Assembly: GCF_003334405.1 (NCBI RefSeq)
Contig: NZ_QOWM01000003.1
Direction: 5' to 3' (one strand)
Source: Escherichia coli
GTDB taxonomy: Bacteria > Pseudomonadota > Gammaproteobacteria > Enterobacterales > Enterobacteriaceae
DNA length: 64,000 bases
In this document: positions 1 to 64,000 of the stretch, piece by piece
Position numbering within the stretch: the stretch's first letter is position 1
Layout of the letters: the number at the start of each line of letters is the position of its first letter
Made by a program: the position numbers and the translations under genes
The notes under the pieces: model-generated
What the model was told of the DNA's origin: nothing
Seen by the model: only the letters and a program-made list of their open reading frames with translations
The model's database searches: none

Positions 1-1315
1 GACCGTTCACCTTAATTGGGTGATCTGCCGTCTCGCCAGTTTCATTATCGCTATTGTGATGCTGATTGCCGCCAGTGTTCTCCTTGTGTGGATGTTCAGC
101 GCCTTCCATTTCCTCCGGATCATCTTCCTGAACTTCAACCTGATACTCTTCATCGAATGTTTCTTGGTATGTTGCGTCGCCCATCACCGCGCCACAATCA
201 GGGCAGTTGCCGCCGCCGGTCTGACCGCAGGCGGTGCAGACTTTTTCCACTTCCTGTTGCGCTACTGGTTCAGGCTGTTTCGTTTCTGGCTCGTTTTGTA
301 ACGCATTTGGACTGTTTTGTTCCGCTTTTTGGTAGTTCCGTTCCGATTCATGCTGGTTCTGGTTCACAGAATCGCGGGTCTGGAGCCCCTTAACCCATTT
401 CGGATCATTCGGGTCACTAATCCCTTCAACAAATTCACCACGTGATGCAGCAAGCAACTTATCGGCGTCAGGCTGGCTGATATTGGCTGCCTGCATAATT
501 TTGTTTACTTCGTCAGCGGTAACTTTTATCGGCTCTGGTTGTTCTGAATCTTCAGCGGTATCTACATTTTGCGGTAAGCCCGTGTATGTGCCATTTTTTC
601 GGGCAAAATATTCTTCTTTTGTGATTTCAGTGGCGCCAGCAGCCAGTGCCTTATCCAGACCAGAGAGTTTGTTTGCGCGACCGTATTTTTCTCCGTCCTT
701 ATCTGCGAAGAGGAAATAGAACGGCCCCTCACGCTCTACAGATGGTTCAGCTTCCGGCGCGGTTTCATTTTTTGGGATATCAGATACCTCAGTTTCCACT
801 GCATCAGTTTGTGTTTCTGATGACTGGAGAACATCAACAGTGCCCAGGTCTGTTTCTTCATTCTCAAACACGCCCTTTGTCGTCAGGTATTCGCAGATAT
901 ATTTGTTCAGTGCTACGGGATCTTTGTGAATGTCGATCGGACGCTCACGGACAAGGCCAAAAATAGTTTGGCGGTCGTAGCGAAGGGCATCAGGCTGTTT
1001 GCGCATTGATGCCGAGATACGCTTCCAGTCTTCGCGGTCGTTGTCGATAACTTCTTTTTTTGCCCAGCGATGGATGCTGCCGTCAATGTTTCCGGCATCC
1101 ACATCACTAGGCCAGAGAGCGTAGGCCAGTTCGTCATCCAGTGTTTTCCATGTCTGCTTGTATTCGCGATGAATGGCAGCAATGACCGGGCTGATTTTTC
1201 CTGTTGAATTTTCAGTGTACTGTTGATTGGCTCTGGCGCGGGCGAGATCAACAACAGACGTGTATTTTCCGGTTTCCTTGCGTTCACCTTCGCGACGTTT
1301 TTTCCAGATGCGCAT
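1..1315 (-). CDS. large acidic phage early-region protein, 3'-partial (runs off window start); identity unresolved
   Basis: Hand translation of the minus strand gives an uninterrupted frame from ATG at 1315-1313 to position 1 (over 430 codons). N-terminal part is basic, then a long Glu/Asp/Gln/Pro-rich low-complexity stretch and a CxxC-N7-CxxC zinc-ribbon motif (VCTACGQTGGGNCPDCG). Absent from the ORF track because there is no stop inside the window. Confidence 0.5.
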   Translation of the reverse strand, partial: MRIWKKRREGERKETGKYTSVVDLARARANQQYTENSTGKISPVIAAIHREYKQTWKTLDDELAYALWPSDVDAGNIDGSIHRWAKKEVIDNDREDWKRISASMRKQPDALRYDRQTIFGLVRERPIDIHKDPVALNKYICEYLTTKGVFENEETDLGTVDVLQSSETQTDAVETEVSDIPKNETAPEAEPSVEREGPFYFLFADKDGEKYGRANKLSGLDKALAAGATEITKEEYFARKNGTYTGLPQNVDTAEDSEQPEPIKVTADEVNKIMQAANISQPDADKLLAASRGEFVEGISDPNDPKWVKGLQTRDSVNQNQHESERNYQKAEQNSPNALQNEPETKQPEPVAQQEVEKVCTACGQTGGGNCPDCGAVMGDATYQETFDEEYQVEVQEDDPEEMEGAEHPHKENTGGNQHHNSDNETGETADHPIKVNG

Positions 1316-1373
1316 CTCTGCCTGAATTTCGGGCCATTTAGCACCAGGAATACATTTATGCTTAACCCACCCA

Positions 1374-1640
1374 ATGGCGTGCAACTTAAGCTCCGGATAC
1401 GGGTTATTCCCCTCTGAACAGGCGCGTAAGGACTGGCAAAACGCCCGCAAAAAACTCTCGAGGGCAAAGGTGAAGAAACCTGCTGTGGTTGATCCGGACC
1501 TTATCTGGTCATCACCTGACGGAGAAATACGTCGCTACGACAGTCGCCTAAACATAATCTGTCGCGAGTGCCGGAAGAGCGAAGTTATGCAGCGCATACT
1601 GGCTTTCTATCAGGGTAATTTTCAGGACGTGGCGCAGTGA
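1374..1640 (+). CDS. hypothetical phage protein (88 aa)
   Basis: ORF-track ORF; its stop overlaps the GTG start of the downstream methyltransferase-like ORF. No recognisable motif. Confidence 0.3.
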   Translation: MACNLSSGYGLFPSEQARKDWQNARKKLSRAKVKKPAVVDPDLIWSSPDGEIRRYDSRLNIICRECRKSEVMQRILAFYQGNFQDVAQ

Positions 1641-1993
1641 GTGCACCGGCAACCATTCTTGATATGTGCTGTGGCAGCCGCATGTTCTGGTTCGATAAGT
1701 CTGACGAACGGGCGATATTCAGCGATATCAGAAAAGAAGGATACACATTACGCAATGGGAGACGCTTGATTATCAGCCCTGACATTATCGCAGATTTTCG
1801 TGCATTATCATTTGCAGACGCATCTTTTTCGATGGTTGTATTAGACCCTCCGCATCTTGAGAGTGTTGGTGATAACGCCTGGATGGGAAAGAAATATGGA
1901 CGGCTGAATAAAGATGCCTGGCGTGATGATTCGCGACAGAGATTTAAAGAAGCCTTTCGGGTGTTGAGGCCGCACGGCGTTCTGATTTTTTAA
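1637..1993 (+). CDS. putative SAM-dependent methyltransferase, probably C-terminally truncated
   Basis: 118-aa ORF with DMCCGS (motif I-like) and VLDPPH (motif IV-like, DPPY class). Too short for a complete methyltransferase and followed by decayed sequence. Confidence 0.45.
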   Translation: MSAPATILDMCCGSRMFWFDKSDERAIFSDIRKEGYTLRNGRRLIISPDIIADFRALSFADASFSMVVLDPPHLESVGDNAWMGKKYGRLNKDAWRDDSRQRFKEAFRVLRPHGVLIF

Positions 1994-2255
1994 TGGAATG
2001 AAACGCAAATACCGGTAAGCCAGATTCTGGCACTGACAGACAGAAAACCTGTTATCTGTCAACGAACAGGGAAAAAACGATAAAACCCACTGGATTATTT
2101 TTATGAAAGAGGCATCCAGTGAGTAGATTCGTAAGGCTACAGATACGTATATCTGAATAATTAAATTCAGTTCTGTAAATAAAATTTAATCCTTAACCGG
2201 ATGGATTTCTGCACCCTCAGAACATCAGGAGGCCGCCCGAAAGGGCGGTAGTGAA

Positions 2256-2366
2256 ATGCGAAAGTTCAAAATTATTATTGAAACGGGAATAGCTGGTGGA
2301 GATTTTGAGGATGTATTCGAAGTGGACGATGACGCAACACCTGAGGAAATTCATGACGGAGCATAA
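2256..2366 (+). CDS. small acidic hypothetical protein (36 aa)
   Basis: ATG preceded by AGGAGG (2227-2232) and a GC hairpin with GAAA loop (2233-2248). Below the ORF-track length cut-off. Confidence 0.25.
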   Translation: MRKFKIIIETGIAGGDFEDVFEVDDDATPEEIHDGA

Positions 2367-2603
2367 GAAATTTTCTTTAACTACTGCAATTACTCATACC
2401 ACGAAATAAAAGACGATGAGGAAGAACAAAGTGGCTGATTTTTGTTCAGCTAAATATAACATCAGTTTTGAAGAGCGGGATGAACTATTAATGGACTATG
2501 GTGAGTTACGCGGTGGAAGTGCTGCTGATGTCGAATCCTAGCGTGATGACTATGAAGCGGGAAAAACTCCGGTCGAAGCATATTGTGATGAGTGGGGCGA
2601 TGA

Positions 2604-2891
2604 ATGAGCGAGATTAATTATCAGGAAGGGCATGAAACGGCGGGGCAAGCAAAACCAGTGGCATGGCGATATCGCTACGTGAAAAAAGGCGTTACGGACT
2701 TTCAGGGGAAGTAGTGGTCTGGTGACTGGAAATATGTACCGAAAAAAGAGGATTGTAACGACAGGCCGAACTATCAAATTCAGGCCTTATTCACTGCCTC
2801 ACCAGTCCCAGTTACATCAGAAGAACTGGTTAAAGCTGTGCACTTTTATGAACAACTAAAACGCGAAAATCCACCAACATCCGGCAACTAG
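2604..2891 (+). pseudogene. hypothetical protein ORF interrupted by an in-frame TAG at 2712-2714
   Basis: Same reading frame is protein-like on both sides of the TAG (MSEINYQEGHETAGQAKPVAWRYRYVKKGVTDFQGK / WSGDWKYVPKKEDCNDRPNYQIQALFTASPVPVTSEELVKAVHFYEQLKRENPPTSGN). Confidence 0.35.
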
Positions 2892-3145
2892 ATTAATGGA
2901 TTAACTATGTCGGTTAAACGACCAGCCAACTGAAAAAGCGGAAACCTGATTACAGGTTGCCAGATAAGGCAATGAGCTACCTGGCGCGGAACGGACTGAT
3001 AAGTATGGGGAATGTTTTACGATGAACCTTTAGACTAAAGAGTTTGTAACGCTATGTAAGTGATTTTTTCTGGTTTAGATATTTATATGTCCGGCCAAAT
3101 TGAGGTGTGTTTAAATGTAATTGCACATTGATTGTAGGAGGAATA

Positions 3146-3325
3146 ATGAAAAACGCATTGCAGTTTTTGTTTGTTGCGTTCTGGTTGTTCGCATCATGTA
3201 TGCCCATCATCTTCACAGCAAGGTATATGGAAAAAGTTGATGTTTTGATATTAATATTTGGATATATAAATGCCCTTTTTTTAGGGGTGTTCATGGCGGT
3301 CATGTGCATTGAATACTGGCGGTAA
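3146..3325 (+). CDS. small hydrophobic membrane protein (59 aa, two predicted TM helices)
   Basis: ATG at 3146 with consensus AGGAGG 5 nt upstream. Sequence MKNALQFLFVAFWLFASCMPIIFTARYMEKVDVLILIFGYINALFLGVFMAVMCIEYWR. Sits in an AT-rich stretch. Confidence 0.45.
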   Translation: MKNALQFLFVAFWLFASCMPIIFTARYMEKVDVLILIFGYINALFLGVFMAVMCIEYWR

Positions 3326-3559
3326 ATACAGCGAACTCCATTGGTTTAGTTGGATATTTACTGTGCTGGACAAAAACGGTTTGCGGGGAAATCTTAGTTA
3401 AGTAGAATGACTGCGGGTGCTTGAGGCTATCTGCCTCGGGCATGGACACCAACGGCAGATAGAGAAAAGCCCCAGTTAACATTACGCGTCCTGCAAGACG
3501 CTTAACATTAATCTGAGGCCAATTTCATGCTAGACACATGTAGGTTAGCCTCTTACGTG

Positions 3560-5200
3560 CCGAAAGGCACGGAGAAGCAGGCTATTGTTAACACCAAGCT
3601 GTAATGTCCCCTTTGAACCATTCTAAAATGTCCCCAGACAATTCTCTGGGGGATTTTTCATGATCAAAGAGACTGTTACGATGAGTCATAAGGAACTCCA
3701 CCGACTTCAGATTATTCAGGAACAAGCTGCGGCACGCATTGGCATTTCTATTCGGCAGGTTAAACGTCTGGTGCAACGGTATAGAAATGAAGGGCCTTCT
3801 GGTCTGGTTTCCCACCGACGTGGAAAGCGTCCTAATAATTCCTTTTCTACTGAATTCAGAGCAACAGTAATTTCACTCCTCAAAGGCCGTTACGCTGATT
3901 TTGGACCTACGTTTGCGTGCGAAAAATTGCGCGAGATACACGGTTTATCTTTATCCGTTGAAACTCTCAGAAAGTGGATGATAGAAGAGGGGTTATGGCG
4001 TGAACGCCGTCGTAAAATTGCCCGTATATATCAACGCCGCATGCGACGACCATCTTACGGTGAACTGATCCAGATTGATGGCTCACCTCATGACTGGTTT
4101 GAAAATCGAGGCCCCAGATGTACACTGATCGTTTTCATTGATGATGCCACCAGTGCGTTGATGGCGTTGCGTTTTGTGCCTGCTGAAACAACCCGGGCTT
4201 ACATGGAAACCCTCCGGGGTTACCTTAATGATCATGGCGTACCGCTCGCTCTCTACTCTGATAGACACAGTATATTCAGGGTAAATAACCCAGAGCGGGA
4301 AGGTGAGCTGACCCAGTTCACTCGTGCGATAAAGACACTGGGCATCGAGCCAATCCATGCCAACAGCCCGCAGGCAAAAGGGCGGGTAGAGCGCGCCAAT
4401 CAGACACTACAGGACAGGCTGGTCAAAGAAATGCGGCTTCAGAATATCAGTGATATTGAAACAGCAAATGCATGGTTGCCGACCTTTATTGAAGCCTATA
4501 ACAACCGGTTCGCTACGTCGCCTCGTACTACTGATAATGCTCATCTTGATGTGCACCATTCTGAAGAGGAACTGGGTTATATCTTCAGCCTACAGGCGAA
4601 GCGCGTTCTGTCTAAAAATCTCACTTTCCAGTACAAAAGCAGTGCGTTTCAGGTACGCAGTGAGGGCCGGGGATATCGACTTAGGCATTCGGTTGTTACT
4701 GTATGCGAGAACTTTGACGGTGAAATTAACGTTCTGTATGACGGGAAAGCGCTGGGCTGGGAAAAGTATGTTGATGGCCCGGAGCCTATACCACTGGATG
4801 ATGAAAAGAGTGTCCATGAACGAGTGGATAATGCCCGTATTGATTTACGCTCAAAATACTATGTTAAACCTAAAGCTGACCATCCCTGGCTTACGCGCCG
4901 AACGCAAAGTCATCAGCAAGTTAAGCCCCCGAAGTTACCTAAAAAGAAGCCTGATCCCGATAAAAAAGATTGAAACCAAGATCGATTCGGTTGAGTGCAT
5001 ATCCATTCATAGGGTAGATTCTTAAGTCGCGTTTCTGGTGTTCATTTTCGGGTGGTTTGTTACTTGTTTTACCGGGGATATGCCAGAAACGCGCTGAGTC
5101 AGTCTGGGCGGTGCGCGTAATGAGGCGTTATGGTAAATAGCCTATGCTAATGTCCGCTAAGAGCAAGAAGCGGAAGTTGGCAGTTTTGTGGACTGTCCCC
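3560..5200 (+). mobile_element. insertion sequence carrying the DDE transposase; ends not resolved
   Basis: Single transposase ORF flanked by non-coding sequence. I could not find clean terminal inverted repeats or a target-site duplication by eye, so boundaries are approximate. Confidence 0.45.
3660..4973 (+). CDS. DDE transposase with N-terminal HTH and rve/integrase-core domain (ISNCY/IS1202-like or IS481-like)
   Basis: 437 aa. N-terminal HTH (IGISIRQVKRLVQRY), then D (QIDGSPHDW), D (LYSDRHS) and E (RVERANQT) in integrase-core spacing. Basic C-terminal tail. Confidence 0.8.
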   Translation: MIKETVTMSHKELHRLQIIQEQAAARIGISIRQVKRLVQRYRNEGPSGLVSHRRGKRPNNSFSTEFRATVISLLKGRYADFGPTFACEKLREIHGLSLSVETLRKWMIEEGLWRERRRKIARIYQRRMRRPSYGELIQIDGSPHDWFENRGPRCTLIVFIDDATSALMALRFVPAETTRAYMETLRGYLNDHGVPLALYSDRHSIFRVNNPEREGELTQFTRAIKTLGIEPIHANSPQAKGRVERANQTLQDRLVKEMRLQNISDIETANAWLPTFIEAYNNRFATSPRTTDNAHLDVHHSEEELGYIFSLQAKRVLSKNLTFQYKSSAFQVRSEGRGYRLRHSVVTVCENFDGEINVLYDGKALGWEKYVDGPEPIPLDDEKSVHERVDNARIDLRSKYYVKPKADHPWLTRRTQSHQQVKPPKLPKKKPDPDKKD

Positions 5201-5409
5201 ACAAAAGTGACTACAGAAATAGTTGCAATTCATAATTGATCATGGGTTGTCAGTTAAACTCGTGGCGATTTAAATAGACTAATTGGGAGTGCGTCCATTA
5301 CTTATATCTTGTAATGTTAACTATCAGAAATGATACAAAGATAATATGTCTTTAAAGAAAAGGCTGATGGCGAAAAGTGGCCCGATGAGGGCCACAATAC
5401 GGCTGTCAC

Positions 5410-5742
5410 TTAGACGTAAATATCAATGGTGCCAGCGGTATTTGTATCGTCTTTTTTCTCTTCTTTTTTATCAGGCTGAACTGTCGCGTCTTCATTCTTT
5501 TTCTCTGCCTGCTGCCTTAACAACTGCTCCAGTTGAGCCCAGAGGCTTTCAATTTGCTTCTGTACCAATGCAGCCATTTCTTTTTTCTGCTGTGTCGTCA
5601 TCCCCTCTTCCGATGAGATTTTCCCAAGCTTTTCAGTCAGCACCTGAATTTGTCTTGTGATTTTGGCTATTTCTGATGTTCCTTCCGGGGCGGAGTTGTT
5701 TGAAATAACGGTTGAGGTATTTCCCTGAATTGTGACAGACAT
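5410..5742 (-). CDS. flxA: FlxA-like protein
   Basis: 110-aa protein recognised as Qin-prophage FlxA; AAGGAG RBS; sigma28-type promoter upstream. Confidence 0.85.
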   Translation of the reverse strand: MSVTIQGNTSTVISNNSAPEGTSEIAKITRQIQVLTEKLGKISSEEGMTTQQKKEMAALVQKQIESLWAQLEQLLRQQAEKKNEDATVQPDKKEEKKDDTNTAGTIDIYV

Positions 5743-5765
5743 AGATTTCTCCTTTTAAAAAAGCA

Positions 5766-5792
5766 CTATCGGCATGCACAAAAAAATCTTTA
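5766..5792 (-). promoter_or_regulatory. sigma28 (FliA) class-3 promoter of flxA
   Basis: On the minus strand TAAAGATT-N11-GCCGATAG, matching consensus TAAAGTTT-N11-GCCGATAA, about 25 nt upstream of the flxA start. Confidence 0.6.
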
Positions 5793-5944
5793 ATCGTATT
5801 TCTTGTGTCATTAATTGTTTGATGTTCAGATTGTTTTCCTCGCGGGCTGGCGCGCCTCAGAAAGTAAAGCTTGTTGACAGGGGTAAACGTTCGGCAATAA
5901 TTTTCTGCCGCATGCGGGTGTTGCATAAAACGTGTTACGTTCCT

Positions 5945-6250
5945 TTATCGACAGGTCAGGTCACCGCTCACCCGCCGACGAGAAAGCAACACTGACATGC
6001 TAAAGCAAAAAATAGATGAATAAGTTGAGTTGTGCATATGTAGCCTGACCGTCACAAAGTATATGGTGTCTGTACCAGTAAGATGATGGCCGGACTCTTT
6101 AAAAACGAGCTGACCTGCACAATACAGGATGGACTTAGCAATGGCTGCTCCTGGCACAAAGCGGACAGTGATCACCGTTCTTACGACTACTTTCTGACTT
6201 CCTTCGTGACTTGCCCTAAGCATGTTGTAGTGCGATACTTGTAATGACAT
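5945..6250 (-). CDS. ydfV: YdfV-like hypothetical protein
   Basis: 101-aa ORF positioned between flxA and relB as in Qin. Its 5' end lies over the relBE operator on the opposite strand, so coding status is uncertain. Confidence 0.5.
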   Translation of the reverse strand: MSLQVSHYNMLRASHEGSQKVVVRTVITVRFVPGAAIAKSILYCAGQLVFKESGHHLTGTDTIYFVTVRLHMHNSTYSSIFCFSMSVLLSRRRVSGDLTCR

Positions 6251-6266
6251 TTGTAATTACAAGAGG
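6236..6266 (+). promoter_or_regulatory. relBE operator/promoter (relO-like TTGTAAT repeats)
   Basis: TTGTAATGACATTTGTAATTACAAG with a TTGTAATTACAA palindrome immediately upstream of relB. Confidence 0.55.
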
Positions 6267-6274
6267 TGTAAGAC

Positions 6275-6514
6275 ATGGGTAGCATTAACCTGCGTATTGA
6301 CGATGAACTTAAAGCGCGTTCTTACGCCGCGCTTGAAAAAATGGGTGTAACTCCTTCTGAAGCGCTTCGTCTCATGCTCGAGTATATCGCTGACAATGAA
6401 CGCTTGCCGTTCAAACAGACACTCCTGAGTGATGAAGATGCTGAACTTGTGGAGATAGTGAAAGAACGGCTTCGTAATCCTAAGCCAGTACGTGTGACGC
6501 TGGATGAACTCTGA
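6275..6514 (+). CDS. relB: RelB antitoxin
   Basis: 79 aa, recognised as RelB; stop overlaps relE start (ATGA coupling). Confidence 0.9.
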   Translation: MGSINLRIDDELKARSYAALEKMGVTPSEALRLMLEYIADNERLPFKQTLLSDEDAELVEIVKERLRNPKPVRVTLDEL

Positions 6515-6801
6515 TGGCGTATTTTCTGGATTTTGACGAGCGGGCACTAAAGGAATGGCGAAAGCTGGGCTCGACGGTACGTGAACAGTTGAAAAAGAAG
6601 CTGGTTGAAGTACTTGAGTCACCCCGGATTGAAGCAAACAAGCTCCGTGGTATGCCTGATTGTTACAAGATTAAGCTCCGGTCTTCAGGCTATCGCCTTG
6701 TATACCAGGTTATAGACGAGAAAGTTGTCGTTTTCGTGATTTCTGTTGGGAAAAGAGAACGCTCGGAAGTATATAGCGAGGCGGTCAAACGCATTCTCTG
6801 A
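6514..6801 (+). CDS. relE: RelE mRNA interferase toxin
   Basis: 95 aa, recognised as RelE. Confidence 0.9.
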   Translation: MAYFLDFDERALKEWRKLGSTVREQLKKKLVEVLESPRIEANKLRGMPDCYKIKLRSSGYRLVYQVIDEKVVVFVISVGKRERSEVYSEAVKRIL

Positions 6802-6872
6802 ACCAAAGCATGACATCTCTGTTTCGCACCGAAGGTGACACTTCTGCTTTGCGTTGACAGGAGAAGCAGGCT

Positions 6873-7028
6873 ATGAAGCAGCAAAAGGCGATGTTAATCG
6901 CCCTGATCGTCATCTGTTTAACCGTCATAGTGACGGCACTGGTAACGAGGAAAGACCTCTGCGAGGTACGAATCCGAACCGGCCAGACGGAGGTCGCTGT
7001 CTTCACAGCTTACGAACCTGAGGAGTAA
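6873..7028 (+). CDS. hokD: Hok-family small membrane toxin
   Basis: 51 aa MKQQKAMLIALIVICLTVIVTALVTRKDLCEVRIRTGQTEVAVFTAYEPEE; below ORF-track cut-off, found by hand translation downstream of relE. Confidence 0.8.
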   Translation: MKQQKAMLIALIVICLTVIVTALVTRKDLCEVRIRTGQTEVAVFTAYEPEE

Positions 7029-7244
7029 GAGACCCGGCGGGGGAGAAATCCCTCGCCACCTCTGATGTGGCAGGCATCCTCAACGCACCCGCACTTAACC
7101 CGCTTCGGCGGGTTTTTGTTTTTATTTTCAACGCGTTTGAAGTTCTGGACGGTGCCGGAATAGAATCAAAAATACTTAAGTAGCGCGCAGGGATAAGAGG
7201 GATGGTCCCTTAAAGGGGAGAGCTAATTATCCGGAAGGATTCTG

Positions 7245-7496
7245 ATGATGAACATCGAAGAACTGCGTAAAATTTTTTGTGAAGATGGCCTCTATGCTGT
7301 GTGCGTTGAAAATGGAAATCTTGTTAGTCATTACCGCATTATGTGTTTGCGAAAGAATGGGGCTGCGTTAATTAATTTTGTGGATGCTCGGGTCACGGAC
7401 GGATTTATCTTGCGCGAAGGTGAGTTTGTCACTTCATTACAGGCATTGAAAGAGATCGGAATAAAAGCTGGCTTTTCTGCTTTTTCAGGAGAATAA
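7245..7496 (+). CDS. rem: Rem-like protein
   Basis: 83-aa ORF at the Qin rem position. Confidence 0.7.
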   Translation: MMNIEELRKIFCEDGLYAVCVENGNLVSHYRIMCLRKNGAALINFVDARVTDGFILREGEFVTSLQALKEIGIKAGFSAFSGE

Positions 7497-7562
7497 ACTC
7501 ATCTACAATCTTGCGCGGGGCTGAACTCCCGCTGAGTAACACCGTGCCACCGGAGAAAACCG

Positions 7563-7841
7563 ATGGCACGCAACGCAAAATATTACAATTCTGATAATTC
7601 GCCCGTTCTTGCCTGCACGCACGGGCGGTATTCTCACGCATTCAAGTCTGAATGGTTCCAGCACCCTCCATGCACTGCAGAACAGGCCGAATGGCTGATT
7701 CATTCTTACCGCAGGCGCGGGTTCGAGGTTAAGAAAGCTCTCAGTCTCGACTATCGGCACTGGATAATCTCTGTCAGGCTGCCTTATTCCGAACGCCCAC
7801 CACGTGCGTCCCGCACTTTCCAGCAACGGATCTGGAGGTAA
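7563..7841 (+). CDS. hypothetical protein (92 aa) upstream of ydfU
   Basis: ATG with GGAGAA RBS; ends 1 nt before the likely GTG start of ydfU. Confidence 0.5.
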   Translation: MARNAKYYNSDNSPVLACTHGRYSHAFKSEWFQHPPCTAEQAEWLIHSYRRRGFEVKKALSLDYRHWIISVRLPYSERPPRASRTFQQRIWR

Positions 7842-7842
7842 C

Positions 7843-30349: not shown

Positions 30350-30679
30350 ATGATGAAGAAAACATTACTTCTTTGTGCGTTTCTTGTTGGGCTGGTAAGC
30401 AGCAATGTAATGGCATTGACTCTGGATGAAGCCAGAACTCAGGGGCGGGTAGGTGAAACATTTTACGGTTATCTGGTTGCGCTGAAAACGGATGCTGAAA
30501 CAGAGAAATTAGTAGCCGACATTAATGCCGAACGTAAAGCGAGTTACCAACAACTGGCAAAGCAAAATAATGTGTCGGTAGATGATATCGCGAAACTCGC
30601 CGGGCAAAAGCTCGTAGCTCGGGCCAAACCGGGGGAATATGTACAAGGGATAAACGGTAAATGGGTGCGAAAATTTTAA
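30350..30679 (+). CDS. ydbL: DUF1318 periplasmic protein YdbL
   Basis: 109 aa from MMKKTLLLCAF signal peptide, 4 nt after the ynbE stop. Confidence 0.8.
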   Translation: MMKKTLLLCAFLVGLVSSNVMALTLDEARTQGRVGETFYGYLVALKTDAETEKLVADINAERKASYQQLAKQNNVSVDDIAKLAGQKLVARAKPGEYVQGINGKWVRKF

Positions 30680-30850
30680 TAGCAAAACCGCAATATCGGG
30701 ATAACGCTACAGGAGAAGGCGATTGATCTATTTTCCTGAAACAAGGTGAATATTCAAAAACTCCTGTCAAATTGCCTTTTGCCCTGAAAAATGCATAGTC
30801 AAATATCTGTTTTAACTAATTGGCGTTGCAGTACATGCAACGCCAATTAG

Positions 30851-31756
30851 TTAGCGGAATTTACGTCGATACTCGCCTGGCGTCATCCCAAAGCGTTGCT
30901 TAAATACCGTTGAAAAATGACTCTGGTCAGAAAATCCCCAATGAAAGCCGATGCCTGCCAGTTTTTCATCATCTGCGGCATGGCGAATCGCATCTGCACA
31001 AAAATCGAGACGACGGTTACGAATATATTGCGCGACTACCAAACCTTTATCGGCAAACATTCGGTACAAACTACGTACTGACATACCTGTCTCTCCGGCT
31101 ATCCACTCCGGGCGTAATATCTCTTCGCGAATATTATCGTCTATCAACGTAACCACTTTTTGAAACTGACGTTCACGACGAGGTTGAACAGATTCCCGCT
31201 GATGAAGTACCGGGCGCAGCAGACACACCATCGCCTGTAGCGCAGCTTCACTTTCTGTTTCAGAAAGTGCCGGATTATTCATGCTCTCCTGTAACAGGCG
31301 ATGACTGAGTTGCACCATGGGTAAGTCAGCGTCCAGTCTTTCTGCGCAGACAGGTTTTTGATGGGGAAAATATTGTTCCAGCAGAGTGCGTGGCAAAAGT
31401 AATGAAATCTGTTTAGAAGACTCCTGCCAGTAAAGCGAACAGGGGCGTGAGGCATCGAGTAACGTAATATCGCCAGCGCCAATCTGCACCTGACGCTCAT
31501 CCTGCTCCATTATTGCCTGACCACTAAGCTGAAAAACGGTGTAAAACCAGGCATCGTCGCTGCCTTTTACTTCCTGCCAGGTGCGGGATAAATTCACCCC
31601 GCTGGTTGTCACGGTACTCAGCTTTAGTCCTTTGGCAAAATGCGTGTCCAGTACACCCGTGTAACGCTCAGTCAGCAGGCGTCCGGTAAAATTTCCGCAT
31701 ACCTGATTGATTTGGGAAAGCCATTGCTGAAACTCATTATCCACTGCGGGGTTCAT
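30851..31756 (-). CDS. feaR: AraC-family activator of tynA/feaB
   Basis: 301 aa with C-terminal AraC-type HTH. Confidence 0.9.
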   Translation of the reverse strand: MNPAVDNEFQQWLSQINQVCGNFTGRLLTERYTGVLDTHFAKGLKLSTVTTSGVNLSRTWQEVKGSDDAWFYTVFQLSGQAIMEQDERQVQIGAGDITLLDASRPCSLYWQESSKQISLLLPRTLLEQYFPHQKPVCAERLDADLPMVQLSHRLLQESMNNPALSETESEAALQAMVCLLRPVLHQRESVQPRRERQFQKVVTLIDDNIREEILRPEWIAGETGMSVRSLYRMFADKGLVVAQYIRNRRLDFCADAIRHAADDEKLAGIGFHWGFSDQSHFSTVFKQRFGMTPGEYRRKFR

Positions 31757-31991
31757 GGCACGTTTTCGCTCTGTGAAATGTATTTTTATTGTTGCATTTG
31801 TGTTGCAATAAACGAAGCTAATGAGCCTGACTATAGGAAATAAGTCTTGTCAGGCATAGAGACATAAGCGGTTATTGTCACGATTTGCGGAGCTTGTCAC
31901 AGCTGACAAAGCGAATGTCACAGCGAAAAAAGTGACTTTTCTTGTCGCTGCGTACACTGAAATCACACTGGGTAAATAATAAGGAAAAGTG

Positions 31992-33491
31992 ATGACAGAG
32001 CCGCATGTAGCAGTATTAAGCCAGGTCCAACAGTTTCTCGATCGTCAACACGGTCTTTATATTGATGGTCGTCCTGGCCCCGCACAAAGTGAAAAACGGT
32101 TGGCGATCTTTGATCCGGCCACCGGGCAAGAAATTGCGTCTACTGCTGATGCCAACGAAGCGGATGTAGATAACGCAGTCATGTCTGCCTGGCGGGCCTT
32201 TGTCTCGCGTCGCTGGGCCGGGCGATTACCCGCAGAGCGTGAACGTATTCTGCTACGTTTTGCTGATCTGGTGGAGCAGCACAGTGAGGAGCTGGCGCAA
32301 CTGGAAACCCTGGAGCAAGGCAAGTCAATTGCCATTTCCCGTGCTTTTGAAGTGGGCTGTACGCTGAACTGGATGCGTTATACCGCCGGGTTAACGACCA
32401 AAATCGCGGGTAAAACGCTGGACTTGTCGATTCCCTTACCCCAGGGGGCGCGTTATCAGGCCTGGACGCGTAAAGAGCCGGTTGGCGTAGTGGCGGGAAT
32501 TGTGCCATGGAACTTTCCGTTGATGATTGGTATGTGGAAGGTGATGCCAGCACTGGCAGCAGGCTGTTCAATCGTGATTAAGCCTTCGGAAACCACGCCA
32601 CTGACGATGTTGCGCGTGGCGGAACTGGCCAGCGAGGCTGGTATCCCTGATGGCGTTTTTAATGTCGTCACCGGGTCAGGTGCTGTATGCGGCGCGGCCC
32701 TGACGTCACATCCTCATGTTGCGAAAATCAGTTTTACCGGTTCAACCGCGACGGGAAAAGGTATTGCCAGAACTGCTGCTGATCACTTAACGCGTGTAAC
32801 GCTGGAACTGGGCGGTAAAAACCCGGCAATTGTATTAAAAGATGCTGATCCGCAATGGGTTATTGAAGGCTTGATGACCGGAAGCTTCCTGAATCAAGGG
32901 CAAGTATGCGCCGCCAGTTCGCGAATTTATATTGAAGCGCCGTTGTTTGACACGCTGGTTAGTGGATTTGAGCAGGCGGTAAAATCGTTGCAAGTGGGAC
33001 CGGGGATGTCACCTGTTGCACAGATTAACCCTTTGGTTTCTCGTGCGCACTGCGACAAAGTGTGTTCATTCCTCGACGATGCGCAGGCACAGCAAGCAGA
33101 GCTGATTCGCGGGTCGAATGGACCAGCCGGAGAGGGGTATTATGTTGCGCCAACGCTGGTGGTAAATCCCGATGCTAAATTGCGCTTAACTCGTGAAGAG
33201 GTGTTTGGTCCGGTGGTAAACCTGGTGCGAGTAGCGGATGGAGAAGAGGCGTTACAACTGGCAAACGACACGGAATATGGCTTAACTGCCAGTGTCTGGA
33301 CGCAAAATCTCTCCCAGGCTCTGGAATATAGCGATCGCTTACAGGCAGGGACGGTGTGGGTAAACAGCCATACCTTAATTGACGCTAACTTACCGTTTGG
33401 TGGGATGAAGCAGTCAGGAACGGGCCGTGATTTTGGCCCCGACTGGCTGGACGGTTGGTGTGAAACTAAGTCGGTGTGTGTACGGTATTAA
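31992..33491 (+). CDS. feaB: phenylacetaldehyde dehydrogenase
   Basis: 499 aa aldehyde dehydrogenase with catalytic Cys region (GQVCAA) and ELGGKNP motif. Confidence 0.95.
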
Positions 33492-33548
33492 TCTGGTTCG
33501 CTCATAAGTAAAAAACGGCACCTGGTGCCGTTTTTTTGTCTGAAACAA

Positions 33549-35822
33549 TCACTTATCTTTCTTCAGCGCCCCTAGCGTTGGCGTTTCGTCAAAGAAGTTC
33601 CATGGTTTCAGCAGAGTATGTACCCATTCGGTCGGCATAATCGGCCACTCTTCGGCGCGGGCCACATGTGTGGTGCCGGTGGTCATCCAGACAACGGCGT
33701 CGGTGTTGTCCAGCGACTCGTTATCCTTACTGTATTGTCCAAGACCGGTGTCATGAGTAGAACGGTTCGGATATTTGCCTTCCGGGAAACGCTCGCCAGG
33801 ATGATAACGCGTTACCCAGAGCTGCTTGTCCATAAAGCTTAAACGATGATAGATCCACTCGTCCGGCGCGAACTGGGCACCTTTTGCTACCGGGTGAGTA
33901 CCACCTGCATAAGGAATAATTTGATAGGAAACCGGATTGCCCATGCGGTTCTCTTTGTTCGGGTTACTCAACAGACGAATCGTGCCCGGATCAAATTTCT
34001 GTGCGGCATCCTGTTCATTGCCGATGTTGTACTGATTAACTTGCATGGTACTGGTGCGTGGGCCACCGGCAGTATTCGGTTTTACCACTGGGTCCATCGC
34101 CACCGGGCTGTTATTCTCGCCATCTACATCCAGATCGAGGAGGAAATTATAAATATGTTGGTGTGTAGTACCCACGATATTGTGATCGATAAGCGTGCCG
34201 TAGCGCGTGTCATCTTTCGCCGTCTCATCGTGCATGGTTTTCGCTTTAACACCTTTCACCGCTTCGATGCCCGTAGCACCGGCATCGATGCCAATAGTGC
34301 CGTTTTCATGGAAGATCCAGTCAAAAATGTAGTCATAGTTACCCACTGTACTGATCCAGCGCACCACTAACTCCCGGCGTTCGGTACTGACGTTGGGCTG
34401 GCCCATTTCCTGATGCTTATACTCCGGCCCGGCATAACGTTCAAATACCGCGATAGCGCGAGGGATCTCCATCGGCACGCCAGTGTAGTCGGCGATGGTT
34501 TCATTAAGGAGCACTGCGTTAGACGGGGCATCTTTACCACGAGCAATTGGTGAGGTTAGCGTGCCCATACCGTAGTCACCAGAGTCCAGATACGCTTTAA
34601 AGTACCAGCCAATATCAGGATCACCGTAAGGCACAATCATGCCGCCGAGAGAACCTTCGTACATGACTTTGCGTTTGGTGCCATTGTCGTTATAAGTCAC
34701 GGTGGAGATCATCGGCCCGACGCGAGAGTTCATGCTGAGGTGAAAATCCCAGTTCCGCCAGTGAATCATATCGCCAGTAATGGTGTAATTTTTACCTTCA
34801 GGCTCAATGATTTGCATAGGCTTAACTGCCGGAGCAACGCGGTCACGGCCATCAAATGGGCGTGCGGTCATTGGCACCGGAACTACCGGACCTTCTTCAA
34901 TCTTAACGATTTTTTTCTGTTCTAAATCAACGACCGCCACCAGGTTTTCGATGGGATGTGCCCAGTAGTTGCCATCACCGACATCAAGATAGCTGATGAC
35001 TTTGAGCAACCGGGCATCTTGTTTCAGGCCATCTTTACCATCGAAATAACCTACGGTCAGCGGCGTGGTAATCACTTTTTTCGCATCAGTAATACCGCGT
35101 TTCTTCACGGCAGCGGCAAATTCTTCACTGTTGTTAATAATGTTCTGCACACTGGCGAAATCATCCAGCAACACCATACCGTGGGCGTCTTTAATGGGTT
35201 GCCAGGAGAGCAGTTTGTTGTTTTGCAGATCCACCACCGCTTCGATGATATGTTTGCCGTCGAGCATAATGACGTCGGCTTTGCGCGGCTGGTCAACCGG
35301 TTTGTTTTCCAGCGCAAACGCCCAGACAGCTTCTTTATCTGGCGGTAGCAGGGAGATCTCAGTAAAACGGGTATTGGGTTTGAAGTCCGCGGAAGCTTTA
35401 ACAATTTCAACGGCCTGTTTAATTTCGTCCGCAGTTAGCGCATTAAGTGGGTGAGGGCGCTTTTCTACCTGAAAGGTTTGATCCAGCCCGGACTGGAAAA
35501 CATCGTTAATAAAGGTGTCAGAAACCCAGGCTTTATTGTCTTTCATCACTACCGGTACTTGCAGTGCCAGAGGCTGACCATTAACAATTGCTGTTTGCGC
35601 ACCAGGCTTCACTTTCACGTACGCGCCATCTTTAATCAGGGTAAAGAGCTGGGCGTAGTCGTCCCACTGCACATCGGCACCAAATTCTTTAAGCGTTTTA
35701 TCCATTGGCACCATATGCGCTTCACCACCGTGGGCAAATACCGGCGCTTGCCAGGCGAAACTTAAGGCGACTGCCAACGCCAGGGTTGTTTTACGGGCAG
35801 AATACAGAGAGGGGCTTCCCAT
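33549..35822 (-). CDS. tynA: periplasmic copper/topaquinone amine oxidase
   Basis: 757 aa from MGSPSLYSARK signal peptide; copper amine oxidase family. Confidence 0.95.
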   Translation of the reverse strand: MGSPSLYSARKTTLALAVALSFAWQAPVFAHGGEAHMVPMDKTLKEFGADVQWDDYAQLFTLIKDGAYVKVKPGAQTAIVNGQPLALQVPVVMKDNKAWVSDTFINDVFQSGLDQTFQVEKRPHPLNALTADEIKQAVEIVKASADFKPNTRFTEISLLPPDKEAVWAFALENKPVDQPRKADVIMLDGKHIIEAVVDLQNNKLLSWQPIKDAHGMVLLDDFASVQNIINNSEEFAAAVKKRGITDAKKVITTPLTVGYFDGKDGLKQDARLLKVISYLDVGDGNYWAHPIENLVAVVDLEQKKIVKIEEGPVVPVPMTARPFDGRDRVAPAVKPMQIIEPEGKNYTITGDMIHWRNWDFHLSMNSRVGPMISTVTYNDNGTKRKVMYEGSLGGMIVPYGDPDIGWYFKAYLDSGDYGMGTLTSPIARGKDAPSNAVLLNETIADYTGVPMEIPRAIAVFERYAGPEYKHQEMGQPNVSTERRELVVRWISTVGNYDYIFDWIFHENGTIGIDAGATGIEAVKGVKAKTMHDETAKDDTRYGTLIDHNIVGTTHQHIYNFLLDLDVDGENNSPVAMDPVVKPNTAGGPRTSTMQVNQYNIGNEQDAAQKFDPGTIRLLSNPNKENRMGNPVSYQIIPYAGGTHPVAKGAQFAPDEWIYHRLSFMDKQLWVTRYHPGERFPEGKYPNRSTHDTGLGQYSKDNESLDNTDAVVWMTTGTTHVARAEEWPIMPTEWVHTLLKPWNFFDETPTLGALKKDK

Positions 35823-36027
35823 TATTAACCTCGTCAGATGTTGTGTTCTTGTTAGCAACCGCGCTCTGTGGGCGGTTTAGTCAGGTTCACATTATCAGTA
35901 CTGATGCAAAGGGGATTGCCTGCACCTGCCAGGTTGTTTGGCAGGTGTGCCAGCTTTTCATACAGTGGATGCCCTGAAAATAGATGTACACATCATGCAT
36001 AATGTGACAACGTCACAAAACTTAGTG

Positions 36028-36059
36028 AAATAAAAGGGCAACTATTCGCCGTTGCCCTT
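36028..36059 (-). terminator. stem-loop terminator downstream of paaZ
   Basis: AAGGGCAAC...GTTGCCCTT inverted repeat with T-rich tail on the minus strand. Confidence 0.5.
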
Positions 36060-36069
36060 CATTCACCGA

Positions 36070-38115
36070 TTAATCGACAAAATCACCGTGCTGCCTGGCC
36101 ACCAGCGTCAGAATTGAATACAGCGCCACCGGGGTTTGATGCTGATTGAATACCTCTACAGCCCATTCCACCACACCTGTTGGTTTTTCTTCTGCGCTAC
36201 GCTGTTTTTTCAGCGTCTTGCGCTTACAGGTGAGACGCACCTGGATGGTATCGCCTGGCTTTACGGGTTCGATAAAACGCAAGCTTTCCAGCCCGTAGTT
36301 AGCAATGACCGGACCGACACCGGCATCGACAAACAGACCCGCAGCCGCAGAAAGCACAAAATACCCATGCACCACCCGCTCACCGAAAATAGATTCGGCA
36401 GCAGCAATCTTATCCATATGTGCATAGAAATGATCGCCGCTGAGGCAAGCAAAGTTAACAATATCGGCCTCTGTCATTGTGCGGCGGGGAGTCAACAGGC
36501 TGTCGCCTGGTTGTAGCTCCTCAAAATATTTGCGGAACGGATGAATACGATCTTCTTCGACTTTCGCACCGCGCACCCACTGTTTACTGATAGCGGCAAG
36601 CATCGTCGGACTACCCTGAACAGCGGTTCGCTGCATGTAATGTTTCACCGCTCGTAAACCGCCTAATTCTTCACCGCCTCCTGCGCGACCAGGCCCACCA
36701 TGTACCAGTTGTGGCAGTGGGGAGCCATGCCCGGTGGATTCTTTTGCCGACTCTTCATTGAGGATCTGAATTCGCCCATGCGTACGTGCCGCGTCGGCAA
36801 TAAACTGACGCGCAATTTGCGGATCAGCCGTCACCAGCGTTCCCGCAAGGCTACCGCCGCCTGCACAAGCCAGTTGCAGAGCATGTCGCTGGTTTTGTGC
36901 TGGCATCAGCGTTGCGACAGGGCCAAAGGCTTCTGTTGCATGTACCGCCGGTGTTTCATCCGGCTGCGGACAGTACAATAAGGTTGGCGGGAAGAAGGCA
37001 CCCGCAGCAGATAAATCCGCCTGACCACCGAGGCGAATCTCGCATCCTGCAGCCAGCAATATGTTCACTTTTTCCTGCACATCGGCACGCTGCTCAGCAT
37101 TTACCAGTGCGCCCATTTTCACGCCTTCCTGAGCAGGATCACCGACCACGACTTTCTGTAATCGCGCAACCAGAGCATCACTGACAGCATTAACCAATGC
37201 CTGCGGCACAATAATCCGCCGGATTGCCGTACATTTTTGCCCGGCTTTTGTGGTCATCTCACGCACAACTTCACGAATAAACAGCGCAAACTCCGGTTGA
37301 TCCGGGGTGACATCTTCGCCCAGTACGCAGCAGTTCAGGGAATCAGCTTCCATAGTGAAGGGGATAGATTTGGCGACGATATTTGGCTGAACTCGCAGCA
37401 TCTGTCCGGTCGCCGCTGACCCCGTGAAAGTCACCACATCCTGGCTGTCCAGATGATCCAACAAGTCGCCAGCACTACCGCAGATCAGACTAATTGCGCC
37501 TTCGGGAACAAGACCACTATCGACAATTGATTTCACCATCGCCTGAGTCAGTTGGGCCGTCGCGGTAGCTGGTTTGATGATGGCTGGCATTCCGCCCAGC
37601 CACGTTGGTGCCAGCTTTTCCAGCATTCCCCAGCAGGGGAAGTTAAAGGCGTTAATATGCACTGCCACGCCTGACTTTGAGGTCAGTAAATGGCGCGCGG
37701 CAAATCCACCTTCTTTCGATAAGGGGATCAATTCATCTTCCGGCCACAGCGTATCGTCAGGCAGCTCCCGGCTACCGAGGCTGGCGTAAGTAAATAACGT
37801 CCCAATGCCACCTTCAATATCAACCCAACTGTCTGCCCGCGTTGCGCCTGTTTGCGCAGAAAGAGCATAGAAACGCTCTTTTTCACTCAGCAGATGTTTA
37901 GCGACCGCTTTAAGCATCGCCGCACGTTCGATAAAGGTCATAGCGCGAAGGGCGGGGGCACCTTTTTCAATGGCAAACTGGCGGGCAGCCGCCATATCAA
38001 GACCTTCACTGGTCACTTCCCATAACGCCTCGCCGCTAATAGCGTGGTGAATCAAACGGCTACGGCCCCGGCCAGACTGCCAGGTACCGGATAAGAAACT
38101 GGCTAACTGCTGCAT
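36070..38115 (-). CDS. paaZ: bifunctional oxepin-CoA hydrolase / 3-oxo-5,6-dehydrosuberyl-CoA semialdehyde dehydrogenase
   Basis: 681 aa; N-terminal aldehyde dehydrogenase plus C-terminal hot-dog hydratase domain; divergent from paaA. Confidence 0.95.
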
Positions 38116-38399
38116 CGCTACTCTCCAGATGTTTCACATTTCTGTTGCTAATAGTTAAATCGCGAATCATAAAAAGCAAGGGATCTTTTAACGAAATGTT
38201 AACTATGCGATCTGTATAGCAACTGCGGAAAACATTAATGCACTGATAAACAATGATTTATAAAAATAGGGTGCGAAATCCGTCACAGTTCAAACATACA
38301 AAATTTGTGATTTTACTTAACTATTGTGTAACTTTCATAAAACAATGTGATTCGTGTTTTTAATTAATTCACGAAAACTGGAATCGTAAAGGTGATGAC

Positions 38400-39329
38400 G
38401 TGACCCAAGAAGAACGCTTTGAGCAACGGATAGCCCAGGAAACGGCTATCGAGCCACAGGACTGGATGCCCGATGCTTACCGAAAGACATTGATCCGCCA
38501 GATTGGGCAGCATGCGCACTCCGAGATTGTTGGTATGTTGCCTGAAGGTAACTGGATCACTCGCGCACCAACCTTGCGGCGTAAAGCCATTCTGTTGGCC
38601 AAAGTGCAGGATGAAGCCGGTCATGGTCTGTATCTCTATAGCGCCGCCGAAACACTGGGCTGCGCCAGAGAAGACATCTACCAAAAAATGCTCGACGGAC
38701 GGATGAAATATTCCTCCATCTTTAATTATCCGACATTGAGTTGGGCTGATATCGGTGTTATCGGCTGGCTGGTGGATGGCGCAGCGATCGTCAATCAGGT
38801 GGCGTTATGCCGCACTTCTTATGGCCCGTATGCCAGAGCAATGGTGAAAATCTGCAAAGAAGAGAGTTTTCACCAGCGTCAGGGGTTTGAAGCCTGCATG
38901 GCACTGGCGCAGGGCAGCGAAGCTCAAAAGCAGATGTTGCAAGACGCCATTAACCGTTTCTGGTGGCCAGCCTTAATGATGTTCGGGCCAAACGATGATA
39001 ACTCGCCAAACAGCGCCAGAAGTCTCACCTGGAAAATCAAACGTTTCACCAACGACGAACTCCGCCAGCGTTTCGTGGATAACACCGTTCCACAGGTTGA
39101 AATGCTCGGTATGACCGTTCCTGACCCGGATCTGCATTTTGACACTGAAAGCGGTCACTACCGCTTTGGTGAGATCGACTGGCAGGAGTTTAACGAAGTA
39201 ATTAACGGTCGCGGAATTTGTAATCAGGAGAGGCTCGACGCCAAACGTAAAGCCTGGGAAGAAGGTACCTGGGTACGGGAAGCAGCGCTGGCCCATGCAC
39301 AAAAACAACATGCCCGTAAGGTCGCATAA
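38400..39329 (+). CDS. paaA: 1,2-phenylacetyl-CoA epoxidase subunit A
   Basis: 309 aa, GTG start; first gene of a colinear paaABCDEFGHIJK operon. Confidence 0.95.
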
Positions 39330-39340
39330 GGAGATTCAAA

Positions 39341-39628
39341 ATGAGTAATGTTTACTGGCCGTTATACGAAGTTTTCGTGCGTGGCAAACAGGGCTTATCA
39401 CACCGCCATGTTGGCAGTTTACATGCTGCCGATGAGCGGATGGCACTGGAAAATGCCCGTGATGCTTACACCCGTCGTAGCGAAGGATGTTCAATTTGGG
39501 TGGTGAAGGCGAGTGAAATTGTTGCCTCGCAACCGGAAGAACGCGGTGAATTTTTTGATCCGGCTGAAAGCAAGGTCTATCGCCATCCAACGTTTTACAC
39601 CATCCCTGATGGCATTGAGCACATGTGA
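39341..39628 (+). CDS. paaB: 1,2-phenylacetyl-CoA epoxidase subunit B
   Basis: 95 aa; operon position. Confidence 0.95.
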   Translation: MSNVYWPLYEVFVRGKQGLSHRHVGSLHAADERMALENARDAYTRRSEGCSIWVVKASEIVASQPEERGEFFDPAESKVYRHPTFYTIPDGIEHM

Positions 39629-39636
39629 GGTCGGAA

Positions 39637-40383
39637 ATGAATCAGTTAACGGCTTACACCTTGCGCCTGGGCGATAACTGCCTGGTGCTCTCCCAGCGGT
39701 TGGGTGAATGGTGCGGTCACGCACCGGAACTGGAAATCGATCTCGCACTGGCAAACATTGGCCTCGATTTATTAGGTCAGGCACGCAACTTCTTATCGTA
39801 TGCCGCTGAATTAGCGGGAGAAGGCGATGAAGATACCCTGGCCTTCACCCGAGACGAGCGCCAGTTCAGCAACTTATTGTTGGTTGAACAACCAAACGGC
39901 AATTTTGCCGACACCATTGCACGCCAGTATTTCATCGATGCATGGCATGTGGCGCTCTTTACCCGTCTGATGGAAAGCCGTGATCCGCAACTGGCGGCGA
40001 TTTCTGCCAAAGCAATTAAAGAAGCGCGCTATCACCTGCGTTTTAGTCGTGGCTGGCTGGAGCGACTGGGCAATGGTACTGACGTATCAGGGCAAAAGAT
40101 GCAGCAGGCCATCAACAAGTTGTGGCGTTTTACCGCCGAACTGTTCGATGCCGACGAGATTGATATTGCACTGAGTGAAGAGGGTATTGCGGTTGATCCA
40201 CGCACTTTACGCGCAGCGTGGGAAGCCGAAGTTTTTGCCGGGATCAACGAAGCCACATTGAACGTACCGCAAGAGCAGGCGTATCGCACTGGCGGTAAAA
40301 AAGGACTGCATACCGAACACCTTGGACCCATGCTGGCAGAAATGCAGTATCTCCAGCGTGTCTTGCCCGGTCAGCAATGGTAA
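39637..40383 (+). CDS. paaC: 1,2-phenylacetyl-CoA epoxidase subunit C
   Basis: 248 aa from Met MNQLTAY; operon position. Confidence 0.9.
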   Translation: MNQLTAYTLRLGDNCLVLSQRLGEWCGHAPELEIDLALANIGLDLLGQARNFLSYAAELAGEGDEDTLAFTRDERQFSNLLLVEQPNGNFADTIARQYFIDAWHVALFTRLMESRDPQLAAISAKAIKEARYHLRFSRGWLERLGNGTDVSGQKMQQAINKLWRFTAELFDADEIDIALSEEGIAVDPRTLRAAWEAEVFAGINEATLNVPQEQAYRTGGKKGLHTEHLGPMLAEMQYLQRVLPGQQW

Positions 40384-40397
40384 CAGAGGAGATGGGT

Positions 40398-40895
40398 ATG
40401 CAACGTCTGGCCACCATTGCACCGCCACAGGTTCATGAGATATGGGCGCTACTCAGCCAGATCCCGGACCCGGAGATCCCGGTGCTGACCATTACTGATT
40501 TAGGCATGGTGCGTAATGTGACACAGATGGGAGAAGGATGGGTGATCGGCTTTACGCCGACATATTCCGGTTGTCCGGCAACGGAACATTTGATTGGCGC
40601 GATACGTGAGGCAATGACAACCAACGGGTTTACCCCCGTTCAGGTTGTGCTGCGACTCGACCCGGCATGGACCACCGACTGGATGACCCCCGATGCCCGT
40701 GAGCGTCTGCGAGAGTATGGCATTAGCCCGCCCGCCGGACACAGTTGCCATGCCCATTTGCCGCCAGAAGTACGTTGCCCGCGCTGCGCCAGCGTCCATA
40801 CCACACTTATCAGTGAATTTGGTTCCACGGCCTGCAAAGCATTGTACCGCTGCGATAGTTGCCGCGAACCTTTCGATTATTTCAAATGTATTTGA
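40398..40895 (+). CDS. paaD: phenylacetate degradation protein PaaD
   Basis: 165 aa from Met MQRLATIAPP; operon position. Confidence 0.9.
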   Translation: MQRLATIAPPQVHEIWALLSQIPDPEIPVLTITDLGMVRNVTQMGEGWVIGFTPTYSGCPATEHLIGAIREAMTTNGFTPVQVVLRLDPAWTTDWMTPDARERLREYGISPPAGHSCHAHLPPEVRCPRCASVHTTLISEFGSTACKALYRCDSCREPFDYFKCI

Positions 40896-40902
40896 GGATG
40901 CC

Positions 40903-41973
40903 ATGACAACGTTTCATTCCTTAACAGTGGCAAAAGTCGAGTCGGAAACCCGTGATGCGGTGACCATTACCTTTGCGGTGCCCCAGCCTTTGCAGGAGGC
41001 GTATCGCTTTCGCCCCGGTCAACATTTGACCTTAAAAGCCAGCTTTGATGGTGAAGAATTACGCCGTTGTTACTCCATTTGCCGCAGCTATCTGCCTGGC
41101 GAAATTAGTGTGGCGGTGAAAGCCATTGAAGGCGGACGTTTCTCCCGCTATGCCCGCGAACACATCCGCCAGGGTATGACGCTGGAGGTCATGGTGCCGC
41201 AGGGGCATTTCGGCTATCAGCCGCAGGCCGAACGCCAGGGGCGCTATCTGGCAATTGCAGCAGGATCAGGTATTACGCCAATGCTGGCGATTATCGCCAC
41301 CACTTTACAAACCGAGCCTGAAAGTCAGTTCACCCTGATCTACGGTAACCGTACCAGCCAGAGCATGATGTTTCGCCAGGCACTGGCAGACCTGAAAGAC
41401 AAATATCCTCAGCGTTTACAGTTGTTGTGCATTTTCAGTCAGGAAACCCTCGACAGCGATCTGCTTCACGGGCGTATTGACGGTGAAAAATTACAGTCAC
41501 TTGGGGCCTCGCTCATTAATTTTCGTCTTTATGATGAGGCATTTATTTGTGGTCCGGCGGCGATGATGGATGACGCGGAAACCGCCTTAAAAGCACTGGG
41601 AATGCCAGATAAAACCATTCATCTGGAGCGGTTTAATACGCCTGGCACGCGCGTCAAACGTAGCGTTAACGTGCAAAGTGACGGACAAAAAGTGACTGTA
41701 CGTCAGGATGGGCGGGATCGGGAAATCGTGCTTAATGCCGACGATGAAAGCATTCTCGATGCGGCATTGCGCCAGGGGGCGGATCTGCCCTATGCCTGCA
41801 AAGGCGGCGTCTGTGCGACCTGCAAATGCAAAGTGCTGCGTGGCAAAGTGGCGATGGAAACCAATTACAGTCTGGAACCGGATGAACTGGCCGCAGGTTA
41901 TGTGTTGAGTTGCCAGGCACTGCCGCTGACCAGCGATGTGGTGGTTGACTTTGACGCGAAGGGGATGGCATGA
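40903..41973 (+). CDS. paaE: 1,2-phenylacetyl-CoA epoxidase reductase subunit
   Basis: 356 aa from MTTFHSLTVAK; C-terminal 2Fe-2S ferredoxin Cys motif (CKGGVCATCKC). ORF track starts 70 codons upstream inside paaD. Confidence 0.9.
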   Translation: MTTFHSLTVAKVESETRDAVTITFAVPQPLQEAYRFRPGQHLTLKASFDGEELRRCYSICRSYLPGEISVAVKAIEGGRFSRYAREHIRQGMTLEVMVPQGHFGYQPQAERQGRYLAIAAGSGITPMLAIIATTLQTEPESQFTLIYGNRTSQSMMFRQALADLKDKYPQRLQLLCIFSQETLDSDLLHGRIDGEKLQSLGASLINFRLYDEAFICGPAAMMDDAETALKALGMPDKTIHLERFNTPGTRVKRSVNVQSDGQKVTVRQDGRDREIVLNADDESILDAALRQGADLPYACKGGVCATCKCKVLRGKVAMETNYSLEPDELAAGYVLSCQALPLTSDVVVDFDAKGMA

Positions 41974-42737
41974 GCGAACTGATCGTCAGCCGTCAGCAAC
42001 GAGTATTGTTGCTGACCCTTAACCGTCCCGCCGCACGTAATGCGCTAAATAATGCCCTGCTGATGCAACTGGTAAATGAACTGGAAGCTGCGGCTACCGA
42101 TACCAGCATTTCGGTCTGTGTGATTACCGGTAATGCACGCTTTTTTGCCGCTGGGGCCGATCTCAACGAAATGGCAGAAAAAGATCTCGCGGCCACCTTA
42201 AACGATACACGTCCGCAGCTATGGGCGCGATTGCAGGCCTTTAATAAACCACTTATCGCAGCCGTCAATGGTTACGCGCTTGGGGCGGGTTGCGAACTGG
42301 CATTGTTGTGCGATGTGGTGGTTGCCGGAGAGAACGCGCGTTTTGGGTTGCCGGAAATCACTCTCGGCATCATGCCTGGCGCAGGCGGAACGCAACGTTT
42401 AATCCGTAGTGTCGGTAAATCGTTAGCCAGCAAAATGGTGCTGAGCGGAGAAAGTATCACCGCTCAGCAAGCACAGCAGGCCGGGCTGGTTAGCGACGTC
42501 TTCCCCAGCGATTTAACCCTCGAATACGCCTTACAGCTGGCATCGAAAATGGCACGTCACTCGCCGCTGGCCTTACAAGCGGCAAAGCAAGCGCTGCGCC
42601 AGTCGCAGGAAGTGGCTTTGCAAGCCGGACTTGCCCAGGAGCGACAGTTATTCACCTTGCTGGCGGCAACAGAAGATCGTCATGAAGGCATCTCCGCTTT
42701 CTTACAAAAACGCACGCCCGACTTTAAAGGACGCTAA
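41970..42737 (+). CDS. paaF: 2,3-dehydroadipyl-CoA hydratase
   Basis: 255 aa enoyl-CoA hydratase/crotonase fold. Confidence 0.95.
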   Translation: MSELIVSRQQRVLLLTLNRPAARNALNNALLMQLVNELEAAATDTSISVCVITGNARFFAAGADLNEMAEKDLAATLNDTRPQLWARLQAFNKPLIAAVNGYALGAGCELALLCDVVVAGENARFGLPEITLGIMPGAGGTQRLIRSVGKSLASKMVLSGESITAQQAQQAGLVSDVFPSDLTLEYALQLASKMARHSPLALQAAKQALRQSQEVALQAGLAQERQLFTLLAATEDRHEGISAFLQKRTPDFKGR

Positions 42738-43525
42738 TGATGGAATTCATCCTCAGTCATGTAGAAAAGGGCGTGATGACACTAACGCTCAACCGCCCGG
42801 AACGCCTGAACAGTTTTAATGATGAGATGCACGCACAACTGGCAGAGTGCCTGAAACAGGTCGAGCGCGACGACACTATCCGTTGCCTGTTACTTACAGG
42901 TGCCGGGCGCGGATTTTGTGCTGGTCAGGATCTTAACGATCGTAACGTTGATCCCACAGGCCCCGCACCGGATTTAGGGATGTCAGTTGAACGTTTCTAT
43001 AACCCACTGGTACGTCGCCTGGCAAAACTGCCAAAACCGGTGATCTGTGCAGTCAATGGCGTGGCGGCAGGGGCAGGCGCAACACTGGCACTGGGGGGCG
43101 ACATCGTTATTGCTGCCCGTTCAGCAAAATTCGTCATGGCGTTTAGTAAGTTAGGCTTAATACCCGATTGCGGTGGAACCTGGTTACTGCCACGCGTTGC
43201 CGGACGAGCGCGCGCCATGGGGCTGGCACTGCTGGGGAATCAACTGAGTGCTGAACAGGCGCACGAATGGGGGATGATCTGGCAGGTTGTTGATGATGAA
43301 ACGCTGGCAGATACCGCGCAACAGCTGGCACGGCATCTGGCGACACAACCGACATTTGGTCTTGGACTTATCAAGCAAGCGATAAATAGCGCTGAAACCA
43401 ATACGCTCGATACGCAACTGGATCTGGAACGTGACTATCAGCGACTTGCCGGACGGAGCGCAGATTATCGTGAAGGTGTCAGTGCGTTCCTGGCTAAACG
43501 CTCACCGCAGTTCACGGGGAAATAG
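42737..43525 (+). CDS. paaG: 1,2-epoxyphenylacetyl-CoA isomerase
   Basis: 262 aa crotonase-family. Confidence 0.95.
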   Translation: MMEFILSHVEKGVMTLTLNRPERLNSFNDEMHAQLAECLKQVERDDTIRCLLLTGAGRGFCAGQDLNDRNVDPTGPAPDLGMSVERFYNPLVRRLAKLPKPVICAVNGVAAGAGATLALGGDIVIAARSAKFVMAFSKLGLIPDCGGTWLLPRVAGRARAMGLALLGNQLSAEQAHEWGMIWQVVDDETLADTAQQLARHLATQPTFGLGLIKQAINSAETNTLDTQLDLERDYQRLAGRSADYREGVSAFLAKRSPQFTGK

Positions 43526-43526
43526 C

Positions 43527-44954
43527 ATGATGATAAATGTGCAAACTGTGGCAGTGATTGGGAGCGGCACCATGGGGGCAGGCATTGCTGAAGTTGCTGC
43601 CAGTCATGGACACCAGGTTTTACTGTATGACATTTCTGCTGAAGCGCTGACCCGCGCAATCGACGGGATACACGCGCGGCTAAATTCACGCGTGACGCGG
43701 GGAAAACTGACTGCTGAAACCTGTGAACGCACATTGAAACGCCTGATCCCGGTGACCGATATTCACGCGCTGGCAGCTGCGGACCTGGTCATTGAAGCGG
43801 CGTCTGAACGTCTGGAAGTCAAAAAAGCGCTCTTTGCACAGCTGGCGGAAGTTTGCCCGCCACAAACGCTATTGACCACTAACACTTCGTCAATCTCTAT
43901 AACCGCGATTGCTGCGGAGATAAAAAATCCTGAACGTGTTGCGGGGCTGCATTTTTTTAACCCGGCACCGGTGATGAAGTTGGTGGAGGTGGTCAGTGGG
44001 CTGGCAACGGCGGCGGAAGTTGTTGAGCAGTTGTGTGAACTAACGTTGAGTTGGGGTAAGCAGCCTGTGCGCTGTCATTCGACTCCTGGATTTATCGTTA
44101 ACCGTGTTGCGCGTCCTTATTATTCCGAGGCCTGGCGGGCACTGGAAGAGCAGGTTGCTGCACCAGAAGTGATTGACGCTGCACTTCGCGATGGCGCTGG
44201 TTTCCCGATGGGGCCGCTGGAATTAACCGATCTGATTGGTCAGGACGTCAATTTTGCTGTCACCTGTTCGGTGTTTAACGCTTTCTGGCAGGAGCGTCGT
44301 TTTTTACCTTCGCTGGTGCAACAGGAACTGGTGATTGGTGGACGGTTGGGCAAGAAAAGTGGGCTGGGCGTGTACGACTGGCGCGCGGAACGTGAGGCAG
44401 TTGTTGGCCTGGAAGCGGTAAGCGACAGTTTTAGCCCAATGAAAGTAGAAAAGAAAAGTGACGGTGTCACGGAAATTGACGATGTTTTATTGATTGAGAC
44501 ACAAGGCGAGACGGCACAGGCGCTGGCAATACGACTGGCACGCCCGGTGGTAGTGATCGATAAAATGGCGGGCAAGGTGGTGACCATTGCTGCTGCAGCG
44601 GTGAACCCGGACTCAGCGACCCGCAAGGCCATTTATTACCTGCAACAGCAGGGCAAAACAGTGCTGCAAATTGCAGATTACCCAGGAATGCTGATTTGGC
44701 GAACGGTAGCAATGATCATCAATGAAGCCCTTGATGCGCTTCAAAAAGGCGTGGCCTCTGAACAGGATATCGATACCGCCATGCGTCTTGGGGTGAATTA
44801 TCCATATGGCCCACTTGCCTGGGGAGCGCAACTTGGCTGGCAGCGAATATTAAGGCTCCTTGAAAATCTACAGCATCACTATGGCGAAGAACGCTATCGC
44901 CCATGTTCATTGCTGCGCCAACGGGCGCTTCTGGAGAGCGGTTATGAGTCATAA
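43527..44954 (+). CDS. paaH: 3-hydroxyadipyl-CoA dehydrogenase
   Basis: 475 aa from MMINVQTVAVIGSGTMG (NAD-binding GxGxxG); ORF track starts upstream inside paaG. Confidence 0.9.
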   Translation: MMINVQTVAVIGSGTMGAGIAEVAASHGHQVLLYDISAEALTRAIDGIHARLNSRVTRGKLTAETCERTLKRLIPVTDIHALAAADLVIEAASERLEVKKALFAQLAEVCPPQTLLTTNTSSISITAIAAEIKNPERVAGLHFFNPAPVMKLVEVVSGLATAAEVVEQLCELTLSWGKQPVRCHSTPGFIVNRVARPYYSEAWRALEEQVAAPEVIDAALRDGAGFPMGPLELTDLIGQDVNFAVTCSVFNAFWQERRFLPSLVQQELVIGGRLGKKSGLGVYDWRAEREAVVGLEAVSDSFSPMKVEKKSDGVTEIDDVLLIETQGETAQALAIRLARPVVVIDKMAGKVVTIAAAAVNPDSATRKAIYYLQQQGKTVLQIADYPGMLIWRTVAMIINEALDALQKGVASEQDIDTAMRLGVNYPYGPLAWGAQLGWQRILRLLENLQHHYGEERYRPCSLLRQRALLESGYES

Positions 44955-45366
44955 GGCCTGGCAAAATGCCCATGCAATGTATGAGAACGATGCCTGCGCC
45001 AAAGCGCTTGGCATCGACATTATCTCAATGGATGAAGGCTTTGCTGTAGTGACCATGACCGTCACTGCACAAATGCTTAACGGTCATCAAAGTTGCCACG
45101 GCGGGCAGCTATTTTCACTGGCTGATACTGCCTTTGCCTACGCCTGCAATAGCCAGGGGCTGGCAGCCGTCGCTTCTGCCTGCACGATTGATTTTTTGCG
45201 TCCAGGCTTTGCCGGAGACACCTTAACTGCTACTGCGCAGGTACGTCATCAGGGCAAGCAAACCGGTGTTTACGACATCGAAATTGTTAACCAACAACAA
45301 AAAACGGTTGCGCTGTTTCGCGGTAAATCTCACCGCATCGGCGGCACCATTACAGGAGAAGCCTGA
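44944..45366 (+). CDS. paaI: acyl-CoA thioesterase (hot-dog fold)
   Basis: 140 aa from MSHKAWQ; overlaps paaH end by 11 nt. Confidence 0.9.
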   Translation: MSHKAWQNAHAMYENDACAKALGIDIISMDEGFAVVTMTVTAQMLNGHQSCHGGQLFSLADTAFAYACNSQGLAAVASACTIDFLRPGFAGDTLTATAQVRHQGKQTGVYDIEIVNQQQKTVALFRGKSHRIGGTITGEA

Positions 45367-46571
45367 TGCGTGAAGCCTTTATTTGTGACGGAATTCGTAC
45401 GCCAATTGGTCGCTACGGCGGGGCATTATCAAGTGTTCGGGCTGATGATCTGGCTGCTATCCCTTTGCGGGAACTGCTGGTGCGAAACCCGCGTCTCGAT
45501 GCGGAGTGTATCGATGATGTGATCCTCGGCTGTGCTAATCAGGCGGGAGAAGATAACCGTAACGTAGCCCGGATGGCGACTTTACTGGCGGGGCTGCCGC
45601 AGAGTGTTTCCGGCACAACCATTAACCGCTTGTGTGGTTCCGGGCTGGACGCACTGGGGTTTGCCGCACGGGCGATTAAAGCGGGCGATGGCGATTTGCT
45701 GATCGCCGGTGGCGTGGAGTCAATGTCACGGGCACCGTTTGTTATGGGCAAGGCAGCCAGTGCATTTTCTCGTCAGGCTGAGATGTTCGATACCACTATT
45801 GGCTGGCGATTTGTGAACCCGCTCATGGCTCAGCAATTTGGAACTGACAGCATGCCGGAAACGGCAGAGAATGTAGCTGAACTGTTAAAAATCTCACGAG
45901 AAGATCAAGATAGTTTTGCGCTACGCAGTCAGCAACGTACGGCAAAAGCGCAATCCTCAGGCATTCTGGCTGAGGAGATTGTTCCGGTTGTGTTGAAAAA
46001 CAAGAAAGGTGTTGTAACAGAAATACAACATGATGAGCATCTGCGCCCGGAAACGACGCTGGAACAGTTACGTGGGTTAAAAGCACCATTTCGTGCCAAT
46101 GGGGTGATTACCGCAGGCAATGCTTCCGGGGTGAATGACGGAGCCGCTGCGTTGATTATTGCCAGTGAACAGATGGCAGCAGCGCAAGGACTGACACCGC
46201 GGGCGCGTATCGTAGCCATGGCAACCGCCGGGGTGGAACCGCGCCTGATGGGGCTTGGTCCGGTGCCTGCAACTCGCCGGGTGCTGGAACGCGCAGGGCT
46301 GAGTATTCACGATATGGACGTGATTGAACTGAACGAAGCGTTCGCGGCCCAGGCGTTGGGTGTACTACGCGAATTGGGGCTGCCTGATGATGCCCCACAT
46401 GTTAACCCCAACGGAGGCGCTATCGCCTTAGGCCATCCGTTGGGAATGAGTGGTGCCCGCCTGGCACTGGCTGCCAGCCATGAGCTGCATCGGCGTAACG
46501 GTCGTTACGCATTGTGCACCATGTGCATCGGTGTCGGTCAGGGCATCGCCATGATTCTGGAGCGTGTTTGA
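45366..46571 (+). CDS. paaJ: 3-oxoadipyl-CoA / 3-oxo-5,6-dehydrosuberyl-CoA thiolase
   Basis: 401 aa thiolase with active-site Cys (NRLCGSG). Confidence 0.95.
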
Positions 46572-46597
46572 GCATATCAACCTGCGAGTACCCTACA

Positions 46598-47911
46598 ATG
46601 ATAACCAATACAAAGCTTGACCCGATTGAAACCGCGTCTGTTGATGAGTTACAGGCGTTGCAAACACAGCGTCTGAAATGGACGCTCAAACACGCGTATG
46701 AAAATGTGCCGATGTATCGGCGCAAATTCGACGCAGCAGGCGTACATCCTGATGATTTCAGGGAACTTTCAGACCTGCGTAAATTTCCCTGTACCACCAA
46801 ACAGGATCTGCGCGACAACTATCCCTTTGACACCTTTGCCGTGCCAATGGAACAAGTGGTGCGCATTCATGCTTCTTCGGGAACCACAGGTAAACCGACA
46901 GTTGTCGGCTATACGCAAAACGATATTGATAACTGGGCCAATATTGTAGCGCGTTCTTTGCGTGCGGCAGGGGGCTCGCCCAAAGACAAAATTCATGTTG
47001 CCTATGGTTACGGCCTGTTTACTGGTGGGCTGGGTGCGCACTATGGTGCCGAACGTCTGGGCGCTACGGTGATCCCGATGTCTGGCGGGCAGACGGAAAA
47101 ACAAGCGCAACTGATCCGTGATTTTCAACCAGATATGATCATGGTTACGCCATCTTATTGCCTTAACCTGATTGAAGAGCTGGAGCGGCAGTTGGGCGGT
47201 GATGCCAGCGGTTGCTCGCTGCGGGTTGGAGTATTTGGTGCTGAGCCGTGGACACAGGCCATGCGTAAAGAGATTGAGCGTCGCCTGGGGATCACCGCAC
47301 TGGATATTTATGGCCTGTCAGAAGTGATGGGGCCGGGGGTGGCGATGGAGTGTCTGGAAACTACCGACGGCCCAACCATTTGGGAAGATCATTTCTATCC
47401 TGAAATTGTTAATCCTCATGACGGCACACCGCTTGCCGATGGTGAACATGGCGAACTGTTATTCACCACGCTGACCAAAGAAGCATTGCCGGTCATTCGT
47501 TACCGCACGCGTGATTTAACCCGACTGTTACCAGGAACGGCGCGGACTATGCGCCGCATGGATCGCATCAGCGGACGCAGCGATGACATGTTGATTATTC
47601 GCGGTGTAAATGTCTTTCCGTCACAACTGGAAGAAGAGATTGTCAAATTCGAACATTTATCGCCGCATTACCAACTGGAGGTGAACCGCCGGGGGCATCT
47701 TGATTCACTTTCTGTGAAAGTGGAGTTGAAAGAAAGTAGCCTGACATTGACGCATGAGCAGCGTTGCCAGGTATGCCACCAGCTGCGCCATCGGATTAAG
47801 TCGATGGTGGGGATCTCTACCGATGTGATGATCGTTAACTGTGGCAGTATCCCGCGTTCAGAAGGCAAGGCGTGTCGGGTGTTTGATCTGCGCAATATTG
47901 TTGGTGCCTGA
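46598..47911 (+). CDS. paaK: phenylacetate-CoA ligase
   Basis: 437 aa from MITNTKLDP; adenylate-forming enzyme family. Confidence 0.9.
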   Translation: MITNTKLDPIETASVDELQALQTQRLKWTLKHAYENVPMYRRKFDAAGVHPDDFRELSDLRKFPCTTKQDLRDNYPFDTFAVPMEQVVRIHASSGTTGKPTVVGYTQNDIDNWANIVARSLRAAGGSPKDKIHVAYGYGLFTGGLGAHYGAERLGATVIPMSGGQTEKQAQLIRDFQPDMIMVTPSYCLNLIEELERQLGGDASGCSLRVGVFGAEPWTQAMRKEIERRLGITALDIYGLSEVMGPGVAMECLETTDGPTIWEDHFYPEIVNPHDGTPLADGEHGELLFTTLTKEALPVIRYRTRDLTRLLPGTARTMRRMDRISGRSDDMLIIRGVNVFPSQLEEEIVKFEHLSPHYQLEVNRRGHLDSLSVKVELKESSLTLTHEQRCQVCHQLRHRIKSMVGISTDVMIVNCGSIPRSEGKACRVFDLRNIVGA

Positions 47912-48011
47912 CGTATCGTCTGGCCCTGGTGGGGTAAAGCGCCAGGGCCAGAAGTCGATACGACCTGTGCTATGATTCATAAATCACAACAATAACAACA
48001 GACTGAAGCGA

Positions 48012-48962
48012 ATGAGTAAACTTGATACTTTTATCCAACATGCTGTAAACGCTGTTCCGGTCAGTGGCACATCTTTGATCTCCTCTCTGTATGGTGATTC
48101 GCTTTCCCATCGTGGTGGTGAAATCTGGTTGGGTAGTCTGGCTGCTTTGCTGGAAGGGCTGGGATTTGGTGAGCGTTTCGTGCGCACCGCTTTGTTTCGT
48201 CTTAATAAAGAAGGCTGGCTGGATGTTTCCCGCATCGGGCGACGCAGTTTCTATAGCCTCAGTGATAAAGGCTTGCGCCTGACGCGACGGGCAGAAAGTA
48301 AAATTTATCGCGCAGAGCAACCTGCATGGGATGGTAAATGGCTCCTGTTGCTCTCGGAAGGTTTAGATAAATCAACGCTGGCTGATGTCAAAAAGCAGTT
48401 GATCTGGCAAGGTTTTGGCGCACTGGCACCCAGCCTGATGGCATCGCCGTCGCAAAAACTGGCCGATGTACAGACACTTTTGCATGAAGCGGGTGTGGCG
48501 GATAACGTGATTTGTTTTGAAGCGCAAATACCACTGGCGCTTTCTCGCGCAGCACTGCGTGCCAGAGTAGAAGAGTGCTGGCATTTAACTGAACAAAATG
48601 CCATGTACGAAACCTTTATTCAGTCATTCCGCCCGCTGGTGCCGCTTTTAAAAGAGGCGGCAGACGAGTTAACCCCGGAGCGGGCATTTCATATTCAGCT
48701 TTTACTGATCCATTTTTATCGCCGTGTCGTCCTTAAAGACCCATTGTTGCCGGAGGAGTTGCTTCCGGCACACTGGGCAGGGCATACGGCGCGTCAGCTG
48801 TGTATCAACATTTATCAGCGCGTAGCGCCTGCTGCTTTAGCGTTCGTTAGTGAAAAAGGTGAAACCTCGGTCGGTGAACTGCCTGCGCCGGGAAGCCTGT
48901 ATTTTCAACGTTTTGGCGGCTTGAATATTGAACAGGAGGCGTTATGCCAATTTATCAGATAG
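48012..48962 (+). CDS. paaX: paa operon transcriptional repressor
   Basis: 316 aa; operon position. Confidence 0.9.
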
Positions 48963-49534
48963 ACGGTCTGACTCCGGTTGTGCCAGAAGAGAGTTTTGTC
49001 CATCCGACAGCGGTATTGATCGGCGATGTTATTCTCGGCAAGGGCGTTTACGTTGGGCCAAATGCCAGCCTGCGTGGCGATTTTGGTCGTATCGTGGTGA
49101 AAGATGGCGCGAACATTCAGGATAATTGCGTTATGCACGGTTTTCCCGAGCAGGATACTGTTGTAGGAGAAGATGGACATATTGGTCATAGCGCTATCCT
49201 TCACGGCTGCATTATCCGCCGCAATGCATTAGTGGGAATGAACGCGGTAGTGATGGACGGTGCGGTGATTGGCGAGAACAGCATTGTTGGTGCATCCGCA
49301 TTTGTGAAAGCCAAAGCAGAAATGCCAGCTAATTACCTGATTGTCGGCAGCCCGGCGAAAGCGATTCGTGAACTCAGTGAGCAGGAGTTGGCATGGAAAA
49401 AGCAGGGTACGCATGAGTACCAGGTGCTGGTGACACGCTGTAAGCAGACGTTACATCAAGTCGAGCCATTGCGGGAAATTGAACCTGGCAGGAAACGCCT
49501 GGTATTTGATGAGAATCTGCGACCGAAACAGTAA
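48944..49534 (+). CDS. paaY: hexapeptide-repeat thioesterase PaaY
   Basis: 196 aa with left-handed beta-helix hexapeptide repeats; overlaps paaX by 19 nt. Confidence 0.9.
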
Positions 49535-49567
49535 CAGATGTAAAATTATTTTGTCCCTTTAATTATA

Positions 49568-49604
49568 AAGCAGAGTTATGTTTAAGCTCTGCTTTATTTA
49601 TTTG
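49568..49604 (+). terminator. rho-independent terminator after paaY
   Basis: AAAGCAGAG...CTCTGCTTT stem followed by ATTTATTT. Confidence 0.65.
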
Positions 49605-49864
49605 AGTATTAATTCATACCGTTTTTTCATCATATAATTATTTATAATGAGAATGTGGTTTTAATTTGTAATTTATATTATATACACAATTTATATATTT
49701 TATGGTCTTTTTTTATTCACCTGAATTATAATTGTGAATTATAGGAAAGTATGTTTGATTAGATAATAATCTACTGGCAATATTGGATGTCTTCTATGTT
49801 TTAAATAACTAATTGGTCGGGTTAGTGCATCCGGCTTTCTTTATATTCGCCAGAAGGATTTATT

Positions 49865-52800
49865 ATGCAAAGGAAAACTCTATTGTCGGCCTGTATTGCA
49901 TTAGCTCTGAGTGGTCAGGGTTGGGCGGCAGATATCACAGAGGTAGAAACCACCACAGGTGAAAAGAAAAATACCAATGTGACTTGTCCGGCAGACCCAG
50001 GAAAACTCAGTCCGGAAGAGCTTAAACGCTTACCCTCTGAATGCTCTCCTTTAGTCGAACAAAACCTGATGCCATGGCTTTCCACAGGCGCTGCTGCGTT
50101 AATCACGGCCTTAGCCGTAGTGGAACTAAACGACGATGATGATCATCATCATCGCAACAATTCTCCACTCCCACCGACACCCCCTGATGATGAATCAGAC
50201 GACACTCCAGTTCCCCCAACTCCTGGCGGAGATGAGATAATACCGGACGATCCGGATGATACGCCTACACCTCCCAAACCGGTTTCGTTTAATAATGACG
50301 TTATTCTCGATAAAACAGAAAAAACGTTAACTATTCGCGATTCAGTTTTTACTTATACCGAGAATGCTGACGGGACTATATCTCTGCAAGATAGCAATGG
50401 TCGTAAGGCAACGATTAATCTTTGGCAGATTGATGAAGCGAATAACACTGTTGCCCTTGAAGGGGTGAGCGCAGATGGCGCAACGAAGTGGCAATATAAT
50501 CACAACGGTGAGCTTGTTATTACGGGTGATAATGCCACAGTAAACAACAATGGCAAAACCACCGTTGACGGTAAAGATTCCACCGGTACGGAAATCAACG
50601 GTAATAACGGGAAAGTGATTCAGGACGGCGATCTGGATGTCAGCGGCGGCGGTCACGGTATTGATATCACCGGTGACAGCGCGACGGTGGATAACAAGGG
50701 CACCATGACCGTCACCGATCCGGAGTCCATGGGTATCCAGATCGACGGTGACAAGGCCATCGTCAATAACGAAGGCGAGAGCACCATCACCAACGGTGGC
50801 ACCGGCACCCAGATTAATGGTGATGACGCCACGGCAAACAACAACGGCAAAACCACCGTTGACGGCAAGGATTCCACCGGTACGGAAATCAACGGTAATA
50901 ACGGAAAAGTTATTCAGGACGGCGATCTGGATGTCAGCGGCGGCGGTCACGGTATTGATATCACCGGCGACAGCGCAACGGTGGATAACAAGGGCACCAT
51001 GACCGTCACCGATCCGGAGTCCATCGGTATCCAGATTGACGGCGACCAGGCCATCGTCAATAACGAAGGCGAGAGCACTATCACCAATGGCGGCACCGGC
51101 ACTCAGATCAACGGTAACGACGCCACCGCGAATAACAGTGGAAAAACCACTGTTGATGGAAAAGATTCCACGGGTACCAAAATCGCGGGCAATATCGGCA
51201 TTGTAAATCTGGATGGTAGCCTGACTGTTACAGGCGGTGCGCATGGTGTTGAGAACATTGGTGACAACGGCACGGTTAACAACAAAGGAGATATTGTTGT
51301 TTCCGATACTGGATCGATTGGCGTGCTCATCAACGGTGAGGGGGCAACAGTATCCAATACGGGTGATGTTAACGTTAGCAATGAAGCGACAGGGTTCAGC
51401 ATCACAACCAACAGTGGGAAGGTTTCGCTGGCAGGCAGTATGCAGGTTGGCGATTTCTCGACCGGGGTAGATCTTAATGGCAACAATAACAGCGTGACGC
51501 TGGCGGCAAAAGATCTAAAAGTGGTCGGGCAGAAAGCGACGGGCATAAACGTTTCTGGCGATGCGAATACAGTGAATATCACTGGTAACGTTCTGGTTGA
51601 TAAGGATAAAACCGCAGACAATGCGGCGGAATATTTCTTCGATCCATCCGTGGGTATCAACGTTTACGGCAGTGATAATAACGTGACGCTGGATGGAAAG
51701 TTAACTGTTGTATCAGACAGTGAGGTTACTTCTCGTCAGAGTAATTTATTTGATGGCAGCGCAGAGAAAACGTCAGGTCTGGTTGTGATTGGCGATGGCA
51801 ATACCGTTAATATGAATGGTGGACTTGAACTGATTGGAGAGAAAAACGCGCTTGCAGATGGGTCGCAGGTTACTTCCTTGCGCACAGGATATAGTTATAC
51901 CAGCGTTATTGTCGTTAGTGGTGAGTCGTCGGTATATCTGAATGGAGATACGACAATCAGCGGAGAATTCCCTCTGGGGTTTGCCGGGGTTATTCGGGTA
52001 CAGGATAAAGCTTTGCTGGAAATTGGCAGTGGCGCTACGCTAACAATGCAGGATATTGACAGTTTTGAACATCATGGGACAAGAACCCCAGAACTTACTT
52101 ATGCTGATTCCGGTGCGAAAATTGTTAATAAAGGTACTGTTGAAATTCAGAATTTAGGTTTTGCTTTTGTTACTGGTGAAAATACAACAGGTATAAATAG
52201 TGGCACGATCTCGTTATTACAAAATGGTAAAGATCCGGCACCGTCTCCCATTGTTTTACTGGCTACTAACGGAGGGAGCGCCACTAATGCAGGTACGATC
52301 ACAGGTAAAGTGACGGAACAACATAGCGTATTTAACAAGTATTCAACGGGCACATCGAATTCATTTATTTTTAATAACGATGTCAGTAGCATAACAGGGT
52401 TAGTCGCTCAATCGAATAGCACAATTATCAATACTGACAGCGGCATCATTGATTTGTATGGTCGTGGTAGTGTCGGCATGCTTGCTATAGCAGATTCAAC
52501 AGCAGAAAATCAGGGTAAAATTACACTGGATTCTATGTGGGTAGATGCAAATGACACTACCGCAATGCGAGATATAGCTAGCAACAGCGCCATTGACTTC
52601 GGTACAGGTGTGGGAGTTGGTACTGATAGTTATAGTGGTGCAGGGAAAAATGCAACAGCAATTAACCAATTGGGCGGTGTTATAACTATTTATAACGCCG
52701 GCGCAGGTATGGCGGCCTATGGCGCCAGCAATACAGTTATTAACCAGGGGACGATTAACCTCGAAAAAAATGGTAATTATGACGATAGTCTGGCAGCAAA

Positions 52801-64000: not shown

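What the first reader, a model, noticed from the sequence alone, without database searches (positions are those of the whole stretch)
1..1315. Long minus-strand ORF running off the window start, missing from the ORF track
Hand translation gives over 430 sense codons on the minus strand from ATG 1315 to position 1. The listed ORFs over the same DNA (913..1467 minus, 483..719 and 646..966 plus) are short, low-complexity and in conflicting frames. The product has a basic N-terminus, a long acidic Pro/Glu/Gln-rich disordered middle and a CxxC-N7-CxxC zinc ribbon. A stretch (KLLAASRGEFVEGISDPNDPKWVKG) reminded me of the dispensable N-terminal region of RecE (exonuclease VIII), but I cannot confirm this.
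Basis: partly seen in the sequence, partly recalled or inferred. Interest (0 to 1): 0.4.

Follow-up and report, generated by a model that had tools for sequence, protein, structure and literature searches.

The report
Truncated prophage exonuclease pseudogene remnant
The long open frame is real, but it is a promoter-less fragment of a known 823-residue phage exonuclease gene, left behind by a 4.6-kb deletion in a decayed Qin-type prophage of E. coli, so it is an ordinary gene relic.

Summary
Window 1315→1 (minus strand) is 438 stop-free codons. The ORF track omits it only because ORFs that run off the window are not listed.

It is not a complete gene. The DNA is 100% identical to codons 164-629 of an intact 823-aa "exonuclease" gene of lambdoid phages (PhiR42_1; also Tritos, HannyBb, mEp460; phrog_2082).

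A 4,610-bp deletion with its junction at window 1391-1400 (GTATCCGGAG) removed:
- the 5' end of lygF/DUF977;
- the replication and immunity genes, dicF, dicB and ydfD;
- both early promoters;
- the first 163 codons of the exonuclease.

ATG 1315 is internal Met192. NCBI's annotation pipeline (PGAP) already marks the locus as a pseudogene, and K-12 ydfE is the complementary N-terminal fragment of the same gene.

The RecE hunch is half right. Window 464-22 is homologous to RecE residues 455-589, including the quoted peptide (24/25 identical) and the zinc ribbon. In genomes identical across the junction, however, the catalytic domain just outside the window is a DEDDh 3'-5' exonuclease (Rv2179c/DexA-like). 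It is not RecE's PD-(D/E)XK nuclease, and xis-int follow rather than recT.

Already known; low interest.

The parts
1..1400 (-). Remnant of the lambdoid-phage 823-aa exonuclease gene, codons 164-629. The last ~194 codons (the DEDDh domain) lie beyond the window start.
   Evidence: Window 1400-1 equals L004 7009-8408 (phage PhiR42_1 gene at 6521-8992) at 100% nucleotide identity. PGAP calls it a pseudogene 'missing N-terminus' in identical genomes. The remnant covers phrog_2082 profile positions 161-822 of 823.
1391..1400 (.). Deletion junction: the 10-bp microhomology GTATCCGGAG where lygF/DUF977 DNA is fused to exonuclease codon 163/164.
   Evidence: Window 3600-1391 equals L004 189-2398, and window 1400-1 equals L004 7009-8408. 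The two matches overlap by 10 bp, and 4,610 bp of the intact phage are absent. The lygF-side copy in PhiR42_1 is GTAGCCGGAG, matching 9 of 10.
1313..1315 (-). It is internal Met192 of the full-length protein, with a weak AGG 5 nt upstream.
   Evidence: K-12 YdfE and PhiR42_1 read ...WPEIQAEMRIWKKRREG... continuously through this Met. In the AlphaFold model Met192 lies inside helix 185-205.
854..1171 (-). Confidently folded helical module (full-length residues ~240-345). It is the module most widely shared with RecE-type proteins (RecE ~278-340).
   Evidence: pLDDT is above 90 for residues 240-345. The module is shared with 30 of the 48 long homologues, of both nuclease types. It aligns to RecE 278-340. 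PHROG hits are 2489, 6528 and 607.
584..736 (-). Small beta-hairpin and helix domain (full-length residues ~385-435), flanked by acidic disordered linkers.
   Evidence: AlphaFold2 model: strands 390-396 and 399-405, helices 408-431, pLDDT above 90. Segments 347-384 and 439-455 are below 50.
22..464 (-). RecE-like module: 78% nucleotide identity to K-12 recE codons 455-589. It contains the KLLAASRGEFVEGISDPNDPKWVKG peptide (460->386) and the CxxC-N7-CxxC motif (238->194).
   Evidence: BLASTN, BLASTP, motif positions.
1389..1640 (+). 5'-truncated lygF/DUF977 pseudogene, the other side of the deletion. It runs divergently from the exonuclease remnant.
   Evidence: PGAP annotates 'DUF977 family protein, missing N-terminus' in identical genomes. 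The intact 423-bp LygF gene is in PhiR42_1 at L004 2149-2571. The ORF 1374..1640 appears.
1637..1993 (+). Intact class I SAM-dependent methyltransferase gene (context). It has lost its upstream pR operon promoter in the same deletion.
   Evidence: ORF of 118 aa. Annotated as WP_001310834.1 in the identical genome. The gene order methyltransferase-LygF-O-cII-cro is seen in PhiR42_1.

Best explanation
The ORF is the surviving 3' two-thirds of a lambdoid-prophage early-left-operon gene, inside a Qin-type cryptic prophage of E. coli. The intact gene encodes an 823-aa modular exonuclease. It has an N-terminal folded domain (~1-210), a helical module (~240-345), a small domain (~385-435), a RecE-like acidic linker with a Cys4 motif (~470-630), and a C-terminal DEDDh 3'-5' exonuclease domain (642-813; D646, E648, D746, H796, D801).

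Shown: a single 4,610-bp deletion between short (9-10 bp) direct repeats fused the interior of lygF/DUF977 to codon 163/164 of this gene. It removed the replication gene O, cII, cro/dicC, cI/dicA, ydfA-C, dicF, dicB and ydfD.

Inferred: the pL- and pR-type early promoters went with that region. What remains is a divergently abutting pair of 5'-truncated genes with no promoter region between them. The remnant is therefore most likely a silent, recently formed pseudogene. Its frame is still open only because too little time has passed for it to decay. The ancestral protein most likely acted as a 3'-5' exonuclease tethered to the same non-catalytic scaffold that RecE uses.
For: - Identity and truncation. 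The window is 100% identical in nucleotides to codons 164-629 of the intact PhiR42_1 gene. The flanking DNA is 99.9% identical to that phage's methyltransferase-lygF side. The two matches overlap by 10 bp, and 4,610 bp are missing.
- Gene order. In intact phages the order is methyltransferase-LygF-O-cII-cro | cI-ydfABC-(dicF)-dicB-ydfD-exonuclease-xis-int.
- Annotation. PGAP marks both flanking fragments as pseudogenes missing their N-termini. The locus lies beside rspB, which is the Qin attachment site.
- K-12. The ydfE pseudogene is the N-terminal 254 residues of the same protein, cut by IS2E.
- Real coding frame in phages. dN/dS is 0.27 against Tritos and 0.35 against mEp460.
- Catalytic domain. 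Pfam Rv2179c-like, E=3.6e-67. The closest solved relative by sequence is T4 DexA, 8KEL, E=4e-7 (PMC12153337).
- Population. The junction allele is in 90 of 5,426 complete E. coli genomes. Among the carriers listed, most are 100% identical. Several carry IS600, ISKpn26, IS3, IS30 or IS1203 insertions, and two carry a 1-bp length change, as expected for unconstrained DNA.
- Independent deletion. An independent, smaller deletion at the same locus leaves the 823-aa gene intact in strain PSJ-16.
- Promoters. Promoter-like sites in window 1-2600 are no more frequent than in shuffles: 4 found against 3.3 +/- 1.8 expected.
- Structure. The breakpoint at residue 163 and Met192 both fall inside the confidently folded N-terminal domain.
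Against: - The frame is fully open, and it retains an ATG (1315) with a weak Shine-Dalgarno-like AGG 5 nt upstream.
- Some gene callers predict a 632-635-aa protein from that ATG (P0001, P0030, P0038).
- In identical genomes the DEDDh domain and all five catalytic residues are intact, so a read-through transcript could yield an active enzyme.
- No expression data were available.
- The 583 bases beyond the window start were inferred from identical genomes, not read from the source genome.
Confidence: 0.9

Rival explanations
1. The remnant is a functioning, domesticated gene. A 632-aa protein is translated from ATG 1315, or a longer one from TTG 1384 or 1450. It keeps the DEDDh domain and serves the host, for instance as a DexA/EcD-like (HREX) nuclease against phages with modified DNA.
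For: - The frame is open, with ATG plus a weak SD-like sequence.
- The DEDDh motifs are intact in identical genomes.
- An E. coli DexA homologue (EcD) cleaves 5hmC DNA and protects against T4 (PMC12153337).
- The allele is present unchanged in dozens of genomes.
Against: - There is no promoter region: the 5' end abuts a divergent truncated gene, and promoter-like sites are at background level.
- The truncation cuts through a folded domain.
- The sequence is 100% identical to an intact phage gene, so openness needs no selection.
- IS insertions and 1-bp length changes occur in carriers.
- EcD is a different, stand-alone protein. From its cloning primers it starts MIDTET and ends TIPETYD.
- PADLOC gives only a weak generic DEDDh hit.
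Confidence: 0.07
2. It is the N-terminal part of a true RecE (exonuclease VIII) gene, with a PD-(D/E)XK nuclease domain and recT lying just beyond the window start.
For: - Strong local similarity to RecE 278-592.
- The NCBIfam exodeoxyribonuclease VIII model hits over positions 271-600.
- Many phage records label the homologues 'exodeoxyribonuclease VIII'.
- Most distant homologues of the non-catalytic region do carry Exonuc_VIII or PDDEXK domains.
Against: - The listed junction carriers, most of them 100% identical over 2,151 bp, continue into a DEDDh domain annotated as a 3'-5' exonuclease. In the one carrier whose neighbours were read (strain 300709), xis and int follow.
- The NCBIfam score of 283 is far below the cut-off of 1269.
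- No RecE-type domain is found by Pfam.
Confidence: 0.01
3. The short ORFs listed over the same DNA (913..1467 minus; 483..719 and 646..966 plus) are the real genes, and the long frame is incidental.
For: They are what the mechanical ORF list shows. Some stay open in close homologues.
Against: - The long frame has thousands of protein homologues (4,815 scored hits) and shows purifying selection.
- 646..966+ and 483..719+ acquire 3-5 stops in mEp460 or PPompW.
- 913..1467 starts on the far side of the deletion junction, so it is a chimera that cannot predate the deletion.
Confidence: 0.01

Closest known systems
The 823-aa 'exonuclease' of Qin-type lambdoid phages and prophages (PhiR42_1 XSB42569.1, Tritos TRITO_27, HannyBb, mEp460; E. 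coli WP_000048342.1; phrog_2082)
   Same: The window DNA is 100% identical to codons 164-629 of the PhiR42_1 gene. The genomic position is the same, immediately upstream of xis-int. The remnant covers profile positions 161-822 of 823.
   Different: The window copy lacks codons 1-163 and its operon promoter, so it is a pseudogene fragment.
ydfE (b1577), Qin prophage pseudogene of E. coli K-12
   Same: It is the same gene at the same locus. K-12 retains residues 1-254, and window 1400-1122 is 100% identical to K-12.
   Different: The lesions are complementary. K-12 lost the 3' part to IS2E and kept the immunity region. The window allele lost the 5' part and the immunity region.
RecE / exonuclease VIII of the Rac prophage (b1350)
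   Same: The non-catalytic scaffold is homologous. RecE 278-592 aligns to full-length residues 264-629 at 39% identity, and is nearly identical over RecE 455-589, including the Cys4 motif. Both sit in the early-left operon near xis-int. The RecE N-terminal region has no assigned function (PMC11611040).
   Different: The catalytic domain is DEDDh 3'-5' rather than PD-(D/E)XK 5'-3'. There is no recT partner. The N-terminal ~260 residues are unrelated at the BLAST level.
T4 DexA and E. coli EcD (HREX); Pfam PF16473 Rv2179c-like 3'-5' exonucleases
   Same: The C-terminal domain, just outside the window, belongs to this DEDDh family. The Pfam match is E=3.6e-67, DexA (8KEL) is the nearest solved sequence relative, and Orn is the best fold match.
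   Different: DexA and EcD are small stand-alone enzymes. Here the domain is the C-terminus of an 823-aa multidomain protein. EcD is a different sequence. No substrate data exist for this protein.

Membership tests
RecE / exodeoxyribonuclease VIII (NCBIfam NF007259 equivalog) | Whole-protein score at or above the curated cut-off (1269 bits) | tested here: not met
   283 bits, matching only profile positions 271-600 of 877.
RecE / exodeoxyribonuclease VIII | C-terminal PD-(D/E)XK 5'-3' nuclease domain (RecE 564/606-866; Pfam Exonuc_VIII) | tested here: not met
   Pfam finds only Rv2179c-like and RNase_T in the remnant and in the full-length protein. RecE similarity ends at RecE residue 592. The domain lies outside the window and was read from identical genomes.
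RecE / exodeoxyribonuclease VIII | Adjacent single-strand annealing partner (recT) downstream | tested here: not met
   Excisionase and integrase follow directly in an identical genome and in intact phages.
RecE / exodeoxyribonuclease VIII | Shared non-catalytic central region (RecE ~278-592) with the Cys4 motif | tested here: met
   BLASTP E=2e-62, 78% nucleotide identity over recE codons 455-589, and CxxC-N7-CxxC conserved.
Qin-type lambdoid 823-aa exonuclease (phrog_2082) | End-to-end match to the 823-position family profile | tested here: not met
   The remnant matches profile positions 161-822 only (E=0, 1400 bits). The first 160 positions are deleted. It is a truncated member, that is, a pseudogene.
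Qin-type lambdoid 823-aa exonuclease (phrog_2082) | Position in the early-left operon between ydfD/dicB and xis-int | tested here: inconclusive
   The downstream side (xis-int-rspB) is kept in identical genomes. The upstream side (ydfD, dicB, promoter) is deleted. The downstream side is outside the window.
DEDDh 3'-5' exonucleases, Rv2179c/DexA-like (Pfam PF16473) | Domain match and the D-E-D-D-H catalytic residues | tested here: met
   E=3.6e-67 over model positions 2-177 of 177. D646, E648, D746, H796 and D801 are present. This was shown on the identical locus L001 and on L004, not on window DNA, which stops about 13 codons before the domain.
DEDDh 3'-5' exonucleases, Rv2179c/DexA-like | 3'-5' exonuclease activity and substrate (DNA, RNA or 5hmC-DNA) | not testable with these tools
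   This needs biochemistry. DexA and EcD data exist only for other family members (PMC12153337).
HREX antiphage system (EcD) | Orthology to EcD (HAK9828821.1) | tested here: not met
   The EcD cloning primers encode MIDTET... and ...TIPETYD. This protein has MIDLETMG... and ...KLIPSQADS. PADLOC gives only a weak generic DEDDh hit.

The most novel reading that the evidence does not exclude
The 5'-truncated remnant might still be expressed from ATG 1315 as a 632-aa protein. Its intact DexA-like 3'-5' exonuclease domain might then give the host a selectable benefit, such as degrading modified phage DNA.

More broadly, the RecE-type non-catalytic scaffold is a swappable adaptor found joined to nucleases of opposite polarity: PD-(D/E)XK in at least 21 and DEDDh in 7 of 46 diverse homologues. 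This hints that the long-unexplained RecE N-terminal region has a function independent of 5'-3' resection.
Probability: 0.06. Interest if true: 0.45.

Novelty: already known. Interest (0 to 1): 0.1.

Why it matters
It matters little for discovery. The locus is already annotated as a pseudogene in RefSeq genomes, and the intact gene is common in E. coli lambdoid prophages.

- **ORF tracks.** ORF lists that drop end-running ORFs hide real coding sequence. An open frame with an ATG can still be a gene fragment.
- **Annotation.** Many phage records call this DEDDh protein 'exodeoxyribonuclease VIII' because it shares RecE's non-catalytic region. That label is misleading.
- **Domain shuffling.** The same scaffold is joined to nucleases of opposite polarity. 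This may be a useful lead for anyone studying the unexplained N-terminal region of RecE.

Tried and rejected
- **PDB sequence search.** The in-window 438 aa gave only chance-level hits (SycT, E~0.7).
- **Fold search.** Foldseek of the AlphaFold2 model against the PDB found nothing significant for the non-catalytic domains. The only plausible match was oligoribonuclease for the DEDDh domain (E=0.14, probability 0.98). The folds of residues 1-210 and 240-345 therefore stay unassigned. Model quality is uneven (mean pLDDT 68.7, pTM 0.31).
- **Defence-system library.** PADLOC gave only a weak DEDDh hit.
- **Promoter and terminator scan.** Promoter-like sites were at shuffle background: 4 found against 3.3 +/- 1.8 expected. 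Terminator-like sites were 6 against 2.9 +/- 1.8 expected, none of them well placed.
- **Rfam.** There are no RNA families within 1-3400, and DicF is absent, as the deletion predicts.
- **Literature.** 'Rv2179c' with 'prophage' returned nothing. 'ydfE' papers only list it among genes. A RecE/DnaQ-like search returned nothing relevant.
- **EcD.** I considered that EcD, the E. coli DexA homologue of the HREX paper, might be this protein. Its primer-encoded termini differ, so I rejected that.
- **Same-strand +1 ORF as a refutation test.** Checking whether 913..1398 loses its frame in homologues was uninformative, because it stays open in all three. My first attempt used the wrong frame.
- **Newer Pfam families.** PF27430 and PF27432 are listed for homologues, but their names could not be retrieved.

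Full report
**1. Observation**

The minus strand from 1315 to 1 translates to 438 codons with no stop. The frame is open back to a stop at 1537-1535. With the window's composition, such a run has a probability of about 8e-11 per start, or about 1e-5 expected in the window. It is absent from the ORF list because that tool omits ORFs running off the source. The quoted peptide, the CxxC-N7-CxxC motif, the basic first 30 residues and the acidic P/E/Q-rich remainder are all there.

**2. Where it lies**

Window 1-1700 is 100% identical to many E. coli chromosomes. In strain 300709 the locus lies beside rspB/ynfA, the attachment region of the Qin cryptic prophage. There PGAP annotates the following:
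- a pseudogene, '3'-5' exoribonuclease domain-containing protein, missing N-terminus' (equivalent to window 1408 to 583 bases beyond the window start);
- next to it, running divergently, a pseudogene 'DUF977 family protein, missing N-terminus', followed by an intact SAM-dependent methyltransferase;
- downstream of the exonuclease fragment, an excisionase and an integrase, not recT.

**3. What the intact gene looks like**

A tblastn search of phage genomes finds full-length copies in Escherichia phages PhiR42_1, HannyBb, Tritos and mEp460. The gene is 2,472 bp (823 aa). It sits in the order cI - ydfA/B/C - (dicF) - dicB - ydfD - exonuclease - xis - int. On the other arm the order is cro - cII - O - LygF (DUF977) - methyltransferase. 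No annealing-protein gene is annotated in that operon.

**4. The lesion**

BLASTN shows that window 3600-1391 equals PhiR42_1 locus L004 189-2398 (99.9%), and that window 1400-1 equals L004 7009-8408 (100%). The two matches overlap by 10 bp (GTATCCGGAG; the lygF-side copy in PhiR42_1 is GTAGCCGGAG), and 4,610 bp are missing.

The deletion removed:
- the first ~58 codons of lygF;
- the whole replication and immunity region, with dicF, dicB and ydfD;
- codons 1-163 of the exonuclease.

Rfam finds no DicF in the window, which agrees. ATG 1315 is therefore internal Met192. In K-12 the ydfE pseudogene is the complementary piece, residues 1-254, ended by IS2E. Strain PSJ-16 has an independent, smaller deletion that joins lygF' to the region upstream of dicB and leaves the 823-aa gene intact.

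**5. Is the frame the real one, and is it maintained?**

Against intact phage alleles, the 466 in-window codons give dN/dS 0.27 (Tritos) and 0.35 (mEp460). They show zero differences from PhiR42_1. The frame is thus a true coding frame in phages, and the deletion is too recent for any decay.

The junction itself is present in 90 of 5,426 complete E. coli genomes. Among the carriers listed:
- most are identical over 2,151 bp;
- several carry IS600, ISKpn26, IS3, IS30 or IS1203 insertions;
- two differ by one base in length.

This pattern fits unconstrained DNA.

The plus-strand ORFs gain stops in diverged homologues. The 913..1467 ORF starts across the deletion junction, so it is a chimera. Promoter-like sites upstream are at background level. 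The native promoters lay in the deleted region; this is inferred from the gene order.

**6. Domain content**

Pfam finds one domain, Rv2179c-like 3'-5' exonuclease, at residues 642-813 of the full-length protein (E about 5e-67). The DEDDh residues are D646, E648, D746, H796 and D801. This domain begins about 13 codons beyond the window start.

Its nearest solved sequence relative is 8KEL/8KEN (E=4e-7), which is T4 DexA (PMC12153337). That paper also describes EcD, an E. coli DexA homologue that cleaves 5hmC DNA and protects against T4. EcD's cloning primers encode different termini, so it is not this protein.

An AlphaFold2 model built on 46 homologues (mean pLDDT 68.7) gives:
- confident domains at 1-210, 240-345 and 385-435;
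- disorder over 347-384, 439-455 and 496-653, which includes the Cys4 motif.

The breakpoint (residue 163) and Met192 fall inside the first domain. Foldseek against the PDB gives no significant match for the non-catalytic domains.

**7. Relation to RecE**

BLASTP against K-12 RecE aligns remnant 102-467 with RecE 278-592 (39% identity, E=2e-62). The two are nearly identical over RecE 455-589, and similarity ends at the linker before the RecE nuclease domain. Nucleotide identity there is 78%. The NCBIfam exodeoxyribonuclease VIII model scores 283 bits against a cut-off of 1269.

A search of 1.84 billion representative proteins with the non-catalytic residues 1-635 found 247 relatives. Among 46 long ones:
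- 21 carry Pfam Exonuc_VIII;
- 13 carry DUF3799 (PDDEXK-like);
- 7 carry Rv2179c-like;
- 1 carries RecT.

Module mapping shows that both N-terminal types (Qin-type and RecE-type) occur with both nuclease types. According to a 2023 review, RecE's N-terminal region is of unknown function, and it enhances linear-linear recombination (PMC11611040).

**8. Verdict**

The finding is a real open frame that is a 5'-truncated, promoter-less pseudogene of a known prophage exonuclease. It is already flagged as such in RefSeq. Novelty: already known. Interest: low.

The residual uncertainty has two parts. Low-level expression from ATG 1315 cannot be excluded without expression data. The sequence beyond window position 1 was read from identical genomes, not from the source genome.

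Noticed in passing
window ~16283-19241 and onward to ~64000: The Qin-type prophage ends with tfaQ-pinQ-ydfK-ynfT. The window then continues into uspF, ompN (MicC at 21591-21711), nifJ/ydbK, ldhA, ydbH, feaRB, tynA and the paa operon. In K-12 these flank the right end of the Rac prophage, not Qin, where ydfJ/ydfI would be expected. This suggests recombination between the inverted tfa-pin-cold-shock modules of Rac and Qin, that is, an inversion of the ~200-kb terminus segment.
   Followed up: partly
window 3415-3586 (+), next to the ISNCY-family transposase ORF 3660-4973 (+): Rfam finds a sok antitoxin RNA (104 bits against a gathering score of 59). In the identical genome this stretch has no annotated hok/sok gene. 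A hok-type toxin ORF was not looked for.
   Followed up: no
phage records H16, H18, H19, H33-H36: Phage genome records label this DEDDh-domain protein 'exodeoxyribonuclease VIII' or 'exonuclease VIII, ds DNA exonuclease', apparently because of the shared RecE-like middle region. The catalytic domain is of a different class and opposite polarity.
   Followed up: yes
same locus in other E. coli: L003 7079-7999 (K-12), L010 2422-5747 (PSJ-16), hits H79 and H120-H130: The Qin early region has been damaged repeatedly and independently. There is IS2E in K-12 ydfE, a smaller lygF'-dicB deletion in PSJ-16, and IS600, ISKpn26, IS3, IS30 or IS1203 insertions in carriers of the window's deletion allele.
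   Followed up: partly
protein P0201 (703 aa): This representative protein has a RecE-type N-terminal region (1-277) and the RecE-like linker fused directly to a RecT domain (516-703), with no nuclease domain. It may be an in-frame recE-recT deletion fusion.
   Followed up: no
full-length protein residues 1-210 and 240-345 (window 1171-854 for the second): Two confidently predicted domains (pLDDT above 90) of the RecE-type scaffold have no significant Foldseek match in the PDB. Two homologues give weak, sub-threshold Pfam Rad52_Rad22 hits (E~0.05), which were not pursued.
   Followed up: partly
window 10432-10824, 13334-13719 and 17227-17425: Ordinary Qin features: two cspA-type thermoregulator leaders (the cspB/cspI region) and the IS009 RNA.
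   Followed up: no

Follow-up and report, generated by a model that had tools for sequence, protein, structure and literature searches.

Four consecutive pseudogenes and an orphaned hok/sok leader beside a relBE-carrying transposon in a Qin-family prophage of Escherichia coli

The window analysed here is a 64,000-nucleotide stretch of an Escherichia coli contig (NZ_QOWM01000003.1, assembly GCF_003334405.1), in which positions 1391-3585 form an accessory-gene stretch of a Qin-family lambdoid prophage (Table 1). The chromosomal site adjoins rspB, in synteny with Qin, and this stretch recurs at 100% identity in hundreds of E. coli genomes, many of them complete, among them strain BUCT2930, in which PGAP labels were compared. 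At the left edge of the stretch, K-12 ydfE (part of which is 100% identical to window 1122-1400) gives way to lygF, which is entered mid-gene. This junction has cost the prophage its dicB-dicA-dicC immunity region and replication genes; full lygF and the immunity region are retained in phage PhiR42_1, of which no mention was found in the literature. The remaining LygF fragment matches only the C-terminal half of the phrog_142 profile (3.2e-20) and shares 91% identity with the vB_EcoS-640R1 lygF gene at its 3' end.

Table 1. Features of the accessory-gene stretch and of the adjoining transposon, in window coordinates.
Feature	Position	Strand	Basis or detail
ydfE-like 3'-5' exoribonuclease-domain pseudogene, N-terminus missing	1..1408	-	minus-strand open frame; PGAP 'missing N-terminus' in BUCT2930
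LygF / DUF977 / Ren-like C-terminal fragment	1389..1640	+	PGAP 'DUF977, missing N-terminus'
Deletion junction, 10-bp overlap, ydfE fused to mid-lygF	1391..1400	.	K-12 ydfE match stops at 1400; PhiR42_1 match begins at 1391
DNA methyltransferase pseudogene	1637..2126	+	DNA alignment to intact 164-aa Stx2c-phage gene
DUF7167 / phrog_1997 gene, 60 codons	2256..2438	+	premature TAA 2364-2366 (codon 37; AAA Lys in intact copies)
58-codon gene	2431..2607	+	premature TAG 2539-2541 (codon 37; TGG Trp in intact copies); matches phrog_519 C-terminal part
phrog_660-family gene	2604..2891	+	premature TAG 2712-2714 (codon 37; Gln in closest intact copy)
3' remnant of another accessory gene	2921..3026	+	blastn: 2921-3025 vs vB_EcoS-689R5 locus L004 2982-3086, 79%
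Intact hydrophobic ORF, 59 codons (72 from GTG at 3107)	3146..3325	+	AGGAGG ribosome-binding site
Orphaned 5' leader of hok/mok/sok locus	3415..3585	+	Rfam RF01794 sok, full model; ends at transposon end
Target-site duplication, left copy, 15 bp, hok Shine-Dalgarno to start codon	3571..3585	.	GGAGAAGCAGGCTAT; right copy 6860-6874
IS1202/ISEsa1-family transposon, 3,274 bp	3586..6859	+	ends, target duplication, transposase profile
IRL	3586-3611		TGTTAACACCAAGCTGTAATGTCCCC
Transposase	3660..4973		NF033594 ISNCY transposase, 7.3e-137, 456 bits vs cutoff 250
Transposase 27-bp in-frame deletion site (ESINRHITQ lost), between 11-bp direct repeats	3711..3721	+	overlapping blast pieces
Cargo flxA	5410..5742	-	
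Cargo ydfV	5945..6250	-	
Cargo relB	6275..6514		
Cargo relE	6514..6801		
IRR	6834-6859		reverse complement TGTCAACGCAAAGCAGAAGTGTCACC

The first gene downstream of the LygF fragment is the pseudogene of a small methyltransferase. Its ORF (1637..1993) ends after 118 aa at a TAA (1991-1993, codon 119) where the intact homologue has a Lys codon, AAA, and the tail beyond this stop carries a +1 (1-nt) insertion in an A-run at ~2071-2076. A length comparison with intact homologues (155-169 aa) agreed with the truncation proposed in a preliminary description of this DNA: an intact open frame of ~155-169 codons is absent owing to the TAA and the frameshift, and the truncated product lacks 44 conserved C-terminal residues. 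The translation keeps SAM-binding motif I as DMCCGS (residues 9-14) and the catalytic motif IV as DPPH (residues 70-73). When the stop and the frameshift were repaired, the resulting 162-aa sequence matched phrog_954 end to end (6.7e-80) as well as the PADLOC profiles MTase_II PDLC03288 (1.8e-66, positions 3-163 of 169) and oMTase PDLC03730 (3.4e-45), and at least 80% of it was covered in 244 phage records. Matches in Pfam were weak (N6_N4_Mtase, E 0.025) and a sequence search found no PDB relative. The repaired protein has 83% identity with the intact Stx2c-phage gene and 57-59% with genes of actinophages; it shares the end-to-end profile match, the SAM-binding motif and the DPPH motif with the small Type II or orphan methyltransferases of phages, but differs from them in its broken frame. 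Judging by profile names (PHROG, PADLOC/REBASE), the sole source of this assignment, the family would act on DNA. No cognate restriction enzyme was found near the gene.

Three small genes follow, each with a premature stop. The stops of the first two, like the +1 frameshift of the methyltransferase, had escaped the preliminary description. PGAP labels the first 'DUF7167 family protein, internal stop'; the start codon of the second has changed from ATG to GTG; and a PGAP call over 2605..3026 reads 'frameshifted; internal stop'. The preliminary description had singled out the third gene as protein-like on both sides of a single in-frame TAG, in the manner of a nonsense mutation, and on both points the data concur. 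The joined 95-aa translation of 2604..2891 matches phrog_660 with E 8.8e-29 over residues 2-93, spanning the stop, and single tblastn pieces run across the TAG (for example vB_EcoS-689R5, 84%, E 1e-47), the codon opposite being Gln, Pro or Leu in phage homologues. Beyond ~2877 the conserved C-terminus (VETGAWKDAVDWVLKEA...) is gone. The intact phrog_660 references were vB_EcoS-689R5, mEp460 and Av-05. Phage vB_EcoS-640R1 was rejected in this role, as it has the same TAG plus a +2 shift in an A-run and its annotated 85-aa ORF at this gene is an out-of-frame artefact; it was usable as an intact reference for the first two small genes.

Between these genes and the transposon lie a gene remnant, an intact ORF and an RNA leader. 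The remnant is homologous to the gene at 2742..3086 of the vB_EcoS-689R5 locus (L004) and abuts the phrog_660 gene via a ~1.2 kb deletion relative to that phage. The hydrophobic ORF (G+C 35%) is unusually conserved, with no differences among Qin lineages and two with respect to phage L003; its homologues are confined to E. coli and Shigella, and it matched no Pfam family. As this ORF is intact and conserved, the stretch is not uniformly dead. NCBIfam gave no match for the methyltransferase, the three small proteins, the 59-aa ORF or the LygF fragment. Across 1300-3700, a promoter scan returned four promoter-like sites versus 4.6 expected, which is chance level, and a terminator scan returned six terminator-like sites versus 1.9 expected, none of which alters the interpretation.

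The RNA leader is the 5' half of a hok/mok/sok locus. It scores 104 bits with Rfam RF01794 (gathering score 59) and contains the mok start at 3527, from which the mok frame enters the transposon after 20 codons. Displaced by 3.27 kb, the hok frame (hokD) stands at 6873..7028, where relBE now precedes it. In phage L003 the hok locus is contiguous and matches window 2939-3585 and 6859-7123; compared with the hokW/sokW region of the Stx phages 933W and VT2-Sakai, window 3415-3585 is 91-93% identical. As in hok/sok loci, the full-length sok/hok-leader model is matched and the mok start is present, but the hok coding sequence lies 3.27 kb away, and a mok frame that overlaps a contiguous hok and is translationally coupled to it is not found, given the 3,274-bp insert between them. 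Judged from this arrangement, the split locus cannot act as a Sok-controlled post-segregational killing unit.

The insert itself has 26-bp terminal repeats that both begin with TGT and agree in 19 of their 26 positions. It is flanked by a perfect 15-bp direct repeat, present as a single copy in the uninterrupted hok locus of L003. The transposase is 437 aa long in the window versus 446 aa in other copies and, to judge from its in-frame deletion, is probably inactive here.

These data establish that four consecutive genes (methyltransferase, DUF7167, the 58-aa gene and the phrog_660 gene) are all pseudogenes, so the preliminary description was right to speak of a decayed gene cluster. Intact homologues read through every stop, and each of the four stops and the frameshift faces a sense codon in intact phage genes; the base changes are AAA>TAA twice (A>T; 1991, 2364), TGG>TAG (G>A; 2539) and CAG>TAG (C>T; 2712). 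Part of this decay was already on record, with three of the four genes flagged by RefSeq/PGAP here. The 118-aa methyltransferase ORF is left unflagged in BUCT2930, but is marked as a pseudogene in sister strains. Qin lineages that lie ~1% apart and have different prophage deletions have the four stops, the GTG start and the methyltransferase frameshift in common, and the lesions are therefore old within E. coli; a phage of only 92-96% identity also carries the TAG at 2712. The decay, previously given as recent, is so only in a relative sense. Versus intact relatives, pN/pS is 0.15-0.27, and such low values show that for most of their past the genes worked and that inactivation came long after the alleles had begun to diverge.

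Comparison with the cryptic prophage Qin of K-12 (b1544-b1579) places these lesions in a wider setting. The two are one and the same prophage, share the site by rspB and are 99.99% identical over window 4789-12000 (ydfW, flxA, ydfV, relBE, hokD, rem, and ydfU onward). By contrast, K-12 lacks window 1401-4788, a segment that holds the methyltransferase and small genes, the hok leader and two-thirds of the transposase from its left end, whereas it keeps the dicB-dicA-dicC region that the window prophage has lost. On these alignments, the K-12 form and the window form derive from a PhiR42_1-like ancestor by complementary deletions. The metagenomic Qin variants L030 and L055 also lack the whole stretch (window 1585-3556), which, together with the K-12 deletion, indicates that it is dispensable.

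In such a prophage, the stretch has its place between the replication genes and the hok/antiterminator region. Independent small lesions (four stop changes and a 1-nt slippage in an A-run) inactivated the four consecutive genes, and an internal deletion took the C-terminus of the last. The lesions, their ancestral states and their sharing among lineages, the junctions and the target duplication are direct observations. Later and larger events were a deletion via the 10-bp microhomology at 1391-1400, with loss of the immunity/replication region and truncation of lygF, and the entry of the relBE-carrying IS1202-family transposon into the hok start codon, severing the leader from hok. We consider it very probable that window 1391-3585 is a non-essential accessory stretch of a vertically inherited Qin-family prophage and a genetic fossil without present function; the region would now be untranslated and selectively neutral. 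What is left of the four genes is a 118-aa methyltransferase piece with motifs I and IV and three 36-aa peptides, and these N-terminal fragments may have some residual transcription or function. The decayed cluster amounts to ordinary gene decay, as in textbook prophage domestication, and is of little weight alone, but it forms a dated record in which the four point lesions predate both the split of the Qin lineages and the different large deletions of the K-12 and window forms.

The probability that the stops are sequencing or assembly errors of one genome is negligible, because 371-377 complete E. coli genomes have the same bases, as do a deposited phage record and independent metagenome contigs; sequence that is 100% identical in many complete genomes is not an artefact of sequencing. 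Scarcely more credible is the idea that the stops are functional recoding signals in amber-suppressible or read-through genes that are still expressed, a form of which the preliminary description had offered as its alternative. Two of the four stops are indeed TAG, and the fact that all three small genes stop at the homologous codon 37 looks non-random. The other two stops are TAA, however, and the region also has the methyltransferase frameshift, the loss of the phrog_660 C-terminus and a truncated neighbour. In intact relatives, ordinary sense codons stand in place of the stops, this prophage has lost its early promoter region upstream, and other lineages have lost the stretch outright. Efficient suppression of amber or ochre codons is not known from wild E. 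coli.

Co-option, in which the methyltransferase stub or the orphan hok leader/Sok would keep a regulatory role (for example, Sok RNA acting on other hok mRNAs), fares a little better than either but is still very unlikely. It would account for the persistence of the stretch in hundreds of genomes, at ~99-100% identity in many lineages, and the full-length Rfam sok match and the intact, highly conserved 59-codon ORF next to it are in keeping with it. Yet the lineages differ by ~1% over 1391-2900, no less than neutral E. coli DNA would be expected to, and the stretch is missing in K-12 and other Qin variants. In addition, the transposon occupies the hok Shine-Dalgarno/start codon, which, by analogy with plasmid R1, we take to be the place of the sok promoter, and the promoter scan detected no promoter-like site there.

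Under the favoured reading of a decayed accessory stretch, there is the matter of what the intact genes did. The earlier suggestion of a small protection module holds up for the methyltransferase, whose matches to REBASE-derived Type II/orphan methyltransferase profiles suggest that its ancestor may have modified DNA and so shielded the phage from restriction. It does not extend to the three small genes. PADLOC returned nothing for these genes, the 59-aa ORF or LygF, with no defence family matched, which leaves a defence or anti-defence module of several genes unsupported. Nor are the small genes linked to the methyltransferase elsewhere: in many E. coli either is present where the other is missing, and in vB_EcoS-640R1 a different gene occupies the methyltransferase slot.

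The neighbouring transposon is of more value than the cluster, as target-duplicating transposition provides a concrete mechanism by which relBE came to stand before a leaderless hokD. Members of the IS1202 family were recognised by terminal repeats of ~24-27 bp starting 5'-TGT, a duplication of 15-17 bp and a DDE transposase of 400-500 aa; the ISTde1 subgroup is described as having TGT ends and duplications of 15-17 bp (Siguier et al., 10.1101/2022.12.17.520857), and ISEsa1 has been placed in a separate small subgroup (Harmer & Hall 2023, PMC10132070). The element in the window shares with the IS1202 family and its ISTde1 subgroup the transposase type, imperfect 26-bp TGT repeats and a 15-16 bp duplication, and PGAP names the transposases of plasmid copies 'IS1202-like element ISEsa1 family'. 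A simple IS would measure 1.3-2.0 kb and encode a transposase alone; with 3,274 bp and four passenger genes, this element is a transporter IS or unit transposon. The same element is found in other hok loci, where the duplicated sequences differ by site (15 bp in the window, L007 and L008; 16 bp in L019, L025 and L026), and, as read from these junctions, it has entered the hok start codon independently in many different plasmids and prophages. Related elements measure 3,301, 4,155, 4,237, 4,600 and >12,500 bp.

The unit thus differs from ISEsa1 (1.6 kb) in its length of 3.3 to >12 kb, its variable cargo and the constant position of relBE at the right end, and from IS1202-family descriptions in its strong preference for the hok translation start. 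Size, relBE and variable cargo, and hok preference are not stated in the IS1202-family literature examined, which included PMC10132070 and 10.1101/2022.12.17.520857. Whether these copies make up a transposon family for which no description was found, with an ISEsa1-type core, variable cargo, relBE by the right end, a 15-16 bp duplication and a preference for the hok Shine-Dalgarno/start codon, we regard as evenly balanced. If they do, the classical E. coli relBE-hokD ('relBEF') operon would be the scar of one such insertion, which at the hok start codon would have given rise to the leaderless hokD of K-12, and the missing 5' regulatory half of hokD would survive at 3415-3585 in non-K-12 strains. 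The arrangement suggests a transposon with one toxin-antitoxin system homing into another, which bears on the spread and competition of addiction modules on plasmids. In ISfinder, ISEsa1 is entered with 1609 bp and no target duplication found (Harmer & Hall 2023, PMC10132070); if the proposed family is real, this entry may represent only the left part of the element. The copy in Enterobacter sp. Ag1 (L012) was also considered as a 1.6-kb IS without target duplication, and this was rejected because its 'flank' recurs as cargo elsewhere.

The preliminary description had read this region as a decayed gene cluster, and decay is the correct reading: four genes carry stops at codons that are sense codons in intact copies. 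The coordinates of its methyltransferase-like ORF and of the ORF now placed in phrog_660, and the single TAG in the latter, were as described; two similar stops, one frameshift and a hok/sok leader had been missed. The joined translation across the TAG at 2712 matched phrog_660 with an E value of 8.8e-29 (residues 2-93) and gave single-piece alignments spanning the stop with phage genes. These homologues are uninterrupted, with Gln, Pro or Leu at the TAG codon; chance does not account for the pattern. Homology of this gene to its intact counterpart in phage vB_EcoS-689R5 breaks off at 2876; from 2921 the window matches the 3' end of another gene, located 1.2 kb beyond in that phage.

Features of the decayed cluster and the adjoining transposon
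Feature	Window coordinates	Details
Deletion junction	1391-1400	ydfE-like gene, 5'-truncated (minus strand), fused to C-terminal half of lygF/DUF977
Methyltransferase	1637..2126	118-aa ORF 1637..1993, TAA 1991-1993
DUF7167 / phrog_1997 gene	2256..2438	TAA at 2364; AAA in intact copies
58-codon gene	2431..2607	TAG at 2539; TGG in intact copies; start ATG changed to GTG
phrog_660 gene	2604..2891	one TAG, 2712-2714; Gln in closest intact copy; conserved C-terminus missing
IS1202/ISEsa1-family transposon	3586-6859	3,274 bp; 26-bp imperfect inverted repeats, TGT start, 19/26 matching

The three small-gene stops all fall at homologous codon 37, each 108 nt past its start, with intervals of 175 and 173 nt between successive stops, although three distinct base substitutions (A>T, G>A and C>T) produced them. 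A rough post-hoc estimate puts the chance of such a shared position at ~1 in 1,000, and the alignment was treated as coincidence.

When compared with an intact Stx2c-phage homologue of 164 aa, the methyltransferase shows two lesions, an AAA>TAA change at 1991 and an additional base in an A-run at ~2071-2076. When repaired, its 162-aa product matched profiles end to end (phrog_954, 6.7e-80; PADLOC MTase_II, 1.8e-66, positions 3-163 of 169; oMTase, 3.4e-45), and at least 80% of it was covered in 244 phage records. Because the repaired product matches these families throughout, the 118-aa ORF is truncated and not full length, in agreement with the shortening noticed earlier; motif I and the DPPH motif are still present in it, and the conserved C-terminal 44 residues are lost. 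PGAP, an independent annotation, labels the DUF7167 and phrog_660 genes 'internal stop' or 'frameshifted' and lygF and ydfE partial; its label for the methyltransferase in sister strains is 'frameshifted; internal stop'. Decay of the cluster is ordinary and already annotated.

The stop in the phrog_660 gene had also been considered as a possible site of amber suppression. This reading is ruled out by the fact that two of the stops are TAA, together with the frame-destroying lesions and the deletion of the early promoter region. The decayed genes had further been proposed to descend from a small protection module, of which only the methyltransferase part held up. The ancestral enzyme falls within a widespread family of small phage-encoded enzymes, placed among REBASE-derived Type II/orphan methyltransferase profiles, and it is a reasonable inference, with the substrate taken from family names, that it shielded phage DNA from restriction. 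The three small acidic proteins had no defence-family match in PHROG, NCBIfam and PADLOC profile searches. In a survey of complete genomes, many E. coli carried the small genes without the methyltransferase or the methyltransferase without the small genes, and in phage vB_EcoS-640R1 (ON470612) the methyltransferase slot holds an unrelated 137-aa gene. Since the small genes do not travel with the methyltransferase and lack a defence match, a coherent module is not supported, and the cluster is a mosaic of accessory genes.

The prophage around the cluster is Qin. E. coli BUCT2930, which is 100% identical over window 1..7650, has the stretch in a prophage that adjoins rspB; int and xis lie to the left of the stretch, and to its right come flxA, ydfV, relBE, hokD and rem. 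Window 4789-12000 matches K-12 MG1655 at 99.99%, and window 1401-4788 is absent from K-12. PhiR42_1, a deposited phage record from ECOR13, matches the window at 99.95% identity from 1391 onward; upstream it still has an immunity region of the dicA/dicC type, together with a replication gene and full lygF, none of which the window retains. Since homology to K-12 ydfE stops at 1400 and homology to PhiR42_1 starts at 1391, the window has undergone a deletion with a 10-bp overlap. Different segments are missing from the window and from K-12, so the two forms derive from a PhiR42_1-like ancestor by complementary deletions. Of 5,426 complete E. coli genomes, 371-377 carried 80% or more of the stretch, mostly at identities of at least 99%.

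Two metagenomic Qin variants (L030 and L055) lack the whole decayed cluster, equivalent to window 1585-3556. The deletion lies between two copies of a 10-nt near-repeat, the lygF copy reading gtgccgGaag and the copy in the hairpin of the hok leader gtgccgAaag, and lygF there directly abuts the transposon target site. The cluster stretch is dispensable, because K-12 is without it and L030 and L055 have deleted 1585-3556.

All five versions compared share the GTG start, the frameshift in the methyltransferase and each of the four stops: the window, PhiR42_1, CP062883 and CP172152 (chromosomal Qin variants ~1% divergent, with different large deletions) and a metagenomic variant with an undeleted transposase. 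The lesions are therefore older than the large deletions and older than the diversification of the compared Qin lineages. The TAG at 2712 is also present in vB_EcoS-640R1 (92-96% identical), which adds its own +2 frameshift. Values of pN/pS against intact relatives were 0.15-0.27 (pS ~0.3), so most of the divergence accrued under purifying selection and inactivation came late on the pS ~0.3 scale. An annotated 85-aa 'hypothetical protein' of vB_EcoS-640R1 (3605..3862) is an artefact, its second half being read out of frame because the window's TAG and a +2 A-run shift are present there.

Among the pseudogenes lies an intact hydrophobic ORF (3146..3325, or 3107..3325 from a GTG) of 59-72 codons, whose ribosome-binding site is AGGAGG and whose G+C content is 35%. 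All its homologues came from E. coli or Shigella, and no family was assigned; the opposite strand is labelled 'hornerin' in some phage records, probably spuriously. Window 2901-3340 is invariant across Qin lineages that vary at 14-17 sites over the 1.5 kb to its left, and only two differences in 240 bp separate it from a phage that diverges by 6-8% in the flanking genes. Such conservation suggests recent horizontal spread or strong selection.

The adjoining transposon, which is the IS of the preliminary description, and its relation to hokD form the part that merits specialist attention. The Rfam sok/hok-leader model gave a full-length match (104 bits) at window ~3415-3585, with the mok start at 3527. 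The hok locus of vB_EcoS-640R1 is contiguous: the window aligns with its left part as far as 3585 and with its right part starting at 6859, and 15-16 nt are counted twice at the insert. A perfect 15-bp direct repeat, GGAGAAGCAGGCTAT, flanks the insert at 3571-3585 and 6860-6874, at the hok start codon. The 5' regulatory half of hokD (6873-7028), comprising the hok leader, the mok start and the Sok-complementary region, survives 3.3 kb upstream at 3415-3585; in K-12 it is absent, having been deleted together with window 1401-4788. Just downstream of hokD, a sub-threshold Rfam isrK match (7037-7118; 25 bits, gathering score 50) ends in a terminator-like hairpin and is probably only the hok 3' terminator.

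Within the window the transposon carries an ISNCY/IS1202-type transposase, flxA, ydfV, relB and relE. The transposase (3660..4973), named 'ISEsa1 family' by PGAP in plasmid copies, has a 27-bp in-frame deletion relative to 446-aa copies. This deletion, at 3711-3721, lies between 11-bp repeats and removes ESINRHITQ from the N-terminal DNA-binding region; the full 446-aa form occurs in plasmid copies, that of Salmonella plasmid pSA20064858.1 among them, and in a single metagenomic Qin variant (L040), and the chromosomal Qin copy is nine residues short. K-12 ydfW is the C-terminal remnant of this transposase.

Independent insertions with differing 15-16 bp duplications were found at the same position of other hok loci, on plasmids of the IncI and IncF groups and in further enterobacteria (loci L007, L008, L019, L020, L025, L026 and others). 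The target duplication is TGGAGGGGCTATGAT in a Salmonella IncI plasmid copy, different from that in the window, and GGAGAAGAAGGCCAT in Enterobacter IncF plasmid copies; a Citrobacter IncFIB plasmid copy is a 4,155-bp element with a 16-bp duplication and different cargo. A left-end scan of genome and metagenome contigs gave ~28 distinct left flanks, grouped into target classes from short flanks by eye and a 22-nt key, with some metagenome loci being redundant copies of the Qin insertion; ~22 of these have the hok Shine-Dalgarno GGAG 15-16 nt ahead of the element. A full-length Rfam sok match was found to end at a distance of 0-5 nt from the element in seven contexts. The transposon consists of a conserved core of ~1.6 kb plus variable cargo, totalling 3.3 kb to >12.5 kb; the relBE-IRR module is conserved, and relBE always adjoins the right end in the copies compared.

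ISEsa1 was published as a 1,609-bp element with no target duplication detected (PMC10132070), and the ISTde1 subgroup has 15-17 bp duplications and TGT ends (preprint 10.1101/2022.12.17.520857); neither description mentions relBE cargo or hok targeting. Integration of relBE into hokD, and the shortening of hokD, are already stated in a passage of PMC6379469 that cites Ramisetty & Santhosh 2016. In two plasmid or metagenome loci (L020 1887-1953 and L044) the transposon ends abut as a tandem junction, IRR-GGAGAAGAAGGCCTG-IRL, separated by exactly 15 bp, an arrangement expected for insertion of a second copy into the target that the first had regenerated, or for a tandem/circle-junction form.

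Follow-up and report, generated by a model that had tools for sequence, protein, structure and literature searches.

A candidate hairpin-split ribosome-binding site carried in a portable unit by lambdoid prophages of Escherichia coli

In a 64,000-nucleotide stretch of Escherichia coli DNA (from contig NZ_QOWM01000003.1; hereafter the window), a consensus Shine-Dalgarno (SD) sequence, a GC-rich hairpin and a start codon follow one another at the head of a DUF7167 pseudogene in a lambda-like prophage region (Table 1). The best-supported explanation of this segment, which we hold with moderate confidence from sequence analysis and predicted folding, is that it constitutes a hairpin-split ribosome-binding site comparable to those of phage T4. 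Hairpin-bridged ribosome-binding sites are textbook curiosities from two T4 genes. If our reading is true, the present site would be a second, unrelated and far more widespread case, and the arrangement would be a reusable design and not an oddity: the unit occurs in nearly half of the complete E. coli genomes, stands before many genes and alternates naturally with ordinary SDs. This would affect gene calling, since some annotations extend open reading frames (ORFs) upstream through the hairpin, and is relevant to predictors of ribosome-binding-site strength, in which long SD spacings are penalized, as well as to how lambdoid phages shuffle their accessory genes; the unit might also supply synthetic biology with a compact natural insulator part. 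For the window itself it would change little because the gene behind the hairpin is dead.

Table 1. Features of the site in the window, and the gene families found behind the unit with their distances from the hairpin
Feature	Window position	Strand	Hairpin to start (nt)	Remarks
Short SAM-methyltransferase gene	1637-1993			upstream of the intergenic region
AT-rich palindrome CTGAATAATTAAATTCAG	2153-2170	+		5' edge of the conserved ~100-nt intergenic block; phage BLAST similarity starts at 2153
Conserved leader AATCCTTAACCGGAGGGATTTCTGCACCCTCAGAACATC	2188-2226	+		alignment A1, 59 distinct copies
Upstream hairpin H1 within the leader	2200-2204 / 2214-2218			GAGGG / CCCUC (GAGGG-N9-CCCUC)
Shine-Dalgarno AGGAGG	2227-2232	+		directly abuts the hairpin; predicted anti-SD duplex -10.3 kcal/mol
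RNA hairpin, 6 G-C pairs, GAAA tetraloop	2233-2248	+		CCGCCC 2233-2238, GAAA 2239-2242, GGGCGG 2243-2248; optional seventh pair G2232.U2249
A-rich unstructured spacer TAGTGAA, 7 nt	2249-2255	+		unpaired probability 0.3-0.9
DUF7167 pseudogene (PF23768 / phrog_1997)	2256-2438	+	7	starts with ATG 2256-2258; AAA -> TAA at 2364-2366; 36-aa ORF remains
Ead/Ea22-like proteins, MTELTK/MAELTK start (phrog_660/60)			8-9	
DUF4014 membrane protein, 72 aa (phrog_1832)			6	
43-aa ORF			8	
Q-like/sigma-like protein (phrog_79)			11	has its own GGAG
Protein starting MQEIK			9	

Anatomy, folding and chance expectation of the site

In the linear sequence of the window the SD and the ATG lie 23 nt apart, and folding of the hairpin would reduce this distance to 7 nt. 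The first-pass annotation of this DNA had given the coordinates, the 6-bp GC stem, the GAAA loop, the 23-nt gap and the effective spacing of about 7 nt exactly as we find them, and the RNA folding that it had proposed as a check indeed yields the hairpin: the folding energy of the 16-mer is -12.4 kcal/mol (-14.4 kcal/mol with the seventh pair, in which the last G of the SD engages U2249), and in the ensemble of a 150-nt context the stem bases pair with a probability of ~1.0. As for the potential to pair with the anti-SD, the spacer reaches a predicted -0.4 kcal/mol and the 3' arm of the hairpin -6.6 kcal/mol. The latter, the only other SD-like stretch, could be exposed solely at a cost of 12.4 kcal/mol. 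The spacer and the early codons are A/U-rich and unpaired, and between TAA 2187 and ATG 2256 there is no in-frame start codon.

To gauge chance expectation, we searched the 64-kb window for an SD that is followed by a perfect GC-rich stem (6 bp or longer) and, after a further 4-11 nt, by an ATG with an ORF of 30 aa or more. The present site is the single match, and the architecture arose in two of 200 dinucleotide shuffles, i.e. at a rate of 0.01 per shuffled window. The SD-hairpin-ATG arrangement is thus confirmed as real and not a product of chance. Scanning 2.4 Mb of lambdoid loci, we found no non-homologous SD-hairpin-start architectures besides the present family, so that we are dealing with one family and not with a general habit of lambdoid phages.

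Upstream of the SD, the leader holds a further hairpin, H1, whose positions are 99% paired across the copies; its covariation is not significant, and the changes in its 3' arm are wobble-compatible. The window leader differs by one mismatch, a T at 2202 that turns GGAGGG of the H1 5' arm into GGATGG. Because its normal partner is mutated in this way, CCCUC takes part of the SD as its partner in the predicted minimum-free-energy fold of the window copy. The two arms of H1 are themselves SD-like and anti-SD-like, and UCCU at 2190-2193 is also able to pair with AGGA of the real SD. Alternative leader pairings could, on this folding model, mask and unmask the SD. Further upstream, the stop codon of the preceding gene usually falls within the CTGAATAATTAAATTCAG palindrome in intact phages, and a second version of this palindrome, CTGAAAATTTAAATCAG, keeps the CTGA...TCAG arms. 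Such palindromes could be protein-binding sites or weak RNA hairpins; for a LexA box, the arms are spaced 1-2 nt too widely.

Proposed mechanism, the phage T4 precedent and conservation of the site

We posit that the 30S subunit would pair with AGGAGG on the rightward early transcript of the lambda-like (Qin-type) prophage, while the GAAA-capped GC hairpin, too stable to melt, would stay folded, so that 16 nt are looped out. With 7 nt (6-11 nt in other copies) between the base of the stem and the AUG, the latter would then reach a normal SD-to-start distance and could serve as the start codon. Both the persistence of the hairpin on the ribosome and the driving of initiation by the distant SD are steps that we infer. 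The combination of SD, hairpin and short A-rich spacer would, in this scheme, be a portable unit that E. coli lambdoid phages place before varied accessory genes.

The precedent lies in T4, where a hairpin reduces the SD-AUG distance from 22 to 5 nt in gene 38 and from 27 to 11 nt in gene 25, and where mutations that destabilize these hairpins lower initiation (Nivinskas et al., 1999; Malys and Nivinskas, 2009; reviewed in PMC3014915). As in the T4 genes, the SD of the present site is too distant in the linear sequence, where separations above ~15 nt lie well outside the functional range, a stable intervening hairpin would bring it to a working spacing, and the arrangement is kept in close relatives and missing in distant homologues. 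Unlike them, it belongs to temperate lambdoid phages and not to a T-even phage, has no sequence relationship to either T4 site, places the SD directly against the stem and uses a minimal GNRA hairpin of 6-7 bp. Moreover, each T4 case is tied to one gene, whereas the present unit is portable, with at least six gene families behind it in thousands of prophages. The function of the T4 sites was tested by experiment, whereas the unit described here is known from its sequence and predicted folding. By comparison of these features, the element is probably an unrelated and widespread further case of the T4-type split site, to which a portable-cassette feature has been added. The hairpin bridging that the first-pass annotation had proposed by analogy with T4 has thereby gained in substance through the conserved portable unit, the 6-11 nt spacing and the alternation with ordinary SDs detailed below, but covariation in the stem is not significant.

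Variation across the 59 distinct copies bears on this question in several ways. The SD core GGAG is kept in 56 of them (with variants such as AGGAGA, GGGAGG and AAGGAGA), whereas no part of the block varies more than the 8-nt linker that immediately precedes this core. One copy, L031, has lost the SD (ACGAGA) and has GGTGAT immediately after the hairpin. In the stem, 95% of the cells are paired, and the natural variants all keep a hairpin, with energies from -3.3 to -12.4 kcal/mol. Substitutions in the stem are mainly C-to-U changes that give U.G wobbles in the plus-strand RNA (21 distinct sequences, at three positions of the 5' arm), with further C-to-U changes in three sequences at C59U and at another position in copy L252. 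G-to-A mismatches are fewer (eight sequences), one of them compensated to an A-U pair (L076), and seven sequences have an A.C mismatch within the stem. In the covariation test on the 59 copies, 96.9% of the cells were paired and the shuffles reached an equal value, with only one double-change pair; the RNAalifold covariation term is -0.2. This lack of significance comes from the close similarity of the copies (93% mean column identity), and the case for the structure therefore rests on thermodynamics and conservation.

The alternation with ordinary SD sites is best seen in a sample of 80 DUF4014 loci, which were picked by their protein and are hence unbiased as to the leader. In 67 of these loci the gene is preceded by SD, hairpin and 6 nt before the ATG, while the remaining 13, all without the hairpin, have an ordinary SD (AAGGAG or GGGAG) 4-6 nt from the start, in the forms AAAGGAGAGTGAT-ATG/GTG or GGGAGTGAT-ATG. 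Likewise, hairpin-less homologues of DUF7167 use GGAGG, GGGAG or GAGGAGG, placed 4-9 nt ahead of the same Met. Genes that have no hairpin thus show the very spacing that remains where a folded hairpin would be looped out. Most of the hairpin-bearing copies lack an accessible SD at a normal distance from the start, the exceptions being the Q-like family, by virtue of its own GGAG, and L031 with its GGTGAT.

These observations also weigh on the view that the hairpin stabilizes the mRNA by blocking exonucleases or RNase E, or insulates the start region against pairing with flanking sequence, with the A/U-rich start region driving initiation and AGGAGG contributing little. Such a role would suit a very stable, GNRA-capped hairpin, the unpaired A/U-rich spacer and early codons behind it, and a unit that works as a context-independent cassette; however, it sits poorly with the retention of GGAG against the stem next to a freely varying linker, with the acquisition of an SD-like GGTGAT by the very copy that lost its SD, and with the SDs carried by hairpin-less alleles of the same genes. 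We accordingly rate it as quite unlikely.

The loop provides a different kind of evidence. While the stem stays, the loop is found as GAAA, GAGA, GGAA or GTCA, rarely as TAAA or AAAA, and in L031 as the pentaloop GAAAA. This variation over a kept stem argues for a structural role of the hairpin and against a sequence-specific one. With its GNRA-type loop and GC stem the hairpin is similar to lambda boxB, and in a lambda-type nut site a boxA (CGCTCTTA-like) lies a few nucleotides 5' of a 5-bp stem with a GNRNA pentaloop, just past pL or pR. The hairpin might, by this likeness, be the site of an RNA-binding regulator, either a boxB-like target of an N-type antiterminator or the operator of a translational repressor that occludes the SD. 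The short GC stem, the purine-rich GNRA-like loop, the position in early operons on an early phage transcript and beside the SD, and the single pentaloop variant all speak for a kinship of this sort. Against it, every other copy has a tetraloop on a 6-7 bp stem with a loop too variable for sequence-specific recognition, several copies occur per phage, and the unit lies after the replication genes and not just downstream of pL or pR. In addition, the 5' flanks (CAGAACATC or GATTAATGTC) have no boxA-like sequence, a difference from the lambda nut site that holds for CAGAACATCAGGAGG and GATTAATGTCAGGAGG as flanks too, and the hairpin has no Rfam match. A regulator-binding site is, on balance, very improbable.

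Nor is the hairpin likely to be the terminator or processing element of the upstream methyltransferase gene that the first-pass annotation had entertained as its alternative. A terminator, an attenuator or a 3'-end processing signal of that gene would account for a GC-rich stem-loop in an intergenic region, as is typical of intrinsic (Rho-independent) terminators, and the stem-loops of the PeSL elements of T4-type phages do attenuate transcription (PMC2839356). Yet neither strand has a U-tract (UAGUGAAAUG on the plus strand, CCUCCUGAUG on the minus strand), ~255 nt separate the methyltransferase stop codon from the hairpin, and elsewhere the upstream genes are many and unrelated, with just 4 nt and the SD following the stop codon in one context. 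Unlike an intrinsic terminator, moreover, the hairpin comes right after an SD and 6-11 nt ahead of a start, where termination would silence the gene behind it. Neither the hairpin nor the conserved block was called in promoter and terminator scans of the window and of an intact copy, and the one promoter-like hit, at 2251-2278 of the window, falls 3' of the hairpin. We give this possibility hardly any weight.

Distribution and reassortment of the unit

Phage BLAST matches to the site are of two kinds, covering either the whole region or only the ~100-nt block at 2153-2256 that ends at the start codon. We scanned IMG/VR with a 19-mer from the leader, chosen outside the hairpin to avoid a bias towards it, and recovered 124 copies (58 distinct sequences), which have SD and hairpin throughout, save for the SD lost in L031. 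A covariance model built from these copies revealed a second upstream context, in which the core alone stands 4 nt past the upstream stop codon: ...AMSYHND* TAA TGTC (A/G)GGAGG CCGCCCGAAAGGGCGG TAAGAA ATG. A second scan without the first context found the core before DUF4014, DUF7167, a GTG-started Ead-like gene and a protein starting MQETK, and also exposed a third upstream context. Overall, at least six unrelated gene families are found behind the unit and at least three upstream contexts in front of it, with a hairpin-to-start distance of 6-11 nt; the linear SD-to-start distance in the other copies is 22-27 nt, made up of 16-17 nt of hairpin plus these 6-11 nt. As delimited by these sequence comparisons, the minimal conserved unit is the SD, the hairpin, a 6-11 nt A-rich spacer and the start codon, reassorted on both sides.

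With the 73-nt leader plus hairpin as query, the unit gave 3497 matches, spread over 2415 of the 5426 complete E. coli genomes with up to six copies per genome; the carriers include O157:H7, ST131 and ATCC 25922. It is absent from the Rac, Qin and DLP12 prophages of K-12 MG1655, which were searched. In 100,044 GTDB species representatives, exact matches to the 19-mer anchor are confined to two MAG contigs, and at this stringency no unit was found outside E. coli-type phages. An Rfam scan of window positions 1500-4000 with E-values up to 10 gave no match at 2150-2260, its only hit being a sok RNA at 3415-3586, and a literature search for the hairpin sequence found no paper containing it.

Three of the recovered sequences deserve separate mention. 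In the P1-like punavirus vB_EcoM-Ro157c2YLVW (MH160767.1, copy L009, positions 1201-1500), the first half of the leader is fused to a start codon (AACCGGAGGTATATCTATG), and the leader's own GGAGG is used as an ordinary SD; ~200 nt further on there is a hairpin core of the second context, its SD weakened to GGGATG. Parts of the cassette therefore travel independently of one another, and their range is not confined to lambdoid phages. Another copy, L002, comes from a phage deposited as 'Actinobacillus phage vB_Apl-pPE4' with the host Actinobacillus pleuropneumoniae (PP818812.1), which over this region has 92% DNA identity with E. coli lambdoid prophage sequence; on this similarity the attribution to an Actinobacillus host looks doubtful. 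Finally, a genome labelled 'strain DH5alpha' (NZ_CM135829.1, 544045-544117, hit H62) has one copy of the module, perhaps within the phi80-derived insert of DH5alpha, unless the strain is mislabelled.

In some phages two copies lie ~1 kb apart and flank a few genes. A few copies have SD and hairpin with no ORF start behind them, being followed by an inverted gene right after the hairpin or by a queH-like gene ~60 nt off, and from these it follows that causes other than initiation, such as recombination, also maintain or spread the core. Taken with the paired copies and the reassortment on both sides, these start-less junctions suggest, as far as sequence comparison can, that acting as a recombination 'boundary sequence' is a further role of the core, or the way in which it spreads.

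Taken to its extreme, this would make the core mainly a DNA-level 'boundary' or 'linker', i.e. a patch of homology for the shuffling of lambdoid accessory genes, with its RNA properties secondary; such a role is compatible with a split site. The same core does join many combinations of upstream and downstream partners, homology often ends at the 3' end of the hairpin (including at the junctions to the inverted and the distant gene), paired and multiple copies occur within genomes, the copies are ~93% identical with little covariation, and there is precedent in the PeSL cassettes (PMC2839356) and the boundary-sequence model (PMC3233612). However, a pure recombination patch needs no consensus SD, GNRA-capped hairpin or fixed distance of 6-11 nt to a start codon. 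Further, the changes in the stem are biased towards wobbles that are RNA-compatible on the coding strand, and the hairpin-less alleles have an ordinary SD in place of the unit, and not nothing. We consider it unlikely that homology is the main role of the core.

The PeSLs of T4-type phages, which are mobile regulatory cassettes (PMC2839356), offer the closest parallel for the block as a whole. Like a PeSL, it is a conserved intergenic cassette of ~100 bp, running from an AT-rich stretch at the stop codon of one gene to the start codon of the next and enclosing an SD and a GC stem-loop, and it is flanked by variable accessory ORFs at what are marked points of modular exchange. Unlike it, the block shows no promoter or terminator consensus and has its hairpin between SD and AUG, whereas in a PeSL the stem-loop precedes the SD and acts as a terminator, and a strong sigma-70 early promoter is present. 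One may speculate that the core is a dual-purpose mobile cassette, at once a self-insulating translation start, by which any ORF behind it would be expressed independently of context, and a homology patch for accessory-gene swaps of the Red/RecET type. Temperate phages would then have in it their equivalent of the T4-type PeSLs, and an RNA-binding regulator of the phage might read it as well; we offer this combined role as a tentative possibility, and the split ribosome-binding site remains the reading that we prefer.

The downstream gene and its prophage setting

Positions 1400-3400 of the window are 100% identical to E. coli chromosomes such as that of ATCC 8739, where the region is a defective Qin-type lambdoid prophage with the order dicA, dicC, a ydaT-like gene, a replication gene, DUF977, the short SAM-methyltransferase gene, the intergenic region and the DUF7167 pseudogene, followed by further pseudogenes, an ISNCY transposase, ydfW and flxA. 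On the identical ATCC 8739 sequence, the RefSeq/PGAP annotation has a 'DUF7167 family protein' with an internal stop, starting at the equivalent of ATG 2256. DUF7167 homologues from Klebsiella, Enterococcus and Pseudomonas phages and from the Escherichia phage phiWec188 align from residue 1, and ATG 2256 is therefore, by homology, the authentic start codon of DUF7167.

The window gene reads MRKFKIIIETGIAGGDFEDVFEVDDDATPEEIHDGA*EIFFNYCNYSYHEIKDDEEEQSG*, whereas intact phages encode a DUF7167 protein of 57-60 aa with AAA at the position of the window TAA 2364. The start that the first-pass annotation assigned to its gene thus stands, but the gene is not intact, its internal stop at 2364 and hence its pseudogene status having been missed. 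With a nonsense codon in DUF7167, a mutated upstream helper hairpin and neighbours that are also pseudogenes, the window copy is a relic.

Two other assignments of the coding region were considered and rejected. An upstream-extended DUF7167 ORF is contradicted by an in-frame TAA in most copies, the window included, and by distant homologues that start at the same Met. A mini-ORF starting from an ATG or GTG within the spacer is not conserved, the commonest spacer, TAGTTAA, being without a start. Many DUF7167 database entries, in the protein clusters P0003, P0005, P0007 and P0008, are 84-93 aa long because gene callers placed their start at an ATG further upstream, so that leader and hairpin are translated too (…HQEAARKGGSEM…); P0005 has an Arg codon in place of the true DUF7167 ATG. 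The N-terminal extensions of these 84-93-aa entries are probably annotation artefacts due to the unusual SD spacing.

The remainder of the neighbourhood shows further decay. Behind DUF7167, at 2416-2900, a 58-aa ORF that is intact in the phage deposited as vB_Apl-pPE4 (MADFGSTKYN...) has an internal stop in the window, and the next ORF is flagged in RefSeq as frameshifted with an internal stop. The sok match at 3415-3586 on the plus strand spans the full length of the antitoxin RNA (RF01794, 104 bits). The hok/mok coding part expected after it appears to be severed by the ISNCY-family transposase gene at 3660-4973; at the corresponding place in intact relatives lies a Hok/Gef gene, as in the vB_Apl-pPE4 sequence. 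At the other side, the identity with the ATCC 8739 prophage ends at ~1398, so that the DUF977 gene (~1219-1641 in ATCC 8739 terms) is truncated in the window by a rearrangement, and a minus-strand ORF of at least 499 aa runs off the start of the window.

Follow-up and report, generated by a model that had tools for sequence, protein, structure and literature searches.

Does a 59-codon open reading frame (ORF) in an AT-rich patch of an Escherichia coli prophage encode a protein, and if so, what kind of protein is it? The frame runs on the plus strand of a 64,000-nucleotide stretch of DNA (the window) from an ATG at position 3146 to a TAA at 3323-3325, and its product would be MKNALQFLFVAFWLFASCMPIIFTARYMEKVDVLILIFGYINALFLGVFMAVMCIEYWR. 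The initial annotation, which had only the letters of the window to go by, placed the frame at precisely these coordinates (3146-3325). It also credited the frame with a ribosome binding site at ideal spacing, an AT-rich setting in a prophage and two predicted transmembrane (TM) helices, and offered type I toxins, superinfection-exclusion factors and holin-like proteins as candidates for what it might encode.

The ORF, its surroundings and its distribution

The Shine-Dalgarno (SD) sequence AGGAGG can be read directly at 3136-3141 of the plus strand, where it is separated from the ATG by the 4 nt AATA. The usual optimum for this spacing is 5-9 nt. The ribosome binding site is therefore present as claimed, but its spacing is not ideal: the spacer is usable and slightly short. 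The SD is not invariant: 6 of 27 haplotypes of the lineage to which the window belongs (type A) have AGGGGG instead, and only a weak AGGGA precedes the frame in a second, more distant lineage (type B, discussed below). The AT-rich island is real; GC content is 0.347 across 3001-3300 and ~0.45-0.52 on either side, and the plus strand is T-rich. Chance would produce an AGGAGG with an ATG and 59 or more open codons behind it 0.25 times per composition-matched shuffled window. The signal in the single sequence is for that reason suggestive, and it is the comparative evidence that makes the frame more than a chance occurrence. This expectation also counts in favor of the first alternative that has to be weighed, which is that there is no functional gene here: a T-rich open frame, hydrophobic by composition, may be hitch-hiking in a young segment of prophage.

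The window is a Qin-type lambdoid prophage, its gene order being that of Qin, so that the prophage context first assigned to the frame holds. The genes dicB, dicA and dicC, a YdaT-like gene, a replication gene, DUF977, a methyltransferase and decayed small genes precede the ORF; the ISNCY transposase, flxA, ydfV, relB, relE, hokD, rem, ydfU and Q follow it. The ORF has the orientation of the rightward early operon and lies ~6-8 kb upstream of Q (ydfT), and upstream of the lysis genes, in a slot of variable content that has the replication/nin-like genes on one side and the hok/sok module on the other. It would thus be accessory cargo of the early region. The upstream genes at 2256-3025 (one DUF7167-like, one hypothetical) are pseudogenes in the window, with a frameshift and an internal stop, and are intact in phage vB_EcoS-640R1; ~44 nt at 2896-2938 of the window are absent from related loci. 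In at least 8 complete genomes an IS1 element is inserted ~95 nt upstream of the ORF (in locus L092, from strain ETEC4089, it occupies ~450-1220, which corresponds to window position ~3050), and these insertions, together with several truncated protein alleles, point to the AT-rich patch as a hot spot for insertions. Elsewhere in the prophage, the Rfam cspA thermoregulator model matches 10432-10824 with 159 bits; this is presumably the leader of a prophage cold-shock gene (the cspB/cspF region of Qin).

The ORF is conserved outside this strain. Of 5426 complete E. coli genomes, 1570 contain the 361 nt around it, with no copy below 95% identity; type B is found in 1043 more, and three sequenced phages carry the ORF, which is thus not confined to prophage relics. 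K-12 MG1655 has lost it through a deletion running from ydfX to ydfW, genes that are merely 22 nt apart there (MG1655 1647323-1647346). Lost along with the ORF were the replication genes, the hok leader and the greater part of the ISNCY transposase; the 'ydfW' of MG1655 is the in-frame C-terminal end of a 437-aa transposase ORF that is whole in the window (3660-4973). Its deletion from K-12 is probably the reason that the gene has neither a name nor a study devoted to it. A full-text literature search with the peptide sequences found nothing.

Annotation pipelines have passed the ORF over. In the genomes matched, no PGAP/RefSeq annotation lies under it in either type, a fact that favors the non-gene reading, and the protein database entries that do exist, from E. 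coli and Shigella, are labeled only 'hypothetical' or 'membrane protein'. Three phage records (PV340562, ON470612 and ON470619) instead call a CDS, 'hornerin' or hypothetical, on the opposite strand: an antisense ORF of 85 aa at 3052-3309 (minus strand; reverse-complement frame 1). Two stops interrupt that frame in the type B lineage, so the antisense CDS is probably spurious; the correction to be made in these records is that the antisense frame was called in place of the ORF.

No relatives have been found beyond E. coli and Shigella, apart from stray contigs that resemble E. coli DNA, and confinement to one species also speaks for the absence of a functional gene. The ORF region is present, at 97-100% protein identity, in contig JAIJJM010000167.1 of a 'Collinsella sp.' metagenome-assembled genome (MAG), and again in a Klebsiella oxytoca record (NZ_CP069920.1), a linear 'plasmid' of 9.5 kb. 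Both records look like E. coli prophage DNA that got there by contamination, mis-binning or recent transfer.

Truncated alleles of the ORF exist. Alleles frameshifted in the run C3T7G4 are common in short-read and metagenome protein sets; among complete genomes, the T8 form of the T7 run occurs in at most 3 of 1557 and the T6 form in 0 of 1557. Since frameshift alleles are nearly absent from complete genomes, they are probably sequencing errors, and phase variation at this run is rejected on the same ground.

Two lineages and the evidence for coding

The decisive comparison is with type B, a homologue that was found by tblastn (MRKILMYLCISIWIVISCVPIILTSEYLTEASIMALMFGHANALCIGVFISIIYIECWR, 59 aa). 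Types A and B are 41% identical in amino acid sequence and 59% identical in nucleotide sequence; they align without gaps and share their start and stop positions. Type B is found in 1043 of the 5426 complete genomes, that of Nissle 1917 among them, in a prophage scar, 2.3 kb long, that separates ttcA from uspF (copies at 4001-4180 of L085, an E. coli KE48 'plasmid' sequence that is really chromosomal DNA, and at 3652-3831 of L093, from Nissle 1917). The annotated neighbors in the scar, an integrase fragment, a DUF1627 fragment and a metal ABC permease, are all pseudogenes; that the frame has stayed open among them argues against a frame of no function, as does the existence of so divergent a lineage with the same start, stop and length and no indels.

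The way in which the two lineages differ points in the same direction. The numbers of identical first, second and third codon positions are 34, 42 and 28 of 59, respectively: second positions are the most conserved and third positions the least. In the ORF frame dN is 0.45 and dS 2.3, for a dN/dS (omega) of ~0.19, a value that comes from a single pairwise comparison with saturated dS, because only two lineages exist. The other five frames have omega values between 0.46 and 1.4 and contain stops in one or both lineages. The sequences flanking the ORF can be aligned between A and B with indels, and the ORF with none. When neutral substitution was simulated at the observed divergence, the frame remained open in 2.8% of trials, and the open frame, start and stop were all retained in 0.25% (P = 0.0025). 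That probability is reached before amino acid identity is considered; only 0.6% of the survivors had at least 24 identical residues, which is about the observed number.

Variation within the lineages is harder to read. The type A population set consists of 84 related loci and the window, and comprises 27 flank haplotypes (in all, 85 type A and 4 type B copies of the locus were extracted). The ORF is its least polymorphic segment, with 2.8% of columns variable compared with 23% upstream and 18.7% in the hok leader. It has five polymorphisms, A17V, V31I, I37M, Y40H and L44I, which are mostly conservative and all nonsynonymous, with 0 synonymous changes. These are what a frame without function might show, and they are more readily reconciled with relaxed constraint or a recent sweep than with strong purifying selection, as far as five polymorphic sites can tell, a number that leaves a dN/dS test within type A underpowered. 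In type B, 13 substitutions separate two sub-lineages over 881 nt, and all of them lie outside the ORF.

On this comparative evidence the ORF is very probably coding, and it is unlikely that it is an open frame of no function carried along by its prophage. It would then be an uncharacterised protein-coding gene of Qin-type lambdoid prophages in E. coli and Shigella.

Transcription signals and the split hokD/sok locus

How the ORF would be expressed bears on what it might be. No sigma-70 promoter on either strand passes a consensus scan of 2400-3900, which is one more point in favor of the non-gene reading, and from 3325 to the hok promoter a consensus scan of the plus strand finds no terminator. 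An extended -10 motif, TGnTTAAAT, at 3108-3116 (TGnTTAACT in type B) was considered and rejected as a promoter element: it is weak, its position -11 is T rather than A, and the promoter scan is negative. No promoter or terminator of its own having been detected, the ORF is probably translated from the early rightward transcript by way of its strong SD.

These features also bear on the suggestion that the ORF encodes a type I toxin, that is, a small membrane-depolarising peptide held in check by an antisense RNA. The product is small, very hydrophobic and prophage-borne, it is preceded by a strong SD, and a genuine type I locus lies next door (below), so that the region evidently tolerates such genes. 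Nevertheless, consensus scans turn up neither a promoter-like nor a conserved terminator-like site from which an antisense RNA could be made: the lone terminator-like hairpin of the minus strand (2958-2943), the one candidate for the end of such an RNA, is not conserved in related loci and was discarded. No inverted repeat or antisense complementarity common to types A and B was found. The mRNA of the ORF folds no better than its shuffled versions (z = 0.02), and no Rfam match overlaps it, the sok/hok-leader match at 3415-3586 lying outside. Silenced type I toxin mRNAs are the opposite case to this one, in which a consensus SD lies exposed and no structure occludes it. Two TM helices in 59 aa are atypical as well; most of the known type I toxins are peptides of 19-52 aa with one helix. 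With promoter, terminator, antisense partner and unusual fold all lacking in these scans, the ORF is very unlikely to be a type I toxin gene.

A role in lysis, as holin, antiholin or another lysis-timing protein, is a further reading; holin-like proteins were among the candidates first proposed. A two-TM phage protein of this size has the dimensions and predicted topology of class II holins. Against this stand the position of the ORF, which is in the early region upstream of Q (ydfT) when the lysis cassette is downstream of Q; its C-terminus, ...CIEYWR, which is not the charged cytoplasmic tail of holins; and the lack of a match to any holin family in Pfam or PHROGs. Because the ORF belongs to the early operon and not to the lysis cassette, a lysis protein is the least probable of the readings considered here.

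The genuine type I locus, which the initial annotation had missed, is hok/sok, and it starts ~90 nt downstream of the ORF. In the window it is in two pieces. Its 5' half (hok mRNA leader, sok region and the mok ATG at 3528) occupies 3415-3585 of the plus strand (Rfam RF01794, 104 bits, E = 2.8e-23). It is preceded by a putative hok promoter, TTGCGG-16 nt-TAGAAT, read from the sequence at 3381-3408 (plus strand), and the left edge of the hok/sok module falls at ~3373-3403. The hokD coding sequence is at 6873-7028 (plus strand), 3.3 kb from the promoter, leader and sok that belong to it. When aligned to the intact locus of phage vB_EcoS-640R1, the window locus is seen to be cut at 3585, and homology to intact hok loci jumps from 3585 to 6859. 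Just downstream of hokD, at 7037-7118, there is a sub-threshold Rfam match to isrK (25 bits, E = 0.049) that overlaps the hok 3' region/terminator.

What separates the two halves is a transposon of the IS1202/ISNCY type, 3274 bp long (3586-6859, plus strand), with its transposase at 3660-4973 (ISNCY_2, 456 bits) and the passenger genes flxA, ydfV, relB and relE. The 15 bp GGAGAAGCAGGCTAT stand on both sides of it as a direct repeat without mismatch (3571-3585 and 6860-6874); its ends are TGT...ACA, with 26-bp terminal inverted repeats that match at 19 of 26 positions, and it has subterminal repeats. A long target duplication, TGT...ACA ends and inverted repeats are the hallmarks of the long-duplication group of the IS1202 family (PMC10132070). 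The transposon junction is present in 779 genomes, at one site only, and ~2960 complete E. coli genomes run straight from the leader into hokD. Since relB and relE ride as passengers, the relBE(-hokD) operon of E. coli has the look of cargo carried by a transposon. The integration of relBE into hokD has been noted before, at least as Ramisetty and Santhosh 2016 are cited in PMC6379469; no description of the transposon's anatomy at hokD came to light in a literature search that was not exhaustive.

Is the ORF functionally tied to this neighbor, for example as a membrane protein that modulates Hok or protects against it? The analogy would be with the small membrane immunity proteins that adjoin pore-forming bacteriocins; Hok is not known to have a protein antidote, a point against the idea. 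The spacing lends the notion some appeal. The hok leader starts 92-93 nt past the ORF stop in the window and in all 80 related loci that reach far enough, and an intact hok follows the ORF in 45 of the 84 related loci as well as in phage vB_EcoS-640R1. The type B ORF too is followed by a remnant of hok, a decayed 3' fragment ~80% identical to hokD, so that the linkage of ORF and hok predates the split between A and B.

The remaining evidence runs the other way. Eighty phage genomes carry a HokD/HokW-like gene, and the ORF is present in 3 of them and absent from 77. The boundary of the hok module (~3395) leaves the ORF out: in three hok-bearing phages that lack the ORF, mEp460, Rac-SA53 and PPompW, homology to the window does not set in before 3373, 3395 or 3403, at the hok promoter, and other cargo occupies the position of the ORF (in PPompW, the adhesin Paa/AdfO). 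The type B ORF is intact in 1043 genomes with hok decayed to a fragment, and the type A ORF is intact with hok whole or split. From these sequence comparisons, the ORF is probably not part of the hok system, and a protein that acts on Hok would be an improbable identity for its product. That the ORF is a real gene for an inner-membrane hairpin protein, and one that is independent of hok, is the likely state of affairs.

The predicted protein and its relation to described systems

The two TM helices predicted at the outset are borne out, in the sense that hydropathy gives two hydrophobic segments and AlphaFold two helices. Kyte-Doolittle averages over 19-residue windows have two peaks, of 2.1 (residues ~4-25) and 2.4 (residues ~31-55). 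The AlphaFold2 model of type A is a helical hairpin with helices at residues 2-27 and 30-58 (mean pLDDT 73). The type A protein may accordingly be divided into TM1 (residues ~4-25), a turn (25-32), TM2 (~31-55) and a conserved C-terminus, IE(Y/C)WR. A T-rich strand yields hydrophobic codons by composition, yet the two-peak profile is kept between types A and B, and this argues further against a frame that is hydrophobic by accident.

Type B has three Lys/Arg residues at its termini and none in the turn (the distribution in type A is ambiguous); both termini are therefore probably cytoplasmic. The 59-residue hairpin would insert into the inner membrane with its two ends in the cytoplasm and a turn of 6-8 residues in the periplasm. 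The residues that are invariant between A and B cluster in the membrane: W13, S17, C18, P20, I21, I22 and T24 in helix 1, and F38, G39, N42, A43, L44, G47, V48 and F49 in helix 2. At the C-terminus I55, E56, W58 and R59 are invariant. Small and polar intramembrane residues typically mediate helix-helix packing, and the conserved Ser, Cys, Pro and Thr of helix 1 and Gly, Asn and Gly of helix 2 might dictate a specific packing of the helices. The conservation of such residues in both lineages makes oligomerisation, or a partner that is itself a membrane protein, the most likely mode of action.

The protein has no counterpart in the collections that were searched. For type A, Pfam-A yields no family even at E <= 10; for type B there is no significant Pfam match, with DUF4212 appearing only at E = 0.08. 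PHROGs and PADLOC return 0 families for both types, NCBIfam (scanned with type A) returns none, and neither type matches a PDB sequence. A Foldseek search of AFDB50 recovers only the family itself. The same is true of phmmer against 1.84 billion representative proteins, and of a word-indexed search, run once with a single sequence and once with an A+B profile, both of which retrieve types A and B and their broken alleles only. A peptide-pattern scan of 100,044 species-representative genomes has one match, the E. coli-like contig of the 'Collinsella' MAG mentioned above. Thus the initial impression that the product belongs neither with Hok, Ldr and TisB nor among the known holins stands, there being no Pfam, PHROG, NCBIfam or PADLOC match at lax thresholds. 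Judged by sequence, this is a family of small phage membrane proteins without homology to any described family.

The best overall explanation of the locus, to which we give somewhat better than an even chance, is a genuine prophage gene, carried as accessory cargo, whose product is an inner-membrane hairpin. Such a gene must be dispensable, since MG1655 has deleted it and truncated alleles exist, and this counts to some extent against it. A more specific suggestion, made by analogy with other small phage membrane proteins, is that the protein has an accessory role directed at the cell envelope, such as blocking the entry of a superinfecting phage or serving in the takeover of the host; this can be offered only tentatively, as nothing links the ORF to exclusion over any other role in the membrane. 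More speculative still is the proposal that the E. coli-restricted A/B family represents phage membrane mini-proteins of a new kind, each directed at a specific partner: either Hok, which it would modulate or confer immunity to at the protein level, or incoming phage, whose injection it would block as an exclusion protein. The Hok-modulating and injection-blocking versions are compatible with the ancient linkage of ORF and hok and with the conserved polar residues in the membrane; the proposal is nevertheless a long shot. Were its Hok version true, a layer of protein would be added to a system that is thought to be controlled by RNA only.

If the ORF is expressed, it is a gene of about half of all complete E. 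coli genomes (29% with type A and 19% with type B, overlap not subtracted), with Nissle 1917 (type B), ATCC 8739 (type A), ST131 and Shigella among its carriers. Control over phage entry, the integrity of the membrane or host transporters is a common role of small prophage membrane proteins, and the ORF is a cheap and testable candidate for a function of this sort. The practical value of the gene is modest.

Four groups of described proteins invite comparison. Hok/Gef toxins are ~50 aa long; they have one TM helix, at the N-terminus, and a tail in the periplasm that contains Cys. The ORF product is, like them, small, hydrophobic and prophage-borne, and it adjoins hok (in the window, hokD/sok) in both lineages. 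It differs in having two TM helices where Hok has one, and in lacking a Hok_Gef profile match, an overlapping mok-like frame, a sok-like antisense RNA and a fold-back mRNA. GhoT/OrtT, at 57 aa, is of nearly the same length and has the same predicted two-helix architecture; the ORF differs from it in having no Pfam family match and no adjacent antitoxin gene. Class II holins such as S21 share with the ORF product its approximate size, its two TM helices and its lambdoid phage background. In contrast to them, the ORF is located upstream of Q and has no charged C-terminal tail, no dual-start motif and no holin profile match.

T4 Imm and HK97 gp15 exemplify the fourth group, the small inner-membrane superinfection-exclusion proteins of phages. 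Profile scans (Pfam, PHROGs and PADLOC) do not connect the ORF with these proteins, and it resides in an early rightward operon, with no promoter of its own detected, rather than being a moron expressed in the lysogen. Of the usual features of a phage moron, a promoter and terminator of its own were not seen in the consensus scan. The other two are present: the base composition of the ORF is atypical (GC 0.35 compared with ~0.45-0.52), and it is present or missing as a unit, three hok-bearing phages without it carrying other cargo in its place. What the ORF does share with T4 Imm- and HK97 gp15-like exclusion proteins is a very small product, predicted to span the inner membrane with two helices, and the character of non-essential (pro)phage cargo whose base composition sets it apart from its surroundings.

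Follow-up and report, generated by a model that had tools for sequence, protein, structure and literature searches.

A 3.3-kb IS1202-family unit transposon carrying relBE is the probable occupant of the hokD locus in an Escherichia coli Qin prophage

The window, the whole 64,000-nucleotide stretch of Escherichia coli DNA analysed here (contig NZ_QOWM01000003.1), contains an insertion of 3274 bp at positions 3586–6859 relative to E. coli without the insert, lying in the hokD locus of the Qin prophage (Table 1). Sequence comparison indicates that this is very probably a unit transposon that belongs to the IS1202 family, encodes a transposase of ISEsa1 type, strongly prefers hok loci and occasionally inserts elsewhere. 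It carries passenger genes between a single pair of ends, has a single transposase and is not a composite of two ISs; the sequence-only reading, which had offered a longer composite unit as one possibility, was right about the greater length and wrong about the structure. On balance we also lean towards a wider reading, in which the catalogued ISEsa1 is mis-delimited and a cargo-carrying IS1202-type family with relBE and a cer-like site homes helper-free to the leaders of type I hok/sok loci on conjugative plasmids and prophages, each insertion giving rise to a relB-relE-hok operon, with K-12 relBE as a truncated copy.

The empty site in NZ_AP027745 aligns to window positions 2939–3585 and 6859–8892 with an overlap of 16 nt. 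Among 5426 complete E. coli genomes compared, the boundary between presence and absence falls at 6859: relBE, the right inverted repeat (IRR) and hokD occur in succession in 1198, and most others match the window from 6859 onward only. The element begins with TGTTAACACCAAGC... and terminates in ...GCTTTGCGTTGACA, and its ends have the layout of IS1202-type elements, with a TGT start and a second block near position 20 (TGTTAACACC...AATGTCCCC against TGTCAACGCA...AGTGTCACC, inverted match 22/30). A scan of the window with the terminal 14-mer pattern hit 3586 (+) and 6859 (−) only. The flanking 15-mer GGAGAAGCAGGCTAT has only two copies in the window, one at 3571 and the other at 6860, with 0 expected, and is single-copy in the empty site. 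It spans −13 to +2 relative to the hokD start codon, and its right copy supplies the hokD Shine-Dalgarno sequence together with the AT of the start codon.

Neither ends nor a target duplication had been recognised in the sequence-only reading. It is correct that no acceptable terminal inverted repeat lies within 3560–5200, either by repeat search or by an exhaustive 22-mer scan pairing starts at 3560–3660 with ends at 5000–5400 (best pair 15/22, none with TGT...ACA termini); the right end was missed because 6859 lies 1.7 kb beyond the interval examined. The exact ends and normal target duplication that it had named as contrary evidence emerge when copies and empty sites are compared. The weak direct repeat that it reported, TAATGTCC, is real (3602–3609 and 5148–5155), though no stronger than the numerous chance repeats listed by the repeat search, and was dropped as a candidate end or target duplication; the copy at 3602–3609 forms the inner block of the genuine left inverted repeat. 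An IRR-like sequence at ~5870, CTTGTTGACA, was also rejected, as it matches over 7–8 nt only and includes TTGACA, the sigma-70 −35 consensus hexamer.

The interrupted locus has the composition of a hok/sok locus, a sok/mok leader followed by a Hok ORF of ~50 aa, with its two halves now split by the insert. Rfam model RF01794 (sok) gives a full-length match of 104 bits at 3415–3586, and the leader and hokD are contiguous in the uninterrupted locus of NZ_AP027745, which encodes the same HokD protein as the window (WP_000813254). In the window hokD starts 72 nt past relE and its own sok/mok leader is missing; a scan of the window gave no second Rfam sok match. An arrangement in which hok runs on the minus strand and the IS lies upstream of it was ruled out by alignment to the R1 hok leader, by Rfam and by the empty site, the true arrangement being a plus-strand leader with its coding sequence displaced by 3.3 kb. 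In K-12, relBE and hokD are co-transcribed (PMC3598666), and this relBE-hokD ('relBEF') operon is inside a 5'-truncated copy of the element.

Table 1. Features of the element and of the interrupted hokD locus (window positions)
Feature	Position	Strand	Remarks
Orphaned hok/sok leader, left half of hokD locus (sok region and truncated mok frame)	3415–3585	+	
Target-site duplication GGAGAAGCAGGCTAT, left copy, 15 bp	3571–3585	.	exact match to right copy
Left terminal inverted repeat TGTTAACACCAAGCTGTAATGTCCCC	3586–3611	+	22/30 against reverse complement of 6830–6859
Conserved left module	3586–5178		homology limit between cargo variants
Subterminal block AATGTCCCC, second in left end	3627–3635	+	
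Transposase gene, ISEsa1-type, IS1202 family, 437 aa	3660–4973	+	uninterrupted ORF
Putative cer-like Xer recombination site	5015–5178	+	core 5110–5138
Variable cargo segment	5179–6147	.	homology with other variants stops at 5178, resumes at 6147/6148
flxA	5410–5742	−	ORF and annotation
ydfV, mostly inside cargo segment	5945–6250	−	ORF and annotation
Conserved right module	6148–6829	+	98.5% identity among variants that differ in cargo
relBE promoter/operator	about 6238–6263	+	within right module
relB	6275–6514	+	right module
relE	6514–6801	+	right module
Right terminal inverted repeat ...CACTTCTGCTTTGCGTTGACA	6830–6859	−	last letters ACA
Target-site duplication GGAGAAGCAGGCTAT, right copy, 15 bp	6860–6874	.	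exact match to left copy
hokD (relF) coding sequence, right half of target	6873–7028	+	ORF

The uninterrupted 437-aa transposase frame described previously is present, and its HTH and integrase core are borne out by Pfam matches to N-terminal HTH domains and rve_3; NCBIfam NF033594 (ISNCY family transposase) matches with 456 bits, well above its cut-off of 250 bits. [quoted passage not shown] The protein shows 98% identity over 446 aa to NCBI 'IS1202-like element ISEsa1 family transposase' proteins, differing only by a 9-aa gap, and the length of 439 aa given in the literature corresponds to the window ORF counted from its second Met. This gap is incompatible with the earlier description of the transposase as intact: an in-frame 27-bp deletion has removed SINRHITQE (residues 22–30 of the 446-aa reference) from the first HTH, a segment kept in 24/24 aligned homologues. 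The window copy is therefore probably not autonomous, the effect of the deletion being read from a medium-confidence model (pLDDT 73), and would be mobile only with transposase supplied in trans. The transposase may thus be called degenerate, as had been suggested for the element as a whole, but neither the two ends nor the duplication shows any defect. In a fold search the transposase resembles TnsB, IstA and MuA, with a Foldseek match to V-K CAST TnsB at 1.9e-14 and a further match to Tn7 TnsB; sequence similarity to TnsB was undetectable by phmmer, and a PDB sequence search returned a weak retroviral integrase core and nothing else. A simple IS relative of 1422 bp, 60% identical, has the same end architecture and duplications of 14–16 bp.

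Between its ends the element holds the transposase gene, a cer-like Xer site, flxA, ydfV and relBE. The putative Xer core at 5110–5138, GGTGCGCGTAA-TGAGGCG-TTATGGTAAAT with a 7-bp spacer, has arms that are each 10/11 identical to enterobacterial dif-like arms (PMC10132070, Table 8). An identical core occurs in a 4.5-kb ColRNAI plasmid, and region 5015–5178 by itself has matches in many plasmids. XerCD recombination at this internal site is unsupported as the cause of cargo exchange because homology between variants runs 40 bp beyond the core, to 5178. In nearly all IRR-anchored loci relB and relE lie at −584 to −58 from the right end. Elsewhere the element reaches 12.8 kb, and other copies of the frame carry nickel, chromate and other cargo.

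At least five cargoes are known for this frame, which runs from the left inverted repeat and transposase gene to relBE and IRR. It occupies no fewer than 15 distinct hok-family loci, on plasmids, prophages and chromosomes, at a position that is constant to ±1 nt and each time with a 15–16-bp duplication of its own. Both-end junctions with duplication of 15–16 bp of local sequence number 15 (13 in hok loci and two elsewhere); the duplication is 15 bp in the window and 15 or 16 bp in the 14 other junction pairs, and at one locus (L131) its two copies differ by 1 nt. Among loci anchored at the right end, for which an exact 21-mer was required, a Hok ORF lies on the right flank in about 80/92, and these ORFs stem from no fewer than 13 distinct hok genes. 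The insertion is in a hok locus in 11/11 sampled plasmids, within a sampling that was uneven, the contig look-up being skewed toward long chromosomal contigs; a contig scan that required the exact left end turned up five loci only. Empty sites are known for four targets: besides that of hokD, reconstructed ones show 100% identity for the pnd type, 100% for a K. pneumoniae hok and, at one more target, 96.6%. For another target there is just a relative with 92.9% identity. The transposase is usually co-directional with hok. One insertion at the same position has the opposite orientation (L128), and several chromosomal copies lie in non-hok sites (L008, L109, L112 and L114, as well as L084, where the repeat is of 6 bp only), all of which counts against the explanation we prefer.

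The junction lies 35–36 nt from a conserved TAGCC, also in leaders with a displaced ATG, two of which are backed by Rfam sok matches. In three copies the duplication consists of GGAG and 11 nt of a prior IS3-like insertion, and sequences downstream of the cut are therefore dispensable. The start codon and the Shine-Dalgarno sequence were rejected as target determinants because of the displaced ATGs in hokE-like targets and the targets interrupted by IS3-like elements. The leader type seen at L007 and L125 lacks the TAGCC...GCAA motif though it is targeted, which also counts against the preferred explanation and makes any recognition rule tentative.

An alternative suggested by the published description of ISEsa1 is that the mobile unit comprises only ~1.6 kb (about 3586–5180) and makes no duplication, so that relBE, flxA and hokD would be unrelated neighbours. 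The catalogue gives ISEsa1 a length of 1609 bp and inverted repeats that match at 15/22, and lists neither a target duplication nor a target; ISEsa1 was placed in a separate small branch (Harmer and Hall 2023, PMC10132070), and the conserved left module is near this length, at 1620 bp in full-length copies. However, a TGT/ACA-tipped inverted repeat is absent near 5100–5260, and homology between variants stops at 5178 without an end-like sequence or duplication. In every variant the partner of the left end is the repeat at 6830–6859, followed by a copy of the left 15–16 bp, and empty sites lack the entire 3.3–12.8 kb. A unit confined to the left module is therefore highly improbable, and ISEsa1 would lack a reported duplication or target because its right end lies kilobases further off.

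Also unlikely is a reading in which the transposase survives as a relic, decaying or domesticated, in an immobile unit whose association with hok would go back to one old event and have been carried along with prophages and plasmids. The 9-aa deletion is what such a relic might display, PGAP labels the E. coli copy a pseudogene, and K-12 retains the 3' part only (the final 49 codons of the transposase gene, annotated as ydfW). Yet the full-length protein of 446 aa is common, this exact sequence being indexed in 13,387 blocks of the contig collection, and copies in different replicons and genera are 98.5% identical over the full 3.3 kb, with full-length transposases 98–100% identical. Elements 98–99% identical to one another occupy strongly diverged hok genes (hokD, hok, pnd and hokE-like), each with a duplication of local sequence, and at two loci (L021 and L050) tandem insertions have occurred at the regenerated target. 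The domestication proposed in the sequence-only reading finds no support in these near-identical copies, each with its own target duplication. Homologous recombination between hok loci might be invoked instead, as the flanks are homologous at many sites and one locus (L095) is a hybrid with a pnd leader on the left and a hokD coding sequence on the right, so recombination between copies does happen. As the general means of spread it is nevertheless very hard to credit, and the same is true of random insertions kept at hok by selection. The duplications carry recipient sequence (TGGAGGGGCTATGAT at pnd, GGAGAAAAAGGCTAT at a hok of Klebsiella, and GGAGTTGTATGGGTCC at a target already occupied by an IS3-like element), whereas crossovers in diverged flanks would bring donor-type repeats; non-hok insertions likewise have 16-bp duplications, and selection is unable to place independent events within ±1 nt.

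For the hok-preferring unit transposon that we favour, we propose that a TnsB/MuA/IstA-like transposase binds two sites per end and would join the 3' ends to the target strands with a stagger of 15–16 bp. Target choice may depend on features of the DNA in the part of the hok leader immediately upstream of the duplication, with the start codon and coding sequence playing no part; no TnsC/TnsD-like partner is encoded in the element. Insertion would separate hok from its promoter, mok and Sok target, and would rebuild the hok ribosome-binding site downstream of relE to give a relB-relE-hok ('relBEF') operon, in which case relBE and cer-like functions may add to or replace the plasmid-stabilising activity.

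By its published description ISEsa1 has the same type of transposase, whereas the window unit is 3274 bp long, with a 15–16-bp duplication, relBE and cargo, and a hok target. Nor is the element an insertion sequence in the strict sense (transposition functions only, 1.3–2 kb), since its ends enclose flxA, ydfV, relBE and the Xer site. The ISTde1 subgroup of the IS1202 family has direct repeats of 15–17 bp (preprint 10.1101/2022.12.17.520857) and resembles the element in its TGT termini, a second block at ~position 20, duplication length and a single DDE transposase with DD and Q(+7), but its members are described as simple IS of 1.3–2 kb without target specificity, while the clade represented in the window has a passenger load of several kb and homes to hok. 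Members of the ISAjo2/ISAba32 subgroup of the same family target dif/pdif Xer sites, with 5–6-bp duplications 5 bp from the XerC arm (PMC10132070). Their insertion, too, is oriented and specific in position, next to a short conserved site and with no TnsC/TnsD-like helpers, but the window element has the longer duplication, hok flanks and an Xer-like site that is internal. Tn7 and CRISPR-associated Tn7-like elements are similar in their TnsB-like multidomain fold and in TGT/ACA ends that contain repeated internal binding sites; they likewise enclose cargo and home to a conserved 'safe' site whose distance from a recognised sequence is fixed. However, the 3274 bp contain no tnsA, tnsC, tnsD/tniQ, ATPase or endonuclease gene, and the Tn7-like duplication is 5 bp against 15 bp in the window element. 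Toxin-antitoxin modules are reportedly also carried by Tn3-family transposons, as Lima-Mendez et al. are said to have described in mBio in 2020. There too a type II toxin-antitoxin pair is fixed in the transposon backbone and plausibly stabilises the carrier replicon, but the transposase family and mechanism are different, the pair lies by the resolvase/res region whereas relBE abuts the right end here, and the target of the window element is itself a toxin-antitoxin locus.

The integration of relBE at hokD was noticed by Ramisetty and Santhosh (2016), to go by the citation of that work in PMC6379469, and our literature search found no description of the vehicle, ends, duplication or targeting behind it. 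The element would represent a second site-specific targeting mode for the IS1202 family, directed at a toxin-antitoxin locus characteristic of conjugative plasmids and prophages, and a helper-free site-specific DDE transposase may be of interest as a tool. A predictable site for nickel, chromate and other cargo moving between plasmids may also aid plasmid annotation. K-12 relBE, among the most-studied toxin-antitoxin loci, would be transposon-borne and the relB-relE-hokD operon a direct product of insertion, which would affect the interpretation of relBE deletions and of hokD expression.

The transposase gene at the left of the window lies within a 3274-bp unit transposon (3586-6859) inserted in the hokD locus of a Qin-type prophage. 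Window 3415-3586 is a full-length Rfam match to the sok/hok leader (104 bits), and thousands of E. coli genomes with 'hokD' annotated stop matching the window at 3585. The leader is directly contiguous with hokD in E. coli NZ_AP027745, where 5640-6285 aligns with window 2939-3585 and 6270-8303 with window 6859-8892; window 3586-6859 is therefore an insertion, with ~15 nt of target on either side. The repeated sequence, GGAGAAGCAGGCTAT, has just two copies in the window, 3571-3585 and 6860-6874 (0 occurrences expected). The insert starts with TGTTAACACCAAGCTGTAATGTCCCC and finishes with CACTTCTGCTTTGCGTTGACA, its ends match in inverted orientation at 22 of 30 positions (16 of the first 22), and both have a second (A/G)TGTC block ~24 nt inward, the layout also found at the ends of ISAjo2 (Harmer and Hall, PMC10132070). 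There is no further copy of the terminal motif elsewhere in the 64 kb. A 60%-identical metagenome relative is a plain 1422-bp IS with ends TGTTAGTCCAAAGCAGTAATGTCCCC and ...GGGTTGACA, which generates duplications of 14-16 bp at unrelated sites; its ends are independent confirmation that ...GCGTTGACA, at 6859, is the homologous right end.

The sequence-only reading had placed an intact transposase at 3560-5200, reported neither ends nor duplication, and suggested a degenerate element, a longer composite unit or a domesticated transposase. It was right that no right end lies nearby: repeats within 3560-5400 are short and at chance level, the noted TAATGTCC included, and an exhaustive candidate-end scan of that interval found no TGT...ACA-tipped inverted repeat (best 15/22 matches). 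The ends and the 15-bp duplication emerge from the empty-site alignment, which bears out the longer unit, carrying flxA, ydfV and relBE; domestication finds no support. The gene itself is not intact: compared with the 446-aa reference, the 437-aa product lacks residues 22-30 (SINRHITQE) through an in-frame 27-bp deletion.

Features of the transposon in the window
Feature	Position	Strand
Left terminal inverted repeat (IRL) and second block	3586-3635	
tnp (transposase)	3660-4973	+
cer-like Xer site, core GGTGCGCGTAA-TGAGGCG-TTATGGTAAAT	5015-5178 (core 5110-5138)	
flxA	5410-5742	-
ydfV	5945-6250	-
relB	6275-6514	
relE	6514-6801	
Right terminal inverted repeat (IRR)	6830-6859	

Identical and near-identical proteins are named 'IS1202-like element ISEsa1 family transposase' in RefSeq, and the protein scores 456 bits against NCBIfam NF033594, 'ISNCY family transposase' (cut-off 250). 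Pfam matches comprise N-terminal HTH domains and an integrase core, and a PDB search by sequence gave no more than a weak integrase core. The AlphaFold model (pLDDT 73) has two HTH domains, an RNase H-like core, a beta-barrel and a disordered tail, and its best PDB matches by Foldseek are TnsB of the type V-K CAST (1.9e-14), IstA, MuA and Tn7 TnsB. The ORFs of the element include no ATPase or target-selector partner. The family signature residues D140, D161-D162, D201, E244 and Q251 are invariant across 26 sequences. The deleted segment is kept in 24/24 homologues, and in the model its loss deletes HTH1 from the end of helix 1 through the turn to the start of helix 2, from which we infer that the window copy is probably non-autonomous. 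Its ends and duplication are nevertheless intact, and among fetched hokD-located copies the 3274-bp deleted form is about as frequent as the 3301-bp full form.

Many plasmids carry elements that are 98-99% identical or have a 90%-identical transposase variant. All related plasmid elements share the layout IRL-tnp-Xer site...relBE-IRR, in which a left module (window 3586-5178) and a right module (window 6148-6859) enclose variable middle segments: flxA-ydfV (3.3 kb), a cytochrome b-like gene with a CDF transporter (4.6 kb), DUF1471/SDR/LysR (6.7 kb), a decarboxylase/AraC/GlxA/MFS/SDR block (9.2 kb), or ncrYCBA and chrBA with others (12.8 kb). In nearly all IRR-anchored loci relB and relE occupy -584..-58 from the right end. 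The cer/dif-like XerC-spacer-XerD site directly follows the transposase gene and is kept in all cargo variants; its core arms each agree with published enterobacterial dif-like arms at 10/11 positions, and the identical core is present in a 4.5-kb ColRNAI plasmid. The Xer region by itself matches many plasmids. Such a site might resolve multimers or cointegrates. The heptamer TGTAATG is common to the relBE operator repeats (TTGTAATGACATTTGTAATTACAA, 6238-6263) and the inner IRL block (CTGTAATGTCCCC, 3598-3606), probably by chance, because relBE-less relatives carry the same inner block; RelB could possibly bind the left end.

Local sequence has been duplicated separately at each insertion: GGAGAAGCAGGCTAT at Qin hokD, GGAGAAGAAGGCCAT at an Enterobacter IncF hok (locus L004), TGGAGGGGCTATGAT at a Salmonella IncI pnd (L005), GGAGAAGTCAGCTAT in Phytobacter (L006) and GGAGAAAAAGGCTAT in K. 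pneumoniae (L007), with 16-bp versions at three further hok loci (L015, L031, L126) and three additional duplications (L129-L131). Reconstructed empty sites of three targets occur in the plasmid collection, two (pnd and K. pneumoniae) at 100% identity and one at 96.6%; the nearest relative of the L006-type site, on an Enterobacter plasmid, is only 92.9% identical. Among 5426 complete E. coli genomes, 1198 have relBE-IRR-hokD, and in most of the remainder the match starts at window 6859, the unoccupied hokD.

A 21-nt right-end query recovered 92 loci from metagenome and viral contigs. About 80 of these have a Hok-family ORF as their right flank, starting in or just past the repeat, and at least 13 distinct hok genes are represented among them. 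In 9/12 distinct targets the duplicated stretch reaches from -13 to +2 relative to the hok ATG; in the other three it is shifted by 1 nt. All 11 plasmids opened from similarity lists have the element in a hok locus, with tnp co-directional with hok in 10. The C. freundii plasmid NZ_CP056506 (L128) has the identical hok position and a perfect 15-bp duplication in opposite orientation, the sole inverted case in ~25 hok insertions examined. Tandem IRR-15 bp-IRL arrangements (L021, L050) represent re-use of the regenerated target. One metagenome contig (L021/L020) runs from a right end through one 15-bp repeat into the left end of a second element whose transposase is only 86% identical to that of the window copy; related elements hence insert at the same target, including its regenerated copy. 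A contig look-up biased toward long chromosomal contigs returned non-hok copies, two with clean 16-bp duplications (L112, L114), others at L008 and L109, and one with a 6-bp repeat only (L084), so the hok preference is strong, not absolute. Two elements with non-hok flanks (L027, L053) have the same last 21 nt at their right end but lack relBE inside; these may be a sister lineage with another target. L095, a hybrid flanked on the left by a pnd-type leader and on the right by hokD coding sequence, has no matching duplication and gives evidence that two resident copies have recombined.

The ATG of hokE-like and other chromosomal hok loci is displaced 9-11 nt upstream (two such leaders were confirmed by Rfam sok matches ending at the junction). 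The junction there keeps its distance of 35-36 nt from a conserved TAGCC upstream of it, and the duplication again starts directly after GGCAA or TGCAA. At L108, L125 and L127 the duplicated 16 bp consist of GGAG(T/A) and 11 nt of an IS3-like element, which must have inserted first since its end occurs in both repeat copies. The Shine-Dalgarno sequence, ATG and coding sequence are thus dispensable for targeting, and the determinant appears to be leader DNA upstream of the cut. The TAGCC...GCAA motif is missing from one leader type that is targeted (L007, L125). The IS3-like element, ending TGTATGGGTCCACCAC..., lies in the hok GGAG(A/T) ribosome-binding site at L013, L033, L041, L046, L052, L108, L125 and L127. 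Several plasmids have it, at three closely spaced points, and in some of them it preceded the relBE transposon. It may be a second mobile element favouring the same spot.

Insertion has cut hokD off from its promoter, mok and the Sok target, the single sok match by Rfam lying left of the element. Four other gathering-level Rfam matches (10432-10824, 13334-13719, 17227-17425, 21591-21711), identified as two cspA-type thermoregulator leaders, IS009 RNA and MicC, are consistent with an E. coli chromosome in which a Qin-like prophage adjoins the ompN-ydbK region. The right-hand repeat re-creates GGAG...AT before hokD, 72 nt past relE, and relB, relE and relF (hokD) are co-transcribed in K-12 (PMC3598666). 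K-12 retains the element only from window 4789 onward, fused to ydfX/dicC, and its ydfW is the last 49 codons of tnp. The K-12-type strain NZ_CP043191 (L105) has only this 3' part, equivalent to window 4789-7028, its ydfW and ydfX junction marking a deletion of the hok leader, the left end and 1.1 kb of tnp.

Harmer and Hall (PMC10132070) give ISEsa1 a length of 1609 bp and inverted repeats matching at 15/22 positions, and record neither a duplication nor a target for it. This length is close to the conserved left module (1620 bp), which suggests, judged by length, that the entry is the left module alone. In a Siguier/Chandler preprint, repeats of 15-17 bp characterise the ISTde1 subgroup, and targeting is reported only for the ISAba32 group. 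The element is absent from a 2026 survey of Hok loci, and in our literature search neither the vehicle nor its ends, duplication, cargo family or hok targeting turned up. Integration of relBE at hokD was reportedly noticed already by Ramisetty and Santhosh in 2016 (cited in PMC6379469), so an insertion as such had been recognised earlier.

The hok promoter may read through into tnp, and relBE and the cer-like site may make up for the stability function of the disrupted hok/sok module. The element is an IS1202-family transposon whose backbone carries toxin-antitoxin genes and whose target is new and, since K-12 has only part of it, the textbook relBE locus lies in a 5'-truncated copy.

Follow-up and report, generated by a model that had tools for sequence, protein, structure and literature searches.

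The flxA locus of Escherichia coli raises the question of how a gene lodged in a prophage comes to be expressed together with the flagellar genes of its host and which of the two, phage or bacterium, supplied the regulatory connection. We examined a 64-kb stretch of E. coli DNA (referred to here as the window), for which a near-consensus sigma28 promoter had been predicted directly upstream of flxA inside a prophage, with the consequence that a phage-borne gene would be wired into the host motility regulon. We consider, with a probability of approximately 0.95, that this site is the class 3 FliA promoter of flxA, a small coiled-coil gene in the nin-like region of a Qin-type prophage. The promoter and its interpretation are correct but already known: the promoter was described in 1997 and has since been confirmed genome-wide, and its identification in this window therefore matters little. 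What is new here, and modestly interesting, is a sigma28 promoter that is family-wide and apparently ancestral among FlxA-like genes, together with a scenario in which the gene was captured by a phage. Features of the locus are listed in Table 1.

Table 1. Features of the flxA transcription unit and its upstream neighbor (window coordinates)
Feature	Coordinates	Strand	Basis or remark
-35 element TAAAGATT, sigma28 (FliA) promoter	5785..5792	minus	Read from sequence; consensus match
11-nt spacer TTTTTGTGCAT	5774..5784	minus	Length kept, sequence variable among homologues
-10 element GCCGATAG, sigma28 promoter	5766..5773	minus	Read from sequence; consensus match
Predicted transcription start	5757..5759	minus	Inferred from usual sigma28 promoter geometry, ~7-9 nt past the -10 element
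Shine-Dalgarno AAGGAG	5749..5754	minus	6 nt 5' of the flxA ATG; kept in aligned homologues
flxA CDS, 110 aa	5410..5742	minus	ORF list; K-12 annotation flxA
Terminator-like hairpin, 15 nt past the flxA stop	5373..5395	minus	Sequence and folding
ydfV, upstream ORF (context, outside the flxA transcription unit)	5945..6250	minus	ORF list; K-12 annotation

The predicted promoter is present on the minus strand and agrees with the consensus TAAAGTTT-N11-GCCGATAA at 14 of 16 positions, the two mismatches being an A at position 6 of the -35 element and a G at the last position of the -10 element. The end of the -10 element is separated from the flxA ATG (position 5742, same strand) by 23 nt (TGCTTTTTTAAAAGGAGAAATCT). 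No other match with two or fewer mismatches occurs on either strand of the 64-kb window, in which 0.07 such matches are expected; with up to three mismatches, four sites were found against 0.71 expected. Taken by themselves, the sequence statistics make the promoter call suggestive but not conclusive. Dinucleotide-preserving shuffles of the window gave one match with two or fewer mismatches in 7 of 100 cases, and the three weaker 3-mismatch matches elsewhere in the window indicate that such strings do occur, as would be required if the motif were a chance match in AT-rich prophage DNA that lacks promoter function. The flxA site is nevertheless a candidate promoter because it lies 23 nt before the ATG, on the right strand and with a strong AAGGAG in between, a placement and orientation that chance would not favor. 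Chance also fails to account for the invariance of both elements in diverged homologues in which the neighboring bases have changed, and it is refuted by FliA ChIP-seq, SELEX, and expression data on the identical sequence, including a 140-fold loss of RNA in a fliA deletion. Position and strand, conservation, and published experiments thus settle the promoter, and a fortuitous match is very improbable.

The published record places flxA in the host motility regulon, as the original prediction had proposed. Ide and Kutsukake named flxA as a FliA-dependent gene in 1997 (Gene 199:19), and the title of that report describes the gene as dispensable for motility development. A 28-mer identical to that of the window, TAAAGATTTTTTTGTGCATGCCGATAGT, is a FliA ChIP-seq site with a FAT score of 16 (Fitzgerald et al. 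2014, PMC4183435, Table 2). The expression check proposed along with the prediction, that of flxA in fliA mutants, has in effect already been published in the same table, in which flxA RNA drops from 280 in motile MG1655 to 2 on deletion of fliA, a difference marked as significant (PMC4183435), and the same authors count flxA among "well-characterized FliA-dependent promoters." Microarray data agree in direction: flxA (annotated "Qin prophage") was down 28.4-fold when fliA was deleted and up 8.2-fold 5 min after FliA was induced (Zhao et al. 2007, PMC1935009). A genomic SELEX peak of the RpoF holoenzyme, with an intensity of 23.2, falls in the ydfV/flxA spacer (Shimada et al. 2017, PMC5493296).

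These data also bear on whether flxA could be transcribed mainly by sigma70, either by transcription running on from ydfV or from an operon of the prophage, or from a housekeeping promoter close by, with the sigma28 site playing a minor part. Such an arrangement is conceivable in that ydfV lies upstream on the same strand and prophage early and nin regions are often cotranscribed, but in a scan of positions 5200..6300, no site resembling a sigma70 promoter was detected on the minus strand, and the sole strong one lay on the opposite strand. That flxA RNA declines to 2 units when fliA is deleted (PMC4183435) disfavors ydfV read-through, and neither comparable residual transcription nor a long ydfV-flxA transcript has been reported. 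We regard predominant transcription by sigma70 as very improbable. The plus-strand site is itself near consensus (TTGACA-16-AATAAT, 11/12; 5874..5901) and is located in the flxA-ydfV spacer, from which it points antisense into ydfV, approximately 375 nt upstream of relB.

For the FliA promoter, the following sequence of events is proposed. FliA-RNA polymerase recognizes TAAAGATT-N11-GCCGATAG and would initiate flxA transcription approximately 15-17 nt before the ATG, generating a leader with a strong ribosome-binding site and a short monocistronic mRNA whose 3' end is probably at the hairpin just past the stop codon. This hairpin has a 7-bp GC-rich stem (5389..5395 with 5377..5383), a loop at 5384..5388, and a TTTT at 5373..5376. 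Folding of the 44 nt around it gave a minimum free energy of -15.6 kcal/mol (z-score of -2.8), a value reached by 1 of 200 shuffles. A consensus terminator scan did not report the hairpin because its T run consists of only 4 T. Promoter, ribosome-binding site, ORF, and terminator-like hairpin together look like a self-contained cassette. Because of the FliA promoter, the lack of a nearby minus-strand sigma70-like site, and the RNA loss in the fliA deletion, flxA is expected to follow the flagellar hierarchy, in which FlhDC induces fliA, export of FlgM frees FliA, and FliA activates class 3 genes; expression would then track this hierarchy and not the prophage's own circuits. Changing the -10 element from GCCGATAG to GCCGCGAG would be expected to abolish flxA expression.

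The location of flxA within a prophage, the other part of the original prediction, is supported by its Qin-type lambdoid neighbors and by complete identity to the Qin region of K-12. The segment from 5300 to 6300 (1,001 bases) is 100% identical to flxA-ydfV-relB of K-12 MG1655, and the flxA promoter of the latter (Qin, b1566) is identical to that of the window. In K-12, the flxA region belongs to the Qin cryptic prophage and lies between dicC/ydfX/ydfW and relBE-hokD-rem-ydfU-ydfT, and the prophage neighbors in the window include relBE, hokD, rem, ydfU, the Q antiterminator, cspB/F/I, and lysis genes. The region occurs in 1,283 of 5,426 complete E. coli genomes (approximately one-quarter). A tblastn search of 50,697 phage records recovered flxA in one only, the Qin-like PhiR42_1 from ECOR13, with the same neighbors, and thus gave no evidence that the gene is common in sequenced free phages.

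The window comes from a strain other than K-12. Downstream of flxA, the two genomes differ: K-12 has the remnant ydfW, whereas the window has an intact ISNCY-family transposase of 437 aa (3660..4973, plus strand). The 49-aa K-12 YdfW is identical at 48 of 49 positions to the C-terminal 49 residues of this transposase, and ydfW therefore looks like a 3' transposase remnant and not a gene of its own. Immediately to the left of the transposase is a match to the Rfam sok antitoxin (RF01794; 104 bits; 3415..3586, plus strand), beside which there is no obvious hok ORF; conversely, the Rfam scan reported no sok match beside hokD (6873..7028). Two cspA-type thermoregulator leaders (Rfam; 10432..10824 and 13334..13719, plus strand) were placed at the prophage cspB and cspI genes by offset from the C600 annotation, and an Rfam IS009 RNA match (221.5 bits) lies at 17227..17425 on the plus strand.

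The other arm of the window prophage abuts uspF, ompN, and nifJ, unlike the flank of Qin in K-12. The Qin-type prophage (approximately 5400..20200) is joined there to uspF-ompN-nifJ(ydbK)-ldhA-ydbH, genes that in K-12 flank the Rac prophage and not Qin. The same junction is found in one C600 assembly (NZ_CM132660.1; 98% coverage, 99.7% identity). This arrangement suggests either recombination between homologous tail-fiber/invertase ends of these two prophages or a different layout of resident prophages.

We examined the extent to which the promoter is retained in relatives of flxA. In prophage-type homologues with 85% and 65% protein identity, TAAAG, GCCGATA, and the 11-nt spacer length are invariant, while the flanks diverge. 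The homologues with 85% identity are Enterobacter copies that adjoin either an integrase close to icd or lysis genes, and the one with 65% identity is a metagenomic copy. Among 57 IMG/VR contigs with flxA, both octamers are kept in 55 (53 as in the window and 2 with the -35 element TAAAGATA), and the other 2 carry a single substitution in the -10 element. In more distant FlxA homologues (38-45% identity), sigma28-like sites precede the ATG by 26-32 nt. Across the flxA homologues, the distance from the -10 element to the ATG is 23-32 nt, with the promoter placed and oriented to serve the gene, and in both prophage-type and chromosomal homologues, the promoter elements are conserved above the flanking bases.

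An exhaustive HMMER search revealed FlxA relatives outside prophages, of approximately 105-125 aa and with roughly 30-45% protein identity (25-45% for the chromosomal FlxA-like genes overall). Their chromosomal slot, which is constant in many Enterobacteriaceae and in Pantoea, has the order gltX, Val-Val-Val-Lys tRNAs, the flxA-like gene, a LysR gene (yfeR), an SBF-like gene (yfeH), a small QSregVF_b gene, and ligA. Scanning one genome per species with a narrower family alignment yielded at least 47 chromosomal loci, of which 46 were usable. The matches listed represent more than 20 genera, including Enterobacter, Citrobacter, Kluyvera, Kosakonia, Leclercia, Lelliottia, Cedecea, Yokenella, Buttiauxella, Pluralibacter, Trabulsiella, Siccibacter, Phytobacter, Mixta, and Winslowiella; none of them is from Klebsiella, Raoultella, E. 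coli, or Salmonella. Klebsiella and Raoultella are recorded in one study as lacking fliA. A second, chromosomal-type copy of flxA was not detected in E. coli genomes at the sensitivity of blastn, and the Citrobacter flxA-like gene matched only the prophage flxA of E. coli (70.8% identity over 165 nt).

These chromosomal genes have the same type of promoter. The core T[AC]AAG-N13-15-GCCGATA, allowing at most 1 mismatch in 12 and required within 70 nt upstream of the start codon, was found in 40 of the 46 loci (among the matches listed) versus 4 of 7,035 equal-size control windows from the same loci. In loci whose start codon was assigned to the conserved MTTI-type methionine, 27-34 nt separate the end of the core from that codon. 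In five additional loci, a perfect GCCGATAA is paired with a variant -35 element, and the sole locus of the 46 with no sigma28-type site is a doubtful Burkholderiaceae match. At the same syntenic locus, Pantoea (Erwiniaceae) carries TCAAGTGA-N11-GCCGATAA. We consider the in silico evidence for this family-wide promoter pattern to be solid. Given the contrast between the chromosomal loci and the control windows, sigma28 control is probably ancestral to the FlxA family.

The direction of transfer is a separate matter, and one alternative is that the sigma28 promoter arose de novo inside a phage instead of being captured with the gene from a bacterial chromosome. The upstream regions of the prophage-type and chromosomal-type genes indeed have only the promoter elements in common and not the flanking sequence, and their -35 variants differ (TAAAG in the prophage type versus mostly TCAAG in the chromosomal type), as an independent gain might leave them. 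Against this, almost all branches of the family, including the intermediates with 65% and 45% identity, have sigma28-type promoters with the same spacing to the ATG, and syntenic chromosomal genes bear the promoter in both Enterobacteriaceae and Erwiniaceae; a single promoter in the ancestor explains this more parsimoniously than repeated gains would. De novo origin in the phage is thus unlikely. Since distant chromosomal FlxA-like genes have the same promoter type, a lambdoid phage most likely captured a flxA cassette already wired to FliA, a scenario drawn from synteny and taxonomic breadth and not from phylogeny. By the same comparison, it is unlikely that the phage itself evolved the connection to the FliA regulon, of which the gene was probably a member before its capture. 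An incomplete literature search found no paper stating this ancestral, capture-based reading, and the phrase "FlxA-like" returned none; the text of a study on FliA promoter conservation (bioRxiv 10.1101/188474) does not mention flxA.

The FlxA protein belongs to the Pfam family FlxA (PF14282; E = 2.9e-14, with residues 7-101 aligned on model positions 2-96 of 101) and matches PHROG 11044 (E = 1.8e-71), a family of unknown function in PHROGs. Relatives share a coiled-coil core and a C-terminal IDIYV in the family alignment. An AlphaFold2 model built with that alignment (mean pLDDT of 66) predicts a helical hairpin formed by residues 20-44 and 50-87 (pLDDT of 80-90); the N terminus (residues 1-19), which is Ser/Thr/Gly-rich across the family, and the C terminus ending in the conserved IDIYV are of low confidence. 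A Foldseek search of the PDB with this model returned only generic helical hairpins, all with E values above 0.6, and a profile search of PDB sequences returned only designed coiled coils, neither giving a functional lead. As NCBIfam and PADLOC had no match for FlxA or YdfV, no known defense role is supported for either protein, and flxA was still among the uncharacterized Qin genes in a 2024 survey. FlxA protein and mRNA are reported to be oppositely regulated at 42 C, the direction not being stated in the text, in a report that also describes impaired export of FlgM via the flagellar apparatus at this temperature (PMC6551532). Opposite regulation of protein and mRNA would fit a FlxA that is exported by the flagellum, although export through the flagellum is, on the basis of this discrepancy, speculation.

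In its architecture, the flxA promoter resembles the canonical class 3 promoters of flgMN, tar-tap-cheRBYZ, fliC, and motAB-cheAW, with which it has TAAAG(T/A)TT-N11-GCCGATA(A) in common, and the -35 octamer of flgMN is identical to the TAAAGATT of flxA (PMC4183435, Table 2). Unlike the canonical class 3 targets, flxA falls outside the structural, chemotaxis, and regulatory genes of the flagellar system. A second cryptic-prophage gene of E. coli K-12 in the FliA regulon is ykfB (CP4-6 prophage), but its FliA promoter is intragenic (inside yafY) and the gene is less strongly regulated (118 to 42), whereas flxA has an intergenic promoter of its own and an approximately 140-fold dependence on FliA.

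The morons of lambdoid phages, which are autonomous promoter-gene-terminator cassettes, provide another comparison. Like a moron, flxA combines a promoter of its own, a strong ribosome-binding site, and one ORF with a terminator-like hairpin (termination being predicted) within the prophage. It is flanked by phage modules, and its expression from the prophage does not depend on the circuits of the phage. It differs from morons in relying on an alternative host sigma factor instead of sigma70 and in showing no compositional contrast with its neighbors: the GC content is 0.40-0.45 for flxA and 0.43-0.47 for the neighboring phage genes, and there is accordingly no compositional sign of a foreign insert.

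Taken jointly, these results can be read as follows: FlxA-like proteins would be conserved members of the FliA regulon across Enterobacterales, encoded ancestrally on the chromosome and always driven by sigma28, and E. coli would have the gene only through capture by a Qin-type prophage, in about one-quarter of strains. The predicted disordered N terminus, the helical hairpin, the IDIYV terminus, and the report at 42 C together leave it possible that FlxA is exported through the flagellar type III apparatus or has its site of action there. We place the joint reading as a whole at about even odds. The locus is a clean example of a prophage gene under a host alternative sigma factor, and it suggests that regulon members can travel between species on prophages with their wiring already in place. 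The conservation of the sigma28 promoter throughout the family also suggests that a motility-linked role of FlxA is under selection, despite the dispensability stated in the 1997 title, and gives a concrete reason to seek a FlxA phenotype.

The three 3-mismatch sigma28-like matches elsewhere in the window are probably chance occurrences or weak sites. One lies at 20378..20404 (minus strand), in sense orientation within ompN, and another at 63967..63993 (plus strand), 7 nt from the end of the window. The third, TAAAGGAG-N11-GCCGATAA (21429..21455, plus strand), is situated in the ompN-micC spacer, approximately 136 nt upstream of MicC (Rfam match at 21591..21711). Neither ompN nor micC is named in the text of the ChIP-seq study on FliA (Fitzgerald et al. 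2014, PMC4183435), and an RpoF SELEX peak is recorded in the ompN-micC spacer of K-12 (Shimada et al. 2017, PMC5493296).

Follow-up and report, generated by a model that had tools for sequence, protein, structure and literature searches.

The relBEF operon of the Qin prophage of Escherichia coli K-12 is reportedly the locus described by Bech in 1985 and by Gotfredsen and Gerdes in 1998. For the RelB and RelE proteins of K-12, which are identical to those described here, neutralisation of the toxin and the lability of the antitoxin to Lon are established, and the RelB operator is defined as palindromic, with four [A/T]TGT[A/C]A hexads over the promoter (PMC2812701). Co-transcription of relBEF is supported by Northern data (PMC3598666) and is also asserted elsewhere (PMC5120126). 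The divergent gene pair relBE-ydfV was published in 2025 as an "excludon", in which ydfV is treated as a gene and a functional toxin-antitoxin component (ExcludonFinder, NAR, PMC12288877). Among mobile elements, the IS1202 family includes the target-specific ISAjo2 group, the "dif-site hunters", and its member ISEsa1 is catalogued as an element of 1609 bp with "no detectable TSD" (Harmer and Hall, 2023, PMC10132070). Lastly, according to the summary of Pedersen and Gerdes (1999) given in PMC12214031, the hokA, hokC, and hokE loci of K-12 are disrupted by IS150 or IS186.

In the present work, we have analysed a 64 kb stretch of E. coli DNA (the window) containing the operon relB-relE-hokD (relBEF), which belongs to a Qin-type lambdoid prophage, and the divergent open reading frame (ORF) ydfV. 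Between 5945 and 7028, the sequence shows 100% identity to the genomes of K-12-type E. coli, from whose RefSeq annotation the gene names are taken, and the identity to the K-12 Qin locus extends over 4789-7250, with the same operator, the same gene order, and the same spacers of 24 and 71 nt. The features of the operon and its surroundings are as follows.

5945-6250, minus strand: ydfV, an ORF of 101 codons, of which codons 1 to about 33 lie in the relBE arm and about 34 to 101 in the flxA module (see below)
6211-6239, plus strand: predicted relBE promoter, TTGCCC-17-GATACT, transcription start at about 6246, read from the sequence
6239-6262, no strand: relO operator, four hexads TTGTAA / TGACAT / TTGTAA / TTACAA, matched in sequence to the published relO (PMC2812701)
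6275-6514, plus strand: relB, antitoxin of 79 aa (NCBIfam NF008412, 133 bits against a cut-off of 96)
6514-6801, plus strand: relE, toxin of 95 aa (TIGR02385, 54.7 bits against a cut-off of 27.9; PHROG 1213)
6873-7028, plus strand: hokD (relF), an ORF for a Hok toxin of 51 aa (100% identical to RefSeq HokD; PHROG 251, E 2.8e-33)
7074-7114, plus strand: hokD 3' fold-back (fbi) element and intrinsic terminator (terminator at 7097-7114), assigned by identity to intact loci

The relBE genes, which are among the founding examples of type II toxin-antitoxin systems, are a canonical pair of this type, in which an antitoxin of the RelB/DinJ family lies upstream of a toxin of the RelE/StbE family and the relB stop codon overlaps the relE start codon (TGATG, 6512-6516). 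A palindromic operator of four hexads, as is characteristic of type II RelBE systems, is present at 6239-6262, where it overlaps the relBE promoter; the predicted promoter places relO at -10 to +17, in agreement with the published operator (PMC2812701). The scan for consensus promoters missed the relBE promoter and returned two matches only, which is at chance level. The heptamer TTGTAAT occurs three times within 24 bp (6239-6245 and 6251-6257 on the plus strand, 6256-6262 on the minus strand), where the copies make up the 12+12 bp pseudo-palindrome and palindrome of relO, and its 12 occurrences in the whole window are at the level expected by chance. The hokD product is a Hok-family membrane toxin of about 50 aa, although its matches to the NCBIfam Hok models fall under the cut-off (48.5 bits against 73). 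No terminator is found in the interval between relE and hokD, the sole terminator-like site being that at 7097-7114, and in the known relBEF transcript hokD occupies the third place. An earlier note made from this sequence had described adjacent RelBE and hokD systems with ydfV on the opposite strand, and this description is borne out: all of the ORFs were found, RelB and RelE pass their NCBIfam models and HokD matches PHROG 251. The relBEF operon, relO, the lack of sok at hokD, and the overlap of relBE with ydfV have all been published previously, and the novelty of the transposon context described below is modest.

In comparison with the canonical hok/mok/sok systems (plasmid R1; prophage hokD/hokW-sokW), the Hok peptide, Shine-Dalgarno (SD) sequence, fbi element, and terminator of this locus are identical to those of intact prophage hokD loci, but the full leader of the Rfam sok family is situated 3.3 kb from the toxin gene. 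A search of 5000-8000 with the sok model RF01794 gave no match beside hokD, whereas the same model detects the leader upstream of hokD in three other loci used as positive controls (E of about 1e-26). The earlier statement that no sok-like unit accompanies hokD thus holds for the vicinity of the gene but not for the window, in which the leader is present at 3415-3586. This leader, which is also found in 672 genomes, is colinear with intact leader-hokD loci and its 3' end falls inside the former start codon of hokD. Homology of the toxin gene to intact hokD loci starts at about 6859. Of its original locus, hokD retains no more than the SD, the coding sequence, the fbi element, and the terminator; of the hallmarks of a hok/mok/sok type I locus, the 3' fbi element and terminator are in place and a leader immediately upstream is absent. 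Since the relBEF mRNA contains no tac element, mok start or Sok target, Sok cannot act on it. The leader and hokD are separated by 3274 bp (3586-6859), which have the structure of a transposon.

3415-3585, plus strand: orphaned hok-mRNA leader with tac element, mok start, and sok region (Rfam RF01794 at 3415-3586, 104 bits, E 1.5e-22)
3571-3585, no strand: left copy of the target-site duplication, 15 bp, GGAGAAGCAGGCTAT, an exact repeat of 6860-6874 and present as a single copy in the empty site of strain STEC005
3586-3611, plus strand: left terminal inverted repeat (IRL), TGTTAACACCAAGCTGTAATGTCCCC, 19/26 identical to the reverse complement of 6834-6859
3660-4973, plus strand: transposase of the ISNCY/IS1202 family (ISEsa1-like), 437 aa (NCBIfam NF033594, 456 bits against a cut-off of 250)
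5152-5174, no strand: palindromic site L, GTCCGCT-N10-AGCGGA, inner end of the conserved left arm, where homology to other copies of the element stops
5410-5742, minus strand: flxA, cargo gene (ORF; RefSeq FlxA-like; PHROG 11044)
6143-6165, no strand: palindromic site R, GGCTGCT-N10-AGCGGA, inner end of the relBE arm, inside ydfV codons 29-36
6834-6859, plus strand: right terminal inverted repeat (IRR), ending in GGTGACACTTCTGCTTTGCGTTGACA, forming the 3' part of the spacer between relE and hokD and unchanged in plasmid copies whose flanks differ
6860-6874, no strand: right copy of the target-site duplication, 15 bp, which supplies the hokD SD (GGAG) and the AT of the hokD ATG

The element thus consists of an ISEsa1 transposase arm, a cargo bay with flxA, and a relBE arm ending in the IRR. 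When 3586-6874 is removed, the window is colinear with the STEC005 empty site (98.3% identity over 1272 nt) without a gap at the junction. The match between the two inverted repeats has a binomial P of 3.6e-7 and is the best reverse-complement match of the IRL in the whole window; the IRL is also found in five plasmid or phage copies. A DDE transposase of ISNCY/IS1202 type, imperfect inverted repeats of about 24-26 bp, and a duplication with a corresponding empty site are all present, as is characteristic of the IS1202 family. The transposase is 99.7% identical to that of the annotated ISEsa1 and has a 27-bp in-frame deletion in comparison with the plasmid copies. At the end of the catalogued ISEsa1 (about 1.6 kb) in the window, the 15/22 inverted repeat stated by ISfinder was not reproduced, the best match being 10/22. 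Site L is also the left boundary, and site R the right boundary, of a 1017-bp flxA module that is found alone in strain KW21, and all four relBE arms start at site R. The strain examined here retains the complete transposase and the orphaned leader, whereas K-12 has lost everything to the left of window position 4789, and the "ydfW" of K-12 is the C-terminal stump of the transposase of this element.

These observations suggest, with high probability in our judgement, that the locus is a relBEF operon plus a junction ORF, ydfV, made by a relBE transposon that separated hokD from its leader. The element would have moved in one piece into an intact hok/sok locus, landing in its translation-initiation region, where the staggered cut would have regenerated an SD and ATG for hokD; hokD would then have escaped mok/Sok control and become a passenger of the RelB/RelE-autoregulated promoter reading out through the IRR. 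The lack of sok beside hokD would hence be due to the IS1202-family transposon carrying relBE that lies between the gene and its leader.

In three or more other hok alleles, copies with other cargo and with their own duplications of 13-16 bp are found at the corresponding position. The copies found are listed below.

IncHI2 plasmid copy: 6093 bp, duplication GGAGAAGAAGGCCAT
Citrobacter IncFIB plasmid copy: 4600 bp, duplication GGAGAAGTAAGCTATG
Klebsiella and Enterobacter plasmid copies: 12843 bp, duplications GGAGTTGTATGGGTCC and GGAGATGTATGGG
Copy at a fourth hok allele: duplication TGGAGGGGCTATGATG
Copy at one non-hok site: 6-bp repeat

The cargo seen so far consists of flxA, of nickel/chromate resistance genes, or of cytochrome b and a CDF transporter. 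Truly independent insertion events number about five, not dozens, and most of the Qin-type copies stem from a single event. As the independent sites of insertion number approximately five and the cargo comes in four sizes, we infer that the element is mobile. The duplications of two copies (6 bp in one, 13 bp in another) deviate from a length of 15-16 bp, which counts against a transposon model. A 2261-bp copy (L025), considered as a minimal element without cargo, proved to have an internal deletion of the transposase. Taken together, the copies point, with moderate confidence on our part, to a broader interpretation in which relBE would be the constant right-end module of an unrecognised family of IS1202-family (ISEsa1) transposons, with a cargo bay between two 23-bp palindromic sites. 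These transposons would insert preferentially, in one orientation and with a duplication of 13-16 bp, at the SD/start codon of hok on plasmids and prophages, each time uncoupling hok from mok/Sok and bringing it into a RelB/RelE operon; the classical relBEF would be one such event. The cataloguing of ISEsa1 without a target-site duplication (PMC10132070) would then follow from its true right end lying beyond relBE, with which the wording "no detectable TSD" fits. In our literature search, no paper describing the 3274-bp element was found.

The recurrence of relBE-hok fusions with the same spacer and with at least four different hok alleles, in each of which the hok SD and ATG are preserved by the duplication, could also be taken to indicate that relBE-hokD is a selected two-toxin module, in which hok was recruited under RelB/RelE control rather than being a by-product of the landing site; the accumulation of the relF portion of the relBEF mRNA after toxin-induced cleavage (PMC3598666) is in keeping with such a role. 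However, a target-site preference of the transposase explains the recurrence equally well, one copy occupies a site that is not a hok gene and in others an IS separates the element from hok, and we regard selection for a two-toxin module as unlikely. An 8-bp pairing between the IRR and the fbi element (6850-6857/7080-7087), present in both MFE and centroid folds, was considered as a possible mimic of the tac element that would silence hokD. The control fold of an intact hokD locus recovers the tac-fbi pairing, but the IRR-fbi pairing is lost when the IRR is joined to two other hok alleles; its rough chance probability is about 0.02 and, as it is not reproduced with other hok alleles, it is probably a coincidence and speaks against a selected module. 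Rfam matches to isrK and rsmX in the hokD 3' UTR are far under their gathering scores, also occur in intact hokD loci, and were taken as noise from the terminator hairpin.

The remaining component of the locus is ydfV. This ORF had been described as ending 25 bp from relB and as covering the TTGTAAT repeats. It does adjoin relB, but the adjoining end is its start codon (ATG at 6250-6248) and the gap is 24 nt, so that ydfV and relB are divergent; it covers the left half-site of relO only, and with it a single heptamer, the remaining two being situated in the 24-nt spacer. The ATG of ydfV is that of the second relO hexad (ATGTCA on the minus strand), a hexad bound by RelB. None of the sequence signatures that mark a conserved protein gene is present in ydfV. 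No purine-rich SD is found upstream of 6250; the codon log-likelihood is -0.114 without frame preference, lower than for every long ORF in the window (long-ORF mean +0.26); and, as a random sequence of 64 kb is expected to contain about 44 ORFs of 100 aa or more, a length of 101 codons is not beyond chance. YdfV matches no NCBIfam or PHROG family, and the 31 matches in a homolog search are all near-identical DNA copies or half-ORFs joined to unrelated sequence, with no distant homolog. These matches are divided into N-terminal-only (33 residues) and C-terminal-only (68 residues) classes, the two halves being found separately with unrelated partners because the ORF spans a cassette junction. 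In other copies of the element, the ORF from the same ATG stops after 56-68 codons, as for random read-through.

A functional YdfV protein is thus unlikely, and ydfV is most likely a non-protein ORF on this sequence evidence. That ydfV is instead a real small protein, such that RelB at relO would repress both divergent genes, is improbable in our view. The ORF is annotated in RefSeq and intact in approximately 1150 E. coli genomes, its transcript is detected and shifts with oxygen, MNNG, and antibiotics, and the relB/ydfV spacer is bound by RNA polymerase holoenzyme in genomic SELEX. Against these points stand, in addition to its chimeric structure and lack of coding signature, the existence of natural in-frame deletions and truncations, the detection of its RNA but not of its protein (PMC8910356), and the finding that the phenotype of a Tn10 insertion in ydfV is complemented by relB and not by ydfV (PMC12288877, PMC5436854), the phenotype being attributed to relB. 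Of the 1215 ydfV records, 1214 are at least 99% identical, and copies of either half of the ORF are likewise at least 99% identical, which leaves dN/dS, and with it the synonymous-site analysis proposed in the earlier note, without power. The sequence may still allow a small ydfV protein without homologs.

An excludon is defined by divergent genes with overlapping transcripts and reciprocal expression. The gene pair of the published excludon is the same as that described here, and the geometry is compatible with it, the spacer being of 24 nt and the relBE start site lying within the ydfV ORF. As the relBE start (at about 6246) is inside codon 2 of ydfV, any ydfV mRNA must overlap the 5' end of relBE; and as ydfV is a junction chimera without coding signature, any effect of the excludon is more likely to come from the act of transcription or from the RNA. 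Leftward transcription across relO, overlapping the relBE 5' end, may be what matters, rather than YdfV. The absence of a coding signature together with the published excludon essentially agrees with the caution of the earlier note, which had left the choice between a regulatory overlap and a non-coding artefact.

Loss of the leader by ordinary deletion or illegitimate recombination, as a free relBE cassette (promoter and two genes) integrated from a plasmid, with the repeats being coincidental microhomology, would suit the literature wording ("genomic rearrangement", PMC12214031; "integration of relBE acquired from plasmids", PMC6379469) and K-12, in which the leader and the left end of the element are both missing, but is very improbable. 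The leader is present in the window and in those 672 genomes; the intervening DNA encodes a transposase, is bounded by terminal inverted repeats, and is flanked by an exact duplication of 15 bp, for which a clean empty site exists; and at four other hok alleles or flanks, each of the two repeat copies agrees with the target sequence found there, a pattern that a single ancestral recombination junction would not yield.

The insertion of a relBE transposon has partial parallels in other mobile elements. Some transposons of the Tn3 family carry a toxin-antitoxin pair as a constant part of their transposition module, with other passengers being variable; the present element differs from these in its transposase family and mechanism and in that the pair is located at the extreme right end, where its promoter reads into the target gene. 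The dif-site hunters of the IS1202 family resemble the element in their transposase family, their imperfect inverted repeats of 24-26 bp, their single orientation, and their fixed position in a conserved target, and long duplications occur in the family (PMC10132070); unlike in these elements, the target here is the SD/start region of hok, the duplication is of 13-16 bp, and variable cargo is present along with relBE beside the IRR. As in hokA, hokC, and hokE, a chromosomal hok locus has been altered by the insertion of a mobile element, but in the summary given in PMC12214031 the insertion sequences at those loci carry no toxin-antitoxin pair and cause no fusion of hok to a new promoter, and hokD had been attributed to "rearrangement".

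In view of these results, ydfV is better regarded as a junction ORF with a RelB hexad for its ATG, and the phenotypes of insertions or mutations in ydfV, as well as claims that it is a toxin-antitoxin component, are better read as effects on the relBE promoter/operator or of antisense transcription. If the proposed origin is correct, the reading of a textbook toxin-antitoxin locus would change: relBE would act as an addiction or stability module for a mobile element whose homing target is itself a toxin-antitoxin locus, and the loss of Sok control by hokD would be a direct consequence of this homing. Deleting relBE (e.g., in delta-10 toxin-antitoxin strains) would at the same time deprive hokD of its only promoter. 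For the IS1202 family, the element would provide a tractable case of sequence-specific targeting outside of dif sites.

Our analyses have confirmed that relBE adjoins a Hok-family gene, hokD, as the earlier note had proposed. The features of this locus are as follows.

Features of the relBE-hokD locus
5945-6250, minus strand: ydfV, an ORF of 101 codons (ORF reading)
6275-6514, plus strand: relB (ORF reading; above the curated NCBIfam cut-off)
6514-6801, plus strand: relE, its start overlapping the relB stop (above the curated NCBIfam cut-off)
6873-7028, plus strand: hokD, a hok gene of 51 codons (PHROG 251, E 2.8e-33)

Over 5700-7250 the sequence matches K-12-type E. coli chromosomes at 100% identity, where RefSeq names the genes flxA, ydfV, relB, relE, hokD and rem, and where the block sits in the lambdoid prophage Qin with dicC on one side and the Q antiterminator ydfT on the other. 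The block is also present in PhiR42_1, an inducible phage from ECOR13, and among 5426 complete E. coli genomes ~1150 have it. The sole terminator-like site from relB to rem lies 3' of hokD (7097-7114), and relBEF has been reported as a single transcript, on Northern blots (PMC3598666) and elsewhere (PMC5120126). Every point of the earlier note is already in the literature.

The lack of a sok-like unit beside hokD holds locally: no Rfam sok-family match is present in 5000-8000, whereas three other hokD loci (retron-adjacent, paa-adjacent and plasmid-borne) carry a full match upstream (E ~1e-26), and homology of hokD to these loci starts only ~14 nt before the ATG. This local absence is known, and has been ascribed to "genomic rearrangements" (PMC12214031) or to "integration of relBE acquired from plasmids" (PMC6379469). 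An Rfam scan of the whole window at the gathering threshold places a full-length sok/hok leader (RF01794; 104 bits, E 1.5e-22) on the strand of hokD at 3415-3586, 3.3 kb upstream of this gene. Other gathering-level matches in the window lie at 10432-10824, 13334-13719, 17227-17425 and 21591-21711, and comprise two cspA thermoregulator leaders, IS009 and MicC.

The leader ends in ...GGAGAAGCAGGCTAT|TGTTAAC, within the former hok start codon, and the 15-mer GGAGAAGCAGGCTAT is repeated at 6860-6874, where the next base is the G of the hokD ATG. Between the two copies of the 15-mer lie 3274 bp (3586-6859), which open with TGTTAACACCAAGCTGTAATGTCCCC and close with its imperfect inverse; these terminal inverted repeats match at 19/26 positions (P 3.6e-7) or 22/31, the best reverse-complement match in the window. 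A residual mok frame would stop inside the left inverted repeat (~3608). Within the segment lies the gene for a 437-aa transposase of the ISNCY family (NF033594, 456 bits), and the transposase segment is 99.7% identical to annotated ISEsa1. The transposase ORF (3660-4973, plus strand) is intact and 27 bp (9 codons) shorter than in plasmid copies, with the gap at 3715/3716; both forms occur in IMG/VR, with element sizes of 3274 and 3301/3302 bp. After in-silico removal of 3586-6874, the remaining sequence is colinear with STEC005 at its intact leader-hokD-rem locus (98.3% over 1272 nt), with a gap-free junction and a single 15-mer.

Parts of the element
3586-5178: left arm, corresponding to catalogued ISEsa1
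5150-6166: cargo segment, flxA plus the C-terminal two-thirds of ydfV
5152-5174 and 6143-6165: 23-bp palindromes, GTCCGCT-N10-AGCGGA, bounding the cargo
~6144-6859: right arm, with the relBE promoter/operator, relB, relE and the right inverted repeat

The 23-bp palindromes look like recombination sites. The 1017-bp flxA module with both palindromes stands alone in strain KW21 (locus L005, 2451-3467), the pair is also found at locus L007 (959-981 and 2497-2519), and in IncHI2 plasmids the IS110-family ISEsa2 sits exactly inside the left palindrome. A good FliA (sigma-28) promoter match read 5' of flxA (TAAAGATT-N11-GCCGATAG, 5766-5792, minus strand) is consistent with the FliA regulation of flxA.

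The two arms are shared by copies elsewhere that surround other cargo, each flanked by a repeat of its own that agrees with the local target sequence.

Plasmid copies (size; cargo; flanking repeat; target)
IncHI2 p112298-catA: 6093 bp; cytochrome b, CDF transporter, ISEsa2 in the left palindrome; GGAGAAGAAGGCCAT; a different hok
Citrobacter sp. Y3 IncFIB plasmid: 4600 bp; cytochrome b, CDF transporter; GGAGAAGTAAGCTATG; hok after psiB-psiA
Klebsiella plasmid: 12843 bp; ncr nickel-resistance genes, chrB; GGAGTTGTATGGGTCC; end of an ISKpn28
Enterobacter plasmid: 12843 bp; ncr nickel-resistance genes, chromate transporter; GGAGATGTATGGG; where a hok leader meets an ISKpn28 end

Scanning IMG/VR for exact matches to the 19-mer of the right end returned 46 loci, 25 of which have the Qin-type insertion with the 15-bp repeat; in one, the same element (3301 bp) occupies a non-hok site and is flanked by a 6-bp repeat. 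Two loci of one genome show a fourth hok allele (TGGAGGGGCTATGATG) to be a target. This genome holds the element both in hokD and in the other hok allele (L021 and L053), and the flanks appear to have been exchanged between the copies, which implies recombination between prophages via the element. In every hok-targeted copy the duplication starts at the hok SD (GGAG); duplication lengths across copies are 6, 13, 15 and 16 bp, and the independent insertion events are few (about five).

Harmer & Hall (PMC10132070) give ISEsa1 a length of 1609 bp, an inverted repeat of 15/22 and no detectable duplication, as expected if the true right end lies past relBE; near the 1.6-kb position in the window, no sequence resembles the left repeat at more than 10/22. 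In K-12, everything left of window position 4789 is absent, so that the structure of the element is invisible there and "ydfW" is a C-terminal stump of the transposase, whereas the window strain retains leader and transposase, as do 672 genomes in all. Among the papers that our literature search covered, none links ISEsa1/ISNCY with relBE or hok, and the link is also absent from a hok survey preprint; the reading of the element as a transposon is offered as a probable, modest novelty.

The status of ydfV as a gene is not supported by any of our sequence tests. Its 101 codons are unremarkable, since 64 kb of random sequence should hold ~44 ORFs of 100 aa or more, and its codon-usage log-likelihood (-0.114, no frame preference) is lower than that of every one of 28 long ORFs in the window (mean +0.26; relB, flxA and rem, +0.21 to +0.32). 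No purine-rich SD precedes its ATG, and NCBIfam and PHROG searches assign YdfV to no family. A search of 5.8 billion proteins yielded 31 matches, all near-identical DNA-level copies, which align in two classes: one (Citrobacter, Salmonella, Cronobacter, Enterobacter, Shigella sonnei) shares residues 1-33 followed by 22-34 codons of unrelated sequence, and the other shares residues ~33-101 behind unrelated N-termini. The breakpoint corresponds to ~6143-6166; KW21 has the flxA-proximal 1017 bp (5150-6166) without relBE, and the relB-proximal part (from ~6144) occurs on plasmids unaccompanied by flxA. This separate occurrence of the two halves shows ydfV to be an ORF open by chance across a cassette junction. 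The synonymous-site analysis proposed in the earlier note is powerless here because 1214 of 1215 ydfV records have 99% identity or more. In the literature there is agreement on transcription, not on a protein: ydfV RNA is regulated (PMC8910356; PMC6505713) with the protein undetected (PMC8910356), RNA polymerase binds the relB/ydfV spacer (PMC3946193), suppression of rne lethality by ydfV::Tn10 has been ascribed to lowered RelB (PMC5436854) and is reversed by relB but not by ydfV (PMC12288877), and a paper of 2025 described reciprocal expression of relBE and ydfV under four antibiotics as a "relBE-ydfV excludon" (PMC12288877).

Three TTGTAAT copies lie within 24 bp (6239-6245 and 6251-6257, plus; 6256-6262, minus), while window-wide the motif is at chance frequency (12 observed, 10.95 expected). 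They build a 12-bp pseudo-palindrome followed directly by a perfect 12-bp palindrome, and this arrangement (6239-6262) is the published RelB operator relO, with four [A/T]TGT[A/C]A hexads and protection spanning -10 to +17 relative to the start site of relBE (PMC2812701). A predicted promoter, TTGCCC(6211)-17-GATACT(6239), fits a start site near 6246. The ydfV ATG (6250-6248, minus) forms the first three bases of relO hexad 2 (ATGTCA), and relB is thus faced by the 5' end of ydfV across 24 nt, not by its end at 25 bp as had been stated; ydfV covers only the left half-site of the operator, with the remainder outside the ORF. Any ydfV mRNA would have to start within the 5' region of relBE and would overlap the transcript of relBE. 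A direct repeat, CTTTCTGACTT / CTTCGTGACTT (12 nt apart, 6190-6212), just 5' of the inferred relBE -35, is kept in all relBE arms. A near-consensus sigma-70 promoter-like site (TTGACA-16-AATAAT, 11/12; 5874-5901, plus) within the flxA module aims at relBE, antisense to the entire ydfV ORF; this predicted promoter could be a source of the reported longer-than-operon relBEF transcripts and could explain why some relE/relF signal persists in a strain with the promoter deleted (PMC3598666).

At the 3' side, the right inverted repeat end (UGCGUUGA, 6850-6857) is perfectly complementary to the core of fbi, the hokD fold-back element (UCAACGCA, 7080-7087), and this pairing is present in MFE and centroid folds; it is probably due to chance, because it is not seen when the same repeat is joined to two other hok alleles. 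Codon 47 of hokD (TAC in cTTACGAa, 7011-7013) includes a UACG core, the TadA editing motif. A-to-I editing of hokD mRNA (~6%, Tyr recoded to Cys) has been reported (PMC12214031).

The structure suggests that the element transposed whole into a previously intact hok/sok locus, in its translation-initiation region. A 15-bp staggered cut would have given each side its own SD and "AT", so that hokD keeps a functional-looking SD-ATG while the leader-side copy reads ATT. The hokD gene would thereby be stripped of its tac element, mok start and Sok target, and its only transcription would now be read-through that starts at the RelB/RelE-autoregulated promoter and crosses the right inverted repeat; any Sok still produced from 3415-3585 would have no target on relBEF mRNA. 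The ydfV ORF would exist only through the ATG of a RelB hexad and ~300 adjoining nt that are stop-free by chance, and leftward transcription across relO may still modulate relBE (PMC12288877). Just 5' of hok/sok, the cargo differs among three other hokD loci (retron Ec67-type reverse transcriptase, Paa adhesin and repL in L002, L003 and L004); the position upstream of hok/sok in lambdoid prophages and plasmids is suggested to be a moron hot spot.

Follow-up and report, generated by a model that had tools for sequence, protein, structure and literature searches.

A complete feaR-feaB-tynA-paa locus in an Escherichia coli strain close to K-12, with an amine oxidase substitution at a nearly invariant residue

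The region between positions 30851 and 49534 of the 64-kb stretch of DNA analyzed here (the window) is, with a probability of about 95% in our estimate, the chromosomal E. coli locus feaR-feaB-tynA-paaZ-paaABCDEFGHIJK-paaXY of a strain close to K-12. No observation speaks against this identity. The locus is complete and, except for an amino acid change at a nearly invariant position of the amine oxidase, ordinary. Both of its ends fall on stop codons: position 30851 is the final base of that of feaR, on the minus strand, and position 49534 the final base of that of paaY. Between them, 17 genes follow one another without interruption (Table 1), matching the 17-gene MG1655 locus described as feaRB-tynA-paaZABCDEFGHIJKXY (PMC4951805). 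The RefSeq annotation of the matching DNA lists feaR, feaB, tynA, paaZ, paaA-K, paaX and paaY. No RNA families were found at gathering thresholds in an Rfam scan of positions 29000-51000.

Table 1. Genes and putative regulatory elements of the locus in window coordinates. Family models named for genes match above their cut-offs and over the full length; bit scores, where given, are followed by the cut-off.
Feature	Position	Strand	Description
feaR	30851-31756	-	AraC-family activator of tynA and feaB, 301 aa; NCBIfam NF007243, 505 bits (199); RefSeq
FeaR-type tandem site 5′ of feaB	31895-31931	+	TGTCA-N8-AAA twice, starts 21 bp apart
feaB	31992-33491	+	NAD-dependent phenylacetaldehyde dehydrogenase, 499 aa; identical to K-12 FeaB (WP_000138615.1)
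tynA	33549-35822	-	Periplasmic copper/topaquinone primary-amine oxidase, 757-aa precursor; NF011285, 1626 bits (1278)
FeaR-type tandem site 5′ of tynA	35927-35952	-	TGGCA-N8-AAA-N5-TGGCA, oriented as tynA
Hairpin and T-run directly 3′ of paaZ stop codon	36034-36059	-	9-nt arms, perfectly complementary; terminator-like, consensus match
paaZ	36070-38115	-	Bifunctional oxepin-CoA hydrolase/3-oxo-5,6-dehydrosuberyl-CoA semialdehyde dehydrogenase, 681 aa; TIGR02278, 1210 bits (563)
PaaX operator at Pz (predicted)	38159-38173	-	paaZ promoter; TTTATGATTCGCGAT, exact match to WWTRTGATTCGYGWT
CRP-like site between Pz and Pa	38272-38287		TGCGAAATCCGTCACA, 1 mismatch to consensus (consensus scan)
PaaX operator at Pa (predicted)	38344-38386	+	paaA promoter; AATGTGATTCGTGTT, extending to TGATTC-N27-GAATCg
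paaA-paaE block	38400-41973	+	Phenylacetyl-CoA 1,2-epoxidase and its accessory protein
paaA	38400-39329	+	Epoxidase set; TIGR02156
paaB	39341-39628	+	Epoxidase set; TIGR02157
paaC	39637-40383	+	Epoxidase set; TIGR02158
paaD	40398-40895	+	Epoxidase set (PaaABCE plus PaaD); TIGR02159
paaE	40903-41973	+	Epoxidase set; TIGR02160
paaF	41970-42737	+	Hydratase; NF007239
paaG	42737-43525	+	Isomerase; TIGR02280
paaH	43527-44954	+	Dehydrogenase; TIGR02279
paaI	44944-45366	+	Thioesterase; TIGR02286
paaJ	45366-46571	+	Thiolase; TIGR02430
paaK	46598-47911	+	Phenylacetate-CoA ligase; TIGR02155, 790 bits (646)
Hairpin just 3′ of paaK, no T-run	47919-47952	+	Perfect 11-bp inverted repeat, arms 100% complementary
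PaaX core TGATTC (predicted)	47973-47978	+	paaK-paaX gap, Px region; sequence match
paaX	48012-48962	+	GntR-type repressor, released by phenylacetyl-CoA; TIGR02277, 411 bits (265)
paaY	48944-49534	+	Thioesterase; TIGR02287, 378 bits (320)
Hairpin and T-rich tail 3′ of paaY	49565-49597	+	13-bp hairpin; terminator-like, consensus match

Alignment with E. coli ML35 revealed 4 mismatches in the 18,684 bases of the region, and alignment of positions 30680-49864 with K-12 MG1655 revealed 7 differences in 19,185 positions. K-12 has the genes in the same order and on the same strands, and it shares the starts and stops of all 17 frames, the lengths of the intergenic gaps and the regulatory motifs. No amino acid differences separate 13 of the 17 proteins from their K-12 counterparts, PaaZ, all six of PaaF to PaaK, PaaX and PaaY among them. 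The differences from K-12 comprise FeaR I136V, TynA R561L and L573P, PaaD Q86R (base 40654) and, between paaZ and paaA, SNPs at the two positions 38180 and 38251. The V136 allele of FeaR is common, being present in at least 1000 contigs, and is shared by ML35; position 86 of PaaD is variable among four solved DUF59 homologues, to which this statement is confined. Downstream of the locus, ydbA is a single open frame of 1922 aa, whereas in K-12 it is interrupted by IS2 and IS30.

The lengths of all 17 reading frames are divisible by three, with no internal stops or frameshifts, and 16 of the proteins (FeaR, TynA and the 14 Paa proteins) exceed the curated NCBIfam equivalog cut-offs. There is no FeaB-specific NCBIfam model; the protein is a full-length aldehyde dehydrogenase whose top match, the phenylacetaldehyde dehydrogenase StyD, scores 613 bits, under the cut-off of 850, and it is its identity to K-12 FeaB that identifies it. 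In PaaZ, both domains are covered by the family model (residues 4-674). The curated models thus recover the enzymes of an E. coli-type paa cluster, i.e., PaaK, PaaABCE with PaaD, PaaG/Z/J/F/H and PaaI/PaaY, together with PaaX. The first-pass annotation had described the 14 paa genes as intact with tight overlaps. The former is borne out, since the frames are complete and all 14 proteins pass their family models over the full length. The latter applies to five of the 12 same-strand junctions (paaE/F, 4 nt; F/G, 1 nt; H/I, 11 nt; I/J, 1 nt; X/Y, 19 nt) and not to the other seven, which are six gaps of 1-26 nt and the 100-nt paaK-paaX gap. Internal stops, frameshifts and partial deletions are found in this locus in other E. 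coli (PMC4951805), O145:H28 being one case, and the present cluster might by analogy be a decaying remnant with hidden pseudogenes. Given the completeness of the frames, their K-12 starts and stops and the full-length model coverage, this explanation is refuted at the sequence level and its probability is negligible.

TynA is exported to the periplasm, where it oxidizes 2-phenylethylamine, releasing phenylacetaldehyde along with ammonia and hydrogen peroxide, and FeaB oxidizes phenylacetaldehyde to phenylacetate. PaaK converts phenylacetate to phenylacetyl-CoA, the ring is epoxidized by PaaABC(D)E, PaaG isomerizes the epoxide to oxepin-CoA, and PaaZ opens the ring and then oxidizes the aldehyde. 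PaaJ, PaaG, PaaF, PaaH and again PaaJ, acting in this order, yield acetyl-CoA and succinyl-CoA, while the thioesterases PaaI and PaaY rescue CoA from dead-end products. These enzyme steps are established background, reportedly worked out mainly by Hanlon et al. (1997), Ferrandez et al. (1998/2000) and Teufel et al. (2010, in PNAS). The steps agree with a review (PMC9493321). The proteins of the strain studied presumably function like those of K-12, with some doubt about the TynA of this lineage because of R561L.

In the proposed regulatory scheme, FeaR would activate tynA and feaB via tandem sites preceding each gene, and PaaX would repress transcription from Pz, Pa and Px until phenylacetyl-CoA releases it. 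The pattern TGNCA-N8-AAA-N5-TGNCA has only two matches in the window (0.09 expected by chance), one before feaB and one before tynA. Independently, direct repeats spaced by 21 bp turned up at both places, the one before feaB being 20 nt long. The FeaR motif was reportedly described by Zeng and Spiro (2013); the looser tandem pattern is the specific one, as the form TGTCAC-N8-AAA has no match in the region. Published data indicate that tynA is regulated and feaB activated by FeaR, and that knockout of tynA lowers expression of feaB and paa genes during growth with phenylethylamine (PMC4640556).

Exact matches to the PaaX consensus WWTRTGATTCGYGWT occur only twice in the window (38159-38173 on the minus strand and 38344-38358 on the plus strand; 0.00 expected), and both are located in the paaZ-paaA gap, one toward each operon. 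Only the exact form is informative: when two mismatches are allowed, there are 5 matches versus 3.9 expected, which is no better than chance. The longer TGATTC-N27-GAATCA pattern with up to two mismatches has 7 matches versus 3.3 expected, a weak excess overall. In a published account, TGATTC is the core of the PaaX binding sequence, TGATTC(N27)GAATCA is quoted, Pz, Pa and Px are repressed by PaaX, which thus represses its own synthesis at Px, and phenylacetyl-CoA is the inducer (PMC9493321). CRP is reported to regulate paaABCDEFGHIJK and paaZ (PMC4640556), and a CRP-like site is found between Pz and Pa; assignments of CRP, IHF and terminator sites are consensus matches. The hairpin following paaZ is probably its intrinsic terminator, and that following paaY is probably the terminator of paaXY. 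The terminator scan returned 29 sites versus 23.5 in shuffled sequence, i.e., no excess, and was used only to label hairpins beside stop codons. Likewise, a generic σ70 scan returned 16 promoter-like sites versus 19.7 expected in shuffled sequence. Judged by these motifs, the locus has the regulatory DNA that one would expect, with predicted PaaX operators for paaZ and paaA as well as FeaR-type sites in tandem for feaB and tynA. Annotation, family models, motifs and literature thus agree with the initial description of tynA and feaB with FeaR contiguous with a full paa set that has its own regulators.

By its description, the E. coli W system is organized like the present locus, with three transcription units (paaZ, paaA-K and paaXY), PaaX with TGATTC-type operators and phenylacetyl-CoA as the inducer. 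The E. coli W cluster and the PaaX regulon were reportedly described by Ferrandez et al. (1998/2000) and Galan et al. (2004). In E. coli W, PaaX has a further target in the penicillin acylase gene, pac; the present window does not include pac. The E. coli W cluster and the PaaX regulon are summarized in PMC9493321. The same set of enzymes is encoded by the paa clusters known from Pseudomonas putida and other Proteobacteria (PMC13186573, PMC2653477), and in Gammaproteobacteria their regulation is of the PaaX/PaaY kind. The order of the genes in these clusters is different, and it is the E. coli type that has a module of amine oxidase, aldehyde dehydrogenase and FeaR adjoining paa; tynA and feaB are not mentioned in PMC13186573.

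The signal peptide of TynA, as read from the sequence, is 30 aa long, and the E. coli amine oxidase chains in the PDB align over residues 31-757. The catalytic motifs are retained: NYDY (N495, topaquinone Tyr496 and Y498), copper ligands His554, His556 and His719, and Asp413. The two changes relative to K-12 are R561L (base 34141; Arg531 in mature numbering) and L573P (base 34105). Residue 561, one of 46 of the 757 columns with at least 90% conservation, is within the motif H554-x-H556-x4-R561-L-D563-x-D565-V-D-G, which holds two copper ligands. Among 126 diverse homologues, Arg is present at this position in 116 (92%) and Leu in none; Pro is present at column 573 in none. Each SNP is likewise absent from all 3182 complete E. 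coli genomes having this tynA segment, and the L561/P573 allele is present in at least 4 NCBI assemblies and 10 contigs. The private SNPs are not synonymous, as translation shows amino acid changes, and they are not sequencing errors, as an exact look-up finds the alleles in several public assemblies.

Because TynA carries R561L at an Arg with 92% conservation, the word “intact” as used above covers reading frames only. Given R561L and L573P, growth of this strain on phenylethylamine may be impaired; growth on phenylacetate should be normal. A refinement of the main explanation, compatible with it, is that the paa pathway works but TynA R561L/L573P is inactive or destabilized, in which case the strain would grow on phenylacetate and poorly or not at all on phenylethylamine, and the locus would be at an early step of the decay known from other E. 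coli. We hold this view tentatively and give it somewhat worse than even odds. The near-invariance of column 561, beside a copper-ligand His, and the rarity of an allele that is nevertheless real speak for it. In addition, tynA-positive strains without activity have been reported, so that the presence of tynA is no guarantee of a functional enzyme (PMC4640556), and O145:H28 shows that decay of the locus by point mutation occurs. On the other hand, conservation is only suggestive, as the remaining 10 of the 126 homologues have H, K, Y, E, Q or a gap at 561, and the remainder of the upper pathway, regulatory sites included, is unchanged. A proposal that we rate slightly lower is that in a small natural lineage, represented by a handful of draft assemblies, the TynA allele abolishes or alters amine oxidase activity and thus uncouples phenylethylamine entry from a phenylacetate pathway that is otherwise flawless.

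At least 80% of the region is present in 3097 of 5426 complete E. coli genomes, there is no match at all in 1232, and the locus is lost wholly or partly in about 40% of complete genomes. Such patchy presence could be explained by a horizontally acquired genomic island inserted between core genes, and the first-pass annotation had referred to a contiguous island; the description of the region as one of genomic heterogeneity between core genes (PMC4951805) and the three or four copies of the locus on plasmids are in line with this. While the genes are indeed contiguous, they do not look like an island. Their GC content (0.50-0.55) is typical of E. coli and the same as in flanking core genes, there are no tRNA genes in the window, and no integrase or IS element is present at the borders of the locus here, in K-12 or in ML35. 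In our strain, the borders are formed by ydbL on one side and a 330-nt gap before ydbA on the other, with no mobility gene. Furthermore, the genomes without the locus that were examined, which come from outside the 1232 no-match genomes, retain truncated pieces of feaR, paaX, paaY or tynA with differing breakpoints, as deletions in a once complete locus would leave them, and there are no clean empty sites among them. In EC488, feaR′ is joined to ′paaX (junction of window positions 31058 and 48807), and in Rb-23, feaR′ is joined to ′paaY (31102 and 49194). Another example is an IS3-mediated loss of 35502-56179, and O145:H28 has a paaF-paaK deletion and three pseudogenes. Since the breakpoints are unlike one another and the junctions have 3-4 nt overlaps, the deletions are independent and not the result of excision of one element. 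Within E. coli, these non-identical scars largely refute an acquired island, which we consider very improbable. Typical GC, the lack of tRNA genes and the truncated remnants therefore point to repeated deletion as the source of the polymorphism. Thus, judging from these genomes, the locus behaves as an ancestral cluster lost repeatedly by deletion, and an acquired mobile island is unsupported.

The literature already covers the pathway with its enzymes and regulators, as well as its patchy occurrence in E. coli, so the discovery value is small; the first-pass annotation had rightly called this known biology, as the locus, FeaR control and PaaX promoters are described in PMC4951805, PMC4640556 and PMC9493321. 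For annotation, phenylacetate use is predictable for this strain, and prediction of phenylethylamine use needs a caveat in view of R561L in TynA. The scars left by the deletions illustrate that a variable catabolic locus may be ancestral and repeatedly lost, and is not necessarily an acquired island. If the effect proposed for the TynA allele is true, the allele could be a first step in the decay that removes this locus from E. coli genomes.

When 30851-49534 was compared by megablast with 5426 complete E. coli genomes, the top match was a well-annotated chromosomal locus of E. coli ML35; an ORF list was made for 29000-51500. Gene coordinates were carried over to window positions from the ML35 RefSeq annotation; the locus boundaries proposed by the first-pass annotation agreed with them exactly. 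All 17 genes from feaR to paaY are complete, with no internal stops, and the 14 paa genes are, as had been stated, intact as reading frames. FeaR, TynA and 14/14 Paa proteins scored above the curated cut-offs of NCBIfam equivalog models over the full model length; FeaB, which has no NCBIfam model of its own, is identical to K-12 FeaB. The tight overlaps ascribed to the paa genes exist at five junctions (E/F, F/G, H/I, I/J and X/Y) but not at six others, which are gaps of 1-26 nt, nor between paaK and paaX, where a 100-nt gap houses a separate promoter region. Every part the known pathway needs is present in the standard arrangement.

The locus is a textbook E. coli locus, and its biology was rightly called known: the MG1655 version has been described as the seventeen-gene locus feaRB-tynA-paaZABCDEFGHIJKXY (PMC4951805); FeaR regulates tynA and activates feaB, and tynA deletion lowers feaB and paa expression during phenylethylamine growth (PMC4640556); the enzyme steps and three PaaX-controlled promoters, with phenylacetyl-CoA as the inducer, are summarised in a review (PMC9493321). 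Since these papers already describe the locus, its regulation and its enzyme steps, the mechanism rests on established knowledge.

Features of the locus, predicted regulatory sites and deletion scars in window coordinates (L002-L005, corresponding loci of the named strains; x/y, breakpoints)
Feature	Position	Strand	Basis or description
feaR	30851-31756	-	ML35 RefSeq annotation
feaB	31992-33491	+	ML35 RefSeq annotation
tynA	33549-35822	-	ML35 RefSeq annotation
paaZ	36070-38115	-	ML35 RefSeq annotation
paaA	38400-39329	+	ML35 RefSeq annotation
paaB	39341-39628	+	ML35 RefSeq annotation
paaC	39637-40383	+	ML35 RefSeq annotation
paaD	40398-40895	+	ML35 RefSeq annotation
paaE	40903-41973	+	ML35 RefSeq annotation
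paaF	41970-42737	+	ML35 RefSeq annotation
paaG	42737-43525	+	ML35 RefSeq annotation
paaH	43527-44954	+	ML35 RefSeq annotation
paaI	44944-45366	+	ML35 RefSeq annotation
paaJ	45366-46571	+	ML35 RefSeq annotation
paaK	46598-47911	+	ML35 RefSeq annotation
paaX	48012-48962	+	ML35 RefSeq annotation
paaY	48944-49534	+	ML35 RefSeq annotation
Predicted PaaX operator, paaZ side	38159-38173	-	perfect match to WWTRTGATTCGYGWT
Predicted PaaX operator, paaA side	38344-38358	+	perfect match to WWTRTGATTCGYGWT
FeaR-type tandem pattern, feaB	31895-31920	+	pattern match, oriented with feaB
FeaR-type tandem pattern, tynA	35927-35952	-	pattern match, oriented with tynA
CRP-like site	38272-38287		consensus match only
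Private SNP	38251		paaZ-paaA gap; versus closest complete genomes
EC488 scar (L002 4001-4932)	31058/48807		feaR 3′ fragment fused to paaX 3′ fragment
Rb-23 scar (L003 4001-4579)	31102/49194		longer feaR fragment fused to paaY 3′ half
Ec-RL2-1X scar (L004 7700-11431)	35501/56180		IS3 element in place of 35502-56179; truncated tynA
O145:H28 strain 16003 (L005 2001-15728)	42704/47656		42705-47655 deleted

Hairpins 3′ of paaZ, paaK and paaY are consensus matches only, and the Rfam search found no families. The paaK hairpin (47919-47952; perfect, 11-bp, GC-rich, no T-run) lies directly 3′ of paaK, ahead of the paaX promoter region. The PaaX operator consensus WWTRTGATTCGYGWT, attributed to Kim et al. 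2004, is matched perfectly at exactly two places in the 64 kb window, where none is expected by chance; both are in the divergent paaZ-paaA gap, one toward each operon. The paaA-side match extends to TGATTC-N27-GAATCg, and a TGATTC-N27-GAATC-type form is the one quoted for PaaX in review (PMC9493321). A TGATTC core at 47973, inside the paaK-paaX gap, fits the autorepression that has been reported for Px, the paaX promoter. The tandem pattern TGNCA-N8-AAA-N5-TGNCA, presumably the FeaR site and said to come from Zeng & Spiro 2013, occurs only twice in the window (0.09 expected by chance), before feaB and before tynA; the same direct repeats, with 21-bp spacing, were recovered by an independent repeat search. 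The FeaR control of both genes asserted by the first-pass annotation fits this placement and agrees with published work (PMC4640556).

The term "island", in its usual sense, does not hold. GC content of the locus is typical of E. coli, the window contains no tRNA genes, and mobility genes are absent from both locus borders. At coverage of at least 80%, the whole region is present in 3097 of the 5426 complete genomes, paaZ-paaK likewise in 3097 and the feaR-feaB-tynA part in 3238, while 1232 show no match whatever. Among genomes that retain some match, the four examined that lack all or part of the locus (EC488, Rb-23, Ec-RL2-1X and O145:H28 16003) display deletion scars and no clean empty sites; strain 16003 also carries stop codons inside feaR and feaB and a paaC frameshift. 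The breakpoints differ between genomes and the three junctions without an IS element show 3-4 nt overlaps; the ancestral locus was therefore complete and has been lost independently, in other E. coli along at least four separate routes. Earlier work reports the locus to be heterogeneous, with partial deletions (PMC4951805), and O157:H7 to be tynA-negative (PMC4640556).

On the 3′ side of paaY, the autotransporter gene ydbA (49865-55633, + strand) is a single uninterrupted 1922-aa frame, whereas the K-12 copy is split by IS2 and IS30, the ML35 copy by an IS3-family element, and the copy of MEI4BO-21, the closest complete genome, by a C-to-T change at 50492 that creates a premature stop. Internal ydbA repeats of about 770 nt gave several blast matches to 50519-51288. 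A 21-aa ORF (WP_010723099.1; 49638-49703, - strand), annotated in K-12, ML35 and MEI4BO-21, reads ATA here in place of the ATG start codon because of a private SNP at 49701. The first 19 kb (1-19241) match lambdoid prophage genes (ydfU, a ydfT-like antiterminator, exonuclease), and the genomes matching there carry IS30, IS600 and ISNCY transposases; 1-23000 is covered at least 80% in just 156/5426 genomes. Core genes nifJ, ydbJ, hslJ, ldhA, ydbH, ynbE and ydbL separate this prophage-like part from feaR.

The window differs from K-12 and is identical to no complete genome. Four differences from the best matches fall within 30851-49534, at 34105, 34141, 38251 and 40654, and all three coding changes alter proteins: TynA L573P (34105), TynA R561L (34141) and PaaD Q86R (40654). 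Neither TynA SNP occurs in any of 3182 complete genomes with this tynA segment. Since the exact TynA and PaaD sequences recur in public NCBI assemblies (co-occurring in the same four, TynA on ten contigs; draft entries with private alleles include OWD73621.1 and HAH2861250.1), both variants are real alleles. PaaD Q86R is probably harmless, because position 86 varies among solved homologues. Further differences lie at 55188 (ydbA A1525V, part-2 numbering), 59534 (ynbA D98E) and 23706 (nifJ, A to T versus ML35). In coding sequence, most differences from the closest complete genomes change amino acids, the sole synonymous one found being ldhA 26993, a polymorphism also in another strain; the pattern, drawn from very few cases, resembles mutation that is very recent and mostly still unfiltered.

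In an alignment of 126 diverse copper amine oxidases, collected by searching 1.8 billion representative proteins, TynA column 561 holds Arg in 116 (92%) and Leu in none, and is among just 46 of 757 columns conserved at 90% or more. Residue 561 lies within the motif H554-x-H556-x4-R-L-D-x-D-V-D-G, which includes two of the three histidines that act as copper ligands. At column 573 the residue varies, yet Pro appears in none of the 126. The word "intact" therefore stands for the reading frames and may or may not extend to amine oxidase function; judged from conservation, a clear defect of this lineage's TynA has about one chance in three. Beyond known biology, the only new points are that the terms "island" and "overlaps" need correcting and that this lineage has a TynA allele of its own.

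Follow-up and report, generated by a model that had tools for sequence, protein, structure and literature searches.

The palindrome between paaK and paaX of Escherichia coli is probably an RNA stem-loop at an operon boundary, next to the PaaX-controlled promoter Px

What does the palindrome that separates paaK from paaX do in Escherichia coli? The 64,000-nt stretch of E. coli chromosome analyzed here (the window) carries the phenylacetate (paa) cluster, in which, according to the literature, paaA-K and paaXY are distinct transcription units. With gene names and coordinates taken from the RefSeq annotation of the identical E. coli record, together with the list of open reading frames, paaZ occupies 36070–38115 on the minus strand and paaA-K 38400–47911 on the plus strand, the last gene of paaABCDEFGHIJK being paaK, which encodes phenylacetate-CoA ligase (46598–47911, plus strand, stop codon TGA at 47909–47911). 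The gene of the GntR-type repressor PaaX follows on the same strand (48012–48962, ATG at 48012), then paaY (48944–49534, plus strand), a 21-codon coding sequence on the minus strand (49638–49703) and an autotransporter gene whose start is at 49865. Between paaK and paaX lies a spacer of 100 nt, which contains a stem-loop. A sequence-only reading of this DNA had proposed that this structure could be the operon terminator, an operator for a dimeric repressor, or both.

The inverted repeat placed between the two genes by this earlier reading is real, and both of its quoted arms were located in the sequence (GTATCGTCTGGCCCTGG at 47913–47929 and CCAGGGCCAGAAGTCGATAC at 47942–47961). The stem-loop extends from 47912 to 47962, can be drawn on both strands, and comprises a 5′ arm (47912–47931), a loop of 8 nt (47932–47939), a 3′ arm (47940–47952), an AGU bulge of 3 nt (47953–47955) and an outer 3′ arm (47956–47962). 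Its stem contains 13 + 7 = 20 pairs, including one G.U, with a perfect core of 11 bp. The stem of 18–20 bp that had been announced straight after the paaK stop codon is thus found as 20 pairs at an offset of 0 nt, the hairpin beginning on the very base that follows TGA; regarding the span given for it (47913–47966), the start holds (47912 if the closing C-G pair is included), and the end was set 5 nt too far, the true end being 47962. Folded as RNA, the plus strand reaches a minimum free energy (MFE) of −38.1 kcal/mol (z = −5.17, with 0 of 200 shuffles equally stable). As the palindrome is nearly perfect, the minus-strand RNA forms a hairpin of almost equal stability (−35.0 kcal/mol, z = −5.41). 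In the 64-kb window, six perfect inverted repeats have arms of 11 bp or more and a loop no longer than 20 nt, versus 0.4 expected from Markov simulations. The longest perfect one is an 18-bp palindrome with a 5-nt loop (TAACTAATTGGCGTTGCA...TGCAACGCCAATTAGTTA, 30813–30853) located at the convergent ydbL/feaR junction, where it overlaps the feaR stop codon.

The remainder of the spacer is occupied by the paaX promoter, Px. Transcription of paaX has been mapped to start at 47983 on the plus strand (Kim et al., 2012; PMC3415461, supplementary file 2: NC_000913.2 position 1461534, 21 reads), leaving a 5′ UTR of 29 nt before the ATG. The extended −10 element TGcTATGAT stands 7 nt upstream of this published start (47968–47976, plus strand; TATGAT at 47971–47976, TG at 47968–47969), with 8 nt between the end of the hairpin and the −10. 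This −10 was ranked in a crude sigma-70 scan, and the −35 region (about 47947–47953) is a weak match located inside the 3′ arm of the hairpin. A consensus promoter scan returned no hits and also missed this real extended −10 promoter; its silence about promoters therefore carries no weight. The overlap of the hairpin with the −35 region is probably incidental, since hairpin and −10 are separated by anything from 0 to more than 30 nt, depending on the genus, and Px relies on its extended −10. Moreover, a pattern scan located a PaaX box, TGATTC-N26-GAAGCG, at 47973–48010 on the plus strand (halves at 47973–47978 and 48005–48010, the right half being degenerate in this allele). The box begins about 10 nt past the hairpin, and a review gives the consensus as TGATTC(N27)GAATCA (PMC9493321). 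The left half of this box overlaps the Px −10, and the position of the box on the −10 and the transcription start explains how PaaX can, as reported, autoregulate Px by blocking RNA polymerase (review, PMC9493321). In the same scan, near-perfect PaaX boxes appeared at 38130 and 38348, between paaZ and paaA, in the region that contains Pz and Pa. The spacer is accordingly laid out as a boundary hairpin (47912–47962) and, directly after it, a compact promoter of the extended −10 type that the PaaX box overlaps (47968–48010).

With this layout, it is extremely unlikely that the palindrome itself serves PaaX, or some other dimeric repressor, as an operator that is bound as duplex DNA and controls Px or read-through. 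Such a role would be in keeping with the dyad symmetry of the repeat, with its overlap of the Px −35 region and with the autoregulation just mentioned; however, no TGATTC/GAATCA half-sites 26–27 bp apart were found within 47912–47962, the nearest match being the proper box at 47973–48010, which covers the −10 and the start site. The GC-rich arms of 11–13 bp with their 12-nt spacer are also unlike the known PaaX sites of the paaZ-paaA region, and other genera conserve PaaX and its box but have unrelated palindromes in place of the hairpin sequence. The operator function proposed for the hairpin thus has to be abandoned: the operator of PaaX is the neighboring element, about 10 bp further downstream. 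The outer arms GTATCG/CGATAC, which bear some resemblance to the PaaX half-sites of Pseudomonas, were rejected as such: their orientation is reversed, they are 37 nt apart and L002, a divergent genome labelled E. coli, has lost the outer stem. As for the genuine Px box, its right half (48005–48010) reads GAAGCG in this window, GAATCG or GAATCA in 8 of the 10 other sampled E. coli-labelled alleles, and GAATCA in most other genera. Judging from these letters, a Px operator two mismatches away from the consensus might weaken PaaX autorepression in this lineage.

The other proposal was that of an operon terminator. The hairpin is the only structure found at the end of the paaA-K unit, and it has the stable GC-rich stem and the short loop of intrinsic terminators, which is the part of the proposal that stands. 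A U-rich tract directly 3′ of the stem is absent on either strand: the stem is followed by ACCTGTGC on the plus strand (2 T in 8 nt) and by TCAGGCAC on the minus strand (1 T in 8 nt). Since neither strand carries a U-tract, the paaK hairpin is not a canonical intrinsic terminator, and alone it should terminate poorly. A consensus scan of 47500–48400 for terminator-like sites returned none. We therefore consider it very improbable that a canonical Rho-independent terminator of paaA-K efficiently releases RNA polymerase here, despite a very stable GC-rich stem placed exactly where the operon ends: the RNA tail ACCUGUGC has only 2 U in 8 nt, a U-tract follows only 2 of the 57 orthologous hairpins considered below, and textbook bidirectional terminators exist in the same window. 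One of them, A6-CGGCACC-TGG-GGTGCCG-T6 (33510–33536), with its A6/T6 flanks, closes the convergent feaB/tynA junction and contrasts with the U-less hairpin of paaK. Another palindrome of the window, an 11-bp perfect one in an AT-rich context (49565–49597), stands between the paaY stop (49534) and the 21-codon coding sequence of the minus strand (49638–49703); it is probably a bidirectional terminator common to paaXY and to this small gene.

We also considered whether the palindrome belongs to a described family. By blastn (word size 11, E up to 10), a 59-nt element containing it was found in 3166 of 5426 complete E. coli genomes, at one place per genome (median 1, maximum 2), only one genome having two copies. 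In all the 3166 E. coli genomes with the locus, the element is at least 80% identical, and in all but one at least 90% identical. Being single-copy in E. coli, it is therefore not a REP, and none of six tested REP core words occurs on either strand of the element; the REP/BIME identity was hence rejected on both dispersed copies and consensus. An Rfam search of 47600–48300 (E up to 10) gave only sub-threshold matches to eukaryotic families, which we took as chance, and the assignment to a described RNA family was likewise dropped.

Published transcriptomes bear directly on this hairpin, whose sequence in the window is identical to that of K-12. Term-seq of MG1655 (Adams et al., 2021; PMC7815308, supplementary file 1) reported two curated minus-strand 3′ ends, classed as antisense to paaK, at U00096.3 positions 1463435 (LB, OD 0.4) and 1463441 (second condition). 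Using the printed 61-nt flanking sequences, with the thrL and sgrS rows for calibration, we mapped them to 47908, 4 nt beyond the stem base on the minus strand, and to 47914, 2 nt within the outer stem. On the antisense strand, the hairpin thus coincides with RNA 3′ ends, the read counts of which are near the apparent floor for the minus strand. On the sense strand, the Term-seq tables of this study contain no 3′ end at the hairpin, the cultures having been grown without phenylacetate induction, and its bicyclomycin table has no paaK or paaX entry. In K-12, the RNase III products captured by p19 include two adjacent sense/antisense duplexes of 21–22 nt spanning 47912–47956 on both strands (Huang et al., 2020; PMC7373196, supplementary file 7), and their antisense reads can be told apart from the facing arm of the hairpin. 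In the gene-level K-12 tables of this work, duplex reads are 111–535 for paaJ and paaK versus 1–20 for paaX and paaY; antisense RNA-seq over paaK exceeds that over paaX several-fold, with the meaning of the columns inferred from the main text; and, with the columns read in the same way, sense RNA-seq of uninduced K-12 is similar for paaK, paaX and paaY, which neither shows nor excludes a block. In uninduced cells, both strands of the hairpin region are hence transcribed, and the hairpin is where some RNAs of the minus strand have their ends. As antisense duplex reads are also present deeper inside paaK, the hairpin does not stop all minus-strand RNA. In the start-site data of Kim et al. (2012; PMC3415461), a minor plus-strand start lies inside paaK at 47749 (position 1461300, 12 reads), with a TGATTC word upstream of it at 47701–47706; a transcript initiated there would carry the hairpin within a 263-nt paaX leader. 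Another internal start is located in paaJ at about 46002.

In light of these data, the reading that we favor, with a probability of roughly 0.6, is that the paaK palindrome is an RNA stem-loop marking the operon boundary, which blocks 3′ exonucleases or weakly terminates transcription and so defines transcript ends on both strands. For the sense strand, we infer that it contributes to 3′-end formation, exonuclease protection and insulation. The hairpin would form after the ribosome has cleared the paaK stop codon and would more probably be a barrier to 3′-to-5′ exonucleases (PNPase, RNase II) than a terminator. After termination or cleavage further downstream, the 3′ end of the paaA-K mRNA would be fixed and stabilized by the hairpin, which may in addition slow RNA polymerase and reduce read-through into paaXY. 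On the minus strand, the hairpin would do likewise for antisense transcripts arriving from the paaX side.

Variation within E. coli was followed in eleven sampled alleles, including that of L002. The 13-bp inner stem is retained in all eleven. Setting L002 aside, three of the five substitutions in the stem are transitions after which a G.U pair can still form on the plus strand (C47912U, A47915G and C47942U), two disrupt a pair (U47919C and U47927G, the allele with the latter having a weakened stem) and two further substitutions fall in the loop. In L002, the outer 7-bp stem is lost and the inner-stem change C47924U keeps a G.U pair on the plus strand; counting this genome, four of five stem transitions favor the sense strand, a tally that alone is not significant. 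Among the sampled alleles, the folding energy of the plus strand is better preserved than that of the minus strand. With L002 excluded, variable sites number 7 in the 51-nt hairpin versus 3 in the downstream 49 nt.

To extend the comparison, 80 paaX loci from different Enterobacterales species were fetched, and the paaK stop and the paaX start were located in 72 of them. The last 45 nt or so of the spacer are conserved, the Px −10 region TGCTATGAT being present in 61 of 72 Enterobacteriaceae loci and an exact TGATTC-N26-GAATCA in 53 of 72, and the 5′ part is hypervariable in both length (60 to more than 1000 nt) and sequence. While PaaX is 73–99% identical across loci, the hairpin sequence turns over to unrelated palindromes. 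All the 57 loci with an intergenic region of at most 200 nt nonetheless have a hairpin of −15 kcal/mol or better. Over 69 distinct loci, the first 80 nt past the paaK stop have a median MFE of −32.6 and a median z of −3.5 (z < −2 in 57 of 69), compared with −22.8 and −1.3 (z < −2 in 26 of 69) for the control, the first 80 nt past the paaY stop (paired Wilcoxon p = 1e-8, a statistic that ignores phylogeny). When whole segments were folded on both strands, with no pre-selection of hairpins, the plus-strand fold was the more stable in 41 of 61 (p = 0.001, again ignoring phylogeny). In Rosenbergiella (L063 and L064), the spacer is 60 nt long and has neither a comparable hairpin nor a recognizable right half of the PaaX box; the boundary architecture is therefore not universal.

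What fills this site in other genera raises another explanation, namely that the hairpin is a neutral palindromic relic: the site would readily admit or retain palindromes of REP, box or MITE type, and what E. coli has there would be one such copy, decayed and without selected function. The paaK-paaX site seems to be a preferred location of palindromic repeats. Classic REP-like units sit there in L067, L042 and L047; in Pseudocitrobacter faecalis (L030:2143-2498), a spacer of 354 nt holds about six tandem copies of a palindromic unit, CCCTCTCCC...GGGAGAGGG, which also expands the spacer in L014, L016, L017, L031, L074 and L076. The names REP-like and box-like for these foreign palindromes are provisional, from visual inspection, and counts of REP 8-mers in the loci were too unspecific to classify them. 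As hairpins are REP-like or tandem in several genera, tolerated insertion has to be weighed as an alternative to selection, and the arrival of unrelated palindromes, REP-type units and tandem arrays at the same spot (L067, L047 and L042, and the six units of L030), as well as the fact that, within E. coli, no other part of the spacer evolves as fast as the hairpin, would be expected of a relic. We nevertheless regard this explanation as unlikely, though less so than the other alternatives: the E. coli element is single-copy and has none of the tested REP consensus words, its inner stem is kept in every sampled allele with most substitutions in the loop or compatible with G.U pairing, and RNA 3′ ends map to the hairpin in vivo.

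The immediate vicinity of the stop codon suggests yet another function, in which the stem-loop would lower PaaK synthesis, the terminating ribosome stalling in front of it with ensuing mRNA cleavage or trans-translation. REPs are described as stabilizing upstream mRNA and, when at most 15 nt from the stop codon, as reducing translation (PMC12306157); according to the summary given there, Liang, Rudd and Deutscher (2015) reported the corresponding mechanism for REPs. With its offset of 0 nt, the paaK hairpin falls within these 15 nt, as do about 47 of the 57 orthologous hairpins in a tally of offsets. However, short spacers make nearness to the stop almost unavoidable and the paaK element is not a REP, and we judge such an effect on PaaK distinctly improbable. 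It would be compatible with the boundary stem-loop.

A last reading starts from the antisense signals. In a crude scan, a minus-strand promoter facing Px is predicted, TTTACT-N17-TGTTAT with an upstream TG (−10 at 47997–47992, start at about 47985), its putative −35 corresponding to codons 2–3 of paaX (AGTAAA). With this start, the minus-strand ends (47908 and 47914) would bound a hairpin RNA about 75 nt long, and read-through from this promoter would yield an antisense RNA enriching paaK and paaJ, relative to paaX and paaY, in duplexes. As the PaaX box spans the putative promoter, PaaX would control sense paaX and antisense paaK from one site. In the p19 capture of K-12, duplex reads are at least 10-fold higher over paaJ/paaK (45366–47911) than over paaX/paaY (48012–49534). 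The asymmetry of duplexes and of antisense RNA-seq suggests that transcription of the minus strand starts in the paaK-paaX spacer or close to it; as for the promoter, what points to it is a crude score together with this same asymmetry. That the hairpin is part of an unannotated antisense RNA made from it is, in our opinion, rather improbable.

Regarding its significance, the operon-boundary stem-loop of paaK is ordinary and leaves current understanding unchallenged. Its practical value lies in the correct annotation of the paaK-paaX spacer: when the paa cluster is engineered or PaaX autoregulation is interpreted, the palindrome is not to be taken as an operator. It also provides an example of an operon boundary at which structure, rather than sequence, is selected or tolerated, a strong U-less hairpin almost always following paaK while its sequence turns over.

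Several known systems can be set beside it. With the PaaX boxes of the Pa, Pz, Px and pac promoters, the hairpin shares its dyad symmetry and its placement between paaK and paaX, but it differs from them in sequence, spacing and base composition alike, the genuine box being its neighbor at 47973–48010. Like the REP/BIME elements of enterobacteria, it is an extragenic GC-rich palindrome directly 3′ of a gene, at a site where other genera have REP-like units; unlike them, it is present in a single copy per E. coli genome and lacks the REP consensus. It resembles intrinsic terminators as a GC-rich hairpin closing a transcription unit and departs from them by having no U-tract on either strand. 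Finally, Dar and Sorek (2018; PMC6061677) described precise 3′ ends just past stable U-less stem-loops in Rho-dependent or processed transcripts, these stem-loops protecting against PNPase and RNase II. The paaK hairpin differs from this class in having, on the sense strand, a promoter and a translated gene within 50 nt, which leaves little room for Rho loading. Over the 80 nt past the stem, the sequence is richer in C than in G in both directions (C/G ratios of 1.45 on the plus strand and 1.62 on the minus strand, around the 90th percentile of the window). The hairpin shares with the class a stable stem with no U-rich sequence after it and, on the minus strand only, an in vivo 3′ end at or just beyond the stem base.
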